Shown here: piece after piece, positions 1-46,796 of the stretch
How positions within the stretch are numbered: position 1 is the first letter of the stretch
Layout: the number at the start of each line of letters is the position of its first letter
Translations under genes and position numbers: made by a program
Source of the DNA: an uncultured Eubacteriales bacterium
GTDB taxonomy: Bacteria > Bacillota > Clostridia > Christensenellales > CAG-917
DNA length: 46,796 bases
NCBI GenBank assembly: GCA_900551145.1
Contig: URUQ01000001.1
Span: forward strand, 1 to 46,796
Reading direction: 5' to 3'
The notes under the pieces: model-generated
Database searches by the model: none
Told to the model about the DNA's origin: nothing
Seen by the model: the letters and a program-made list of their open reading frames with translations, nothing else

Positions 1-100
1 TGCTCTTGATGGTGGTATCCGCAACCATCTTTCCGTTTTCATCCAATATAACTGCTTTTGTGTAGGTTGAACCTACGTCGCATCCGCCAAAATATTTCAT
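1..100 (-). CDS. BcrAD/BadFG-type ATPase (activase of 2-hydroxyacyl-CoA dehydratase / benzoyl-CoA reductase family); N-terminal fragment, gene runs off the left edge
   Basis: The reverse complement of 1..100 reads ATG AAA TAT TTT GGC GGA TGC GAC GTA GGT TCA ACC ..., giving MKYFGGCDVGSTYTKAVILDENGKMVADTTIKS. This is the typical G-x-D-x-GST-x-x-K phosphate-1 motif of this ATPase family. An AAAGGAGAAG RBS lies at about 106-115, directly downstream of two HGD-D subunit genes. Confidence 0.7.
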   Translation of the reverse strand, partial: MKYFGGCDVGSTYTKAVILDENGKMVADTTIKS

Positions 101-115
101 ATTATTCTTCTCCTT

Positions 116-1669
116 TTACCAACGATTGGTATCGTCAAAATCGACGATTGTCGGGTCGAGAGGTTCTTCTCTCAACACGGTCTTCATATAACGGTTGACG
201 TCGTTGCGCATATCTTTTCTCGATGCCTTGGTGGGGTTCATCAACGCATGGTATACCCAAACGATATGGATACCGCGTTTTCTTCCTTCTTCTTCGATAA
301 GCCCGTGATAACCCGCCATAGACTTGCAACCGATATGCTCGTACATAATGACCATATCAGCATTGAATTCTTCGCAATATTGCCAAAGTTGTTCGACGCC
401 GACTTCGTAACCGCCGTTGGAGTGGTTGCGCATAATCATATTCATATTGTATTCGCCGAGGTCGAGCATCGCTTGTTCGTGGTCTTCGTAGTTGATGGGC
501 TTGGTGAGCGTGAACGAAAGCATATCGCAAAGCGTCACGATACCCCAGCAGTTTGCAAGCCATTGGTTGAAAGCGGTATAGTATTGAGCATGCACGCCCC
601 ATACGATTGCGCGGTGACGGATTTCCTTTGCCGCCAATGTCTTTTTCTCGTAACCTTTCTTTGCAAGGTCGGTGATTTCTTGGTCGAGTTTGAGGAAGGA
701 TGCGTCACGTCCGGAGATAACCATATACTCTGCGTCGCGGTAAAGCATAATGTTGTTTCCGCAGATTTGAGGATAAGGCGTCTTGTTCATTTCAAGCCAC
801 GTATCGAACAAAGCGTTTTGAGCGTTGTACGTCTTGCAGTTTCTTGTAAAAGCGTCCCAGTCCCATTTTTCACCCGTGTGTTCTTCGATAAACTTGATTG
901 CCGCAACCACTTGATCGCGAGAATAAGGAAGAACGGACTCTTGTTGGTGGCGCATAGGCGCAGCCATAGTGAAAGAGGGGAGATCGTCGTGGCGATCTTC
1001 GATTTGGTTGCCCATCAAAGAACCGTCGCAAGTGGTGTTGCAGTGAATTGCGCACACACCGCAGATCGGGAAGTCCTCGTCGATTGCACAACCGAGTTCC
1101 GCACAAGGCATCGGGCATACGTCGGAGGGGATTTGGAACTCTTCGGAAACCTCGATGTAGTGCAAAACGCCGTCCTGAGCGATTGTTGAACCCGTGTAGA
1201 TTGCGGGCACTTCTTTGGACACGAATTTGAGGTTGGGGAAGCCCATTGCAACGACCATCATGCCGTTTTCGTCCATAATGACGACTTTTTTGTTGAGTTC
1301 GTCGTACTTGCCGTTCTTGTTGCCGATGCGCTTGTCGCACTTAAAGAGCGTGTCCATCGTTTGCGTGAGGTGGCCGACGATACTGTCGTATTGCTTGTGG
1401 CCTATGCGGAGTTGTTCTCCTCTTACGCCTTCGAGGTGTCTGTCGATATAGTCGAAAGCCGCCATATAGTTGCCAAACCATCTATAAGTGAAGAGTGCTT
1501 TGATTGTGGTGGGTTTCATAATAAATTTGCCCATAACAAGCAAGTTTTTGAGCCAACGACCGAAGTCGTACATCGTATCTTTGAAACCGCGCCATTCTCT
1601 ACGAGTGGCAGTCCTTTTGCCGGGTTTATAGAATTTGCCCAATTTTTCGGAGTTAAGTTTTGCGCCCAT
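116..1669 (-). CDS. HgdA/HgdB/BcrB-family (HGD-D) dehydratase/reductase component; larger subunit with a 7-Cys insert
   Basis: 517-aa ORF. The C-terminal half looks like the HGD-D family by eye (GCKSMAGYHG ... GIHIVWVYHALMNP ... RNDVNRYMKTVL). It is tightly packed between a second HGD-D subunit (3-nt gap) and the activase gene. The Cys cluster CPMPCAELGC...CGVCAIHCNTTC is encoded at nt 1028-1117. Confidence 0.65.
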   Translation of the reverse strand: MGAKLNSEKLGKFYKPGKRTATRREWRGFKDTMYDFGRWLKNLLVMGKFIMKPTTIKALFTYRWFGNYMAAFDYIDRHLEGVRGEQLRIGHKQYDSIVGHLTQTMDTLFKCDKRIGNKNGKYDELNKKVVIMDENGMMVVAMGFPNLKFVSKEVPAIYTGSTIAQDGVLHYIEVSEEFQIPSDVCPMPCAELGCAIDEDFPICGVCAIHCNTTCDGSLMGNQIEDRHDDLPSFTMAAPMRHQQESVLPYSRDQVVAAIKFIEEHTGEKWDWDAFTRNCKTYNAQNALFDTWLEMNKTPYPQICGNNIMLYRDAEYMVISGRDASFLKLDQEITDLAKKGYEKKTLAAKEIRHRAIVWGVHAQYYTAFNQWLANCWGIVTLCDMLSFTLTKPINYEDHEQAMLDLGEYNMNMIMRNHSNGGYEVGVEQLWQYCEEFNADMVIMYEHIGCKSMAGYHGLIEEEGRKRGIHIVWVYHALMNPTKASRKDMRNDVNRYMKTVLREEPLDPTIVDFDDTNRW

Positions 1670-1671
1670 AG

Positions 1672-2868
1672 TCAGTGCTCTCCTTTTTCAGTCTGGATTT
1701 TTTTGATTTCCATTGCCTCGACAAACGCTTGGATTCTCGTGCGCAATTGTCCCGATTGTCCCGCATTGTACGGACGGTCGATTGAAAGGACTTGATAGCC
1801 GTATTCGTTTTGCAACACGGCGTGCATAAAGGGTCTGCCGTATCCCCAGTAGTCGCAGAACTTGATTTGCTCGATGATAATGCCGTCGGCGTGATATTCT
1901 CTTGCGATTCTATCGACGTAGCCGTGACGCTCGTTCACCTTTTCGGTGTTGAGGAAGCGGGGGCATTGTCCCGATTGCATATAGTATCTGCACACTTGCG
2001 TGAGCGCGTCCTCTTCGTCGTTGAGGATAATTTCTTGTCTGCCGGGCAAAGAGCCGAAGCAGTATCTGTCCGCAACCACAATGAGCCCCGTGTCTTCCGC
2101 AAGTTTGATGAAACTCGGGTCGTCGATTTCGCTGCCGACCATCGCTACGCGAGCGCGGTACGTACCGACTGGATCGGGAACTCTCGTTTTGAGCTCTTCC
2201 GCGGTCTCTTCGAGCTTTTCGATGAGCAAGTCTTTGGGACAACAGTACGTCGCAAGGCAGAAAATCGCAAATTCGTAGCCCGTAATCCGCGGTTGTGCGT
2301 CTTTTCTGTAATTGCCGATTTCGGTGATGAGACGAGAGATTTTGTTTTGCTCCTCAACTGCTTTGCGGATAGCGGCGTCGCTTACGTCGATTCCGAGATG
2401 CTCGTGAAGCGGTTTGAGGCAATGTTCTTTCATTTGAAGAACGTAGTGTTTGAGCGTAACCTCGTCGCTTTTCATAGGCACGTCGCAGTAAGAAGCGAAG
2501 AAGCCTTCGTGCGGACAGCAGCCGAGATGCTCGATGTTTTCGGCAAGACGGTTCATCATAGCGCACGCTTCGGGGGCAATCAATCCGTCGAGGAAAGAAA
2601 ATCCGCCTTCGAGAGCGCGTTCCAAAATGGAACGGCAAGCCTCACAGAAAATGGGGCTGAGATAGTAGTTGCCCATTTCCGTGCTGGTTGTTCTCGGCGC
2701 GCGAAGTCTGACAGAAAAAATTCCCGGCAAGTTGAGCAACGGTTCGGGAATTTGGTAACAAACGTGACCGATTGCCTTTCTTCCTGCCTCTTGCGCCTGT
2801 TGGATGAGCTCGTTGTTGGAGTTTTCCAATAAGTTCTCAAAGTAGATGAGGTGTTTTAGATCTCTCAC
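1672..2868 (-). CDS. HgdA/HgdB/BcrC-family (HGD-D) dehydratase/reductase component; smaller subunit
   Basis: I place the start at GTG 2868, preceded by AGGAGATATATT. The ORF-track start at 3009 would overlap the upstream gene by 130 nt. Family-typical features are AIGHVCYQIPEPLL near the N-terminus, FCDYWGY, and the C-terminal GQLRTRIQAFVE. Confidence 0.7.
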   Translation of the reverse strand: MRDLKHLIYFENLLENSNNELIQQAQEAGRKAIGHVCYQIPEPLLNLPGIFSVRLRAPRTTSTEMGNYYLSPIFCEACRSILERALEGGFSFLDGLIAPEACAMMNRLAENIEHLGCCPHEGFFASYCDVPMKSDEVTLKHYVLQMKEHCLKPLHEHLGIDVSDAAIRKAVEEQNKISRLITEIGNYRKDAQPRITGYEFAIFCLATYCCPKDLLIEKLEETAEELKTRVPDPVGTYRARVAMVGSEIDDPSFIKLAEDTGLIVVADRYCFGSLPGRQEIILNDEEDALTQVCRYYMQSGQCPRFLNTEKVNERHGYVDRIAREYHADGIIIEQIKFCDYWGYGRPFMHAVLQNEYGYQVLSIDRPYNAGQSGQLRTRIQAFVEAMEIKKIQTEKGEH

Positions 2869-2878
2869 AATATATCTC

Positions 2879-3640
2879 CTATAAAATATGTATTTCTTGC
2901 AAAGCCTCTTTCGCGCCGACGCAAATAGGGGAGGCGTCGGGGAGGAGGAACACGTTTTCGCCCATAACGTCGCAACGCGCCAAAGCGGAGTCCGACGGGA
3001 TATAGGCAAGCGTCTTTATATTGTCCACAACGGGCTTTTGTTCCATAGCCTCGGGGGACAATCTGTTTTGAATTACGCCGATTTCGTCGTACATAACGAG
3101 CTCGGACGCGACTTTTGCAATGGTTTTCACCACGTCGCGACCTTTCTTGGATTGGTCGGTGATAAGCAATAGGTGCGACACTTTTTCCATAACTCGGCGG
3201 TTGATTTGCTCTATGCCCGCCTCTCCGTCTATCACCACGAAGTCGTAGTGTTTGGCAATGAGCGCAATCACGTCTTTGAGATAGGTGTTTATCTTGCAGT
3301 AGCAACCCGCGCTTTCGGGACGTCCGATTGCGATAAAATCAAAGCCTTTTGCGGTGCATATCGCTTCTTCTATGGAATATTCCGCATTGCCGAGAATTTC
3401 GATAGGAGAGATTTTGCCGTTTTGCGTCTGCTCAACGGTCTCTTTTCGCACATCGTCAATCGTCTTTTTCGGCTCTATGCCGAGTGCGGTGGACAATCCT
3501 ATCGCAGGGTCTGCGTCTATTGCGAGTATTCTTTTGTTAGGGAAATTTTCTACGAGAAGTTTTACGATTACGGCAGAAAGAGAGGTCTTTCCGACTCCTC
3601 CTTTTCCGGCAACGGCAATGATAATCGTTTTTCCGTCCAT
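2879..3640 (-). CDS. CooC-type MinD/ParA-family P-loop NTPase (metallocentre-maturation ATPase family)
   Basis: I place the start at ATG 3640 (MDGKTIIIAVAGKGGVGKT, a deviant Walker A), preceded by GGAG. It has a CooC-style C-x-C motif (ESAGCYCK) and a Walker B (FVVIDGEAG). The upstream 34 codons in the ORF track have no support. Confidence 0.7.
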   Translation of the reverse strand: MDGKTIIIAVAGKGGVGKTSLSAVIVKLLVENFPNKRILAIDADPAIGLSTALGIEPKKTIDDVRKETVEQTQNGKISPIEILGNAEYSIEEAICTAKGFDFIAIGRPESAGCYCKINTYLKDVIALIAKHYDFVVIDGEAGIEQINRRVMEKVSHLLLITDQSKKGRDVVKTIAKVASELVMYDEIGVIQNRLSPEAMEQKPVVDNIKTLAYIPSDSALARCDVMGENVFLLPDASPICVGAKEALQEIHIL

Positions 3641-3970
3641 ATCGTAAACTCCGAAAAATCGGCACGTTTTACCGCGTGCGAATAATACTGATAACGCATA
3701 TACACATCTATGTGGGCGTATGCGCGCGTGCAACAACCTCATTCTAACAACTCAAAATATAAAAAGCAATGCTTTTTGCAATTATTTGTCGAAAAATCAC
3801 ATGTAAAAAACAACCAAGCGTATGTTTGTCGAATAATTAATGGAAAGAGGCGATTTTTGTTTAAAACCGCCTCGTCTCATCGCTTGCCGCCTCATTTGCG
3901 CAATTTAATTGTTATTCGCAGGATACGCCTCGCAAGGCAAGTATATCCGTTGTCGCTTGTAAAGTTTCAA

Positions 3971-4723
3971 TCACACTATTCTCATAGCGGTGATATTTGC
4001 GCCCGTGAGATTTACGCTTTCACCCGATGTGTTGTATAGCGAAATCGTAGTGCCGTCCGCCGTCGCGTCAAAGAGTATGGTCTTTGACAAGTTTGCCGAA
4101 TTCGTCGAGGAAGCGTTTGCAGATATAATCTCGTTTGCAATCGCAGTCCCGTCCGCATACAGTTGCACGGAGAGATTGCCGTCTGTCGTTCTCTCTCCCG
4201 TCGCACCGTAGGTGATGAGATACGTGCCTGTCGGCAATACGAGTGCGTTGTCGGTGAGTGCCATAGTGGTAGTCGGTGTGGTGACGGAGTTGGCAAGCGG
4301 AATTATTGCTCCCGATTCTACCGTTTGAGTTCCGCCGTAAGCGTAGAGTGCGTCTTGAAGCGCGCTTGTTCCCGCCGGTCCTTGGGGACCGGTTTCACCT
4401 TGAGGGCCTTGAGGGCCGACCGGACCTTGGGGACCGGTTTCACCTTGAGGTCCTTGAGGACCGACCGGACCTTGGAGACCCGTCTCGCCTTGCGGTCCTT
4501 GCGGTCCTTGCGGACCCGTTGCGCCCGTGGCACCGGTAGCACCGGTTGCACCCGTCGGACCTACAGGACCTTGTGCGCCCATCGGCCCCATTGGCCCCAT
4601 CGGCCCTACAGGACCTTGCGGGCCGATAGGACCTCTGATATATTCGATCGTATTTGCGCCCGAACATCCGCACGGACGTAGATTGTTGTTGCAGCAAGAG
4701 TTTCCAAACCAATTGAAAAGCAT
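3971..4723 (-). CDS. Collagen-like (GXY) repeat protein with a BclA-type C-terminal globular domain; likely spore-surface/exosporium filament
   Basis: An AGGAGG RBS sits upstream of ATG 4723. The protein has a Cys-rich N-terminus ([15 protein letters not shown]) and about 29 GXY triplets. Its roughly 130-aa C-terminal domain is rich in T/S/N/A beta-strands and ends ...ANITAMRIV, like BclA/C1q-fold tails of Bacillus and Clostridium exosporium proteins. Confidence 0.75.
4370..4633 (-). repeat. GXY collagen triplet tract, including 2.7 tandem copies of a 45-nt unit ([15 protein letters not shown]) at 4370-4489
   Basis: The direct translation is [48 protein letters not shown]([15 protein letters not shown])([15 protein letters not shown])[10 protein letters not shown]. 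The DNA units are near-identical. Confidence 0.9.
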
Positions 4724-4761
4724 AGTATTTTACCTCCTTTTTATGTAAAAGACGGATTTTG

Positions 4762-4789
4762 TTGAAAACTGCGTAGAGCGTGGTAAAAT
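4762..4789 (+). promoter_or_regulatory. Candidate sigma-A promoter (TTGAAA - 16 nt - TGgTAAAAT) for the 4924 gene
   Basis: TTGAAA lies at 4762-4767 and TAAAAT at 4784-4789, with TG two nt upstream (extended -10). This would give a 5' UTR of about 130 nt. Confidence 0.35.
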
Positions 4790-4923
4790 ATATATGTAAC
4801 GAGGATTTGACCGTCCATATATCGTATGTGCAAATATTTTTTTGCGTGAATACGTAACCCAAATCGCATTCGTTCGTATATTACGTGTAAAACACGGCAC
4901 GAAAGTGCAGCGAGGATATCGTT

Positions 4924-5784
4924 ATGAAAGAGAGATTCAAACAGTTTTTGGAAGAGCATTTCAGAAAAATCGCACCCACTAAAGCTGCGATGGAATACCG
5001 CAAGACGTTGCTTGTCGAGCTTCTTGACAGAGAACAAGAATTGCGCATCAAGGGAGTAACCGACGACGAACTTATCTACAATATGGCAGTTTCCGAACTC
5101 GGTGACATAGATCAAACTCTTGCGGAATTTGAAAACAGACAAATCAAAAGCGGCGTCGTCAAACGCAAAGCAAGCGCGGTTGGAATCATCGCGGTGGCAA
5201 TCGTCGCGCTTTTGACGGTGGTGTATCTCATCGTCGGCGGCGTTGCAAAAATATGGCATCCCACTTGGCTTATTGTCGTCGGCGGTGCTTTTGCGGGCGT
5301 GGGAGTGTTGCTCGGATATGTTGCGCTTAAATTTGCACAAAAACGCAAATACGTCGTCACGAGAATTTGCGTCGCAATATGCGAAGTACTACTGTCCGTA
5401 TTCGTGTTTTTGCTGCTTGCACTCGTGCTTGAACCTGTATTGCATTTTGAGGGATCTTGGATGACCTTCCTTGCAATGGTTATGTTGCTTTTCGGCACGG
5501 ACACTTCTATTGCGTTTGCAACCAAGAGCAAAGCAAGATGGTTCGAGCTTCCCGTGTTCATCGAGATTTTCGGTGTAATGCTCTACGTTATGCTCGGAAT
5601 ACTCGTGCAAGGTTTTTGGCACCCGGGTTGGCTTCTTTGTCTTGCGGGCGCCTGCTGCGCACTCGTGCAAGTCATCGTCGTAGTCGTCAAAAAAACCAAG
5701 AAAAACAACGCCAAAGAGAAGGCGCAACTTGCCGATAAGAACGAAAAACAAAACGAAGCGTATTGGACAGAATGGGATGATTAA
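4924..5784 (+). CDS. Polytopic membrane protein with a DUF1700-like N-terminal helical domain; function unknown
   Basis: A GAGGA RBS precedes the start. The N-terminal roughly 75 aa are soluble and helical (MKERFKQFLEEHFRKI...DIDQTLAEFENRQ). About 6 hydrophobic helices follow, then a Lys-rich tail. Confidence 0.55.
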   Translation: MKERFKQFLEEHFRKIAPTKAAMEYRKTLLVELLDREQELRIKGVTDDELIYNMAVSELGDIDQTLAEFENRQIKSGVVKRKASAVGIIAVAIVALLTVVYLIVGGVAKIWHPTWLIVVGGAFAGVGVLLGYVALKFAQKRKYVVTRICVAICEVLLSVFVFLLLALVLEPVLHFEGSWMTFLAMVMLLFGTDTSIAFATKSKARWFELPVFIEIFGVMLYVMLGILVQGFWHPGWLLCLAGACCALVQVIVVVVKKTKKNNAKEKAQLADKNEKQNEAYWTEWDD

Positions 5785-5835
5785 CCTGTCGTTTTGACGA
5801 TATAAAAGTCGTTTTATGCAAATAGAGGAATTGTT

Positions 5836-7125
5836 ATGGCAAACACTATAAAGGCTGAAATGTGGGATAGAATGCAGTTTCTTTTCCGCAACTATTACGA
5901 TAGAATGGTGCACGCGAAATTCTCCTACAAGGGAAGTTTCGATATGGCCGCACTCAAAAACGCCGTGCTATATATGGTTGAAAAAGCACCCGTGCTCCAC
6001 TCCTCTTTCAACACCACGGTGGTCGAACCGTATTGGAAGGAAGAGAAGTACACAATAGACGATATCGTCTCCTACGAGCGCGTCGAGAACGCCGACGAAG
6101 TGGCGGACAAGTGGCTTTGCGAAGTTATCCCTTACGACAACAACGTGCAAGTCAAGATAGCGATTTTCGAGGACGACAACCAAAGCGTATTTTGTTGGCG
6201 CAACAACCATATGTGTATGGACGGCGGCGACCTCAAATATTTCCTTTCAACGCTTTGCAACAACTACAACGCACTCAAAGGCGGGGACTACGCCGCGCTT
6301 AATATGAAGACGGGTTCTCGTGCGTACGAGCAAGTGTATTCGATGCTCGAAGGCGACGACTTGAAGCACGCAAAAGGGCTTTACAAGAACATAAGCAAGG
6401 CGCAAGACAAAGTGCCGTTCCCGTGGTCGGAAAGCGTGGCCGAGGATATTAATCGCATTATAAAAAGAGAAATCGGTCAAGAGGACTTTGCGGGGATGCG
6501 AACGGTTGCCAAAAAACTCGGAATCACCGTCAACGATGCGATTATGGCGCTTGTGTTCCGCTCTTTGTATGAACTTTGCGGGCTCAAAGACGACGACAGC
6601 CTAACGGTATCGTGTGCAATCGACCTTCGCAAGCATATAGTCGAGGGCGGTTTGCAAGGCGGTCTCACAAACCACACGGCATGGATGGCAATCCGCACCC
6701 TTTGCAAAGGCGAAACAATGCAAGACACCGTAGTCAACGTCATTCGCTCCACCAAAGGCTACAAGCGCGACAAATTTATGGGGCTTTATTCCTTGCCTCT
6801 TCTCAAACTTGCGTACACCATATTCCCGCAAGACATCGCGGAGTTTGCCATCAAGGCGGGATACGACAATCCGCTTATCGCAGTGAGCAATATGGGTTTG
6901 CTCGACGACAAGAAACTCACCTTTGACGGCATGCAACTGATTGACGGCTTCATCTCGGGTGCGGTCAAGTACAAACCCTTCTTCCTTATGTCCGTCACGA
7001 CGATACTCGGCAGAGTGACGCTCTCCACGGCAATCAGAGGCAACGAAAAAGACGTAGAAATCGCCAATAGTTACTTTGACTTGGTTGAAAAGAACCTCAA
7101 AGAATTCAACGCAATCGAGGTGTAA
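5836..7125 (+). CDS. Condensation-domain-like acyltransferase (HxxxD type; PapA5/WS-DGAT/NRPS C-domain superfamily)
   Basis: 429 aa, with a GAGGAA RBS. The motif WRNNHMCMDGGD matches the HHxxxDG catalytic signature of condensation-type acyltransferases. The size is right for a stand-alone C-like domain. Confidence 0.5.
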   Translation: MANTIKAEMWDRMQFLFRNYYDRMVHAKFSYKGSFDMAALKNAVLYMVEKAPVLHSSFNTTVVEPYWKEEKYTIDDIVSYERVENADEVADKWLCEVIPYDNNVQVKIAIFEDDNQSVFCWRNNHMCMDGGDLKYFLSTLCNNYNALKGGDYAALNMKTGSRAYEQVYSMLEGDDLKHAKGLYKNISKAQDKVPFPWSESVAEDINRIIKREIGQEDFAGMRTVAKKLGITVNDAIMALVFRSLYELCGLKDDDSLTVSCAIDLRKHIVEGGLQGGLTNHTAWMAIRTLCKGETMQDTVVNVIRSTKGYKRDKFMGLYSLPLLKLAYTIFPQDIAEFAIKAGYDNPLIAVSNMGLLDDKKLTFDGMQLIDGFISGAVKYKPFFLMSVTTILGRVTLSTAIRGNEKDVEIANSYFDLVEKNLKEFNAIEV

Positions 7126-7131
7126 AAAACA

Positions 7132-7164
7132 AAAAAAGAATCATCGAACGGGTGATTCTTTTTT
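7132..7164. terminator. Bidirectional intrinsic terminator between convergent genes
   Basis: The sequence AAAAAAGAATCA-tcgaacggg-TGATTCTTTTTT has a stem flanked by an A-run on one side and a T-run on the other. Confidence 0.6.
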
Positions 7165-7243
7165 TGTTCTTGAAGGAAAGATCTCTATGCCTATTCTTTG
7201 TTCTTTTCAATTACAACTGCATTAACCCAAATGAGATTATCGT

Positions 7244-8017
7244 CTATTTGGGTTGTTGATTAATTGTCGTTTGGAAATTCGCATTTTTCTCTCGCACGTA
7301 TTCGTCGGTTTTTATTGACAAAACTTTGTCGTCTATCTCGAAGTATTTTTCAAGTTTGGGGAAGAGCGGTTTTGCAATCATTATCTTGTCCAGCATTTTG
7401 CTGAAAAAGCCGATTATCGTGCCGCCGCATATTGCCGTCGCGAGCGTGCCCCAGTATATCCCGCGAAATTCCTTGAACGCAATGAGCGTCATTGCCGTGC
7501 CCGTCGCAAGACAGCAGAGGTCGAATACGGTTTTTACGATAGTTTGTTTAAAGTGATAGCGTTCACTTATGCCTTTTACGAAAAAGTCGTAAACTTGCGG
7601 GTGCAAATACGCCTTGAAAGACAGTGCGACGGAGAAGAACGTGAGAAAATCTCCGAAGATAAAGAGAAGCACTCTTTGCCACGTTTCGTAGCTTTCGGGC
7701 GGGTTGACAGCGGTGTTGAAAAAGGGGATTTTTTGCAACGCAATGAGTATCGCGCCGTAAAGAAGGCAAGATATAAACGAAAATAGATATCCCACATTGA
7801 ACCGCCTTACGATGATGCAAAACAAAACTATCAATACGCCTTGCACGATATATTCCGCAATGCCGAACTCTATACCGAGAATAAGGCTCAATATATACGC
7901 GGGCGCAACGAGCATAGAAAGTCCGTATCCCGACGTCGTGAGCATAGCGACGGATAGGGCAATCAGTATTATCGCAACGAGATATATGATTTCGCTGTGT
8001 AGGGTGATTTTTTTCAT
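7244..8017 (-). CDS. Polytopic membrane protein (YczE/DUF6198-like by eye); function unknown
   Basis: I place the start at ATG 8017 (MKKITLHSEIIYL...), preceded by AAGGAAAGGAA. The protein has about 7 hydrophobic helices. The ORF-track extension to 8110 lacks an RBS. Confidence 0.6.
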   Translation of the reverse strand: MKKITLHSEIIYLVAIILIALSVAMLTTSGYGLSMLVAPAYILSLILGIEFGIAEYIVQGVLIVLFCIIVRRFNVGYLFSFISCLLYGAILIALQKIPFFNTAVNPPESYETWQRVLLFIFGDFLTFFSVALSFKAYLHPQVYDFFVKGISERYHFKQTIVKTVFDLCCLATGTAMTLIAFKEFRGIYWGTLATAICGGTIIGFFSKMLDKIMIAKPLFPKLEKYFEIDDKVLSIKTDEYVREKNANFQTTINQQPK

Positions 8018-8042
8018 AATTCCTTTCCTTTGTGCGCCTTGC

Positions 8043-8077
8043 AAAAAAATAACACAATTGCAAAAGCGCAATTGTGT
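8043..8077 (-). promoter_or_regulatory. Leader hairpin plus U-tract (candidate transcription attenuator) in the 5' UTR of the 7244..8017 gene
   Basis: On the minus strand the sequence reads ACACAATTGC-gctttt-GCAATTGTGT followed by TATTTTTTTG. That is a perfect 10-bp stem with a 7-U run, located between a candidate promoter and the RBS. Confidence 0.4.
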
Positions 8078-8126
8078 GGCGAAAAGTTGGCGTAGCCCGG
8101 AAAAGTCCACAAAGTTTTTCTATATG

Positions 8127-8155
8127 TAAATAACATAAGTTTTGTCTTATGTCAA
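8127..8155 (-). promoter_or_regulatory. Candidate sigma-A promoter (TTGACA - 17 nt - TATTTA) for the 7244..8017 gene
   Basis: On the minus strand, TTGACA lies at 8155-8150 and TATTTA at 8132-8127 with a 17-nt spacer. Confidence 0.4.
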
Positions 8156-8203
8156 TATATTTTTCAAAAACGAATTGTGTGAGCAATTTTTGAGCGATAG
8201 ATA

Positions 8204-8232
8204 TTGCACAAATGTGCGATATATGCTAAAAT
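8204..8232 (+). promoter_or_regulatory. Candidate sigma-A promoter (TTGCAC - 17 nt - TAAAAT) for the esterase gene
   Basis: TTGCAC lies at 8204-8209 and TAAAAT at 8227-8232. The ATG at 8265 is preceded by AAAAGGGG. Confidence 0.45.
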
Positions 8233-8264
8233 TCTATTAAACAATCCAAAAAGGGGTAATTATT

Positions 8265-9179
8265 ATGACTTTTGCGCAATTTTTGTTTGTAGCAATCGAC
8301 AAAATGTTCGACAGATCGCAAAACAACAAGAAGATGCTCCGCTTCAAAGACGTGAAGTTCGAGATCGAAACAGACATCGCATACGACAATGACGATGCTT
8401 GCAAGCTCGACACTTATTATGTCAAAAAAGACGGAAACGAAAAATATCCCGTGTTCTTCTACATTCACGGCGGCGGATTTGTGGCAGGCGACAAGCACTA
8501 CCGCAGAGGTCTTGCCAAATGGGCTGCAAACAAAGGCTTCTTCGTGGTCAACGTCAACTACGGTCTCGGCCCGAAATATCTTTTCCCGAAGGGATTGCAA
8601 CATCTCGTATCCGCTCTCAACTGGGTTGGCGCAAATGCGGAAAAATACAATCTCGACCTTGACAATATGTGTGTGTCGGGAGACTCTGCCGGCGGTTACT
8701 ATGCCGCAATGCTTTCTTGCGTGTCTACCAACAAGGTTCTTCAAGACAAATTCGGCGTAAGCACGGATTTGAAGTTCCGCACGGCTATGCTCGACTGCGG
8801 TATCTACGACATCGGTGAAGCACTCGGACAAAAAATGCCATTCAATCTCACGGACAAGGTTTTGTACGATTTCAGCGGTGTGCACGTAAAAGAACTCGAC
8901 AAGTACGAATATACCGACTATCTTGCGCCGTTCGGATACGTGGACGATAACTTCCCGATTTCCTTCATCACGTATGCGGAAAAGGATATGTTCTGCAAAG
9001 GTCAAGGACAAAAACTCGTCAAAAAACTTCAAGACCTCGGCGTACACGTAGAGGAACATCACAGCACAAAGTTTACTGACAATCACTGCTATCCTCTCAA
9101 TTGGAATAAGGGCGCGGCAATCGAAAACATCAAGCTTTGCGACGACTTCCTTGCAAGAGTGGTTGCAAAAGAAGTGTAA
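8265..9179 (+). CDS. Alpha/beta-hydrolase, hormone-sensitive-lipase-like (family IV) carboxylesterase
   Basis: The protein carries the oxyanion-hole motif HGGGF (FFYIHGGGFVAGD) and the nucleophile elbow G-D-S-A-G (VSGDSAGGYYAA). It is 304 aa. Confidence 0.8.
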   Translation: MTFAQFLFVAIDKMFDRSQNNKKMLRFKDVKFEIETDIAYDNDDACKLDTYYVKKDGNEKYPVFFYIHGGGFVAGDKHYRRGLAKWAANKGFFVVNVNYGLGPKYLFPKGLQHLVSALNWVGANAEKYNLDLDNMCVSGDSAGGYYAAMLSCVSTNKVLQDKFGVSTDLKFRTAMLDCGIYDIGEALGQKMPFNLTDKVLYDFSGVHVKELDKYEYTDYLAPFGYVDDNFPISFITYAEKDMFCKGQGQKLVKKLQDLGVHVEEHHSTKFTDNHCYPLNWNKGAAIENIKLCDDFLARVVAKEV

Positions 9180-9201
9180 AATAAAAAGTAAGATTTTGAG
9201 G

Positions 9202-9229
9202 CCTGCCCCAAACGGGCAGGTCGTTTTTT
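9202..9229 (+). terminator. Intrinsic terminator after the esterase gene
   Basis: CCTGCCC-caaac-GGGCAGG is followed by TCGTTTTTT. Confidence 0.6.
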
Positions 9230-9240
9230 AGGAGAAGTAT

Positions 9241-9879
9241 ATGACAAAAGCAAAATTTACCCCAAAATCTGCGCTTGTGGACGAGAAAGGTATACCCGGC
9301 GACTACACGAGCGAGCAAGTGGGAAAAGCCACTGCCGAAGTCATCGCGGAAGAGGAGAACAATAAGCTCACGACGTTCCAAAAAATCGACGTCGTTTGGA
9401 CTGTTATTTCCACCCTTTACGCAATCGCGTCCGTTTGCACGTTCGTTGCAAAAAAGTGGGTTGACAGCGTTTATACATATGCTCTCATACCTATGCTTGC
9501 GGTGTTCGTGGGCGTGTTTATCGCACTCGTGGTGCTCACCGTCAAAGACCCCAAGAAACTAAAAACCAATGTCAAAACGTACAAGAAAGTTTTGGCAATA
9601 TTCAAAGCGTTCGTCAACGTTTTCTTCCTTGCGCTCACCGCGGTGTCTATGGTGGGTATCGCAACGGGAAAACCGGACCTCGTCAAATGGATTGTGTTCG
9701 GTTTTACATTCTTCGTAGCGCTCGTGCAACTATCTTTGAAGATTGCAAAATTTGCAATGAGGTGTGCAAAAAATAGCCTTTCCAAAAAGTTCAAAGTGGA
9801 AATGCACAATTTTAAAGACGGCGTAAAAAAGAAGAAAACTTCATCGGATAAAATCAAAGAAAACTCGTATAACGAATAA
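9241..9879 (+). CDS. Small membrane protein (about 4 TM helices, Lys-rich tail); function unknown
   Basis: A TAGGAGAAG RBS precedes the start. The protein has hydrophobic helices separated by short basic loops. I recognise no motif. Confidence 0.5.
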   Translation: MTKAKFTPKSALVDEKGIPGDYTSEQVGKATAEVIAEEENNKLTTFQKIDVVWTVISTLYAIASVCTFVAKKWVDSVYTYALIPMLAVFVGVFIALVVLTVKDPKKLKTNVKTYKKVLAIFKAFVNVFFLALTAVSMVGIATGKPDLVKWIVFGFTFFVALVQLSLKIAKFAMRCAKNSLSKKFKVEMHNFKDGVKKKKTSSDKIKENSYNE

Positions 9880-9979
9880 GACGTAAAACGCACAAAATTG
9901 CATAAAAAACACTTTACAAATGCAAAAAGCATATATAAACTGTGCGTTGTGCAAATATAAGCCTAAACAAAAACAAACG

Positions 9980-10006
9980 AAAACCGCTTGATTCGAGCGG
10001 TTTTTT
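9980..10006 (+). terminator. Intrinsic terminator
   Basis: AAAACCGCT-tgattcg-AGCGGTTTT is followed by TTC. Confidence 0.6.
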
Positions 10007-10220
10007 CTATGTTTTTCAATAGAGTTATAGTGGATATTTCCACCGTGATTTTCGTTTTGAGATTCTTTCAAAACTAGTGCTTTCGCAAGTGCCGGAAACG
10101 CGCGCCGTTTTCACATACTTTTCGTTTGATAATCGTTTCACTTGATTTTGTGGCGTTTGTGTGTTAATTTAATATAATAAACGATTATGTGAGGCTTTGC
10201 CTCACGCAAAGGAATTTGTT

Positions 10221-12167
10221 TTGGCAAAATCTGTTGACAAAAACCTGAAAAAACTGCCTCTCGGCGCAATCAAACCGCAAGGTTGGCTTTATGACGAAAT
10301 GCAACTTATGAACAATCTTCAAAAGAGGTTGGGCGCGCTTTCGGGTTTGGTGAAGGACGGAGAGTGGTGCGGCAGCGAGAGTTTGCCTCGTTTCGTCCGC
10401 GGTATAACTTTGCTTGCTTGCGCTTTGGACGACAAGAACCTCAAGGACAAGGCAAAGAGTTTTGTTATGCCCATTTTGTCAAGTGCCAACGAAGGCGGTG
10501 ATTTCGGCTCAAAAGACTCTCGTTCTTTGACACCGAAAATCGAGGCGGTCAAGGCATTGCTCACCTATTACGAGGCAACGGGTAGCGAGCGCATTTTGCC
10601 GTTTTTGAAAAAGTATTTCAAGAGCCAGTTCAACACGTCGTCGATGTGGGCAAACTGGCACGATTCAAGAGCAAGATTGCTCGAAGAGATAGAGGCAATC
10701 GAGACGGTTTATCGAGAGACGGATTTGGAGTGGCTACAAGACCTCGGAGAAAAGTTGAGAGACCAATCCAACGACTGGTTCAAGCTTGCCGTGCGCTTTC
10801 CGTACAAGAAGCCGTACAACAAGTATATCTCACAACACGCACTTAAACGTATCGATAAGATGGTTTCAACATACGATTCGGTCATACCCGTGTCCAAGCG
10901 TCAAAAGGCGTTCACGGGCGAATTTGCCGATAAGTATTGGCGCAAGGCAGTGCATCAAGTGGCGGTTGAAACGAATGGAGTCAACGTCGCAAAGGCAGTC
11001 AAGTACCCCGCGACGTACGGCAGATTTATAGGTGACGACGCACTCAAAAACTTGTCTCTCAAAATGATTTCCGCACTCGAAAAATATCACGGGACTCCGC
11101 TCGGAGCGTTTGCTTGCGATCCTCGCCTTGCAGGCTCGAAGGGCGTTAGAGGCGTCGACGTGCAAGCGGCGGTGGAATATCTCGACTCTCTCGTGGAAGT
11201 GGTCAAGGAAACAAAAGATTATCGCGCTATGGACTTGATTGAAAGGATAATCTTCAATCTCGTGCCGGGGGCGTGCTTCGAGGATTGCAGTGCGGTGCAA
11301 GACACCGTTTTGATAAATCAAATCGAGGCGTCCGACGCGCGCAGGTTGCCATACTCCGATTGCGACAACGCATTCTATACGAGAAAGTTGTCAAAGGGCG
11401 CAATTGCGGTGCTTTCGGCATATCCGCTGTATATGCAGACCGCGTGTATGGTCAAGGACGACGAACTTAATTTTCTCACCTACACGCCGTGCACTATGGA
11501 CGTTACGGTGGAGGGTACGTCGCTCACGATAAGCGAGCGCACGAGCTATCCCTTCCGCAACACCGTAGTTTTCAAGGTGGAGCAAGCAAGCGCGGAGCAA
11601 GAAGTCAAAATCAATTTCCGCGTACCCAAGAACACCGCTATGCAACTCATATCCGGCGGTCAAGTGGTTGCAAGCGGATCAAGAGAAATATCCGTCAAGT
11701 GCATTCTCAAAACGGGAAGCACGTTTATGCTCAAGATGTCCATACCGCTCGTTGCCGAAGACAACAACGACGGCACGAAGAGCCTTTTTAAGGGGAATTT
11801 GCTTATGTCGCTCAAACTTCCCTGCGAGGTTACTCAAAACGCGACGGATAGGCGTATACTCAGCGTAAAATCGTTGAAGAAGTGGAATATTTCACCGATA
11901 TTTGCAAGAAAGTCGGGCGGGCGCGCGCTTGCGGAAGAGGAAATTACCGTGGTCAACGACATTACGGACAGGCCGTTTGCCTTTGACAATCCGCCGTTTG
12001 AGCTCAAAATCCGCTCCAAGACGGTGTTCAACTGGGATTATGACGTAAACGGATTTACGCAAATTCCCAAAAAATGCAGTTACTCGGAAGAGTGTATTGA
12101 AAGGACTTTTCAACCTTTCGGCACGACGACGTTGCATATGGCAAAATTTCCCAAATGCTATAAGTGA
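10221..12167 (+). CDS. Soluble 648-656-aa protein, tentatively GH127/DUF1680-like (six-hairpin glycosidase-like)
   Basis: The ORF is open from TTG 10197, but that codon sits in the loop of a hairpin (10189-10205). The in-frame TTG at 10221 has an AAGGAA RBS 7 nt upstream, so I prefer it. The family call rests only on by-eye resemblance: an N-terminal IKPQGWL motif, KYHGTPLGAF...DLIERIIFN, and a C-terminal beta-sandwich-like stretch SYPFRNTVVFKV...INFRVPKN. Treat the function as unverified. Confidence 0.4.
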   Translation: MAKSVDKNLKKLPLGAIKPQGWLYDEMQLMNNLQKRLGALSGLVKDGEWCGSESLPRFVRGITLLACALDDKNLKDKAKSFVMPILSSANEGGDFGSKDSRSLTPKIEAVKALLTYYEATGSERILPFLKKYFKSQFNTSSMWANWHDSRARLLEEIEAIETVYRETDLEWLQDLGEKLRDQSNDWFKLAVRFPYKKPYNKYISQHALKRIDKMVSTYDSVIPVSKRQKAFTGEFADKYWRKAVHQVAVETNGVNVAKAVKYPATYGRFIGDDALKNLSLKMISALEKYHGTPLGAFACDPRLAGSKGVRGVDVQAAVEYLDSLVEVVKETKDYRAMDLIERIIFNLVPGACFEDCSAVQDTVLINQIEASDARRLPYSDCDNAFYTRKLSKGAIAVLSAYPLYMQTACMVKDDELNFLTYTPCTMDVTVEGTSLTISERTSYPFRNTVVFKVEQASAEQEVKINFRVPKNTAMQLISGGQVVASGSREISVKCILKTGSTFMLKMSIPLVAEDNNDGTKSLFKGNLLMSLKLPCEVTQNATDRRILSVKSLKKWNISPIFARKSGGRALAEEEITVVNDITDRPFAFDNPPFELKIRSKTVFNWDYDVNGFTQIPKKCSYSEECIERTFQPFGTTTLHMAKFPKCYK

Positions 12168-12178
12168 GAGGTGAACGT

Positions 12179-12736
12179 ATGAAAGCACTCGAAAGAAAGT
12201 ATTCAAGAACAGAAAGGATAGTGGCAAAGGGCAAGTTTTCCGCATGGGTATTTGTGCGCACGGTTTTGCTCGCAGTGATTTTGGGCGGACTTATCGCTGT
12301 CGTGTGGATTTTCAAGGACCAAATCGAAGGATTTTTCACCAAAGCCGAACACGCACAATATCTCACCGATACTGTTATGAAATACGTTTTGCTCGGTGCG
12401 GGTGTTATAGTGCTTATAAGCCTCTTGATACAAACTATCAACCTCAACGCAAGAGAGTTGTTGCTTACCGAGGATAAGGTGATATATTGCGAGGGCGCGT
12501 TGAGCGTAAAGACGACGGTCATTCCGCTTGGCGAAATCAAGCTTGTTGAAACCAAACAAAACTTCTTCCAACGTCTTGTGGGCGTGTGCGATATGCTCAT
12601 CGTATCGGATGCCGTGCAACCGTATGTCATCAAGAATATTAAGGGGGCGGACAGACTTGCTCGAAGAATTATGAGGCAAATCTCCGAAGTGCGCAAAGAC
12701 TCGTCAAGACGTGCGCAAGTGCGTCTTGTGGGGTAA
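12179..12736 (+). CDS. bPH_2 (YdbT/DUF304-like) bacterial PH-domain membrane protein
   Basis: ATG 12179 is preceded by GAGGTGA, which overlaps the stop of the upstream gene. Two TM helices are followed by LLLTEDKVIYCEGALSVKTTVIPLGEIKLVETKQNFFQRLVGVCDMLIVS, the usual bPH_2 pattern. Confidence 0.6.
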   Translation: MKALERKYSRTERIVAKGKFSAWVFVRTVLLAVILGGLIAVVWIFKDQIEGFFTKAEHAQYLTDTVMKYVLLGAGVIVLISLLIQTINLNARELLLTEDKVIYCEGALSVKTTVIPLGEIKLVETKQNFFQRLVGVCDMLIVSDAVQPYVIKNIKGADRLARRIMRQISEVRKDSSRRAQVRLVG

Positions 12737-12761
12737 AATATACACAATGGGGGAGTATAAA

Positions 12762-13922
12762 ATGCAAATTGAAATGTACAAACTAAATGACATTGCGCAA
12801 GCCGTGAGCGACTTGGGCGCACCGTGTGCGGGCGTATCTTACGACATAACCCCGAACACAATTATATATCACTTTAATTTACTATCGATAAAAGACCTGC
12901 CGAAAATCAAAAAGATTGCGGGCTTGCTTTCTGCGGTAGTACACGAACAAGTCGAACAAGCAACAAGCAACAAAGGACATTTTGCGCTTGTCTTTCTACG
13001 CTCGGAGCGTGAAATAATCGACTTTACACAAGCATATTTTGCGGCGCAATTAAAGCCGTTAGAAGCGATTATCGGAGTAGACAACAACGGACAATATATT
13101 AAACTATCCGTTGACGATATGGTGTCTGCACTTTGCGTGGGTACATCGGGAAGCGGTAAATCAACCTTTCTGCACACTTTTATAAATTCGCTTTGCTGTT
13201 CAACAAGCGGTGACAAACTCGGCTTTGTGCTTATCGACTGCAAGCGTTCCGAACTCGTGCGTTATGACTTGAAAAACGCACATCTGCTTTGTAAAACTTG
13301 CACCACACCAAAGACGGCAAACGGCTATTTGCGCTCGATTGTAAACATAATGCAAGATAGATATAAACAAATGGAGCAAAGGGGCATAAACACTTGCCCT
13401 GACGATTTCAAGCGCATTGTTATTATCGTGGACGAACTTGCCGAACTTATGCTATCGGCGGACAAGACGGAAGCGCAAGATGCCAAAACGATGTTGATAA
13501 GGCTTTGCCAACTTGGGCGTGCCTGCGGTATACATTGCTTGCTTTGTACACAATCCCCCCGTGTGGCTGTCGTGGACGGTATGATACAAACAAACACGCC
13601 GACAAAGTTTGCTTTGCGCACATCAAATGCCCGTGAGAGTGTTATTGCAATCGGACACGGCGGTTGTGAAAACTTGCTCGGTCGTGGTGATATGCTTTAC
13701 AAGCCTGCGGACGACGTGCGGGAAATTCGCTTACAAGTGCCGTATATCTCGGCGGAAACAATCAACACAATTTACGAAAAGTTACCGCCACGCAAATGGG
13801 AAGAACCGAAAAAAGACCTGCCAAAGAAGAAACCGACACTTTCGGAGCGTATAAAAGCGTTTTTCTCGGACAAGCCTATAACAACGCAAGATTGTATAGA
13901 TTATGATTTGATGGATAAATAA
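12762..13922 (+). CDS. FtsK/SpoIIIE-family ATPase, motor (alpha/beta) domain only; no TM region and no gamma domain
   Basis: ATG 12762 is preceded by GGGGAG. The protein has Walker A VGTSGSGKST, Walker B IIVDELAEL, and downstream LGRACGIHCLLCTQSP and RTSNARES motifs typical of FtsK motors. It is 386 aa. Confidence 0.75.
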   Translation: MQIEMYKLNDIAQAVSDLGAPCAGVSYDITPNTIIYHFNLLSIKDLPKIKKIAGLLSAVVHEQVEQATSNKGHFALVFLRSEREIIDFTQAYFAAQLKPLEAIIGVDNNGQYIKLSVDDMVSALCVGTSGSGKSTFLHTFINSLCCSTSGDKLGFVLIDCKRSELVRYDLKNAHLLCKTCTTPKTANGYLRSIVNIMQDRYKQMEQRGINTCPDDFKRIVIIVDELAELMLSADKTEAQDAKTMLIRLCQLGRACGIHCLLCTQSPRVAVVDGMIQTNTPTKFALRTSNARESVIAIGHGGCENLLGRGDMLYKPADDVREIRLQVPYISAETINTIYEKLPPRKWEEPKKDLPKKKPTLSERIKAFFSDKPITTQDCIDYDLMDK

Positions 13923-13980
13923 GACAATTTTCCTTACCGTTGAAATTTTAGAGTGAATTGTCGAAAATTAGCAATAAAAC

Positions 13981-14028
13981 AGGGTTTATCGGTGCGAAAC
14001 GCATAGATAAACCCTTGTTTTGTTTTAT
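13981..14028. terminator. Intrinsic terminator shared by convergent genes
   Basis: AGGGTTTATC-(15-nt loop containing the inner stem TGCG/CGCA)-GATAAACCCT is followed by TGTTTTGTTTT, with an A-rich stretch on the other side. Confidence 0.6.
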
Positions 14029-14055
14029 AAAACGTTATTAACGATTTGTTTTTTA

Positions 14056-15186
14056 TCAAAAACCAAAGTTGCCGGGGGTTATGAACAGTCCCGTTATAAG
14101 CGAGAGAATAACGGCAAGCAATACCACGTGTATGACGTAAATTATAAGCGCGTGACGACCTAAGAAACATACGACTTTTTGTGCGCTCGTCGCGACCGCC
14201 CTGACGACTTTTTGCGTGCCGAGAAGCGTCGTGAGCGTGAGCGACGAGAAGTCGCGCAAAGACTTCTTTTCGCTTCGAGTGCCAACCGTCAATGCGTCGC
14301 AAGTCTTTGTGAAAACGTATTTGGTGAGTGTAAACCGGAAGAGCGACATTCTTTCGTAATAGAAGAGTTCCCCTATAAGCACACCCGCAAAATAGAATGC
14401 CGTATACGGTATCATCGTAAACAAGTCGCCGGGAGAAAATTCGCTTTGCGTATAGAACAAAGACGGATTGCCGTAGAAGTCGCGAGGCGGGAAGATTATT
14501 GCAAAAATTTTGGGCGTGTCCATTGGCGGAGTGTATAGGAAGTATAGACAAAGCGTAACCGCGATAAGCGCGACGCTTACGCCCGCAATGCCCCAGCGAT
14601 TGTCTTTGCAAACAAAGGACACGAGCGCATACAAAAGCATTGAAACCGCAAGGAAATCAAGCACGCCGAACGCAACGAAAACACCGCTTATACCAATATA
14701 CTCTTGCGCGACGTACGAGCCGAGAGTGTAGAGAAGAGCAATCGCGCCGAGGATAAATCCGCGCTTGGCGTTGTTGCGAGAAAACGTGCAAGAAATGCCC
14801 GATATCGAGAAGAAAACAAACAGTACGATGGGGTGAACAATATCCCTTGCGTCGCTCCATATCCAATTGTGGCAGAAAACGGTGAAGGCGTCCCCGACTC
14901 CTTTTTTAGCAAAACCCCAACCATACCAAGTCGGTCCGAAAAAATCGGATAGCAAAAGCGCGAGGTGGTCGAGCACCATCAAAATGACGCAAACGCCTCG
15001 TAGGAAGTCTATTTCCCACACGCGTTGGCGTTTTCTTTTTTTCACCAAAGTCACGACTGTTTTATCGGTGACGAGAGGGTTGGTCGCAGCATAGGTTTTT
15101 TGTACGCGTCGACGCGCCCAATCCTTTACCTTAACTATGGCCGTGTCTTTGGTGACAAGCGGACTTTTTTCGTACGAATTTTGCAT
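14056..15186 (-). CDS. DUF1624 / HGSNAT-like integral-membrane acyltransferase
   Basis: The signature RVWEIDFLRGVCVILMVLDH is followed by about 9 hydrophobic helices. I place the start at ATG 15186. The TTG at 15222 in the ORF track is the -35 box of its own candidate promoter. Confidence 0.65.
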   Translation of the reverse strand: MQNSYEKSPLVTKDTAIVKVKDWARRRVQKTYAATNPLVTDKTVVTLVKKRKRQRVWEIDFLRGVCVILMVLDHLALLLSDFFGPTWYGWGFAKKGVGDAFTVFCHNWIWSDARDIVHPIVLFVFFSISGISCTFSRNNAKRGFILGAIALLYTLGSYVAQEYIGISGVFVAFGVLDFLAVSMLLYALVSFVCKDNRWGIAGVSVALIAVTLCLYFLYTPPMDTPKIFAIIFPPRDFYGNPSLFYTQSEFSPGDLFTMIPYTAFYFAGVLIGELFYYERMSLFRFTLTKYVFTKTCDALTVGTRSEKKSLRDFSSLTLTTLLGTQKVVRAVATSAQKVVCFLGRHALIIYVIHVVLLAVILSLITGLFITPGNFGF

Positions 15187-15193
15187 ATTGAAG

Positions 15194-15222
15194 ATTTTAT
15201 CATACAATCGGCACACTGTCAA
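15194..15222 (-). promoter_or_regulatory. Sigma-A promoter (TTGACA - 17 nt - TGaTAAAAT) lying 7 nt upstream of ATG 15186; possible leaderless mRNA
   Basis: The minus strand reads TTGACAgtgtgccgattgtaTGaTAAAATcttcaatATG. The -35 is at 15222-15217 and the -10 at 15199-15194. Confidence 0.5.
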
Positions 15223-15441
15223 ACGACAGACGATTATCGAAAACGGTTATAGGGAAACAACGCAATAGAATATCGATAAAACAAAAATTTTATGCGAAAA
15301 CCGTCGAAAAATCGAAGTAAATAAGATTTGCCGTAAAATAATTTTTTTCAAGATATCTAACGGCGTTTAACTAGTCGTAAAAAATTGTAAAATTATGTCA
15401 AAATATAGCGTTAGAATATTGAAAAGCCGACAATTTGGTGA

Positions 15442-15466
15442 GATTTTGTCAAAAACGGACAAAATC
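15442..15466. promoter_or_regulatory. Perfect 9-bp inverted repeat (GATTTTGTC-n7-GACAAAATC) in the divergent intergenic region
   Basis: Read directly from the sequence. It lies in the AT-rich 380-bp spacer between the two divergent promoters. Confidence 0.3.
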
Positions 15467-15577
15467 GCAAAAAATTATTGTTTTTTGAGCCGTTGCCATC
15501 AAGTTTTAATACTTTTTTAGGACAAAAACGCAAGTTATTGTGGACCGAATACGCTCGCACCACAAGGTATAGGTCGG

Positions 15578-15597
15578 AGATATCTAAAAAGATATCT
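15578..15597. promoter_or_regulatory. Two copies of the 8-bp palindrome AGATATCT, 12 bp apart and abutting the -35 box of the giant gene; a third copy lies at 15351-15358
   Basis: AGATATCT occurs at 15578-15585 and 15590-15597, and TTGACA starts at 15599. A third exact copy is at 15351-15358. This is a candidate operator. Confidence 0.35.
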
Positions 15598-15598
15598 A

Positions 15599-15627
15599 TT
15601 GACAAAAGCGTGCGAAAATCGTATAAT
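15599..15627 (+). promoter_or_regulatory. Perfect consensus sigma-A promoter of the giant gene (TTGACA - 17 nt - TATAAT)
   Basis: TTGACA lies at 15599-15604, followed by a 17-nt spacer and TATAAT at 15622-15627. It is about 60 nt upstream of the ATG at 15688. Confidence 0.7.
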
Positions 15628-15650
15628 TGTCACGTATAATAATCTATCGT

Positions 15651-15672
15651 GCATACGCAAGTGAGCGTGTGC
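15651..15672 (+). promoter_or_regulatory. 5' UTR stem-loop immediately upstream of the RBS (possible 5' mRNA stabiliser)
   Basis: GCATACGC-aagtga-GCGTGTGC forms 8 bp including one G-U pair. The GGAGGA RBS is at 15677-15682. Confidence 0.35.
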
Positions 15673-15687
15673 CTTCGGAGGAAGATT

Positions 15688-15762
15688 ATGAGAATGAGAA
15701 AGTTATCACTCGTTTTGCTGCTCGTGATGGTCAGTGTTATGCTGTTCGGTCTCGTAGCATGT
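15688..15762 (+). other. SPase-II (lipoprotein) signal peptide with lipobox L-V-A-C
   Basis: The sequence is MRMRK (n-region), LSLVLLLVMVSVMLFG (h-region), LVA|C (lipobox). The Cys codon TGT is at 15760-15762 and is followed by NTSSGDNSTTPVIPTPNPGG, a linker-like stretch. Confidence 0.75.
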
Positions 15763-18700
15763 AATACGTCCTCGGGCGACAACAGCACTACGCCTGTTAT
15801 CCCGACACCGAATCCCGGCGGGGACATCGTCGACAACAAGACGATGCTCGATTCGCAGATTGCATGGCAATTGTTTAAGACGGTTGCACTCAATGCGGGA
15901 GCGGAAAGCAGTAGAGGCAGTCGTTACATATCGGTCGACACGACGTTCATACTCGGTTTCCAAAAAGACTCGTACGATTCTCTCGTGACGATGCGCTTTG
16001 CCGGTAAGATCGATACGGAAGCCAATTCGCAAGCCGACGACACTAGCGAAATCCTCGTTGAGTTCAGACAATTCAAAAACGACGAACTCGGCGACGCGAC
16101 GGTGGACGCGGACAGAATTACGACACTTTCGTCAAGCGGACAGGGCAAACTTCTTTGCGGCGCGTACTACTATGAGGGCAAACTCGTCACCGATATGCGC
16201 GGTCTTAAGAAAGGCGTTCAAGTCGCTTGGACGAAGGATATCGATATGGCCGCGTTCGTTGAGAAATTCAACGGATTGCTCGAAGACCTCAACCTCACGC
16301 AAGTGGTGTTTGACAAGCTCCTCGGCCTCGACGTCGGAGCGCTTATCAAGAAACTTGCGGGTCTCGATCTCGTCAACGTGACGGTGGAACAATTGCTCGT
16401 CAACGTTCTTTTGGGCGGTGCTCGTTCTCGTTATATCGATTACGGCAGCGGACACGCGGCATTGCAAATTCCTATTGACCTCGGCATTATCGTCGGGGCG
16501 ATTCCGCTCGTTCAAGGCTTGATACCCGAAAATATCACGGCTCTCGTAAAACAAATTCTCGGTCTCGATCTCGGCAAGCTCGGCTCTTTGGCCGGTATGG
16601 CTTTGTATCTCGAAGCGGATATCAGAGAGGCGAACACCGATAAGGCAAAACTTACGGGCATCAAGTTTGACATCGACACCAACTTCAATTCTTACGGCGT
16701 AAAAGAAGTCGAAGAAAGATACGGCAAATTCCAAAGCGAAGTCGGTATCTCTTTGGGTTACGCAAAAGCAGACTTTGCGGGCTCTCCCGACATTGACGTA
16801 AAGGGACTTCTTCAAAAACGCACCAAAGACAACGTACCGTTCGAAGACGGTGCGGATACTTCCGATAACTTCTATTCTCACGTTGAAACAAAAATTGCTG
16901 AAAACAAGCAAACTTATTCTCCCCTCACTCTCGATGCGGAAATCAAACTCACGCTTGACCTCAAAGAAGGCAAGTTGACCATTCAAAACGCAATCGACTC
17001 TTTCGGCACGCTCATATCAAATATAATCACCAAAAACGTATCTCCGGAAATGATGGCTTCGCTTTCCAAGTTGTTTGCGAAAGACATCGTTATCAACAAT
17101 CAAAAGATAGAACTTTCCGTCGCGTTGCAAGGCAAGATCAACACCAAGAACCCCAAAGAAACCAAGATTTTGGCGGAAGTTCGCGGTCTTGACAGCAAGA
17201 AGAGACTCGGCGCGTACTATGACGGCTCTCTCGAAGGCGTTTATATAGACGCAAGCGGTGTGCTCGGTGAAAACGGCACGAAGTTCAGAGTGGACGACAT
17301 CAACGTCAACGAACTTCTCGACAGCCTTATCGACAAACTTTTCGACACCATCAAAAACGCTATCAACGGCGATGCAACGGGAAGCGCAAGCTATGCTCAA
17401 CTCCTCGACGATGCGGACATCATTATCGAACACGACACTCTCGCGTCCGACAGCGTAGACACGATGAGCCTCATTTCCGCTATCGTGGAAAAGGTCAAAG
17501 TGGATATGGACGGAAATATTTTCAACATCAAAGGTATTTCCGTGGCACTTACGCAAGACGTCCTCGATATGATCTTCGGTCTTGTATTCACGGGTGACAA
17601 CGCAGGCGCAAAAATTCCGCTCGATTATGCGGAACTCAAATATGAAAACGACGGAGGACAACGCGAAAAACGCCTCGGTCTCACGGCAAAACTCCTTATT
17701 CCCAACTCCGATAGCAATATCAACAACGGTTTGGATTTGACGCTCGGATTGGGCGGTGCAATAACGTTCGGCAACATCAACAATATCGATTATTTCAACG
17801 ACGCTTTCGCATACGTACAAGAACACGCAAACGAGTATTTGCCTATCCTTTCCAACGGTGAACTCAACGCAAACCTCTTGCACGTCAACGTTTCTACGGG
17901 CATCAAGATTGATTTCGAGACGCTCAAAGGCACGCTTGCAGACCTCAAAGTCGATTTGCGCGACCAAGAACTCGGCGATTCGTTCAGAGGTATCCTCATC
18001 GATTTGCTTGTCGAGCTTGGCAACATCAAAGGCGGGCTCAAACTCGACCTCAGCGCGGACATTGACGCAACGGACGGTCTCGACCTCAACGCTATACTCA
18101 AATCCACCGCAAAGATAATCATCTCCAAGTCAAACGGCAACCAAGTGCTTTCACTCTACTTGCAAGACGGCGTTTTGTATCTCGACGCGTCGTTGTTGGG
18201 CAGTATAAAAGTGGACAAAATCAAGGTTGACCTTGCGGAATTGTTGCCCGCACTCGGCGTCGGCGCAAGCACTTCTTCCAAAGACGCTTACGTAGTCGAT
18301 GACGATACGCAGGGCGATGGCCTCGACACCGCGAAACTTATCGGTTTCATCGCGGGCGTGTTCCAAGGCGTCAAGATCGGCAACAACGCAATCGAAGTCG
18401 TCATCGGCGGCGGTATTCTCAACGAGCTTCTCACGATGCTTGGTATCAACAATCCCGCAACGCATTGGTACGACGAAGCGCAAGGCGATTACGTTGAAAT
18501 CGCAAAAACTCCCGCACCCGACGATTATACGGGCAAATATTATTATTTCGACGCTTCCGCCAACAAATACAAGGTGGCAAACGGCATCGATGTCAATTTT
18601 GAAAACTCCGATATCCAAGGCGGTATAAGAATCGCGCTCAACGACGGTCTCAACCTCAGCAAGCTCGAGCTCGGCGTATTCCTCGGACTCGGAAGCAGTC

Positions 18701-21700
18701 TCAACGCGGATATCTCCATTATGGGCATAACCGCAGGTCTTTCCGACCAATGCACCAAATATCTCGACGAGAACGATGCAAACGAATATCTCGAAATCTT
18801 GAAATATCCGTATATCTCTCTCGATTTGAGCCTCGGTCTCGACTTCCACGCGGACGAAGGTACGACTTTGATGCAATTCGGCATCAAGGGTACGCACTAC
18901 TTTGACGAAGAAACGAGACAATTCGTGGAAATCACCAAGGCCACTCCCGTTCCGAACGGTTATCTCGGAAAACTCTACTATTACGACGAGGCGGCAGGTC
19001 AATACGTTCCCGAAACGATAAATACGACGGAATTTACGTTTGAAAGAGATATGAAACTCAATTACGAGTTCCGCCTTGCGGGGCAAATCGATTTGTCGCC
19101 TATCCTCGCGTACTTGTTCGGTTCACCCGAAATCAGCACCAAAGACAACTCCACGTCCTTGCTCATCGAGCTTACGGGTAAGAAATTCGACTACGACCGC
19201 AAGGTTTTGCTCGGTTTGTACTACACGGGTAGCCAACTTTATATCGACGCAAGCAACTTTGGCATCGGCAAAGTCAAAGCCGATGTGGATTTGTATGAAA
19301 TTATCCTCGGATTGCTCGCAAAAGACTCCGTAGTAAGCATCAACGGCAACGGACAAGCGGTTGACGCAATGACGGCGGCGGAAGGTGACGCAACCGACAT
19401 CAAGGCAAAGAGACAACTCGCTTTGTCTATTATCGCTTTGCTCTCTTCAGACAGTCTCAAAATCGAACTTGCAAAAGGTTTGACCGAACTCGTATACGCG
19501 ATCCTCGGCGTTGACGCCAACGACGTCACGGCGTGGCTCGATATCGCTTGGGACAACCTCGAAGCACATGACGGCAAGTTCTTCCGCGTCAGCGGTTCGG
19601 TAAGCAACGTAAGCGGACAAGAAACGGGCGGTGCGGAAATTTACGGTCGTACGGTCAGTATCAATCTTGGCAATAAACAAGGTCCTACACACTGGTATAA
19701 CAACGCTACGGGTGAATATATCGCAGTGGCAGATCAACCCGCGCCCGCAGATTATATCGGAAAATATTATTACAACTGGTTTGGTACGTACAAAGAGTAC
19801 TCAACCGAAATTTTGATCGACCACAACGGTGAAAGCGTGCCGATGGGCAAATACTTGCAAGACAACGCCTTCGAGGACGCAAGCTTGTTCAACGAAAACG
19901 GCGACGTGACCATTCCCAGTATTTACGCGGAGATTAAGGGCACGATTTCCATCGGCGCAGACGCAGGCAACGACAAGTGGACAATCGGTGAATGGATTTC
20001 CAACTTCCTCGGCGACGACAACCCGAGCCTCAAATCCTTCATCGGTGATTTGCTCTTGCAATTCAACACACCGGTTGCGGCAGGTTCGGACATCGGTTTC
20101 CGTATCGCGCTCAACGCACGCCTCAATCCCGAAGTGCCTATCGATTTGTCGCAAAACGTTTACTATGTAAAACACGTTTTGACCACTCCGATTGCTTTGA
20201 CGAACGACTTCGATTACGTCGAAGTATACAAAATCGACGAAGCGGGCAAGAAATACGTTCTTTTGACGCAAGACGAGCGCAACACATATACGGGACAAGT
20301 GTTTGTCAAGTACTATAAGACAGATGGTATTGCGCTTGCCGAAACCAAACACGACGTCGCATTCAGAGGCGAAGCGTTTATTATCAAAGGTGACGCGGCG
20401 GTCAAGATTAACGTCACGGACGATAACGCAGAGAAGTACAAAGACGTGGCACTCTATTCGGCGGCGTCATTCCTCGATATCGCATATATACTCTCTCACA
20501 GCGACCTCGCAATCGAGATTTACAATGCAAGTATCGAAGATATCGACGGTATGAGCAACGCTCAAAAACTCGAAAAAGTTATCCTCGCACTACGCGTCGT
20601 TTATGCGGGTGAAGAGAACGGAAAGAGCGTAAGCACTCTCTATCTCGACATCAAAAACGACTTCCACCTTGCACTCACCAACATGCCGCTCGGTGACTTG
20701 CTCGGAGGTTTGCTCACGTCTTCGGATAGCACGGCAACGACCTCAGACGATACGCCCGATAATAACGCGAAGCCCGACATTATGGGCATTATCGGCTCAT
20801 CCCTCGGCAACCTCATCAGCCGTATCGGTATCGGCGAGGACAAAGTAAAAGTCAACTTTGCACAAGCGCTCGTAGCAACGCTCGTCAGTATGATATCCGG
20901 CAAACAAATTTCCGCGGACAACTTCCTCAAACTCGACTCCGACAACAGTTATCTCGCGTTTATGTGGAACAACGACTCTCCGTGGAAGAGCAACTATAAA
21001 CTTGACCTCAAAGTCAAGGCAGACCCTCTTTCTCTCGGTATCACGCTCAGCGGAATTGATATCGAAATCGGCAAAGACAACGGTGTTTTGCCCGAAGATT
21101 TCGACGCGTCCGTATACACGAGTTTTGAAAACCTCAATACTCTCTCTCTCAACGTCGAACTCGGTCTCGAACTCGGTCTCAAAAAGCAAGACGAGGAAAT
21201 CCGTCTTGAAAAATACATTGACCTTCTTATCAAGGATCTCGGTCTTAAACTCGGCATCGACTTCAAGGACGACGTATCGTACAAGATAGGTTTGACGGTT
21301 GGCGCAAACCTCGTTCTTAACGAAGCAAACGCGTCGAGAATGATTGTCGAAATCAAAAACGAAAATAACGGAGAAAGCATTCTTTCCGTGTACGTCGACG
21401 GCGGAGATATATACTTCGACTTCGGTGAACTCGGCGGAAACAAACCGTTCTATCTCAAAAATACCAACCTCAGCGAAGTCGTTTGCAACTACGTTAAGAA
21501 ATTGCTCGGCGACCTCAACAGCGTTGTAGGCAAGGGCGGAAACGACGCTTCCACGGCGGCAGATACCGCTGAACTGAGCGCAGACGAAAAGATGCAACTC
21601 ATTTTGGGTATCTCGGAAGGTAAACTCAGCGTTCTCGTTATGGAAAACGTCATCGTTGGGCTTATTGCGGCGATTACGTCCGGCACGAGCGGCGATATCG

Positions 21701-24700
21701 ACATCGCAAAGGTCCTCGAAGAGTTTGATCTCGACTTGTCCGTTGCGGTTGATTTCCAACTCGACCCCAGCCTCAGACTCGACCTCAACGTCGACAGCAA
21801 CCTAATCAACGTCGGTATCGGCGTCAAAGACATTGCATTGGCAACGGGCAACGACACGCAAACTCGCAAAACGATAGACGCCAAGGTTGACACAATCGTA
21901 AACAGCGGTAGATTTAAAGAGCTCACCGACGCACACATCATTGCAGTGGATTTGAGCCTCATCGTCGACTACTACGGCAGTGCAACGTACACCTATGTGG
22001 ACGATGAAAGAGCATTGAACAGAATCAATCCTGCCGAAAGATACTCGCTCAATGCGCACGACAACAGATTCGTACAAGACAACGACGGACGTTATATACG
22101 CGAAGGCTTTACGTTTGACAAACTTCTCGACGTAATCCTCGGAATGCAAGGCCTTGAAAGCATTACCAAGATGATGCTTCCGCAAATCCTCATATCCACG
22201 GCAAACAAGGAACTCGGTTTCACAACCGTAAAAGACGCGTTCAGCGTGGGCGATTTGCTCCAAAGATTGGGATTGTCTCTTGCGCTCACCGACAAAGTGG
22301 ACGACGGATTCAAACTCGATATCAACGCGCGTCTCAATCTCGAAGCTATGGGAATGAACGACTTGTCGCAACTCGATATCAAGAACCTCAATCTCGGTCT
22401 TGAAACGATTTTGGCAGGACTCGAGGCGCACATAGGCATCGATTTCACGTACGAACTCGGCGCGGCAAGCACCGCCAAGCTCGACATCTATCTCATAGAC
22501 GGCAGAATTTACGTCGACGCATCAGGTATCGGCGGTCCGCGCGTTCAAGTGGACTTGCTCGATTTGCTCGATTCTCTCGGCGTAGAACTCGCATCCTCTT
22601 CCTCGGATGCAATAATTGCAGACGGTGAAACTCCAAGCGATGATTCGACAAAAGATAATAATACTTCCGTTGACGTGGTTGGCATTGTCAACAAGCTCAT
22701 CAAGAATATTATCATCACCGCAAAACCGTGGGATGCGGGCTCTTTGGAGAACGGCAACAGAATAGACAACGTCGGCATCTTCTTCAGAAGCAACGCAATC
22801 AACGAGTTGCTCTCATTGTTGCTCAAGACCACCATCGAGTCCGACCAAGTGGTGCTTGACGAAAGCAACAGCGGATTGTATCTCTATCCGCAAACGGATA
22901 TGTTCGGCGACGACATGCTCGCTTTGAGACTCAGAGCGTCCCTCGCCAACAAGAAAGATCCGATATGGATTGCAAATGGTGAAGATTATCAACAATACAC
23001 GATGGATTTGGTGCTTGCACTCAACGCTCAAATAGGGCTTGAAAGCACTTCGGGCAACGAAGAAGGTATGCTCGATATCGACGAACGTCGCCAATTCATC
23101 TCACTCAACGAGTATGTCGAAAACATTCTCGGGCTTGTCAACGGCTTTAGAGACGAAATTTACTCCGTTGAAAAGACTCCGCTCGAAAACGGCATATACT
23201 ATGTCTTCAACGAAGATGCAAACGGCAACTATATCCTCAAATCCGGCATGTATCGTCCTATCAACGAAGGCGAAAATATTGCAGAAGGCACAAAACGTTA
23301 TTCTCGCGGTTATGCAACGATAGTAGGCCGCTATGTCGAAAACGCAGAGGGTGAATATATCCTCGACGCAACCAACGGCACCTATCGACTTATCTCAAAC
23401 GGCGAGGATGTAAGCGGCAAGCAACGTTATGCTTTTGTCGAAGAGGTTTATGCACTCACCTACGAAGAGGATGTCAACGGCGAATACGTCTACAACGAAG
23501 AAAAGGGTGTATATGTAAATAAGAATAGTGCGGACGCACCCGCAGGCGCGACAAAATATTATACGCGCACGATGACGGCTATCAAGGTTACGGATGAAAA
23601 CGGCAACGAAACAGTCGCAACCGTCAAAGACGTCAAAGTATATAAGAGAGCGGAAAAAGCGGTATATCAAGACCAAAACATCGGCTTGAGCGTAAGCGGT
23701 CTTATCTACTTCAATTCCGGCAGTGCGGAAACCACCAACGCAGGCGGTCTTATCAGCAACCTCTTTGGCGATATGATCATCAATTTGCAAACCAAGTCCG
23801 CATTTAACGCAGGTATCGGTGTGAGAATTTCCGCCAACGTTGACCTTGCGGCACTTGACTTGCTCGGCTTGATCTCGGGCGGTTCCATCGAGTCGTTTAT
23901 CGCAAACAGCGACCTTGATAAGGTGGAACTTGCAATCGAGTTTATCGAAGTGGACGAATACGGCTTCTTTGCAGAGTACGCAAACGGCGAGAAGAAAGTC
24001 CTCGGCGGATTGTACCTCAATCACGGTACTCTCTATCTCGACCTCACGGAAGTAGTCGACACGGCAGAAAACTACTCCAAGATCGACAACTTCGTTGATT
24101 TTGCAAAGAAAATCATCGATAAATTCCAGAAAGACGACGGACAAGGTCAAGATGCGACAGTTGCGGCGGACGTTCAGGAAATCAGTGCGGAACGTGCAAG
24201 TGCGGTAAGAGACGCAATGGTATTGCTCGCATACAGCGACGCTCAATTCCAAATTCAATTGACGCGCGCTTTGCTCGCATTCGTCATTTCTTCCTTCATG
24301 CCCGACCTCGGCTCTATCGAGGAAGTGTTCGACGTGTTCAATATTTCTCTCGGCGTTGACCTCGGCAGAGCGGAATTCAAGAAGATTTCCGACTTGTCTC
24401 CCGAAGAACAGGCCAAATTCGACAACGAATACAAAGGCGACAGATACAAACTCAACAATTCCACCGATCCGGAAGTCCAAGACACGTATTACGTGGAAGT
24501 GACAGACCTCGACGCATACTATCGCACCGAGAAGGGTGACTATTACTCGGCGGACAGCATGATACTCTATACCGGCGTCGACAATTATGTGGAAATCTCC
24601 AAAGTAGAAGCGTCCTCTTACACGGGTGCTATCTACAAAGCGGACGGCGAAAACTACGTCGAGCTTGCGGAAGGCGAGAAAGACACCTACGAAGGCACGA

Positions 24701-27700
24701 TGTACAAGAAAGTAACGACGTACGTCATCACGAGCAAGTACGAAGCGGGCAAGACCTATATCGCGCCCAACTCCAAGTACGAACTCATCACGGGCGTCGC
24801 ATACGGCAAATACATCAATAAGAACGACGACTATTACGGTCTTGTGAAGTTCGGTGAAGTCGAACAAAAGGTAAATCTTAGAAACTATAAGTTGTACGTG
24901 TACGACGGAAGCGCGCGCGTAGAAACGGATACGTTTATCAAAGATACCGAAAATAACTACTTCACCTACGTTATGTACAACGGTGAGCCCGTCAAGATCG
25001 AAAGCATTTACAAATATCAATTCGGATACGTCAAAGATCCGAACGGTGAATATTACCGCACGGTAACGTTGTTCGATTATATCAGCGAGTACTACCTCGG
25101 TCTCGATATCGCAATAGGTTGCGTCAATATGGGTCTCAAACTCGGCGGTTTGGATATCACCATCGGCGCAGGCAAGGAATTGTTGCCCGATTATATCCGT
25201 GACCAAAAGGCGCACTCCTACGTCAAAGACGGTGAAGAATACCTCTACACAAGCGACATTCCCGAAGAGGATATGGCACTTGTCGGCGAAGTCAAGACCA
25301 ATCCGTTCTATGACACAATCATCACGTTGTCTTTCTCTGTCGAATTCGAACTCGGCATCACCGAAGGCACGCTTGATTTCGGCCAAATTTTGAGCAATAT
25401 CATCGGCAACCTCGCGGGTATCGTGGTTGAAATGCCCTCTACTACGAAGGGTTATTCTTCCGCGCACTTCCGCCTCGACGTATCGCTTATGGTCGACATC
25501 TACGACCTCACCAAGTCCGAACTCAAACTCGAACTCATCAATATCACGGAGTCCGGTTATGAGAGCTTGTGGCTCGGTGCATACTATGTCAACAACACAA
25601 TCTATCTCAACCTCGAAGAAGCGTTCAATATCCAAAAAGTCGCAATCGGCGGTCTTAATATCGCGGAGATACTTGAAGACTACATCATCGATTTCGAAAC
25701 AACCGACGAATACTTCGATTACACCGACAAGACGGCTACGAGTTCCACCAAAGACGCATTCATAGCGTCCGACGACGCAACCACGGGTGACGATATCGAT
25801 TTCAGCAACAAAGACCTCGCTCTTGCAATCCTCATCAACAAGGATTTGCTTACCGTTGCGATCGGCGATATGCTCTTCGACACCATTCTCGAATATATCC
25901 CCGAAAGTTTGCTCGGCTTCGATATCAAAGACTTGTTCTATCAAGAGATCAACGGCAGTTTGCAACTCAAACTCGACACGGCAAACAAGATCAACCTCGA
26001 AGTTTCCGCAACCCTCGGTCTCGACGGTGAAAGATTCAATGCAGTCGGCACAGACAAAGTGACGCAAGCGGACGATCTCGCATCGGCAAAACTTTACGTG
26101 TTCCAACCGAGCACTACGGGCAACTTCGTATCGGGCAACGCCGGTCAATACTTCCGTGCAATCGCTCCCGGCAAAGACAAAGACGTCTTGGCAAGCGAAA
26201 GATACGAGAGATTTAGAATAGTCGAATACAACCCCGTAACCAAGGAAATCGTCGCAAAGAGAGTAATCGATAACAACAAGGGCGACGGTTCTGAAGTCCT
26301 TGACAGTGCAGAGAATATCTTCCCGCTCGCAGACACCAAGATTTACGAATTCGTAGCGGGAGCACAAGCCAACAAGTCCTACGTTTCCGACGGCGCGAAG
26401 TACGACACCACGCTCGAACTTTCTTTGGCAATCAAAGACCTCGACGTAGCGTTCACCAATTCTCGTACATACGTTTTGAGCGGTGATGAACTTGCAGAAT
26501 ATACCAACTTTGACGACGTAGACCGTTTCACGCTCGAAGAGACTATCGATATCTCCACGAGCTTCAAATACGGCAGCGACATCGATTTGAGCGTCGTGCT
26601 CGAAACACTCTTGCCGGGATTGAGCGGTGAAGATTTGCTCAAAATCAAGGCAGAGTCCGACACGAAGGGCGACGTAAACCGTTCGCTCCAACTCGTCGTA
26701 AAGGCGGATATCCAAATAGCGGCATTGCTCAACTATTTCCGCACCGAACTCGTCAAATACGTAGGAGACGACGACCAATTCGACGGAGATATGGACTTGT
26801 TTGTGGTTATTGATCTGCTCAAAAAAGTTCTCGATCAATTCGGTCAATCCGCTTTGACCGAGCTTGTAGCAAACATCGCAAGCTTTGTCAATCTCAGCGT
26901 AGTTCTTCAAACCAAGGGCGGTAACGATGCGGACTATCACGATTTGCTCGGCATTTATATGGCGGGCGGTACGTTTGAATTGCTCACCGACGCGGATATC
27001 GACGATCCGACGAGCGAAGATTATATCGCGCCGAGCGAGAGATTCGACCACTACTTCGAGACGAAGAACGGCAGTTACTATCTTGATTCCGACGGCAAAT
27101 ACAAACTCATCGAATCCGGCGAATACGCAGGCACCAGATACTCTTACGATTCGAGCTATTGCTACAGCAACGAAAAGGGTAGATACAAACGAGTCAACGG
27201 CGGTTTGTTCATCGATTTGAGCTACTTCAACATTCCGAGCGTAAAAGTGGATGCAAACGAAGTGCGCAAGCTTGTTTCCAGCCTCTTCACGGCGGGAACG
27301 ACGCAATCAGACGCAATCGCATCGGATGACGAACAACCAGAAGAAAAGCCGGAGGATAAACAAGATATATCCTTCCCGCTTGTAAAAGACGACACCATTC
27401 TTGAATATATCAGAGCGTTTGCATACGGATTGCAAATCACGTCCAGATATGTCAGAGTGCTGGCGCAACCCGACTATATCAACAAACTCCTTACTCTCCT
27501 TATGGGTGAGGACGCAATCCAATTCGACGATAGCGAATTCCGCAACAAACCGGCTGTTACGCTCTACACGGACAATACAAGATATTCTTACGAGCATAGA
27601 GCAGACGTCATCAATGCTTTCAAAGAGGAAGTCAAGGACATGACCGACCACACGACGCCCGCATACATCAAAGCGCGCAAAGAATTGGTCGGCGAGCTCG

Positions 27701-30700
27701 AACGCTCCAGAAACCTCTTTAGAATCCAGCCGTACAACGACGCAAGCAAGGGTTTGTACTATCTCGACGAGGACGGCGCGTACGTACAAAAATCCGATAT
27801 GTCCGCTGCTGATCGCGAGGCATACGACAAACTCGTCAACGCAGGCACGAAGGCTTACTACGACATCACCATGGTGACGACGTATATCCAAGTCGCAGGC
27901 ACTTACATCCCGTACGCGGACGCAAATCAATCTCAAATCAACAGTAGCGTTAATAACACCGAGATGAGAAACACCTATGGTGTGTCTATCCCCGAATTGT
28001 ACGTGTATGACGAGGCAAGTAAGACGTACGCCGTAGCGGACGACGGTGTATACAGCATTGTCAAACCGCTCGAAGCACGCAACGCATTCCTCGAAATCAA
28101 CCTCTACTTGTGGGATTACGAAGTATCTCTCAGCATTCTTGCACCCAAACTTGGCGTAACCAAATTCCATTACGTTACGGGTGAAGAGGTAGAGAACGCT
28201 CCGTATTACATCACCAACCCCGCAGAAGGCGCACGCTACGTCGACACAGACGAAATCATTTACACCAGCGTCGATAAAGAAGCGGACGGTTTTGATGGTT
28301 GGAAACTCGATTACGACGACGCAGACGGCAAGTTCAGCGTTGATAAGTATCTTGCTTCACCGCGTTATTACGAGTATAAGAACAAATATTACGTCATCGA
28401 CAATAACACCTTGTACGTAAAAGACCAAAACACCAATACGTATGAGCTTGCAACCAAGTACGGTGCATTCCCCGACTATCTCGCAGGCATTGCGCAAGGC
28501 AAGACGTATTACGTCTCCACGGGCGTTTCCTATACGGAAATTCAAAGAACGTTCATCTATAAGCAAGAGAAGTACAACACGCAAAAGAAGGTTCTCCTCT
28601 CCGATTTGCGCAAACAACTCCTTGCAAGCGGTATGAGCGAGGCAGAAGTCGACGAACAACTCAAAAAGTACGATCTCGACAAGAGCAGTTACTGGTTCAA
28701 AGTGCAACAAGACAGCAAGATTTTGCCGCCTGATTTCAGCGATGCGAAGTATGCGGATTACGAGTACAAAGAATATGTCGACACCGAAGACTTCTACTAC
28801 TTGTCATTGGCGCTTTGCGGAAGCCTCTTCTTGCAAGCGGGCAAGATCTACTTTGCTTACAACGACTACAAGCAAGTCTACAACACTCTTAACAATCCCA
28901 CCGGCGACCAAAATGCGGACGTCGAAATGGCTGTCCTCAAGAAGATCGCATACAAGAAGTATCACGGTGACTACGTACAAGTAACAGACGAGACCGAAAT
29001 CGAGGCTCTCAAAGACGCGGGACAACTCTACGTCTGGGTAAACAGCGCACTCGGTGACGGTTACGCAGGCATCAACGAGGCACTCGGTGACGTGCTCGGA
29101 GCGTTGCTCGGCAACCTGAAGGGCAAGTTCCAAGTGACGGAAGATATGACTTTCAACGTCTACTTCACGTTGCGCCTCAATCTCGGCTTCAAACTCTACA
29201 TTTTGCCGTCCTTCGGTATCGATATCCGCGACCTTGACGTTGCAATCGATATTTGGGGCGAACAAAACGACAAACTCGAAAACGGCGGATACGTATCCTC
29301 CGAAGACAGAGATAACAAGAATTACGAAGGCAAGTTGCTTGACGGCACCAAACCTCACATTCTCGGTATCTACTACAACAACGACCAAGAGACGGGCAAA
29401 GCAGGCTTGTATCTCGACCTCGAAGCGTTGCTCGGCAAAGACGCAAAACTCTACGTCGATATGAGTAGTTATTCGCTTGAATCATTGCTCACAGGACTCG
29501 TGGCAGGTTTCAACATCGACGCAGACGCATCGACGGCGGACGACAATACCGATAAGTACAATCCCGACAAGCAAGGTTCGGACGCGGTAAGTTTGTATCT
29601 CAACTTCTTTACGAATGCAATCGCACTCAACGTGACCTCCGGCTTTGCAAAGGCTCTTATCAGAGAATTGTTGCCCGACAACGCAAGCATCGCGGATATG
29701 CTCCCCAACCTCAAAGTCTACGTAAAACAAAACCTCAATCCGTACGACCTGACGATAGGCGCAATCTTGTTCAACGAACAAGGCGACATCCCCGTTGTCA
29801 ATCTCGGACTCAATATTCAAGGTCTCAACGGTGAGAGAGGCAAGTCCTCTTCAATCGAATTCGGCAGAAAAGAAGATATCCTCGCACGTCAACAAGGCTC
29901 GAATTACATCTTCTATTACGCCAACTTCTACCGTGACAATTCCAATGCGAATTACGACAATTATTACGGCAGAAACTTCGATGAGAAAGACTATATCAAA
30001 CTTTATAGAGGCGCAGACGGCAACGACTACTACGCCAAAGCAGACGGCGGTTATGCATTGACGGCAAAGGCCGACGGCACTTACGACGTACAAGCCATAG
30101 AAAACGGCGGATACGCACTCTACAAAGCGGGCAACGTAAATTATGGTCCGGAAGACAGATTTATGCGTGCCGACACCGTTCTCGAAGAGATCACGGAAAA
30201 CAGAAGATACTCTCTCGGCTCTCCGTATAATACGGAATATCAAAGCGTCGTATACACCGATATCAAAGGTCAATACGTGCTTGTCCAAGAGAAACTCAAC
30301 AACCTCACGAGCAGTGAATACAGATACCTTGCACTCAGCAAGCAATTTGCGGCTTTCAACGGCACGCTCTACGTTATCGACAAAGACGCCAACTACGTAA
30401 GAGTCAACAAGACCCAAATCCAAGGTTTCACGGGTTCGGGCAGCTTGCAATACGCACTCGAAGGCACGTATAACGCAAACGCAAGCGAAATCGCAAGAGC
30501 AGTCTCTTATAACGGCGCAACGTACTACCCGATCGACCCCGATAACAACGGTTACACGGATATGTACGAAGCGGACGGTTTCACTGCGTATACGAGCGGT
30601 GCAATAGTAAATAGAACGGGCTTGGTCTACACTGGCGAATTGTACGTGAAGAACGCAAAGGGCGGTTATGACAATGCAAACGTCAAAGTCGGCGACACGC

Positions 30701-33700
30701 TGGAAAGCGGAGTGCAATACTTCTATCCCAACGCACCCGAAAAGGCGTACAAAGTCACTTCCGACTTTACCAACTACGTCAAAGCGGTCAATCTCAACCT
30801 TTCCGATCTCATAAACGGTGCGAAGATGGATATCGCGTCAATGCTCGGCGACCTCAGAAGCCTCGAAATCGGCGCGTCTTTGAGCCTCGGAATGAAACTT
30901 TCCGACATCATCAACTGGACGTACCAACTCACGAACTTCATCGACGACGAGTCTATCTGCGATTATCTGTACTTCATCGCATCGTCGTTGACCGACTACT
31001 ATTCGTCCTTTACGAGTACGATCGGTCTCGATCTTGACCTCAAAGTATTCTTGCAAACGGGCGGACTGTTCAGAATGATTGCAGGTGACACCACCGCAAC
31101 TATTCTCGACGTCTTGGAAGGCGCAAAAGTGTATCTCGAACTCACTTATGCCACCAACTACCACGGCGAAAACGCACCCAAGGGTTACTTGTGGGTAGAA
31201 GTAAGAGAAGGCAAACTCTATCTCAACATCGACGTACACGAAATCGGTGAAATCGTCGGTTGGGGCGACTTCTTCTCCTACGGAGTAATCAACGGTCTCG
31301 ACCTCGGCGCGTTGCTTTCGGGTGGCAGTGCATCCCTCGCTTCTACGGCGGCGGATGAAGAGAACGACAATACGGGTATCTTGCCTGCAAATATTTGGGG
31401 CATTATCAACGTCGTCCTCGGCAGATTGCTCATCGCAAACGACTTTATCACGATCGGTTTAAACGAAACTCTTATCGCAGACCTTATCGGTATGCTCGCG
31501 GATAGCGACAGTGCGTTGCTTGCGGGTATCGGACAATTCTTGCCCAAACTCTACACCACCAACGATAAGGACACCAGCGGTATCACCATCAACTTCTACG
31601 GCAATCAACCCAGCGTCGATATCAACCTCGGATTCAAGGTCGGCACGACGTTCTATCTCAGTGTCGAAGACTACAACGCACAATACGGTGTGGGCGGAAG
31701 CCGTATCAAACAAGGTGAAGGCACGACTTGGACGGACGGTATGACCACGTTCGTCAAAGACGGCGACAACTACACGCAAGCAACTTCCTTCTCCGAAGAC
31801 AACTACGTGCTTGTCTCCACCGATGAATATGCGCTCATCTCGTACGCATTCCCGCTCTGGACTGGCGACAGATATTCGTACGAGAACGGCGAATTTAAGC
31901 TTGACAACGCCAACGGCGTCTACCTCAAACAAGGTGATTTCCGTCTTGCGATTTCTCTTGGCAAACTCTATGCAAGAGTCAACAAAGACTTCTCCGTCGA
32001 CAAGGACGAGAAGATGGCAGAAAGAGATAGCGAGGGCAATATTATCCGCGACGCAAACGGCAACGCTTCTTACGGACAATACGTAAGCATTCAAAACGCA
32101 AAACTCAGCCTCGATATGACGATCGACGTATCGTTGTACGGCAGTGGCAGGAAAGAGGACGGAAACGAAATCGATTTGAGCAAGATACTCGACTTGATCC
32201 TCGGTCTCATTAATCCGAATAGCGCAATCTCTGGCTCAACGTTGCGACTTGTCATCAAGAACGCAATCGGCAACGACAGCGGAGCGTTCCTCAAACTCAA
32301 CCTCACTGCAAACGTCGATCTCGAAAATTGGACGGTCGAACTTGCGGTAAGACTCAGAAGAAACACTGTCAAAGACGGTGAAAGCACGTTGCTCGGCTTG
32401 TATCTCGTAGACGACGCGCTTTACGTCGATTTGCAAGGCATACTCGGCGAAACGGCAAAGATTTGCGTAAACGGTCTCAACCTCAGCGGAAAGACGGGCT
32501 TGATCTACGGATTGCTCGGCAAGTACATCGACGGTGAAGCAGGCACTTCTTCCGACGCAAGCACTTCCGACGCAAGCGACATCGAAAAGATTGAGCAAAC
32601 GATGAGAGACTACGCGTACTTTATGATTATGGTCAATCCGCAAAAGTTCTTATTGCAACTCAATGCGGACCTTATCAACGTCATCTATCGCAAGATAATG
32701 CAAATCCGCGGTCTCGATTATAGCGAAGATCTGCTCCCCGACATCGGTGATATCCTTATTAGAGGCGAGACTCGTCAATACGAACTTCTCACCGAAGAGG
32801 AAAAGACGACGTACACGGGCGCAAGATTCCGTAAAGAAGGCAACAACTACGTATACGACGCAGCGGGTGATTATAAGTACGTTCCCGGCGCAACGAAGAC
32901 GAGCATCAACGTACGTTTCAGCGACGGCTTGTACTTCTGCATCGATATCCCTGCGGCTACGGCAAGCAAAGAAATCGTATCTATCAAGAGCGCAACGAGC
33001 AAGTACGGCCTTGCGGACAGCATCGCAAACGGTGAGTTTGGCGATCCTATCCTCGCACTCGACCTCAACTCGCTTATCAATGGCGGAAGCATCGATCTTG
33101 CCAGCCTCAAATTGCCGACAATCGGTTTGAGCACGGTCATCAACGTCAAGATGAAGTCCGACAATTTGAAACCCACCGACGCGAAGTACAAACTTTCGCT
33201 CGCACAATGGACGAGAGACCTCGTCGCGGGCTTGCTTGACGGCACGTCGTTGCTCGGAAACTTCAAGAAGATATCCGAAATGACCGAAGCGGAACTTGCA
33301 AAAGCGGGTAGCAAGACTTACAACTACAACTCTTCGACTCGCGCATACGACTACGTGGAGGACGGCACGGGTGAATACAAGTTCATTATGGCGGACCTCA
33401 ACATCACGATGGCGAGCGAACTTATCGAACTCCAAGTCAAACTCGATGCAAACATCAACCTTGCGGCGATTTTGGCATACGGTATCGGCGGTATCCTTTA
33501 CAGCGATATTGCGGTTGAAATCAGTGCACTCAATAAGCAACTGCTCAGCCTCTACTATCTCGGCTCTTCCAAACTTGCGAAGAACAACGATCCGAAGAGA
33601 AACGATTGGGAATTGACCACGGACGAAGACGGCACGGTGTTCTCCGACGCAATCTACATTGACGCAAGCGGTTTGGGACTCGGCAAGATTAAGTTCCAAG

Positions 33701-36700
33701 GCATCAGCGGTTTGCTCGGCGCATATCCGTATCAAAAGGTCAGCCTCGATGCAATTAGCAGTGCAGACAGCACGACTTCGGCTACGGACACCGGCGCATC
33801 CACTGCAGACGGTGAAGCACTCAACCTAACGGTTGAAATCGAAAACGGCAGTCTCGGCGTGACGTTCGACAAGGCGTTCATCACGACGCTCCTCGGAATG
33901 CTCAACGTCAACCTCGGTATCGAGTTGCCTCCCATCCAATCCGTATCTTTGGATATAGCAACTTCCACCACGGGACTTAAAGCAATCTCCATCGACGCAG
34001 TGCTCGACAGTGTGGGCACCGGTGCGAACATCTCTATCCAAGACCTCAAACTTGCGTTCAGACAAGAAGTGTTCAACGCAAAAGACGTTATCGAATCCGT
34101 TAAGACGGGTTACGCAGGCTTGACGTTCTCCAAGACGTCCGGCTTGATGTCCCTTGTCCAAAACGTTCTCGACAACCTCAAACCGGGTCTTAACATCAAT
34201 ATTCAAAACAAAGTATGGCAGGCGGTGCTCGACGGGGACGTCGCCGCAAAGAACGTTGGTTCAAACATCGTTCTCGACGGCAGAAAGGTGCTTACGTACA
34301 CCAACTTGTCCGATACATCCAAAGAAGAGCAGAACGCAGGCGAGAAGTACAATTTGAGATTTGCACTTTCAAGCTCTCGTGCAACGACGGGACTTACCGC
34401 AATCATCGGTGGTAACAATGCGTTCATCACCAACCTCTCTCTCAAGGGTACACTTATCAAGATAGCGCAAGCACTCGTCAGCTTCTTCGACTGCATCGAC
34501 ATCGGCAGCTTGCTCGGTTCTTCTCCGATGCTTGCTCTCGTCAGCGGAACGGACGGTGACGACGCAAGTTACGTCTATCCGTCGGCGGCAACCACCGCAA
34601 ACGACAAGAATCTTGCCAACATCAAGACGGGTTGGCAGGAAGACGGCTCATATTCTTACACGCCCAATTTGTCCGGCCTTATCAAGAGCGTTGATCTCAA
34701 CCTCTTCAATAACTACGAGTACTGGCCGTACTTTGCGGGTGCACAAGAAATGAGCAAAGGCGCAGGCAAGATTTCCGCGAAGGTCACGCTTGACAAAGAC
34801 GCTTACAACGAGTTGATTCTCATGGTCGATTGTATTGTTATGAACTTGATGAAAGCAATCGGCGATGATAACGAACCGTACATCGCGGACGTTGCAAAAG
34901 CGGGTAAATCCCTTGCAAATGCGGCAATCGACGGTATCGGCACAACCAACGAGTACAAGAACTTCTTCAACGGACTTGACGAACTCGTCAAGAGGAACGC
35001 AACCACACAAGAAAAAGTCAACTATGTTGATAAGGTTGCAAGATCCTTCCCGTTGACGCTCGTCAAGTGGATAATGAACTGTATTGCATTGCCTGCAATC
35101 AAAAATACAATCAACGTATCTTGGGGCACCGTTAAGAACCTTGCGGGTTCGACATTGCTCGACCTTATGAACCTCATCGGTGGCATCCTCCCGATTCCGT
35201 TCGCAAGCGGCGTCATAGACCCGTCAATCAATATCTACATCGACCTCGATCCCAATCCGGCGGAATACGGATGCAGCGGTAAGACGATGCAACCGGGTAT
35301 CCAAGCAATCGAGATTATGGTCAACGGCGAGAAAGCGGGCGCAGGCACGTCGATGAGATATAACAAAGCAAATGGCAACGCCGCAAGCAACACAACCATA
35401 ACTTCGAGTGTAAGCAACGGCAAAGATTTACCGAGCGACGTTTGGGACTTCTTTATGCTTCGTATCACACCGTACAGCACTACGGACGCAAGCTACACGA
35501 CGGGTATGTTGACGTTTGACGACGCAGACAGCGCAAGCGTCATCGGCGTGGAAAAAGTGCCGACCGAGATCGTCATAACCGATCCGGCAACTCGTACGGG
35601 TACTGCCTACTACAAGGGTGAAGAAAAGACCATCCAATTGCGCGACAGCTACTTCTTCAACGCAGAGTACTTCTCTCAAAAGGCGGATGTAAACTTCGCA
35701 TTGAAGAATGGCGGTAAGACCGTCAACACCTACAATCCGAATAGTCCGTATCAAGACGCAACCGGTACGTATATCGTTTGGGATGCGGCCTCCGTCGACC
35801 TCACGGCGGCAGACGACACCGATTCAAGTGGCAGACGCTTTGCGGGCTATGTTTACGGCTATGCACTTAACGTCGTTATGTATGCAATCCCCGTTTACGT
35901 AACCAACGATTACCAACAAACGGATATCAAAGCGTACGATTATAACGCCAATACCGGTAAGTTCGAGAGAAAGAACATCACGCTCGACATCGATAGTCAA
36001 AGCAAGACGTTCAGATCCGAATTGCCCAACCTCGTGCAAATTTCGTTCGCACGCGGTACGTACACGTTCGGTACGGTCATCACCGACGCGACGGGCAACA
36101 CAATGTATGCAGTCATCAAGGACGGCAACGGCTACAAGCAACTTGCAGGCGAAGAAGTCAATAAGGACGGCAACAAGTATAAGCTTGTGCCCGCGTACGT
36201 AGCGGGACTCGTCAAAGACGGCGACACGTTGCAAACCGTCAAAGAGGGTGACTTCACCTACTACGTGATGGATATGACCAAGATGCCGCAAGGAAGAAAC
36301 TTCCCGGCAGGCACTATCGCTTGGGATACCGAGGACTTCGAGTACGATTGGCAAGGTTCGACGACGTGGAAAGACGGCGAGGCTACCAACAGCATCAAAG
36401 TCGGTTATTCCTATCAATGGGGCAGCAGCAATACCGTCAAGAACAAGATTGAAATCACGGCAAAGAACTACAAGATTTCAAGACTCACCTCAATGACGGA
36501 CGCAAACGGCAACAAGGTAAGTTTGAGTAGCGAAAGCGACAAGAAGGGCAATTACACCACAGTTCTCAACATCGATGCTTTGGGCCTCACCACGGACGAT
36601 CTCGTCGGATACCTCAACGGATTCAACCAAGCAACGGTCAAGTACGTTGCGGGTGCAAACACGCCGACTATGAGCCTCGAATGGGATTTGACCTCACTCC

Positions 36701-39700
36701 AAGAAGCACTCAAATCCATCACGGGCGCAGACGGTACGATCGATTACTACAAGGGACTCGAAGCAACTGTCAAAGCAAAGGTCGGCGGTGACAGATTCAG
36801 CATCTCTTCGACGGTGACCAAGGAAGGTCTTGTAACCAACAAGACGGGCTTCGTCGGAAGCGAAACGACATACGAAGGCGTTTACGCACAAGAAGTAAGC
36901 GTCAAGATAGTCGTCAAGGGCAGTGTGTTCTCGTCACTCAACACAGCGTTGACGTTTGACGCGTACTCCGCAAGAGAGATCACGGGCGACGCACTCGGCG
37001 CAATGCTCGATATCAACTTCGCGGGCTCCGACACGTCCACCAAACTCCCCGTCGGTGACAAACTTCAAGTCAAAGCACCGTACGTCAAGATCGGCGACAA
37101 CTACGTCGTTGCGGACGGCAAGAACGGTGGTTATGCAATCGGCGCAAACGACCTCACCTTCGAGGGTTACAAGGCAACGGATTATCCGCTCTACGCACAA
37201 TTGACGATTGGTACGGAATTTAGCGGTAAGCAAGTGGTTTACGTTCCCATCACGGTAAGCACGGTCGCACCCACCACTTACAACGTTGACGTAGCACACG
37301 AAGACACCTTCAATCCGACGTGGTACAACAAAGACGCGTACAAGTCCTTCGACGTATCCTTCGGCACGACCACCAAGCACACGATGTACCCGGATTGGTC
37401 GACGGTAAACTATTACACCAACGCAAAGTGCACGACGCTTAAACCCGATCAAAACATCTACTCGGGCGGAACGATTTACGCACAAGTGCAAGCATACGTT
37501 TACGAGAAAGACGAAAATGGTGAGCCGATGTTCGACAAACCGCTCGGTCTCGTAGACACTGGTACGAAGGACGAAAACGGAAACAAGGTCTTCAAAGCGC
37601 AGACGATTACGCTCAAACTCAACGTCGAGCAACAATCCATCTTGTCCGTCAACTTCTTCTACGACGCACAAATCGGCGACGTCAACGCGTTGACCGACGC
37701 AGAGCGTGAACAAATCAAAGACAAACTCACCGATAAGGCGAACTACACGGGTACCGTTTACGGACAAACGCACGTCATCGGCTCGGAGGCGTTCGGTATC
37801 GACGCACTTGAATTTGCGAAAGACCCGAGCAAGTACTTCAGAACCGGCGCTTGGGGTGATATCAACGGCACAATAGTGCTCGTCAACCTCAAAAAAGGCA
37901 CGTACTCCGGCAAACGTTACACAATCCAAGAGAGCCTCAGCGGTGAATACAAGTACGACGAAGCAAACGACAGATATATCCTCGCAACCGCTTCCGACAC
38001 GGACGTAAAACGCTATGCGTTCACGCAAGACAACGACGGCGACTACAAATACGAGATCGCCAAGAAATCTTACGTAAAACTCACGGCGGGTGAAAAGGGT
38101 GAATCCTACCTCGCATACGTCCAAGGCTGGACGACCAAGATCGAGTCGTCAACCGTGACGGGCAGACAAACCAGAGTCTACGCGGTCATCGGCAACAACG
38201 ATATGGTCCCGATCGATATCCACGTGCCAGATTACACCGTGCAAACCGTATCCTTCAAGAACGGAACGCTCGTCCAAAACGGTGACGTCGCAAACGAATT
38301 GACTCTTACTTACGACGTGATGAACGCGTGGCAATTGCCTTCAACCGCGACCGTAACGGTCAAAGAGGGCGCAAAGGCGTTTGACACCGAAGTGTTCTGG
38401 GATGACAATTCTTCGCCCAACAAGGACGAATTGCGCAAGGACGAAAACGGCGTCTACGTCGTACGCAACTATCACTTCTTCGACAATCTCTCCGTGAGAT
38501 ATCCTCAAACGGGCTCGCTCGGCGCAAAGGTGTACCTTGACAATTACGATATCAACGTTACGATAACGCCCGACGGACAAGCGAATGAATATAACGTATT
38601 CTCGTCCTTCAAGTTTGCGTCTACCGCAACGGTCACCAAGAACGGCGTCGATTATCCGAACGTACCGCTTAAATGGGTTGACAAGTCAATGCCGACCGCA
38701 GAAGAAATCAAGGCAGGCAAGTTCACGAGAAAGGCTTACGTCGCGGCGTTCAGCGTCGGCGAAGACGGCACGATGACTCCTGTATATAAAGACTTCGAGT
38801 TCAAGATCAACAACGGGTTCACTCTTGACGGCATCGACGGCAACTATGCAGACGGCTTTGCAATCACTCGCGAAGGCGCGGCGTTCTTCCTCGGATTGCC
38901 GAGAGCAAGCGTTGTCAACGTCAACGGTGAGAGAATAGAAGTCGCACTTGCGTGGAGCGACGCATACACCAAGGAAGCAGGCTTCAACGGCGATATGACG
39001 CTCACTATCGCGAGCAAGTGGCTCACCTCCACCGTCACGGCAAACGTAACGGTCAAGGGCGAGAGCATTGACAGACTCAAAGATTACGACGGCACGCCGT
39101 ACTCGTTTGATCCGTTCTGGAAAGAAGGCAACTTCTTCCGCTCGGGTGAAGTCAGAACAATCGTCACCAAGGGTAGCGCACTCGAAGCGGGCGTCACGGT
39201 AACGTATTCGCTTGCGGATATCGATCCTGCAAACCTTAAGAGCGACGCAGACTTCTACGCCAACGTCAGCAAGTACTTCGGAAGAAAGTACACGATAGGC
39301 GTGACTTACACCTACTTCGGCGGTGCAGACGTGATGACGGAGACGGGCACTATCGATATAGCAGTCGGTGACAGAACCGTATTGTTCGTATCCGATTATG
39401 CGTATCGTGCAATCTTGGTCGACACCTTCCTCAACACCGACGCAAGCTATCTCGAAAGAGAGCTCTGGGTTGCAACGGCAGGCGTATGGGGCGACGTGCT
39501 TGCATACTTCGATTGGACGCAAGTGGACGCACTCATCAAGGATAGAAAGAGCGACTCCAAACATATGGCAACCGTAATCGTCGGTATCGAGAGTGCGGAC
39601 GGACAATACGTCTATCAAGATATTTACGGCACGCACGTTGACGAAAACGGAAACGTCTTAATGGGCGACGGTAAGAAAGAATACGTGACGATTGACGAGT

Positions 39701-42399
39701 ATCTCGAAGCAATGAGAAAAGTCAATGCGGACTTCGAACTCACGAATGAAAAGAGATATCATCTTGCGATGCAAAAGGTCAACGTACCGGTTACGGTACT
39801 TGACCGCACCGTCGTGGATGCAGAGCTCTTCATGGAAGGAACGGGACTTACCGTGACCAATACAGAAGAGAAGTATTCCACCATTACGGATACGCTCGTC
39901 GGAGAGGTCGGAACGGGACGCTACATCGACATCGTTTACGACAAGAATAGCGGAATGCCCACCGAGTACGTCTATTACAATCAATTTGCGTATATCGGCG
40001 GAGACAAATTGCCTCATACCATGATCCTCACCTTCGCAAGCGGTGAGAAGGGTGAATATTACATCACCTATGACAACGCACCGACGTCGCAAGAGATGAA
40101 GAATATCTCCAAGACGCTCGAAAGGACGATGACCGTCCATGTTTGGAACACCAATCGCGCGGTGGACGAAAACGCATTCGAGGTTATGCCGTCGTTCGAG
40201 ATGAAGATTAAAGTGCACGTGTCTAAGGTCACGGTGTTCAACAGCGACATTGCTTATGAGAATATGTCTGTCGGTGAGTATCGCTACACCTTCAACCCGT
40301 ACACGAGCGAGGACGAGTCCTTGTTCAACACGGACAACTATGACAAGACGTTCACCTACTACGTAGACGGTCAATTTATGACTGCTCAAAACTGGTGGTC
40401 GGACGGCAGAACTGTTGACGCCAACGAATACCGTTACACCTCCGCGTGGACGAAACGCCACAACAATTACAACGTATACACGCTTGCGGGTTCGAGAGAA
40501 GGCACGATCGGTGAATTCGAACAAGACGTAGTGTTCTACACCGTAAACAAGAACACCAAGACTTACACGAGATACACAGGCGTGGTCAACTATGACGCAG
40601 CGGATTATTCTTACAAGACGACAAGTGGTGAAAACTTGTATGTATTCGTCTACGTAACGACTCAAACGCTTGACGCAACGTGGAACACCAAGAGTGCGGA
40701 ATACGGCTACAAGGGTGGCAACACCACCGTCAAAGCGACAGTGTCAAGCGAAGTAAACGGCAACAGCGCAACGGCGACCATCAATGTAACGGTCAACGTC
40801 AAGAGCGGTCAGAGCACATCTTCGGCATTCGACGGCGCAACGGAAACCGAATTGACTTACTGGAACGCATCCGCAAACGCATTCGTCATCGATCCGTTCA
40901 GAGCGGTTGACGGCGGAGCGTTCGCAAGAGTCAGCGGGTACACGGGTGACCGTTATGAGAAATCGTCCACAGCAACGAGCGGTTACGTCAAGAACAACCT
41001 TGACGGAACGTATATGCTCGTCAAGGCGGCAGACGGCACGGATACCTACGTTGAAATCCCGACCGCACAACTTGACCGCACATACAAGTACTTCCCGTCC
41101 AAGATAAGCGTCACGCTCGAAGACGGACAAGTAGTAAGTGTGCCCGTAACGTGGGACTTCGGCGGTGTCAACGTAAGTTATCAAGGCGGAAACTACACTG
41201 CGTACGCAATTCTCAACCACGACGGAGAATACAACTATCAAGACAACAAAGTCGGAGAGCAAAGAATTCAATTCGCAGTCAAAGTTCTTGACAGAAGCGC
41301 ACAAAGCGTCAAGACGACGAGCGCGCTCACTTCTTTGAAGGGATTCGTCAAGTCAGGCCAAGACTACATCAATCCGTACGATTATCAAAAACCGACTATG
41401 CCGACGACGCTTACCGTCAATATCAAGACGTACAACGCGGACGGCAGTGAAAACTCCACTGAAGAGCGCACGTACAGCGTTGCAAACAACACGCTTGCGT
41501 GGAACTTCGACAAGTTCCGCCCGAGCTACGAAGGCGGTGCTGTGTACGTTACTGCAAAACTTTACGATGTTGACGGCAACGTACAAAAATACGACATTCC
41601 GTTCCTCGTACAAAGAATGTACGCAACGCAAATCAAGTCCATAAGCTCGCTCGGCGTTGAAGACGGCATCTTCGACAGCAAGGTGACGAACAGCAAAACC
41701 GACTCCGACTTCACGTTCAACCCGTACAAGTCCGATAAACTCGTGTTGCCGATCGCATACAAAGTAACGTTTGCAATCTTCAACCCCGTTTACGACAACG
41801 GCAACGTGACGTGGCCTGAGATAAACAACGGCACGAGCACTGTGAGATTCAACTACACGCTCGTCTCGATGCCCGCGTCCACTTCTTACACGGTGAACGC
41901 AGGCGGGATCACTTCAACCGTTGACGGACAAAGCGCAACTATTAAGCTCGGCACGCAAGAGCGTCTCACGGTAGACATCAAAGTTTCCGGTTCTAAGGCG
42001 TTCAGCGGTACGCAAAGCGTAAGCGCATCCGCAAGCGGACTCAGCGTAATCCACAACGGAGCGTCCGTCGCGTGGTTCGGCAGAGCGTACGTGTACGACA
42101 TGAATGGCAGTGAGATCACCAACTACGCCGTGACACTCTCCACCGCAATATTGTCAAGCGATACCACCAAGACCATCTTGCCGTCCACCTTCGGTGCAAG
42201 AAAAGTTGTTTACAAACTCTACGCCGCAGTCGGTACGGTAATCGACGCAACCGGTAAGGTCGTCACCACCAAGACTGCAACCGCGTCTGAGGGATTCGAC
42301 ACCGCCTACGTCAAAGTAGGACAAGAAATCCCCGCATATCAAGCACTCTCCAATCTCGTCACAATGACGTATGAGAACGGAACATGGAGCGTTCAATAA
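15688..42399 (+). CDS. Giant (8,903-aa) modular cell-surface lipoprotein; function unknown
   Basis: The reading frame is uninterrupted for 26,712 nt. ATG 15688 lies 5 nt after GGAGGA. The gene has a lipoprotein signal peptide, a consensus promoter upstream and a strong terminator 30 nt after the stop. Internal repeat architecture is listed under the repeat features. There is no LPXTG motif or C-terminal TM helix. Confidence 0.85.
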   Translation: MRMRKLSLVLLLVMVSVMLFGLVACNTSSGDNSTTPVIPTPNPGGDIVDNKTMLDSQIAWQLFKTVALNAGAESSRGSRYISVDTTFILGFQKDSYDSLVTMRFAGKIDTEANSQADDTSEILVEFRQFKNDELGDATVDADRITTLSSSGQGKLLCGAYYYEGKLVTDMRGLKKGVQVAWTKDIDMAAFVEKFNGLLEDLNLTQVVFDKLLGLDVGALIKKLAGLDLVNVTVEQLLVNVLLGGARSRYIDYGSGHAALQIPIDLGIIVGAIPLVQGLIPENITALVKQILGLDLGKLGSLAGMALYLEADIREANTDKAKLTGIKFDIDTNFNSYGVKEVEERYGKFQSEVGISLGYAKADFAGSPDIDVKGLLQKRTKDNVPFEDGADTSDNFYSHVETKIAENKQTYSPLTLDAEIKLTLDLKEGKLTIQNAIDSFGTLISNIITKNVSPEMMASLSKLFAKDIVINNQKIELSVALQGKINTKNPKETKILAEVRGLDSKKRLGAYYDGSLEGVYIDASGVLGENGTKFRVDDINVNELLDSLIDKLFDTIKNAINGDATGSASYAQLLDDADIIIEHDTLASDSVDTMSLISAIVEKVKVDMDGNIFNIKGISVALTQDVLDMIFGLVFTGDNAGAKIPLDYAELKYENDGGQREKRLGLTAKLLIPNSDSNINNGLDLTLGLGGAITFGNINNIDYFNDAFAYVQEHANEYLPILSNGELNANLLHVNVSTGIKIDFETLKGTLADLKVDLRDQELGDSFRGILIDLLVELGNIKGGLKLDLSADIDATDGLDLNAILKSTAKIIISKSNGNQVLSLYLQDGVLYLDASLLGSIKVDKIKVDLAELLPALGVGASTSSKDAYVVDDDTQGDGLDTAKLIGFIAGVFQGVKIGNNAIEVVIGGGILNELLTMLGINNPATHWYDEAQGDYVEIAKTPAPDDYTGKYYYFDASANKYKVANGIDVNFENSDIQGGIRIALNDGLNLSKLELGVFLGLGSSLNADISIMGITAGLSDQCTKYLDENDANEYLEILKYPYISLDLSLGLDFHADEGTTLMQFGIKGTHYFDEETRQFVEITKATPVPNGYLGKLYYYDEAAGQYVPETINTTEFTFERDMKLNYEFRLAGQIDLSPILAYLFGSPEISTKDNSTSLLIELTGKKFDYDRKVLLGLYYTGSQLYIDASNFGIGKVKADVDLYEIILGLLAKDSVVSINGNGQAVDAMTAAEGDATDIKAKRQLALSIIALLSSDSLKIELAKGLTELVYAILGVDANDVTAWLDIAWDNLEAHDGKFFRVSGSVSNVSGQETGGAEIYGRTVSINLGNKQGPTHWYNNATGEYIAVADQPAPADYIGKYYYNWFGTYKEYSTEILIDHNGESVPMGKYLQDNAFEDASLFNENGDVTIPSIYAEIKGTISIGADAGNDKWTIGEWISNFLGDDNPSLKSFIGDLLLQFNTPVAAGSDIGFRIALNARLNPEVPIDLSQNVYYVKHVLTTPIALTNDFDYVEVYKIDEAGKKYVLLTQDERNTYTGQVFVKYYKTDGIALAETKHDVAFRGEAFIIKGDAAVKINVTDDNAEKYKDVALYSAASFLDIAYILSHSDLAIEIYNASIEDIDGMSNAQKLEKVILALRVVYAGEENGKSVSTLYLDIKNDFHLALTNMPLGDLLGGLLTSSDSTATTSDDTPDNNAKPDIMGIIGSSLGNLISRIGIGEDKVKVNFAQALVATLVSMISGKQISADNFLKLDSDNSYLAFMWNNDSPWKSNYKLDLKVKADPLSLGITLSGIDIEIGKDNGVLPEDFDASVYTSFENLNTLSLNVELGLELGLKKQDEEIRLEKYIDLLIKDLGLKLGIDFKDDVSYKIGLTVGANLVLNEANASRMIVEIKNENNGESILSVYVDGGDIYFDFGELGGNKPFYLKNTNLSEVVCNYVKKLLGDLNSVVGKGGNDASTAADTAELSADEKMQLILGISEGKLSVLVMENVIVGLIAAITSGTSGDIDIAKVLEEFDLDLSVAVDFQLDPSLRLDLNVDSNLINVGIGVKDIALATGNDTQTRKTIDAKVDTIVNSGRFKELTDAHIIAVDLSLIVDYYGSATYTYVDDERALNRINPAERYSLNAHDNRFVQDNDGRYIREGFTFDKLLDVILGMQGLESITKMMLPQILISTANKELGFTTVKDAFSVGDLLQRLGLSLALTDKVDDGFKLDINARLNLEAMGMNDLSQLDIKNLNLGLETILAGLEAHIGIDFTYELGAASTAKLDIYLIDGRIYVDASGIGGPRVQVDLLDLLDSLGVELASSSSDAIIADGETPSDDSTKDNNTSVDVVGIVNKLIKNIIITAKPWDAGSLENGNRIDNVGIFFRSNAINELLSLLLKTTIESDQVVLDESNSGLYLYPQTDMFGDDMLALRLRASLANKKDPIWIANGEDYQQYTMDLVLALNAQIGLESTSGNEEGMLDIDERRQFISLNEYVENILGLVNGFRDEIYSVEKTPLENGIYYVFNEDANGNYILKSGMYRPINEGENIAEGTKRYSRGYATIVGRYVENAEGEYILDATNGTYRLISNGEDVSGKQRYAFVEEVYALTYEEDVNGEYVYNEEKGVYVNKNSADAPAGATKYYTRTMTAIKVTDENGNETVATVKDVKVYKRAEKAVYQDQNIGLSVSGLIYFNSGSAETTNAGGLISNLFGDMIINLQTKSAFNAGIGVRISANVDLAALDLLGLISGGSIESFIANSDLDKVELAIEFIEVDEYGFFAEYANGEKKVLGGLYLNHGTLYLDLTEVVDTAENYSKIDNFVDFAKKIIDKFQKDDGQGQDATVAADVQEISAERASAVRDAMVLLAYSDAQFQIQLTRALLAFVISSFMPDLGSIEEVFDVFNISLGVDLGRAEFKKISDLSPEEQAKFDNEYKGDRYKLNNSTDPEVQDTYYVEVTDLDAYYRTEKGDYYSADSMILYTGVDNYVEISKVEASSYTGAIYKADGENYVELAEGEKDTYEGTMYKKVTTYVITSKYEAGKTYIAPNSKYELITGVAYGKYINKNDDYYGLVKFGEVEQKVNLRNYKLYVYDGSARVETDTFIKDTENNYFTYVMYNGEPVKIESIYKYQFGYVKDPNGEYYRTVTLFDYISEYYLGLDIAIGCVNMGLKLGGLDITIGAGKELLPDYIRDQKAHSYVKDGEEYLYTSDIPEEDMALVGEVKTNPFYDTIITLSFSVEFELGITEGTLDFGQILSNIIGNLAGIVVEMPSTTKGYSSAHFRLDVSLMVDIYDLTKSELKLELINITESGYESLWLGAYYVNNTIYLNLEEAFNIQKVAIGGLNIAEILEDYIIDFETTDEYFDYTDKTATSSTKDAFIASDDATTGDDIDFSNKDLALAILINKDLLTVAIGDMLFDTILEYIPESLLGFDIKDLFYQEINGSLQLKLDTANKINLEVSATLGLDGERFNAVGTDKVTQADDLASAKLYVFQPSTTGNFVSGNAGQYFRAIAPGKDKDVLASERYERFRIVEYNPVTKEIVAKRVIDNNKGDGSEVLDSAENIFPLADTKIYEFVAGAQANKSYVSDGAKYDTTLELSLAIKDLDVAFTNSRTYVLSGDELAEYTNFDDVDRFTLEETIDISTSFKYGSDIDLSVVLETLLPGLSGEDLLKIKAESDTKGDVNRSLQLVVKADIQIAALLNYFRTELVKYVGDDDQFDGDMDLFVVIDLLKKVLDQFGQSALTELVANIASFVNLSVVLQTKGGNDADYHDLLGIYMAGGTFELLTDADIDDPTSEDYIAPSERFDHYFETKNGSYYLDSDGKYKLIESGEYAGTRYSYDSSYCYSNEKGRYKRVNGGLFIDLSYFNIPSVKVDANEVRKLVSSLFTAGTTQSDAIASDDEQPEEKPEDKQDISFPLVKDDTILEYIRAFAYGLQITSRYVRVLAQPDYINKLLTLLMGEDAIQFDDSEFRNKPAVTLYTDNTRYSYEHRADVINAFKEEVKDMTDHTTPAYIKARKELVGELERSRNLFRIQPYNDASKGLYYLDEDGAYVQKSDMSAADREAYDKLVNAGTKAYYDITMVTTYIQVAGTYIPYADANQSQINSSVNNTEMRNTYGVSIPELYVYDEASKTYAVADDGVYSIVKPLEARNAFLEINLYLWDYEVSLSILAPKLGVTKFHYVTGEEVENAPYYITNPAEGARYVDTDEIIYTSVDKEADGFDGWKLDYDDADGKFSVDKYLASPRYYEYKNKYYVIDNNTLYVKDQNTNTYELATKYGAFPDYLAGIAQGKTYYVSTGVSYTEIQRTFIYKQEKYNTQKKVLLSDLRKQLLASGMSEAEVDEQLKKYDLDKSSYWFKVQQDSKILPPDFSDAKYADYEYKEYVDTEDFYYLSLALCGSLFLQAGKIYFAYNDYKQVYNTLNNPTGDQNADVEMAVLKKIAYKKYHGDYVQVTDETEIEALKDAGQLYVWVNSALGDGYAGINEALGDVLGALLGNLKGKFQVTEDMTFNVYFTLRLNLGFKLYILPSFGIDIRDLDVAIDIWGEQNDKLENGGYVSSEDRDNKNYEGKLLDGTKPHILGIYYNNDQETGKAGLYLDLEALLGKDAKLYVDMSSYSLESLLTGLVAGFNIDADASTADDNTDKYNPDKQGSDAVSLYLNFFTNAIALNVTSGFAKALIRELLPDNASIADMLPNLKVYVKQNLNPYDLTIGAILFNEQGDIPVVNLGLNIQGLNGERGKSSSIEFGRKEDILARQQGSNYIFYYANFYRDNSNANYDNYYGRNFDEKDYIKLYRGADGNDYYAKADGGYALTAKADGTYDVQAIENGGYALYKAGNVNYGPEDRFMRADTVLEEITENRRYSLGSPYNTEYQSVVYTDIKGQYVLVQEKLNNLTSSEYRYLALSKQFAAFNGTLYVIDKDANYVRVNKTQIQGFTGSGSLQYALEGTYNANASEIARAVSYNGATYYPIDPDNNGYTDMYEADGFTAYTSGAIVNRTGLVYTGELYVKNAKGGYDNANVKVGDTLESGVQYFYPNAPEKAYKVTSDFTNYVKAVNLNLSDLINGAKMDIASMLGDLRSLEIGASLSLGMKLSDIINWTYQLTNFIDDESICDYLYFIASSLTDYYSSFTSTIGLDLDLKVFLQTGGLFRMIAGDTTATILDVLEGAKVYLELTYATNYHGENAPKGYLWVEVREGKLYLNIDVHEIGEIVGWGDFFSYGVINGLDLGALLSGGSASLASTAADEENDNTGILPANIWGIINVVLGRLLIANDFITIGLNETLIADLIGMLADSDSALLAGIGQFLPKLYTTNDKDTSGITINFYGNQPSVDINLGFKVGTTFYLSVEDYNAQYGVGGSRIKQGEGTTWTDGMTTFVKDGDNYTQATSFSEDNYVLVSTDEYALISYAFPLWTGDRYSYENGEFKLDNANGVYLKQGDFRLAISLGKLYARVNKDFSVDKDEKMAERDSEGNIIRDANGNASYGQYVSIQNAKLSLDMTIDVSLYGSGRKEDGNEIDLSKILDLILGLINPNSAISGSTLRLVIKNAIGNDSGAFLKLNLTANVDLENWTVELAVRLRRNTVKDGESTLLGLYLVDDALYVDLQGILGETAKICVNGLNLSGKTGLIYGLLGKYIDGEAGTSSDASTSDASDIEKIEQTMRDYAYFMIMVNPQKFLLQLNADLINVIYRKIMQIRGLDYSEDLLPDIGDILIRGETRQYELLTEEEKTTYTGARFRKEGNNYVYDAAGDYKYVPGATKTSINVRFSDGLYFCIDIPAATASKEIVSIKSATSKYGLADSIANGEFGDPILALDLNSLINGGSIDLASLKLPTIGLSTVINVKMKSDNLKPTDAKYKLSLAQWTRDLVAGLLDGTSLLGNFKKISEMTEAELAKAGSKTYNYNSSTRAYDYVEDGTGEYKFIMADLNITMASELIELQVKLDANINLAAILAYGIGGILYSDIAVEISALNKQLLSLYYLGSSKLAKNNDPKRNDWELTTDEDGTVFSDAIYIDASGLGLGKIKFQGISGLLGAYPYQKVSLDAISSADSTTSATDTGASTADGEALNLTVEIENGSLGVTFDKAFITTLLGMLNVNLGIELPPIQSVSLDIATSTTGLKAISIDAVLDSVGTGANISIQDLKLAFRQEVFNAKDVIESVKTGYAGLTFSKTSGLMSLVQNVLDNLKPGLNINIQNKVWQAVLDGDVAAKNVGSNIVLDGRKVLTYTNLSDTSKEEQNAGEKYNLRFALSSSRATTGLTAIIGGNNAFITNLSLKGTLIKIAQALVSFFDCIDIGSLLGSSPMLALVSGTDGDDASYVYPSAATTANDKNLANIKTGWQEDGSYSYTPNLSGLIKSVDLNLFNNYEYWPYFAGAQEMSKGAGKISAKVTLDKDAYNELILMVDCIVMNLMKAIGDDNEPYIADVAKAGKSLANAAIDGIGTTNEYKNFFNGLDELVKRNATTQEKVNYVDKVARSFPLTLVKWIMNCIALPAIKNTINVSWGTVKNLAGSTLLDLMNLIGGILPIPFASGVIDPSINIYIDLDPNPAEYGCSGKTMQPGIQAIEIMVNGEKAGAGTSMRYNKANGNAASNTTITSSVSNGKDLPSDVWDFFMLRITPYSTTDASYTTGMLTFDDADSASVIGVEKVPTEIVITDPATRTGTAYYKGEEKTIQLRDSYFFNAEYFSQKADVNFALKNGGKTVNTYNPNSPYQDATGTYIVWDAASVDLTAADDTDSSGRRFAGYVYGYALNVVMYAIPVYVTNDYQQTDIKAYDYNANTGKFERKNITLDIDSQSKTFRSELPNLVQISFARGTYTFGTVITDATGNTMYAVIKDGNGYKQLAGEEVNKDGNKYKLVPAYVAGLVKDGDTLQTVKEGDFTYYVMDMTKMPQGRNFPAGTIAWDTEDFEYDWQGSTTWKDGEATNSIKVGYSYQWGSSNTVKNKIEITAKNYKISRLTSMTDANGNKVSLSSESDKKGNYTTVLNIDALGLTTDDLVGYLNGFNQATVKYVAGANTPTMSLEWDLTSLQEALKSITGADGTIDYYKGLEATVKAKVGGDRFSISSTVTKEGLVTNKTGFVGSETTYEGVYAQEVSVKIVVKGSVFSSLNTALTFDAYSAREITGDALGAMLDINFAGSDTSTKLPVGDKLQVKAPYVKIGDNYVVADGKNGGYAIGANDLTFEGYKATDYPLYAQLTIGTEFSGKQVVYVPITVSTVAPTTYNVDVAHEDTFNPTWYNKDAYKSFDVSFGTTTKHTMYPDWSTVNYYTNAKCTTLKPDQNIYSGGTIYAQVQAYVYEKDENGEPMFDKPLGLVDTGTKDENGNKVFKAQTITLKLNVEQQSILSVNFFYDAQIGDVNALTDAEREQIKDKLTDKANYTGTVYGQTHVIGSEAFGIDALEFAKDPSKYFRTGAWGDINGTIVLVNLKKGTYSGKRYTIQESLSGEYKYDEANDRYILATASDTDVKRYAFTQDNDGDYKYEIAKKSYVKLTAGEKGESYLAYVQGWTTKIESSTVTGRQTRVYAVIGNNDMVPIDIHVPDYTVQTVSFKNGTLVQNGDVANELTLTYDVMNAWQLPSTATVTVKEGAKAFDTEVFWDDNSSPNKDELRKDENGVYVVRNYHFFDNLSVRYPQTGSLGAKVYLDNYDINVTITPDGQANEYNVFSSFKFASTATVTKNGVDYPNVPLKWVDKSMPTAEEIKAGKFTRKAYVAAFSVGEDGTMTPVYKDFEFKINNGFTLDGIDGNYADGFAITREGAAFFLGLPRASVVNVNGERIEVALAWSDAYTKEAGFNGDMTLTIASKWLTSTVTANVTVKGESIDRLKDYDGTPYSFDPFWKEGNFFRSGEVRTIVTKGSALEAGVTVTYSLADIDPANLKSDADFYANVSKYFGRKYTIGVTYTYFGGADVMTETGTIDIAVGDRTVLFVSDYAYRAILVDTFLNTDASYLERELWVATAGVWGDVLAYFDWTQVDALIKDRKSDSKHMATVIVGIESADGQYVYQDIYGTHVDENGNVLMGDGKKEYVTIDEYLEAMRKVNADFELTNEKRYHLAMQKVNVPVTVLDRTVVDAELFMEGTGLTVTNTEEKYSTITDTLVGEVGTGRYIDIVYDKNSGMPTEYVYYNQFAYIGGDKLPHTMILTFASGEKGEYYITYDNAPTSQEMKNISKTLERTMTVHVWNTNRAVDENAFEVMPSFEMKIKVHVSKVTVFNSDIAYENMSVGEYRYTFNPYTSEDESLFNTDNYDKTFTYYVDGQFMTAQNWWSDGRTVDANEYRYTSAWTKRHNNYNVYTLAGSREGTIGEFEQDVVFYTVNKNTKTYTRYTGVVNYDAADYSYKTTSGENLYVFVYVTTQTLDATWNTKSAEYGYKGGNTTVKATVSSEVNGNSATATINVTVNVKSGQSTSSAFDGATETELTYWNASANAFVIDPFRAVDGGAFARVSGYTGDRYEKSSTATSGYVKNNLDGTYMLVKAADGTDTYVEIPTAQLDRTYKYFPSKISVTLEDGQVVSVPVTWDFGGVNVSYQGGNYTAYAILNHDGEYNYQDNKVGEQRIQFAVKVLDRSAQSVKTTSALTSLKGFVKSGQDYINPYDYQKPTMPTTLTVNIKTYNADGSENSTEERTYSVANNTLAWNFDKFRPSYEGGAVYVTAKLYDVDGNVQKYDIPFLVQRMYATQIKSISSLGVEDGIFDSKVTNSKTDSDFTFNPYKSDKLVLPIAYKVTFAIFNPVYDNGNVTWPEINNGTSTVRFNYTLVSMPASTSYTVNAGGITSTVDGQSATIKLGTQERLTVDIKVSGSKAFSGTQSVSASASGLSVIHNGASVAWFGRAYVYDMNGSEITNYAVTLSTAILSSDTTKTILPSTFGARKVVYKLYAAVGTVIDATGKVVTTKTATASEGFDTAYVKVGQEIPAYQALSNLVTMTYENGTWSVQ
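16159..33720 (+). repeat. 13-14 highly diverged copies of a 330-800-aa protein module with a conserved core of about 100-130 aa (unassigned repeat family)
   Basis: Core strands begin at nt 16159, 17206, 18148, 19207, 20629, 21379, 22480, 24001, 25567, 26944(+27199), 29359, 31183, 32389 and 33541(+33649). Examples are LGAYYDGSLEGVYIDASG, LSLYLQDGVLYLDASLLG, LLGLYYTGSQLYIDASNFG, LDIYLIDGRIYVDASGIGG and LLGLYLVDDALYVDLQGILG. The copies are diverged at DNA level, so assembly collapse is unlikely. Confidence 0.7.
18451..19800 (+). repeat. Three copies of a roughly 40-aa Tyr-rich motif, THW(Y/F)-x4-G-x-(Y/F)-(V/I)-x-(I/V)-x4-P-(A/V)-P-x2-Y-x-GK-(Y/L)-YY
   Basis: 18451-18585 encodes NPATHWYDEAQGDYVEIAKTPAPDDYTGKYYYFDASANKYKVANG. 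18889-19014 encodes GTHYFDEETRQFVEITKATPVPNGYLGKLYYYDEAAGQYVPE. 19681-19800 encodes GPTHWYNNATGEYIAVADQPAPADYIGKYYYNWFGTYKEY. Confidence 0.75.
35680..42396 (+). repeat. C-terminal array of at least 10 beta-sandwich units with a Big_4-like (bacterial Ig-like group 4) signature
   Basis: Units recur that start (L/F/M)P-x-x-(A/I/L)-x-V and have a conserved Trp 15-25 residues later. Examples are LPSTATVTVKEGAKAFDTEVFWDD (38335), FASTATVTKNGVDYPNVPLKWVD (38614), LPRASVVNVNGERIEVALAWSD (38896), FPSKISVTLEDGQVVSVPVTWDF (41092) and MPTTLTVNIKTY...LAWNF (41398). The family assignment is by eye only. Confidence 0.5.
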
Positions 42400-42429
42400 A
42401 CTCGTTTAGATATGCTATATCTTAAGATT

Positions 42430-42459
42430 AAAAGGGCTCTGCGACCGCAGAGCCCTTTT
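42430..42459 (+). terminator. Strong intrinsic terminator of the giant gene
   Basis: AAAAGGGCTCTGCG-ac-CGCAGAGCCCTTTT has a GC-rich stem with a U-tract, 30 nt after the TAA at 42397-42399. Confidence 0.8.
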
Positions 42460-42573
42460 AATCTATATCGACGTGATGCGCACTTATTAACGGAACGTGC
42501 GATATTAAAAATCAAAAAATAATACAAAACAAATATATCAACGCAATTATTGCGCGCAAACGCACGATTTTTA

Positions 42574-42601
42574 TTGAATTTGGCGTAATGTATGTTATAA
42601 T
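42574..42601 (+). promoter_or_regulatory. Candidate sigma-A promoter (TTGAAT - 16 nt - TGtTATAAT) for the SPFH/zinc-ribbon operon
   Basis: TTGAAT lies at 42574-42579, and the extended -10 TGtTATAAT ends at 42601. The GGAGGA RBS is at 42623-42628. Confidence 0.5.
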
Positions 42602-42633
42602 ATTCTAAAATAAAGCAATCTCGGAGGAAACCT

Positions 42634-43749
42634 ATGGGATTTATTAAAAAACAACTTCTCAAAGTCATTCAATGGGAAGACAGTAGTCAAAATACTCTCG
42701 TTCACAAATTTGAGTATGATGATAGATATGCCATTATGAAGGGATCGGAGCTTATCGTAAGACCTTCACAAGCGGCAGTTTTCGTATACCGCGGATCTGT
42801 TTGCGACGTTTTCACGGAAGGCAACTGGAAGCTCGAAGAAGGTTCAACTCCCGTTCTCACCGCAATTGCAAACTGGAAATATGCCTTTGAAAACCCCAAA
42901 CAAGTTGATGTTTATTACGTCAACCTCAAACGCTTTACGCAAATGAAGTGGGGGACGCCCAATCCGATTATGATGCGCGACAAGGATTTCGGCATGATCC
43001 GCATCGCAGGTCACGGTGAATATTCCTTCCATGTCATGAATCCGGAACTCTTTATGAAAGAGATTTACGGCACGACGCATTCCTACAAGACGGAAGATAT
43101 CGAAGAACATCTCAAATCTTTGGTACTTGCAGAACTTACAGATTTGCTCGGTGAGTGTGAAATTCCCGCACTCGAACTTGCCGCCAACTATATCGAACTC
43201 GGCGAAACCGCGGCGAAGCAAGTCGCACCGAGATTTAACGAAATCGGTCTTGACATCGACAATATCATCATTCGCAACTTCAAACTTCCCGAAGCAGTCG
43301 AGAAGGCAATGGACAAGCGCACCACACTCGGCGTATTCGATGGCAAGATGAACGATTACGCACAATACGAATCGGTCCAAGCAATGCGTGACGCGGCAAA
43401 GAACCCCGGTATGGGCGGTATGTTCGGCGCGGCAGGTATCGGCCTCGGTATGGGAGCAAGAGTGGGCAACCAATTTGCACAAAATCTTGACGAAGCAAGT
43501 GCGCAAAAGGTCAAATGCACCAAATGCGGAGCCAGTGTAAAAGCAGGCATGAAATTCTGCCCCGAATGCGGAGCGAAAATTAGCGTAGGCGCAACTGTAA
43601 AATGCGCAAAATGCGGAGCGGAAGTCCCCGAAGGAAGCAAATTTTGCCCCGAATGCGGACAACCTATGAGTGTAACTTGCCCCAAGTGCAACGCCACCTT
43701 GAAGGCGGGCATCAAGTTCTGCCCCGAGTGCGGAGCAAAACTCTACTAA
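42634..43749 (+). CDS. SPFH/Band-7 family protein (COG4260, YdjI-like, 'virion core protein-like') with three C-terminal zinc ribbons
   Basis: The N-terminus MGFIKKQLLKVIQWED...LVHKF...IMKGSELIVRPSQAAVFVYRG is typical of the Band_7_1/YdjI family. The tail carries three C-x2-C...C-x2-C ribbons. Confidence 0.8.
   Translation: MGFIKKQLLKVIQWEDSSQNTLVHKFEYDDRYAIMKGSELIVRPSQAAVFVYRGSVCDVFTEGNWKLEEGSTPVLTAIANWKYAFENPKQVDVYYVNLKRFTQMKWGTPNPIMMRDKDFGMIRIAGHGEYSFHVMNPELFMKEIYGTTHSYKTEDIEEHLKSLVLAELTDLLGECEIPALELAANYIELGETAAKQVAPRFNEIGLDIDNIIIRNFKLPEAVEKAMDKRTTLGVFDGKMNDYAQYESVQAMRDAAKNPGMGGMFGAAGIGLGMGARVGNQFAQNLDEASAQKVKCTKCGASVKAGMKFCPECGAKISVGATVKCAKCGAEVPEGSKFCPECGQPMSVTCPKCNATLKAGIKFCPECGAKLY
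43513..43746 (+). repeat. Three tandem zinc-ribbon units (K/T-C-x-K-C-x9-KFCPECG)
   Basis: The three units are KCTKCGASVKAGMKFCPECGAKI, KCAKCGAEVPEGSKFCPECGQPM and TCPKCNATLKAGIKFCPECGAKL. Confidence 0.85.
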
Positions 43750-43771
43750 TAATCGCTATAACGGAATATAG

Positions 43772-44845
43772 ATGGCCGGTGATTTTTCTTACAGCGTATC
43801 TTCTGTCGTGAAATGCGATAACTGTGGAGCGGACATGACGTTCGACCCCTCTATTAATGCGCTCAAATGCAAATATTGCGGTGCAACGCACCCCGTTGAC
43901 AAGAAGATAAGTTATAGAAGGGATTACCTCTCAGAGGTCGCTCACGGCGAAGTTGCCATGGACACGCAAGTGTACAAATGTCCCAACTGTGCGGGTGATA
44001 TTCCGCTCGAATCTTACGATACGGCGGTTAAGTGCCCCTATTGCGGTGCAACCAACGTCATCAAGCTCGAAGACCTCAAAGGATTGAAGCCCGACAGTAT
44101 ACTTCCGTTTGCCATATCTCAACAAGATGCGTCCGACTCGGGCAAAAAGTGGATAAAAAAGAAATTTTTTGCACCTATTAAACTCAAACGTAGTTTTGCG
44201 GTCAACAACTTCAAGGGCGTATATATCCCGTCCTATGCGTTCACCACGCAGACCGATTCAAGTTACGAAGGAAGGTTCGGCGAGAGAAAGACAAGAATGG
44301 TGGGCAGCGGAAAAGACCGCCATATGGAGACGTATATCGATTGGTACAATGTCAGCGGAACAACAGACAGGTACTTTGAGGACGTGCCCGTCGAAGCAAG
44401 CACTCAACTCACGCAAAAGGAACTAAACAAAATTTTGCCTTACGACACCGAGAATGTCGAGGCGTACAACAAGGACTACATAGCGGGCTTCAACGCCGAG
44501 AGATACGACACGTCGCTTCACGACGGATTCACGATTGCGCAAGGACAAATGGACGACGCAATCCGCCAGCAAATTGTATCGAGCTACGGCGCGGACGTCG
44601 TCGATTATCTCAACGTCGATACGAATTACAATGATACCAAATTCCGTTATATGTTATTGCCCCTTTGGGTTTGCGCCTACAAGTATCGCAAAAAAGCGTA
44701 CCGATTTATAATCAACGGTCGCACGGGCAAATCAACGGGCAAATCACCCGTATCACCGCTCAAAGTCATCATCACTATACTCATCGCGCTCGGACTTATC
44801 GTGCTTGCGGTGTGGCTGTGGCTCAACAGCGGCGGTTCAAACTAA
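43772..44845 (+). CDS. Double zinc-ribbon protein with a C-terminal TM anchor (YdjG-like by eye)
   Basis: The two ribbons are CDNCGADMTF...CKYCGATH and CPNCAGDIPL...CPYCGATN. The single C-terminal helix is VIITILIALGLIVLAVWLWL. The gene lies 22 nt downstream of the SPFH gene. Confidence 0.55.
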   Translation: MAGDFSYSVSSVVKCDNCGADMTFDPSINALKCKYCGATHPVDKKISYRRDYLSEVAHGEVAMDTQVYKCPNCAGDIPLESYDTAVKCPYCGATNVIKLEDLKGLKPDSILPFAISQQDASDSGKKWIKKKFFAPIKLKRSFAVNNFKGVYIPSYAFTTQTDSSYEGRFGERKTRMVGSGKDRHMETYIDWYNVSGTTDRYFEDVPVEASTQLTQKELNKILPYDTENVEAYNKDYIAGFNAERYDTSLHDGFTIAQGQMDDAIRQQIVSSYGADVVDYLNVDTNYNDTKFRYMLLPLWVCAYKYRKKAYRFIINGRTGKSTGKSPVSPLKVIITILIALGLIVLAVWLWLNSGGSN

Positions 44846-44885
44846 CAAATAAAATTTACATAATATACAATCGGAGGTAATAACA

Positions 44886-45086
44886 ATGATTACGAAAGAT
44901 ATGCTCATCATCGATGTTCTTGCACAAGGCGATCCCGATAAACTCGCAGAAGTATTGCAAGATAGCGGAATGCACTGCTTGCATTGCATGCTCGCACACG
45001 GCGAAACTCTTGAAGAGGCAGCGGCTGTGCACGGCATCAACGTGGATGAACTTGTTGCAAAACTCAACAAAGTCGTTGAAGGCTAA
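44886..45086 (+). CDS. DUF1858 protein (hybrid-cluster-protein-associated redox disulfide domain)
   Basis: 66 aa, with a GGAGG RBS. The sequence MITKDMLIIDVL...GMHCLHCMLAHGETLEEAAAVHGINVDELVAKLN matches the characteristic family pattern, including the C-x2-C pair. Confidence 0.75.
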   Translation: MITKDMLIIDVLAQGDPDKLAEVLQDSGMHCLHCMLAHGETLEEAAAVHGINVDELVAKLNKVVEG

Positions 45087-45166
45087 AACCGCGCTAAATA
45101 GCGACTAACTTTGGACGCGATTGACGCATAGCGTAACAATCGCTATTCCGTCACTGCGTTCCTTAC

Positions 45167-45240
45167 AGTGCCCCAAGTCCGCCAACTCATTTACGATTAG
45201 TAAATTAGGGTTGTCTGACTTGGGGCACTTTCTTGTTCTT
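45167..45240 (+). terminator. Long structured hairpin (perfect 13-bp stem, 37-nt loop with an inner 6-bp hairpin) followed by a U-rich tail; atypical terminator or small structured RNA
   Basis: AGTGCCCCAAGTC at 45167-45179 pairs with GACTTGGGGCACT at 45217-45229. The inner hairpin is ATTTAC-gatta-GTAAAT. The tail is TTCTTGTTCTT. Confidence 0.4.
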
Positions 45241-45252
45241 CATCTAAATATC

Positions 45253-45404
45253 GCAGTTTTAGCAATCGTAGTAGTTTTTATTAAACGTATTGCAGTTTTA
45301 GCCTTGTTGTAATTGCGCTCCTCGGGGTGCTTGACACGATTGACTTCGTAATAATCACTATTAAACGCGTTATTCATCTATTTATTGCAGTTTTAGCAAT
45401 CGTA
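45253..45404. repeat. Short dispersed direct repeats in a 460-bp non-coding convergent spacer
   Basis: GCAGTTTTAGCAATCGTA occurs exactly at 45253-45270 and 45387-45404. An 11-nt partial copy lies at 45292-45302. ATTAAACG occurs at 45280 and 45360. CGATTGAC...TATT units lie at 45118-45148 and 45337-45362. Confidence 0.6.
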
Positions 45405-45550
45405 ACAATTGATATACCGCATACGAATACTCCTCTCGTCATTCCGAGCGAAGCGTGGGAATCAAGGCGTAGCCGCACTTTCAATATTCCTCAACTGCGC
45501 GAGGCGCGCAATATTACTTGCAGACGCACGACAAACATAGAGTTTTATCG

Positions 45551-46057
45551 TCACATAACACGACATAGGGCGCACGCGATAAGCGCGCCGAGTATGGTTG
45601 CAAATATGGACACGGGGATTGCGTAGCGCAACTTTTTGGCCTTGCAAGCAGACAAATATACGGCGGAAATATAGAAAATCGTTTCGCTTCCGCCCGCAAT
45701 TACGGCGGCGCATCTTGCTATATACGAGTCCGCGCCGTAGCGTGAAATTATGTCTTCGAGCAGCGCGATCGTGCCGTTTCCCGAAAGCGGAACGAGCAAA
45801 ATAAGCTCGGCGATTTCGCTTGGAATTCCTATATATCCGAGTGGTTTTGCAAGCAGTTTCGCCACCTCTTCGCTGAGCCCGCTTGCCTTGAAAAGTGCTA
45901 TGCAAACGAATATGGTTGCTATATACGGGAAGATGCTTTTTACAAGCGAAAGAGAGTCTTTCGTGCCTTGCAGAAAGCAGTCGTAGACGCGCACTTTTTT
46001 TAGCGCGCATACGATTATCATAAGCAGTAAAATGACGGGGAGTATATAGACGCTCAT
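45551..46057 (-). CDS. spmB: Spore maturation protein B
   Basis: 168 aa. It aligns by eye with B. subtilis SpmB (KKVRVYDCF, IGIPSE, LVPLSGNGTIAL, GADSYI, GGSETIFY). The start overlaps the spmA stop (ATGA). Confidence 0.85.
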   Translation of the reverse strand: MSVYILPVILLLMIIVCALKKVRVYDCFLQGTKDSLSLVKSIFPYIATIFVCIALFKASGLSEEVAKLLAKPLGYIGIPSEIAELILLVPLSGNGTIALLEDIISRYGADSYIARCAAVIAGGSETIFYISAVYLSACKAKKLRYAIPVSIFATILGALIACALCRVM

Positions 46058-46722
46058 TTGTTTTTCCTCAATCTCGAAGTGCGCTTAAAATTGCAAAAAG
46101 CGGGTTTTATGCGATTGTTTTTCAATGATAAAATAGGTGTTGCGTCGTTATTTGCGTTTTTATTTGTCTGTTTTTTGAGTGATAAAACCTTGCAAATTAT
46201 CATACCGCAAAGCGTTGCGATACCGCTCGATATGAGGGTTGGCGCCATTATATCCGACGCGCTTTGAGAGCCGTGCGAGGCTCGCATCGCAACCACTGTT
46301 GCGGGTATAAGTTGTATGGACGTGGCGTTGATTACAAGGAGCATAATCATATTGTCTGTTGCCTTTATGCTGCCGTCTTCCATTGCGCTCATTGCCTTGA
46401 TGCCGGCGGGGGTTGCGACGCCTCCCATACTCAACATATTTGCGGACAGATTGATGCATATCCAATCGTACGCTTCCTCGCTTTCGTTTTTGAAAATTTT
46501 GCGAGCAACGGGTTTTAACAACTTGGACAATTTTTTGTCGAGTTTGGTCTTGGTCATCATATCGAGGACGGACAGCCACACGGCGTAAATCGCCGTGAGT
46601 TTTATAATCAGCGTGATTGCCTGTCCCACGCCGTCAATCATCGTGGGGAAAGCGCTTTCGGGAGATTTGATTATCATTGCTACGATAGACGCAAACGTTA
46701 TCAATAAAAAGGCTATATTCAT
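46054..46722 (-). CDS. spmA: Spore maturation protein A (nucleoside-recognition/Gate domain)
   Basis: 222 aa. It aligns by eye with B. subtilis SpmA (NLSANMLSMGGVATPAGIKAM, SIQLIPATVVAMRA). It has a basic C-terminal extension. Confidence 0.85.
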   Translation of the reverse strand: MNIAFLLITFASIVAMIIKSPESAFPTMIDGVGQAITLIIKLTAIYAVWLSVLDMMTKTKLDKKLSKLLKPVARKIFKNESEEAYDWICINLSANMLSMGGVATPAGIKAMSAMEDGSIKATDNMIMLLVINATSIQLIPATVVAMRASHGSQSASDIMAPTLISSGIATLCGMIICKVLSLKKQTNKNANNDATPILSLKNNRIKPAFCNFKRTSRLRKNK

Positions 46723-46755
46723 AGTATAAGTTTATTTTTGCGCACGATAGTATAT

Positions 46756-46796
46756 CTGTCTCTTATACACATCTCCGAGCCCACGAGACGGACTCC
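46756..46796. other. Illumina Nextera adapter read-through (non-biological sequence)
   Basis: CTGTCTCTTATACACATCTCCGAGCCCACGAGAC is the Nextera mosaic-end plus i7-side adapter. The trailing GGACTCC would be the start of an index (from memory, GGACTCCT = N705). Confidence 0.9.

Follow-up and report, generated by a model that had tools for sequence, protein, structure and literature searches.

Few bacterial proteins approach 1 MDa, and the giant surface proteins of Bacillota mostly possess an LPXTG, SLH, or C-terminal transmembrane anchor. Ebh (EbhA) from Staphylococcus aureus, with a mass of ~1.1 MDa, is thought to act as an envelope-associated fiber. It contains FIVAR/GA helical repeats, and its membrane anchor is C-terminal. 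The giant adhesins of the SiiE and LapA/LapF class are mostly built from many near-identical Big repeats, use type I secretion, and are found in diderms. Another group consists of the giant extracellular proteins of Lactobacillus (Apilactobacillus) kunkeei, which are 3,000-9,000 aa long, are lineage-restricted, and carry a signal peptide (PMC4494060). These lack recognizable domains and have no homologues in databases, and their host is a member of Bacillota with a small genome and a gut association. They are encoded by an array of four to five paralogous genes and share a conserved 60-aa C-terminal segment, and PSI-BLAST gave a hint of EbhA (PMC4494060). Giant proteins have also been described in Omnitrophota, and these have numerous transmembrane regions as well as divergent domains of the SecA DEAD helicase type (bioRxiv 10.1101/2023.11.21.568195).

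One gene in the window, which is the whole stretch of 46,796 nucleotides that was analyzed, can be compared with these systems. Judged from its sequence, the product appears to belong among the giant surface proteins of bacteria, and it stands out by an unusual lipid anchor together with a new repeat module. It is like Ebh in its size, its origin in Bacillota, its many tandem modules, its predicted extracellular location, and its acidity. Unlike Ebh, it has no FIVAR/GA match in Pfam, its modules are alpha/beta, and its lipobox is N-terminal. It resembles the L. kunkeei giants in length, lineage restriction, the N-terminal signal peptide, the lack of recognizable domains, and an origin in gut Bacillota with small genomes. 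By their description, those giants differ in that the present gene occurs once per genome and its product has a lipobox and 14 modules followed by an Ig-like tail. Ebh and the L. kunkeei giants may be the nearest functional analogues, although domains and anchoring are not shared. A C-terminal Ig-like array is likewise found in SiiE, LapA/LapF, and Big_4 surface proteins. In contrast to SiiE and LapA/LapF, only four divergent Big_4-like copies are present here and two thirds of the protein consists of an unrelated module. As with the giants from Omnitrophota and other metagenomes, this is a rare, very long, and largely unannotated ORF. However, unlike the Omnitrophota giants, it has a single signal peptide, no transmembrane segment, and no SecA/DEAD match in Pfam.

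The gene occupies 15688-42399 on the forward strand. The ORF listing and translation show one unbroken coding frame of 8,903 aa plus a stop. An unbroken 26.7-kb frame for an 8,903-aa protein had been claimed in the first-pass annotation, and 8,903 codons with no internal stop were indeed counted. The ORF as listed is 15649..42399 (+), with an upstream GTG at 15649 and an ATG at 15688. The ATG at 15688, and not the GTG at 15649, is the start in all orthologs (MRMRK.../MRK...). N bases are absent from the window, and G+C is 49.6% for the ORF and 48.2% for the window. From its composition, the protein has a mass of ~979 kDa, a pI of 4.5, and 15 Cys residues. Acidic, Cys-poor composition is usual for extracellular proteins and is true of this giant lipoprotein.

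A frame of this length could possibly be an assembly chimera or a decaying pseudogene, with no functional single gene behind it, and the first-pass annotation raised the concern of an assembly artifact. Frame breaks were found in four related loci, L001, L002, L007 (a long-read MAG), and L033, a Logan contig that has two further frame changes. Among 30 genome and two metagenome loci, stops occurred in a MAG from nanopore reads, in one scaffold that contains N runs, and in two contigs from metagenomes. However, the position of the breaks differs between assemblies. In 26 of the 30 genome loci, no stop follows the Met-lipobox start for as far as the retrieved DNA reaches (4,100-4,800 codons). 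Two independent Logan assemblies (P0082 and P0088) contain aa 2521-8903 and aa 3723-8903, each as a single ORF, at 98.5% identity. Ten full-length relatives were also found. These are lipoproteins of 6,529-7,924 aa that are colinear over the whole length at 22-40% identity. In addition, dN/dS against five orthologs (Nei-Gojobori) is uniformly 0.12-0.17 in each 1,000-aa bin of aa 1-4700. Thirty species-level genomes carry an ortholog at the corresponding locus, and this, together with the single ORFs in independent assemblies, answers the concern about an assembly artifact. Because of the open frames, the independent assemblies, the full-length relatives, and the dN/dS values, the giant ORF is a genuine gene under purifying selection and no chimera. 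A chimera or a pseudogene is extremely improbable.

The gene is flanked by its own signals for expression, and the start of its product carries the signals for export. These features, and the terminator, are as follows.

15599 to 15627, forward strand: predicted sigma-70-type promoter, TTGACA-17 nt-TATAAT, matching the consensus at 12/12 positions
15634 to 15646, forward strand: conserved box GTATAATAATCTA, at or close to the 5' end of the transcript, from the leader alignment
15651 to 15672, forward strand: leader stem-loop directly 5' of the RBS, a consensus hairpin from RNAalifold
15677 to 15682, forward strand: RBS GGAGGA, read directly, 5 nt before the ATG and kept in all orthologs
15688 to 15762, forward strand: signal peptide (aa 1-24) and lipobox L-V-A-C with Cys25, from the sequence
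15763 to 15822, forward strand: Ser/Thr/Pro-rich tether after the lipobox Cys (aa 26-45), from the sequence, with model pLDDT <50
42425 to 42464, forward strand: terminator hairpin with a perfect 18-bp stem, an A tract before it and a T tract after it

The perfect promoter, the RBS, and the terminator had each been claimed previously and were all found as described. As had been proposed, the gene is a self-contained, monocistronic transcription unit. In ~25 close- and mid-clade orthologous loci, both promoter hexamers (-35 and -10) recur at the same spacing. Directly after the -10 is the box GTATAATAATCTA with the consensus GTAT(A/T)AT(A/T)(A/G)TCT. This box is nearly invariant in 20 of 20 aligned orthologous leaders, including the high-GC clade at 27% identity. 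The leader stem-loop has compensatory changes in four of its six pairs across the orthologous leaders, and no Rfam family matched the leader. It may serve as a 5' stabilizer of the mRNA. The terminator hairpin begins 26 nt past the stop, with a folding energy of -31.1 kcal/mol and z = -10.5 against shuffles. The A and T tracts are taken up into the stem, and for this reason a simple scan for terminators missed the hairpin.

The N-terminus reads MRMRK-LSLVLLLVMVSVMLFG-LVA-C25. This is a canonical lipoprotein signal, with a positively charged n-region, a hydrophobic h-region, and a lipobox that matches the pattern [LVI][ASTVI][GAS]C. The lipobox Cys is invariant in 6-way alignments, and a lipobox is present in 32 of 32 loci and in all ten full-length relatives. 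The signal peptide is the sole hydrophobic segment of transmembrane length. No LPXTG motif and no C-terminal hydrophobic segment occur in the 8,903 aa, and neither Pfam nor NCBIfam gave a match to SLH, CWB2 (CW_binding_2), or CW_binding_1. These findings support a predicted lipoprotein without any other recognizable anchor. They agree with the first-pass annotation, both on the lipobox signal peptide and on the N-terminal lipid as the only visible attachment. The protein would thus be exported and lipidated. The window itself carries neither lgt nor lspA. The protein does not fit the classical LPXTG-anchored giant adhesins of Gram-positive bacteria, as there is no LPXTG motif, no C-terminal transmembrane segment, and no FIVAR/GA, Rib, cadherin-like, SdrD/CnaB, or serine-rich repeat family in Pfam at E <=1.

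Most of the protein is built from a single kind of unit. The region of aa 52-6074 contains 14 diverged copies of one ~200-aa alpha/beta module. Homology among the copies was found when profiles of 300-aa tiles, cut from an alignment of 26 species, were compared with each other (hhalign 90-99%), and the number of 14 is where an HMM iterated within the family converged. The copies are listed here with the i-E of that HMM.

15841 to 16401, forward strand: module copy 1 (aa 52-238), weak or partial, i-E 7e-4, holding the GAYYYEGKLVTD hairpin motif
16903 to 17589, forward strand: module copy 2 (aa 406-634), i-E 2e-26, hhalign between tiles 92-96%
17863 to 18447, forward strand: module copy 3 (aa 726-920), i-E 7e-42, hhalign up to 98.8%
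18943 to 19512, forward strand: module copy 4 (aa 1086-1275), i-E 5e-34, also by hhalign of tiles
19918 to 20898, forward strand: module copy 5 with a Tyr-rich insert (aa 1411-1737), i-E 7e-26, also by hhalign of tiles
21127 to 21681, forward strand: module copy 6 (aa 1814-1998), i-E 8e-28, also by hhalign of tiles
22138 to 22824, forward strand: module copy 7 (aa 2151-2379), i-E 1e-35, also by hhalign of tiles
23674 to 24297, forward strand: module copy 8 (aa 2663-2870), i-E 4e-30, also by hhalign of tiles
25309 to 25902, forward strand: module copy 9 (aa 3208-3405), i-E 2e-29, also by hhalign of tiles
26506 to 27504, forward strand: module copy 10 with a Tyr-rich insert (aa 3607-3939), i-E 2e-31, also by hhalign of tiles
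29026 to 29736, forward strand: module copy 11 (aa 4447-4683), i-E 2e-23
30850 to 31500, forward strand: module copy 12 (aa 5055-5271), i-E 1e-22
32086 to 32700, forward strand: module copy 13 (aa 5467-5671), i-E 2e-20
33313 to 33909, forward strand: module copy 14 (aa 5876-6074), i-E 8e-18

The copies are ~20% identical to each other, and each is conserved with its own positional ortholog. They have in common a hairpin, LG(L/A)YY-x-G-x-LY(I/L)D, in which the Tyr is invariant. Next come a K-V-D strand and an amphipathic helix, then an acidic Ser/Thr/Ala/Asp loop, and the module closes with a helix-strand-helix. Between the module cores are hairpin-like inserts that are rich in Tyr (11-16%). 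These inserts are the least conserved and most indel-prone stretches among orthologs, as expected for exposed decorations. A reading of them as choline- or cell-wall-binding repeats was rejected, with no match in Pfam.

The first-pass annotation recognized no standard giant-adhesin repeats in the first ~6,000 aa. This holds insofar as no known family was found, but the region is made of 14 copies of one module. The module has no match in Pfam, NCBIfam, or the PDB sequences. Pfam and NCBIfam found nothing on aa 1-4500, and PDB sequences searched by phmmer with both halves, with three profiles, and with a 13-paralog module profile returned only noise. These searches agree with the earlier statement that no standard adhesin repeat or catalytic family could be seen. 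A polymorphic toxin or enzyme was likewise rejected, with no toxin or catalytic domain in Pfam or NCBIfam.

The fold of aa 26-925 was predicted with AlphaFold2. A model from six sequences had a pLDDT of 41.6 and was discarded. With 50 family sequences, the pLDDT was 69.1 and the pTM 0.57, and 510 of 900 residues reached a pLDDT of at least 70. This model is alpha/beta, with many antiparallel strands of 10-14 residues and amphipathic helices. Foldseek gave only borderline matches to it in the PDB (best E ~8e-4, TM <=0.24, rmsd 13-32 A) and no match in the viral BFVD. LptD was first by E-value, and porins and LptD made up most of the matches, which appears to indicate generic long beta meanders. 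Only two matches had a high probability, and both are weak. These are LolB (9tpm; probability 0.89, E 1.2e-3, target-normalized TM 0.24, rmsd 15 A) and lipovitellin (1lsh_A; probability 0.90, E 3e-3, TM 0.11-0.12). The model may share with LolA/LolB and lipovitellin a curved antiparallel sheet plus helices, and it differs from them in the low TM, in the lack of sequence or profile similarity, and in that the known proteins are single-domain or have another multi-domain architecture. No LolA/LolB, AsmA/TamB, LptA/OstA, or vitellogenin family was matched in Pfam at E <=1. An AsmA/TamB-like lipid bridge was rejected, since there is no AsmA, TamB (DUF490), or DUF748 match in Pfam, hhalign of the module and N-terminal profiles against Escherichia coli TamB gave a probability of 0.1-0.2%, and RBG or TamB structures were absent from the top 50 Foldseek matches in the PDB. 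In sequence the module is new, and neither the PDB nor BFVD offered a convincing relative in structure.

Beyond the modules are a junction and a tail of another character, with the following parts.

33910 to 35367, forward strand: junction (aa 6075-6560, ~490 aa) with 4 of the 15 Cys residues, from composition and conserved in relatives
35368 to 42396, forward strand: beta-rich, Thr-rich, Leu-poor tail (aa 6561-8903), from composition and weak ~80-aa repeats
37444 to 37779, forward strand: Big_4-like Ig domain (aa 7253-7364), iterated HMM i-E 3e-10
40672 to 40911, forward strand: Big_4-like Ig domain (aa 8329-8408), i-E 3e-17, hhalign 86-87%
41143 to 41406, forward strand: Big_4-like Ig domain (aa 8486-8573), i-E 6e-24, overlapping the Pfam Big_4 match
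41491 to 41754, forward strand: Big_4-like Ig domain (aa 8602-8689), i-E 5e-16, hhalign 91.6%

The junction matched no Pfam family. The tail (~2,340 aa) is a mixed array of domains of about 80-110 aa and is colinear with P0006-P0010 and with the full-length relatives. Pfam Big_4 (PF07532) scored 20.7 bits at aa 8464-8508, below its gathering threshold of 22.1 bits. At the orthologous position, the score is above the threshold in P0008 (23.9 bits), and it is 21.4 bits in P0007 and 20.9 bits in P0009. The four Big_4-like copies were counted with a family-specific HMM. In aa 4501-8903, the only other result from Pfam and NCBIfam was a noise-level match to aRib (14 bits, against a cut-off of 27 bits).

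A search for orthologs had been proposed with the first-pass annotation. A scan with one genome per GTDB species found them in 30 genomes, all of which are MAGs of uncultured gut Clostridia. Their labels are mostly Christensenella sp. UBA..., Firmicutes bacterium CAG:475 or CAG:238, UMGS, and HGM. The bin labels of a few genomes are evidently wrong. Among the 30 is one complete MAG of 1.65 Mb from long reads. The gene is single-copy and is retained throughout the clade. When the N-terminal profile was run with HMMER against 1.84 billion cluster representatives, 66 proteins were found and all were family members or their fragments, which closes the family. A word-indexed search of 5.8 billion proteins gave five matches each for the N-terminal and C-terminal 1,500 aa. 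These were ortholog fragments without Pfam domains. A profile of aa 3130-3960 from 24 species had one match only among the word-indexed proteins, at 7% coverage, and that database evidently holds few pieces of this region. Where the sources name family members, the name is "hypothetical protein," and literature searches found no paper on this giant lipoprotein family. The family is new and is restricted to a small group of uncultured Christensenellales-like gut Clostridia. The host had also been called a spore-former. Nothing in the window supports this, the genomes are labeled Christensenella or Christensenellales, and cultured members of Christensenellales are described as non-sporulating. 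An FtsK/SpoIIIE-family gene is present in the window. It has a generic ATPase domain, is strain-specific, and gives no support for sporulation.

The neighboring genes were compared as well. A DUF1624/HGSNAT-type membrane acyltransferase gene is ~465 bp upstream and is divergently transcribed. It has the same position in all close- and mid-clade loci and is ~5 kb away in the high-GC clade. Downstream, conservation covers the genes for an SPFH/Zn-ribbon protein and for a Zn-ribbon protein, and equally those that follow, for MetRS, TatD, and KsgA. Thus, the shared order with the acyltransferase and the SPFH pair that was suggested as a check does exist. It is weak evidence for a functional link because the housekeeping genes for MetRS, TatD, and KsgA have the same conserved order, and it points to a general colinearity of small genomes. 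An operon with the SPFH/Zn-ribbon pair or with the acyltransferase was rejected, since the giant gene has its own promoter and terminator and these neighbors are part of a long conserved gene order with housekeeping genes.

A long surface fiber or scaffold had been proposed from the start. This still seems the most reasonable reading, while the view of the protein as featureless does not stand, given the modules and the Ig-like tail. On balance, the product is probably a lipid-anchored extracellular structural fiber of a new family, with an adhesive or protective role. Going by the conserved lipobox, the precursor would be exported by Sec and processed by Lgt and LspA, and a diacylglycerol on Cys25 would fix the N-terminus to the cytoplasmic membrane, in its outer leaflet. 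A short Ser/Thr/Pro tether would then lead into ~6,000 aa of 14 position-specific and anciently diverged alpha/beta modules. Each module would consist of long antiparallel strands around the invariant LY(I/L)D hairpin with amphipathic helices and an acidic loop, and variable Tyr-rich hairpin inserts would separate one from the next. The repeat architecture is shown, and the modules could form an elongated shaft that crosses the wall and extends past it. A rod shape of this region is an assumption made here. The beta-domain tail, as the end farthest from the anchor, would be the most likely place of contact with glycans, host material, or other cells. The consensus promoter, leader stem-loop, and strong terminator, all conserved, suggest robust constitutive expression.

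The repeat pattern does not speak for adhesion in particular. Classical stalks have near-identical, copy-variable repeats, and for this reason the old, position-specific repeats and the ordinary dN/dS seem to weaken a reading as a pure adhesin. A fiber, ruler, or coat fits the pattern at least as well. The protein could possibly be an abundant envelope coat or S-layer-like sheath, in which many lipid-anchored copies would form a protective hydrated layer. Its function would then be like that of halomucin or an S-layer, and specific adhesion would not be its main role. S-layer mRNAs typically have strong promoters and stabilizing 5' stem-loops, and here ~25 species keep a perfect promoter and a strong RBS as well as a leader stem-loop and a strong terminator. 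The protein is also very acidic, and a single-copy gene that is universally retained in its clade under ordinary purifying selection would suit a housekeeping envelope component. However, Pfam and NCBIfam gave neither SLH nor CWB2 nor any other domain that anchors an S-layer or builds its lattice. At 979 kDa, the protein is several-fold above known S-layer subunits, and making many copies of it would be very costly with a genome of 1.65 Mb. A coat is considered rather unlikely.

The best fold matches by Foldseek probability, LolB and lipovitellin, are lipid-binding proteins and count against the fiber, as they could suggest a ligand-carrying role instead. Under such a role, the protein would be a carrier or conduit with 14 helix-lidded, open beta-sheet cavities of the LolA/LolB or lipovitellin type. 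This string of modules on a lipid anchor would bind lipids, lipoglycans, or other hydrophobic molecules or pass them across the wall. The two high-probability matches and the first place of LptD by E-value are consistent with this, as is the pairing of long amphipathic antiparallel strands with amphipathic helices in every module. Yet the matches are weak (E ~1e-3, with the low TM and high rmsd given above), most of the others are porins, and the Pfam families of such carriers, the TamB comparison, and the profile searches of PDB sequences all came back empty or at noise level. It would also leave the 2,340-aa Ig-like tail without a role. A carrier appears improbable. If it were true, the 14-module region would represent a new class of structure, remotely like LolB and lipovitellin, and would be the extracellular counterpart, in a monoderm, of the bridge-like lipid transfer proteins. 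It would bind or relay lipids, lipoglycans, or host bile or membrane components across the wall of a gut Clostridium with a reduced genome and past it, and the Ig-like tail would dock to a partner surface.

The preferred reading remains the lipid-anchored fiber. Assemblies and gene callers often fragment the giant gene, and the family is under-represented in protein databases for this reason. The ~6,000 aa of repeat module without a relative in Pfam, NCBIfam, or the PDB are a gap in the domain databases, and a definition of the module would bring in a new family or fold. The giant gene takes up ~1.6% of a 1.65-Mb genome and is kept in every sampled member of an uncultured lineage from the human and animal gut. 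A costly gene that is retained under purifying selection must therefore matter for life in the gut, and a definition of the module could show how these uncultured Clostridia with reduced genomes attach to their surroundings or shield themselves from them.

The gene for the giant lipoprotein is flanked by a number of other protein-coding genes in the window, and the following were identified:

116-3742, minus strand, two genes for the 2-hydroxyacyl-CoA dehydratase D-component (HGD-D) and one for a ParA/CbiA-like ATPase
3971-4723, minus strand, collagen triple-helix (G-X-Y) repeat protein of 250 aa (Pfam Collagen, E 5e-15)
5836-7125, plus strand, stand-alone NRPS-type condensation domain protein of 429 aa (domain E 2e-10)
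12711-13922, FtsK/SpoIIIE-family ATPase of 403 aa
14056-15222, minus strand, DUF1624/HGSNAT-type membrane acyltransferase, transcribed divergently from the giant gene
42634-44845, plus strand, SPFH/Band-7 protein whose C-terminus bears three zinc ribbons, with a Zn-ribbon protein of 357 aa after it

Every orthologous locus of the close and mid clades has the acyltransferase gene in this position beside the giant gene. Among members of the high-GC clade it lies approximately 5 kb upstream, and in one locus (L001) genes for a GH20 hexosaminidase and a PIG-L deacetylase are among those that separate the two. The acyltransferase may have a tie to envelope glycan modification. On the downstream side, the SPFH/Band-7 and Zn-ribbon pair is retained after the giant gene in a Logan contig (L033) and also in the distant locus L034.

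The giant gene's 5' leader (15634-15672) carries a nearly invariant box, GTAT(A/T)AT(A/T)(A/G)TCT, directly 3' of the -10 hexamer. A hairpin is present in the leader 5' of the ribosome-binding site, and compensatory changes preserve pairing at four of its six pairs. Both elements also lie immediately upstream of the orthologue in loci L003-L032, and they are retained even in the clade where identity of the giant protein drops to only about 27%. No match to the leader (15634-15672) was found in Rfam. These elements are candidates that could act as an mRNA 5' stabiliser or as an operator.

The strand opposite the giant gene has many long antisense "shadow" ORFs within 15688-42399, the largest reaching 1,303 aa; one example is at 23395-27306 on the minus strand. 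These are not genes but by-products of the giant gene's codon composition. Gene callers sometimes annotate such ORFs in the high-GC relatives, as with a 373-aa minus-strand call in L002. In the public assemblies L001, L002, L007 (a long-read MAG), L033, and L034, frame changes at differing positions split the orthologue itself into two or three called genes, and many database entries for the family are fragments. Protein databases therefore badly under-represent the giant-protein family and show it in fragmented form.

A 1.2-kb segment (12742-13961), which bears the FtsK/SpoIIIE-family gene, is found in the window alone. In the closest relatives (L003, L004, and L009), the bPH_2 and acyltransferase genes are only about 130-200 bp apart at this site. 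The segment looks like a strain-specific insertion.

The condensation-domain protein is conserved in related genomes and has no adjacent NRPS modules. The collagen-repeat protein, which is conserved in L004, L009, L020, and L024, may give this organism a second filamentous protein at its surface. The HGD-D and ParA/CbiA-like ATPase genes point to an amino-acid-fermenting metabolism of the Clostridia type.

Follow-up and report, generated by a model that had tools for sequence, protein, structure and literature searches.

Giant repetitive surface proteins of Gram-positive bacteria, such as the fibrillar adhesins, combine a tandem-domain stalk with a distal binding region. Typical adhesin stalks consist of near-identical repeats, ~100-residue β-sandwiches that vary in number, and the anchor is a C-terminal LPXTG motif. 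Repeated units also make up the repeating-β-groove (RBG) bridge-like proteins for lipid transfer (BLTPs; AsmA, TamB and YhdP in bacteria), which are attached to a membrane through an N-terminal TM helix or Chorein-N domain. The RBG units, of which BLTPs have 6–17, are fixed in count; each has five amphipathic antiparallel strands and ends in a disordered loop (PMC12066543). Finally, West-Roberts et al. have described very large genes of gut Clostridia, the products of which are thought to bind cell surfaces (bioRxiv 10.1101/2023.11.21.568195); these carry known repeats (RCC1, Listeria-Bacteroides repeat, YG repeat, dockerin), and the paper makes no mention of Christensenellales or lipoproteins.

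The window considered here, 46,796 nucleotides of a contig from an uncultured member of the Christensenellales, harbours a very large gut Clostridia gene whose product resembles each of these systems in part. Like fibrillar adhesins, it is a very long, acidic protein that is exported and has almost no Cys; it stems from a host-associated lineage, and its tandem array of a single module type precedes a region that is probably Ig-like. It differs from them in that the anchor is an N-terminal lipobox; furthermore, the module lies outside the known stalk families in Pfam, appears to be an α/β unit of ~200 residues, and occurs in copies that are ~20% identical and fixed at 14. With RBG proteins it shares an N-terminal membrane anchor and a fixed count of units with amphipathic antiparallel strands and a closing disordered loop. 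Unlike in RBG proteins, the anchor would be a lipid, each module has over five strands as well as conserved helices, and the C-terminus is a large β-sandwich-like region; similarity in sequence, profile and fold is absent. In contrast to the repeats reported by West-Roberts et al., the module has no Pfam assignment.

The mechanical reading frame (15649..42399, forward strand) opens at a GTG at 15649. A Shine–Dalgarno sequence is found 5' of the ATG at 15688 (upstream sequence GGAGGAAG), and the N-termini of the homologues start with MRMRKLSLV... The signal peptide is of the Sec/signal-peptidase-II type and is the only TM-like hydrophobic segment of the protein; there is none at the C-terminus. 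It is followed by 14 modules, which are joined by acidic, Ser/Thr-rich linkers and interspersed with Tyr-rich insertions (47–250 residues, both between and inside modules), and then by ~2,800 residues without modules (Table 1). The array makes up the membrane-near two thirds of the 8,900-residue protein. The C-terminal region gave no match with the family HMM and none in a PDB sequence search; sub-threshold Pfam matches to Big_4 and aRib, together with PF07532 in a homologue that bears the name 'Ig-like domain-containing protein [Christensenellales bacterium]', suggest that it is probably built of Ig-like β-sandwich domains. No recognised adhesive domain scored above its curated threshold in the giant protein.

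Table 1. Features of the giant gene and its product (window coordinates). Bits: score with an HMM built on 676 copies of the module from other proteins, the giant protein itself excluded. Leave-one-out: score of each of the eight 'strong' copies with an HMM from the remaining seven.
Feature	Residues (aa)	Coordinates	Strand	Core (aa)	Bits	Leave-one-out (bits)	Remarks
Giant gene		15688..42399	+				ATG 15688 to stop 42399, 8,903 codons plus stop; from ORF list and translation
Lipoprotein signal peptide MRMRKLSLVLLLVMVSVMLFGLVAC		15688..15762	+				lipobox L-V-A-C, read directly from sequence
Module 1	107-212	15967..16284	+	171	13.9		partial, degenerate; core GAYYYEGKLV; E 2.6e-6
Module 2	423-646	16915..17586	+	520	89.8	29.7	
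Module 3	742-933	17872..18447	+	834	78.0	27.6	N-terminal and core parts in AF2 model 2
Module 4	1126-1288	19024..19512	+	1187	77.5	33.9	
Module 5, first part	1424-1492	19918..20124	+		23.5		HMM positions 4-66; Tyr-rich insert aa 1517-1563 divides the module
Module 5, second part	1582-1749	20392..20895	+	1661	42.7		HMM positions 37-192
Module 6	1828-2009	21130..21675	+	1911	87.3	21.7	
Module 7	2189-2391	22213..22821	+	2278	78.6	24.2	
Module 8	2676-2883	23674..24297	+	2785	72.9	22.3	
Module 9	3225-3416	25321..25896	+	3307	98.5	12.8	
Module 10	3624-3951	26518..27501	+		48.7		Tyr hairpin split: LLGIYMAGG (aa 3766), GLFIDLS (aa 3850), Tyr-rich insert aa 3787-3849 between
Module 11	4475-4671	29071..29661	+	4571	48.6		
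Module 12	5071-5283	30859..31497	+	5179	42.7		noise-level score only with within-protein HMM
Module 13	5484-5681	32098..32691	+	5581	90.3	42.6	target of AF2 model 1
Module 14	5925-6087	33421..33909	+	5965 and about 5995	60.5		hairpin interrupted by 25-aa insert
C-terminal region without modules	6088-8916	33910..42396	+				rich in Thr, Val, Tyr

The module is a new domain family, carried by a protein of a known kind. Pfam searches gave no match for the protein as a whole (E<=1) or for single units (E<=10), and the module had no match in NCBIfam or in a PDB sequence search, in agreement with the earlier note, which had proposed a repeat family outside the named ones. The family is rare (152 clusters within 1.84 billion representatives), with homologues restricted to Christensenellales-like genomes of uncultured gut bacteria, one of them a complete 1.65-Mb chromosome. 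A lipobox-type N-terminal signal is present in 20 of the 22 homologues longer than 5,000 residues, the other two being fragments that lack the N-terminus, and in all 21 complete family members, the giant protein included. The earlier note had not given this setting of the repeats, in the membrane-proximal part of a lipoprotein and at a fixed number.

Judged from its sequence, the protein may use the modules as a structural stalk or scaffold at the cell surface, held by its lipid anchor; we give this functional reading about an even chance. A scaffold of the envelope itself, rather than an adhesin, appears unlikely. In that case, the protein would lie in the cell wall or run along it, the 14-module array would act as a wall-spanning or wall-organising ruler, and the Tyr-rich hairpin inserts would fix the protein to wall polymers in the manner of choline-binding or cell-wall-binding repeats. 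The fixed number and conserved positions of the modules and the N-terminal lipid anchor would suit such a role, as would the share of the 1.65-Mb genome devoted to the gene (~1.6%). The inserts contain YYxDxxGxY-type strings, with sub-threshold matches to Choline_bind_3 (E 0.095) and CBM_5_12 (E 0.065), but these hints are inconsistent, each family being matched in one of ten inserts. A divergently transcribed Acyl_transf_3 gene, of a family that acylates envelope glycans, adjoins in 24 of 26 loci; however, synteny reaches many neighbouring genes and may reflect conserved gene order only. The 2,800-residue, probably Ig-like C-terminal region is better suited to a displayed binding part.

Family-wide, the consensus of the module reads ...LsLslsleLsl...idLgdlLg.Ll...L.LdL.anLDl...seL.LeL...lLgIYY.gg.LYLDls.lG.pkIkIeg lDL.dLL.gl...eaasad...ll..I.isdg.L.L.Lt.dlL..LLglLgV. 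The two-tyrosine hairpin (L-x-I-Y-Y-x-x-G-x-L-Y-L-D) is almost invariant; conserved positions are confined to the hydrophobic core, two Tyr, an Asp and a Gly, with no catalytic-type motif among them. Each of the five elements listed in the earlier note, from the amphipathic strands through the hairpin to the acidic linker and the hydrophobic end segment, is present in this consensus, and the alternating strands are real and kept across the family. Profile periodicity indicates that the conserved core comprises 3–4 short amphipathic helices and 7–8 strands, and both AlphaFold2 (AF2) models, although moderate in confidence (mean pLDDT 62–66, pTM about 0.5), have the same mixed pattern. Both lines indicate an α/β unit and contradict the extended all-β structure envisaged earlier. 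The module ends in a helix and then a disordered loop; the linkers are acidic, rich in Ser, Thr, Asp and Ala, and of low confidence (pLDDT below 50 in model 1).

These structural data also bear on a third reading, which is very improbable: that the amphipathic strands of successive modules form a groove or a series of open β-barrels, and that this hydrophobic conduit moves lipids or other hydrophobic molecules off the membrane, as do RBG/AsmA-like proteins or LolA/ORD-type binders. The long, strongly amphipathic strands conserved in the family, the N-terminal membrane anchor, the helix and disordered loop closing each module, and a fixed unit number as in BLTPs are in its favour. With the AF2 models, the best Foldseek matches had E 0.011–0.085, none being significant. 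The top matches of the linker-to-linker unit, OSBP-related ORD, LolA/LolB and JlpA, are open antiparallel-sheet lipid binders that have long antiparallel strands and a few helices in common with it, but not significant either (E 0.011–1.2, TM 0.16–0.28, rmsd 5–18 Å, from a query model of moderate confidence); they include ORP/Osh ORD at E 0.011–0.03, LolB with a probability of 0.72 over 75 columns, and LptD. On the modelled fold, this similarity is a lead rather than a match. No RBG structure appeared among the Foldseek matches, every TM-score being at most 0.28, and β-solenoids and Ig-like proteins, the other likenesses raised by the earlier note, were equally absent. Alignment with E. coli TamB (hhalign) gave 0.2–0.3% probability, and the Pfam families AsmA, TamB and Chorein were unmatched at E<=1, or E<=10 per unit. 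The 3–4 helices in each conserved core do not fit the RBG unit, the distal end consists of a β-sandwich-like region of 2,800 residues rather than a membrane-docking element, and there is no sign of a second membrane in the host. The module looks structural rather than like the lipid-transfer groove on which the earlier note speculated.

That a Leu/Asp/Tyr-rich composition creates the periodicity as an artefact, with no homologous repeat behind it, has next to no probability: pairwise module identity is low, BLAST pairs are few (7 matches at E<=1e-3) and the first HMM made from the protein itself did not lift three of the weak copies above noise, but leave-one-out scores of 12.8–42.6 bits stand against shuffled maxima of 2.8–9.2 bits, always under the copy's score in the same run, and the HMM built on the other proteins picks up each of the 14 positions (13.9–98.5 bits; complete copies 42.7–98.5) against a maximum of 3.0 bits in 20 shuffles of 6,100 residues, which refutes this reading. 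The order and register of the elements hold along ~194 positions of the module alignment. All 14 core coordinates given previously lie in frame 1 of the single reading frame, with the quoted peptides present. The observation of 13–14 copies is confirmed, at 14. The array is found where it had been placed (16159–33720), with a slightly wider true span (15967–33909); the recurrence holds as well, with a core-to-core spacing of 250–805 residues (0.75–2.4 kb) instead of 1.0–2.4 kb. A blastn self-comparison of 16159–33720 returned no off-diagonal match at E<=1e-3, as expected from the near-absent DNA identity noted before.

The age of the repeats and the selection acting on them are likewise upheld: module pairs are 19–22% identical at the protein level, and dN/dS against five orthologues, in which the gene is intact along ~4,600–4,700 codons, is 0.12–0.16 (about 0.13). 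By this measure, purifying selection acts on the gene. In orthologues P0005 and P0012, each module has its single counterpart at the same position. Among the 21 complete members, this protein included, 17 have 14 modules and four have 15, despite total lengths of 5,600 to 8,900 residues, with arrays of 3.8 to 6.1 thousand and C-terminal regions of 0.9 to 3.7 thousand residues. The module duplications would be old, and the number may have become frozen because the copies have by now diverged too far in DNA sequence to recombine.

Such a fixed, positionally conserved number is unlike typical adhesin stalks and speaks against a simple stalk; it may point to an architecture more specific than a simple spacer. 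For context, cultured Christensenella flocculate with partner methanogens (PMC7002349). As a surface stalk or scaffold, the protein would, as its sequence suggests, sit on the outside of the cytoplasmic membrane, where a lipid on the N-terminal Cys anchors it, and the 14 modules would be the building blocks of a long structure of set length. This would cross the wall and display the C-terminal β-sandwich region, possibly together with the Tyr-rich inserts, and the displayed parts may bind host, glycan or partner-cell surfaces.

The repeats noticed earlier at 16159-33720 lie inside one open reading frame on the forward strand (15649..42399), which translates into 8,916 residues. The true start is almost certainly the ATG at 15688, with a predicted product of 8,903 residues, because GGAGGAAG precedes this ATG and the N-termini of homologues begin MRMRKLSLV.... 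The giant protein carries a lipoprotein signal, MRMRK-LSLVLLLVMVSVMLFG-LVA-C, composed of a basic n-region, a hydrophobic h-region and a lipobox ([LVI][ASTVI][GAS]-C). This signal is the sole strongly hydrophobic segment, and a lipobox signal is present in all 21 complete family members of more than 5,000 residues (20 homologues and the giant protein itself). By these sequence criteria, the protein is exported and lipid-anchored. No LPXTG sortase signal or other wall anchor was found at the C-terminus, which ends ...TMTYENGTWSVQ and lacks a hydrophobic segment. In this respect the protein differs from giant Gram-positive surface proteins; its N-terminal lipobox takes the place of a C-terminal sortase signal. 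The gene measures about 27 kb, which corresponds to about 1.6% of a 1.65-Mb genome. It is by far the largest of the Christensenellales, conserved, under purifying selection and entirely unannotated.

Long antisense ORFs are numerous along the giant gene, and the 12 that were checked all share its exact codon register. The gene nearly avoids TTA (5 occurrences), CTA (3) and TCA (38) in 8,903 codons, each of which becomes a stop codon when reverse-complemented. The antisense ORFs thus result from codon usage and are not genes.

The repeat itself is real. All 14 core positions of the earlier note, each marking the two-tyrosine hairpin of one module, are in frame and encode exactly the peptides quoted there. 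A family HMM that draws on 676 module instances, all of them from proteins other than the giant protein, matches all 14 positions at 13.9-98.5 bits; the maximum among 20 shuffles was 3.0 bits. When each of the eight 'strong' copies was scored against an HMM of the other seven, scores were 12.8-42.6 bits, and the shuffle maxima (2.8-9.2 bits) stayed below the score of the corresponding copy in each run. An iterated HMM drawn from the giant protein and four N-terminal fragments recovers 11 robust modules. Two other routes were less useful: pairwise BLASTP of 300-residue windows gave only seven off-diagonal pairs and was too insensitive, so that HMMs were used instead, and a within-protein HMM left the copies at aa 171, 3766 and 5179 at noise level, which the family-wide HMM resolved. 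Of the copies previously classed as weak, module 5 is interrupted by an insertion (split at aa 1492/1582) and module 10 has a Tyr-rich insert within its tyrosine hairpin, between aa 3766 and 3850; the first copy, near aa 171, is partial. The near-absence of DNA identity between copies was borne out by blastn of the module region against itself (no off-diagonal matches), and protein identity between module pairs is 19-22%. The spacing, earlier put at 1.0-2.4 kb, holds at its upper end but not at its lower end; the measured range is 250-805 residues, or 0.75-2.4 kb.

The family-wide consensus of the module reproduces the elements originally described, in the same order. Alternating long strands (LsLslsleLsl, L.LdL.anLDl and seL.LeL) are followed by the hairpin lLgIYY.gg.LYLDls.lG, then by pkIkIeg and lDL.dLL.gl. 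Next comes a polar, acidic linker rich in Ser, Thr, Asp and Ala ('eaasad'; often D-A-S/T-S/T-x-x-D), followed by ll..I.isdg.L.L.Lt.dlL..LLglLgV. Only hydrophobic core positions and Tyr98, Tyr105, Asp107 and Gly112 are well conserved. The family consensus contains no conserved His, Cys, Lys, Arg or Glu position, and therefore nothing points to catalysis. In the giant protein, the linkers after each core (aa 570-6045) share the loose motif D-A-[ST]-[ST]-x-x-D, exemplified by NDASTAADTA, QDATVAADV, ADASTADD and LDAISSADS; judged by its sequence, this motif could be a glycosylation or processing site.

Hydrophobic periodicity in the profile (194-position core) predicts seven to eight beta segments, three to four short amphipathic helices and one polar linker. 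Two AlphaFold2 models (see table) are mixed alpha/beta, in agreement with this periodicity. The hairpin region is their most confident part (pLDDT 77-87), and the acidic linker falls below 50 in model 1, the one model that contains a linker. Model 2 has 10-11 strands and five to six helices in a minimal period of about 270 residues. Its linker-to-linker unit, tried as a compact domain, was predicted no better than the register of the earlier note (pTM 0.48 vs 0.51). Mean-field DCA for strand pairing (524 module sequences) was dominated by gap and truncation artefacts and was dropped.

The earlier view that the module belongs to an unnamed repeat family stands: none of the 14 modules has a counterpart in Pfam or NCBIfam. 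Pfam gave nothing at E<=1 for residues 1-4500, no family common to more than one of 23 single units at E<=10, and no domains on distant homologues; NCBIfam gave nothing. Neither the module profile nor the C-terminal region found a relative by sequence in the PDB. Foldseek, run with both single-unit models (pLDDT 62-66) against PDB and with one against BFVD, found nothing at E<=0.001. The top, non-significant matches of these only moderately confident models were open antiparallel-sheet proteins, namely ORP/Osh ORD domains (E 0.011-0.03, TM ~0.2), JlpA, porins and LolB. TamB, Vps13, beta-solenoid and Ig-like folds, proposed earlier as comparisons, and Atg2 were not among the matches listed for these moderate-confidence queries. 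With clear boundaries and no named relative, the module constitutes a new domain family.

Kinship with TamB in particular finds no support: hhalign of two module alignments (A1 and A5) against E. coli TamB gave 0.2% and 0.3% probability, and profiles for Chorein-N, AsmA, AsmA_2, TamB (DUF490) and DUF3971 were absent at E<=1 (aa 1-4500) and at E<=10 (23 units). An RBG unit comprises five antiparallel strands and a loop in a 'taco' curve, is essentially all-beta and has a Chorein-N domain in front (PMC12066543). The giant protein has in common with RBG proteins an N-terminal membrane anchor, amphipathic strands and a terminal disordered loop. By contrast, the conserved core of the module has seven to eight beta segments and three to four amphipathic helices; of the structural features of the unit, only the terminal disordered loop is shared. 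By the published definition, the module does not qualify as an RBG unit.

The family is confined to a narrow group of gut bacteria. A word-indexed search of 5.8 billion proteins returned only a handful of N-terminal fragments. Exhaustive HMMER comparison of the module profile with 1.84 billion cluster representatives yielded 152 proteins at E<=1e-3, many of them with 5,600-7,900 residues and 13-16 matched stretches; source names were looked up for ten full-length homologues, and none was named. Scanning one genome per GTDB species revealed 26 loci, all in MAGs of uncultured gut Clostridia or 'Christensenella sp.', including a 94%-identical ortholog (UBA7571) and a complete 1.65-Mb chromosome. 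In total, the family comprises about 690 module instances with a clear consensus. Literature searches for a described giant protein of the Christensenellales found none.

Among the 21 complete members, 17 carry exactly 14 module cores and the other four carry 15; the array spans 3,800-6,100 residues and the C-terminal region 900-3,700. When the modules were compared with those of two orthologues, every one of the 14 was matched best by the module of the same ordinal position, by a large margin. Against five orthologues (about 4,600 aligned codons), dN/dS is 0.12-0.16; within modules it is 0.09-0.16, similar to the Tyr-rich inserts (0.13-0.18), which are thus also under purifying selection. The duplications are therefore older than the family, the module count has stayed frozen, and purifying selection acts on every part.

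Between and inside the modules lie Tyr-rich segments of 47-250 residues (window 18427-31000), such as THWYDEAQGDYVEIAKTPAPDDYTGKYYYFDASANKYKV and NGSYYLDSDGKYKLI. Two stretches, aa 931-966 and 1340-1375, are 55% identical, and the inserts resemble choline-binding or YG-type hairpins. Pfam matches were sub-threshold and inconsistent (OCRE, 0.14; CBM_5_12, 0.065; Choline_bind_3, in one of ten inserts, E 0.095 and 13.1 bits against a cut-off of 27); CW_binding_1/Choline_bind profiles matched nowhere when run on the whole giant protein. The large distal region is probably Ig-like. Big_4 (20.7 bits against a cut-off of 22.1) and aRib match the C-terminal third below threshold, and a 50%-identical homologue of the C-terminal region carries PF07532 and the label 'Ig-like domain-containing protein [Christensenellales bacterium]'.

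Coordinates of features in the window (nt) and in the giant protein (aa)
Feature	Position	Strand	Details
Collagen triple-helix repeat ORF	3971-4723	-	250 aa; Pfam Collagen, E 4.6e-15
Conserved gene	12164-12736		
FtsK/SpoIIIE-family ATPase ORF	12711-13922	+	403 aa
Acyl_transf_3 / HGSNAT-like membrane acyltransferase gene	14056-15222	-	divergent from giant gene
Antisense ORFs	16132-41304	-	e.g. 23395-27306 (1,303 aa)
SPFH/Band-7 and zinc-ribbon proteins	42634-44845	+	directly downstream of giant gene
Lipoprotein signal	aa 14-38		
Tyr-rich insert 1	aa 927-988		
Tyr-rich insert 2	aa 1080-1145		
Tyr-rich insert 3	aa 1336-1413		
Tyr-rich insert 4	aa 1517-1563		
Tyr-rich insert 5	aa 2516-2645		
Tyr-rich insert 6	aa 2919-3167		
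Tyr-rich insert 7	aa 3787-3871		
Tyr-rich insert 8	aa 4032-4158		
Tyr-rich insert 9	aa 4204-4444		
Tyr-rich insert 10	aa 4733-5009		
Tyr-rich insert 11	aa 5372-5426		
Tyr-rich insert 12	aa 5705-5751		
AlphaFold2 model 1	aa 5477-5699		15 alignment rows; mean pLDDT 62.5; pTM 0.51
AlphaFold2 model 2 (linker-to-linker unit)	aa 598-874		23 alignment rows; mean pLDDT 65.8; pTM 0.48

Several neighbouring genes deserve mention. In 24 of 26 related loci the acyltransferase gene is the neighbour of the giant gene; for the remaining two, the upstream sequence is too short. Synteny also takes in a GH127-like gene and several others. The FtsK/SpoIIIE ORF, situated between the conserved gene and the acyltransferase gene, has a counterpart in none of the 26 loci (the gap is about 270 bp in the 94%-identical one) and looks like a strain-specific insertion. 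The collagen-repeat ORF, near a ParA-like ATPase and two HGD-D (2-hydroxyglutaryl-CoA dehydratase D-component family) genes, may encode another surface or exosporium-like protein. Downstream, the SPFH/Band-7 protein has three C-terminal zinc ribbons and is accompanied by a second zinc-ribbon protein.

The giant protein thus combines 14 structural modules with acidic linkers, Tyr-rich insertions and a large distal region, in a host-associated clade only. The preferred reading, given an even chance of being correct, is that the 14 modules form a stalk or scaffold of set length. On this reading, the distal beta-sandwich region would be held out past the wall, perhaps together with the Tyr-rich inserts, and the displayed parts would bind host, glycan or partner-cell surfaces. 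Unlike fibrillar adhesins, such a stalk would contain no recognised stalk domain (Ig-like, Rib, SHIRT or G5), but alpha/beta units of about 200 residues. Cultured Christensenella flocculate with methanogens (PMC7002349), which provides context and is no evidence for the giant protein. The main rival is an envelope scaffold that the Tyr-rich inserts would attach to wall polymers. It is thinly supported and seems unlikely; the sub-threshold Choline_bind_3 and CBM_5_12 hints in the inserts speak for it, as does the conserved adjacent Acyl_transf_3 gene, but synteny reaches many neighbours, and this adjacency may therefore be uninformative. The groove or lipid-transfer role raised in the earlier note found no support in the sequence, profile and single-unit structure comparisons run here and is very improbable. 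There is likewise only a slim chance that the array is a new fold, a superstructure of fixed unit number such as an extended hydrophobic groove or several open barrels in a row, moving or holding lipids or other hydrophobic compounds. If true, it would be lipid-anchored in a Gram-positive-type gut bacterium, carrying cargo across the wall or towards a partner cell, and an analogue of bridge-like lipid transfer proteins with an origin independent of the RBG/AsmA superfamily.

Giant, repetitive surface proteins of gut Firmicutes are known as a general kind; a survey of giant genes (West-Roberts et al., bioRxiv 10.1101/2023.11.21.568195) covers further Clostridia examples, whose repeats are known ones, and the present family does not appear in it. 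What is unusual is the mix of an N-terminal lipid anchor, alpha/beta modules of about 200 residues, a frozen number of 14 and giant size in a small genome. The defined module provides protein-family curators with a clean new domain family, and would help annotators to spot fragments of the giant gene in metagenomes. Fourteen frozen, positionally orthologous modules are unusual for a surface protein, and suggest that length or architecture is functionally constrained. Christensenellales are heritable, health-associated and mostly uncultured members of the human gut microbiota. Should the giant protein bind host mucus or partner microbes, for instance methanogens, it would be a leading candidate to explain how the group colonises and aggregates.
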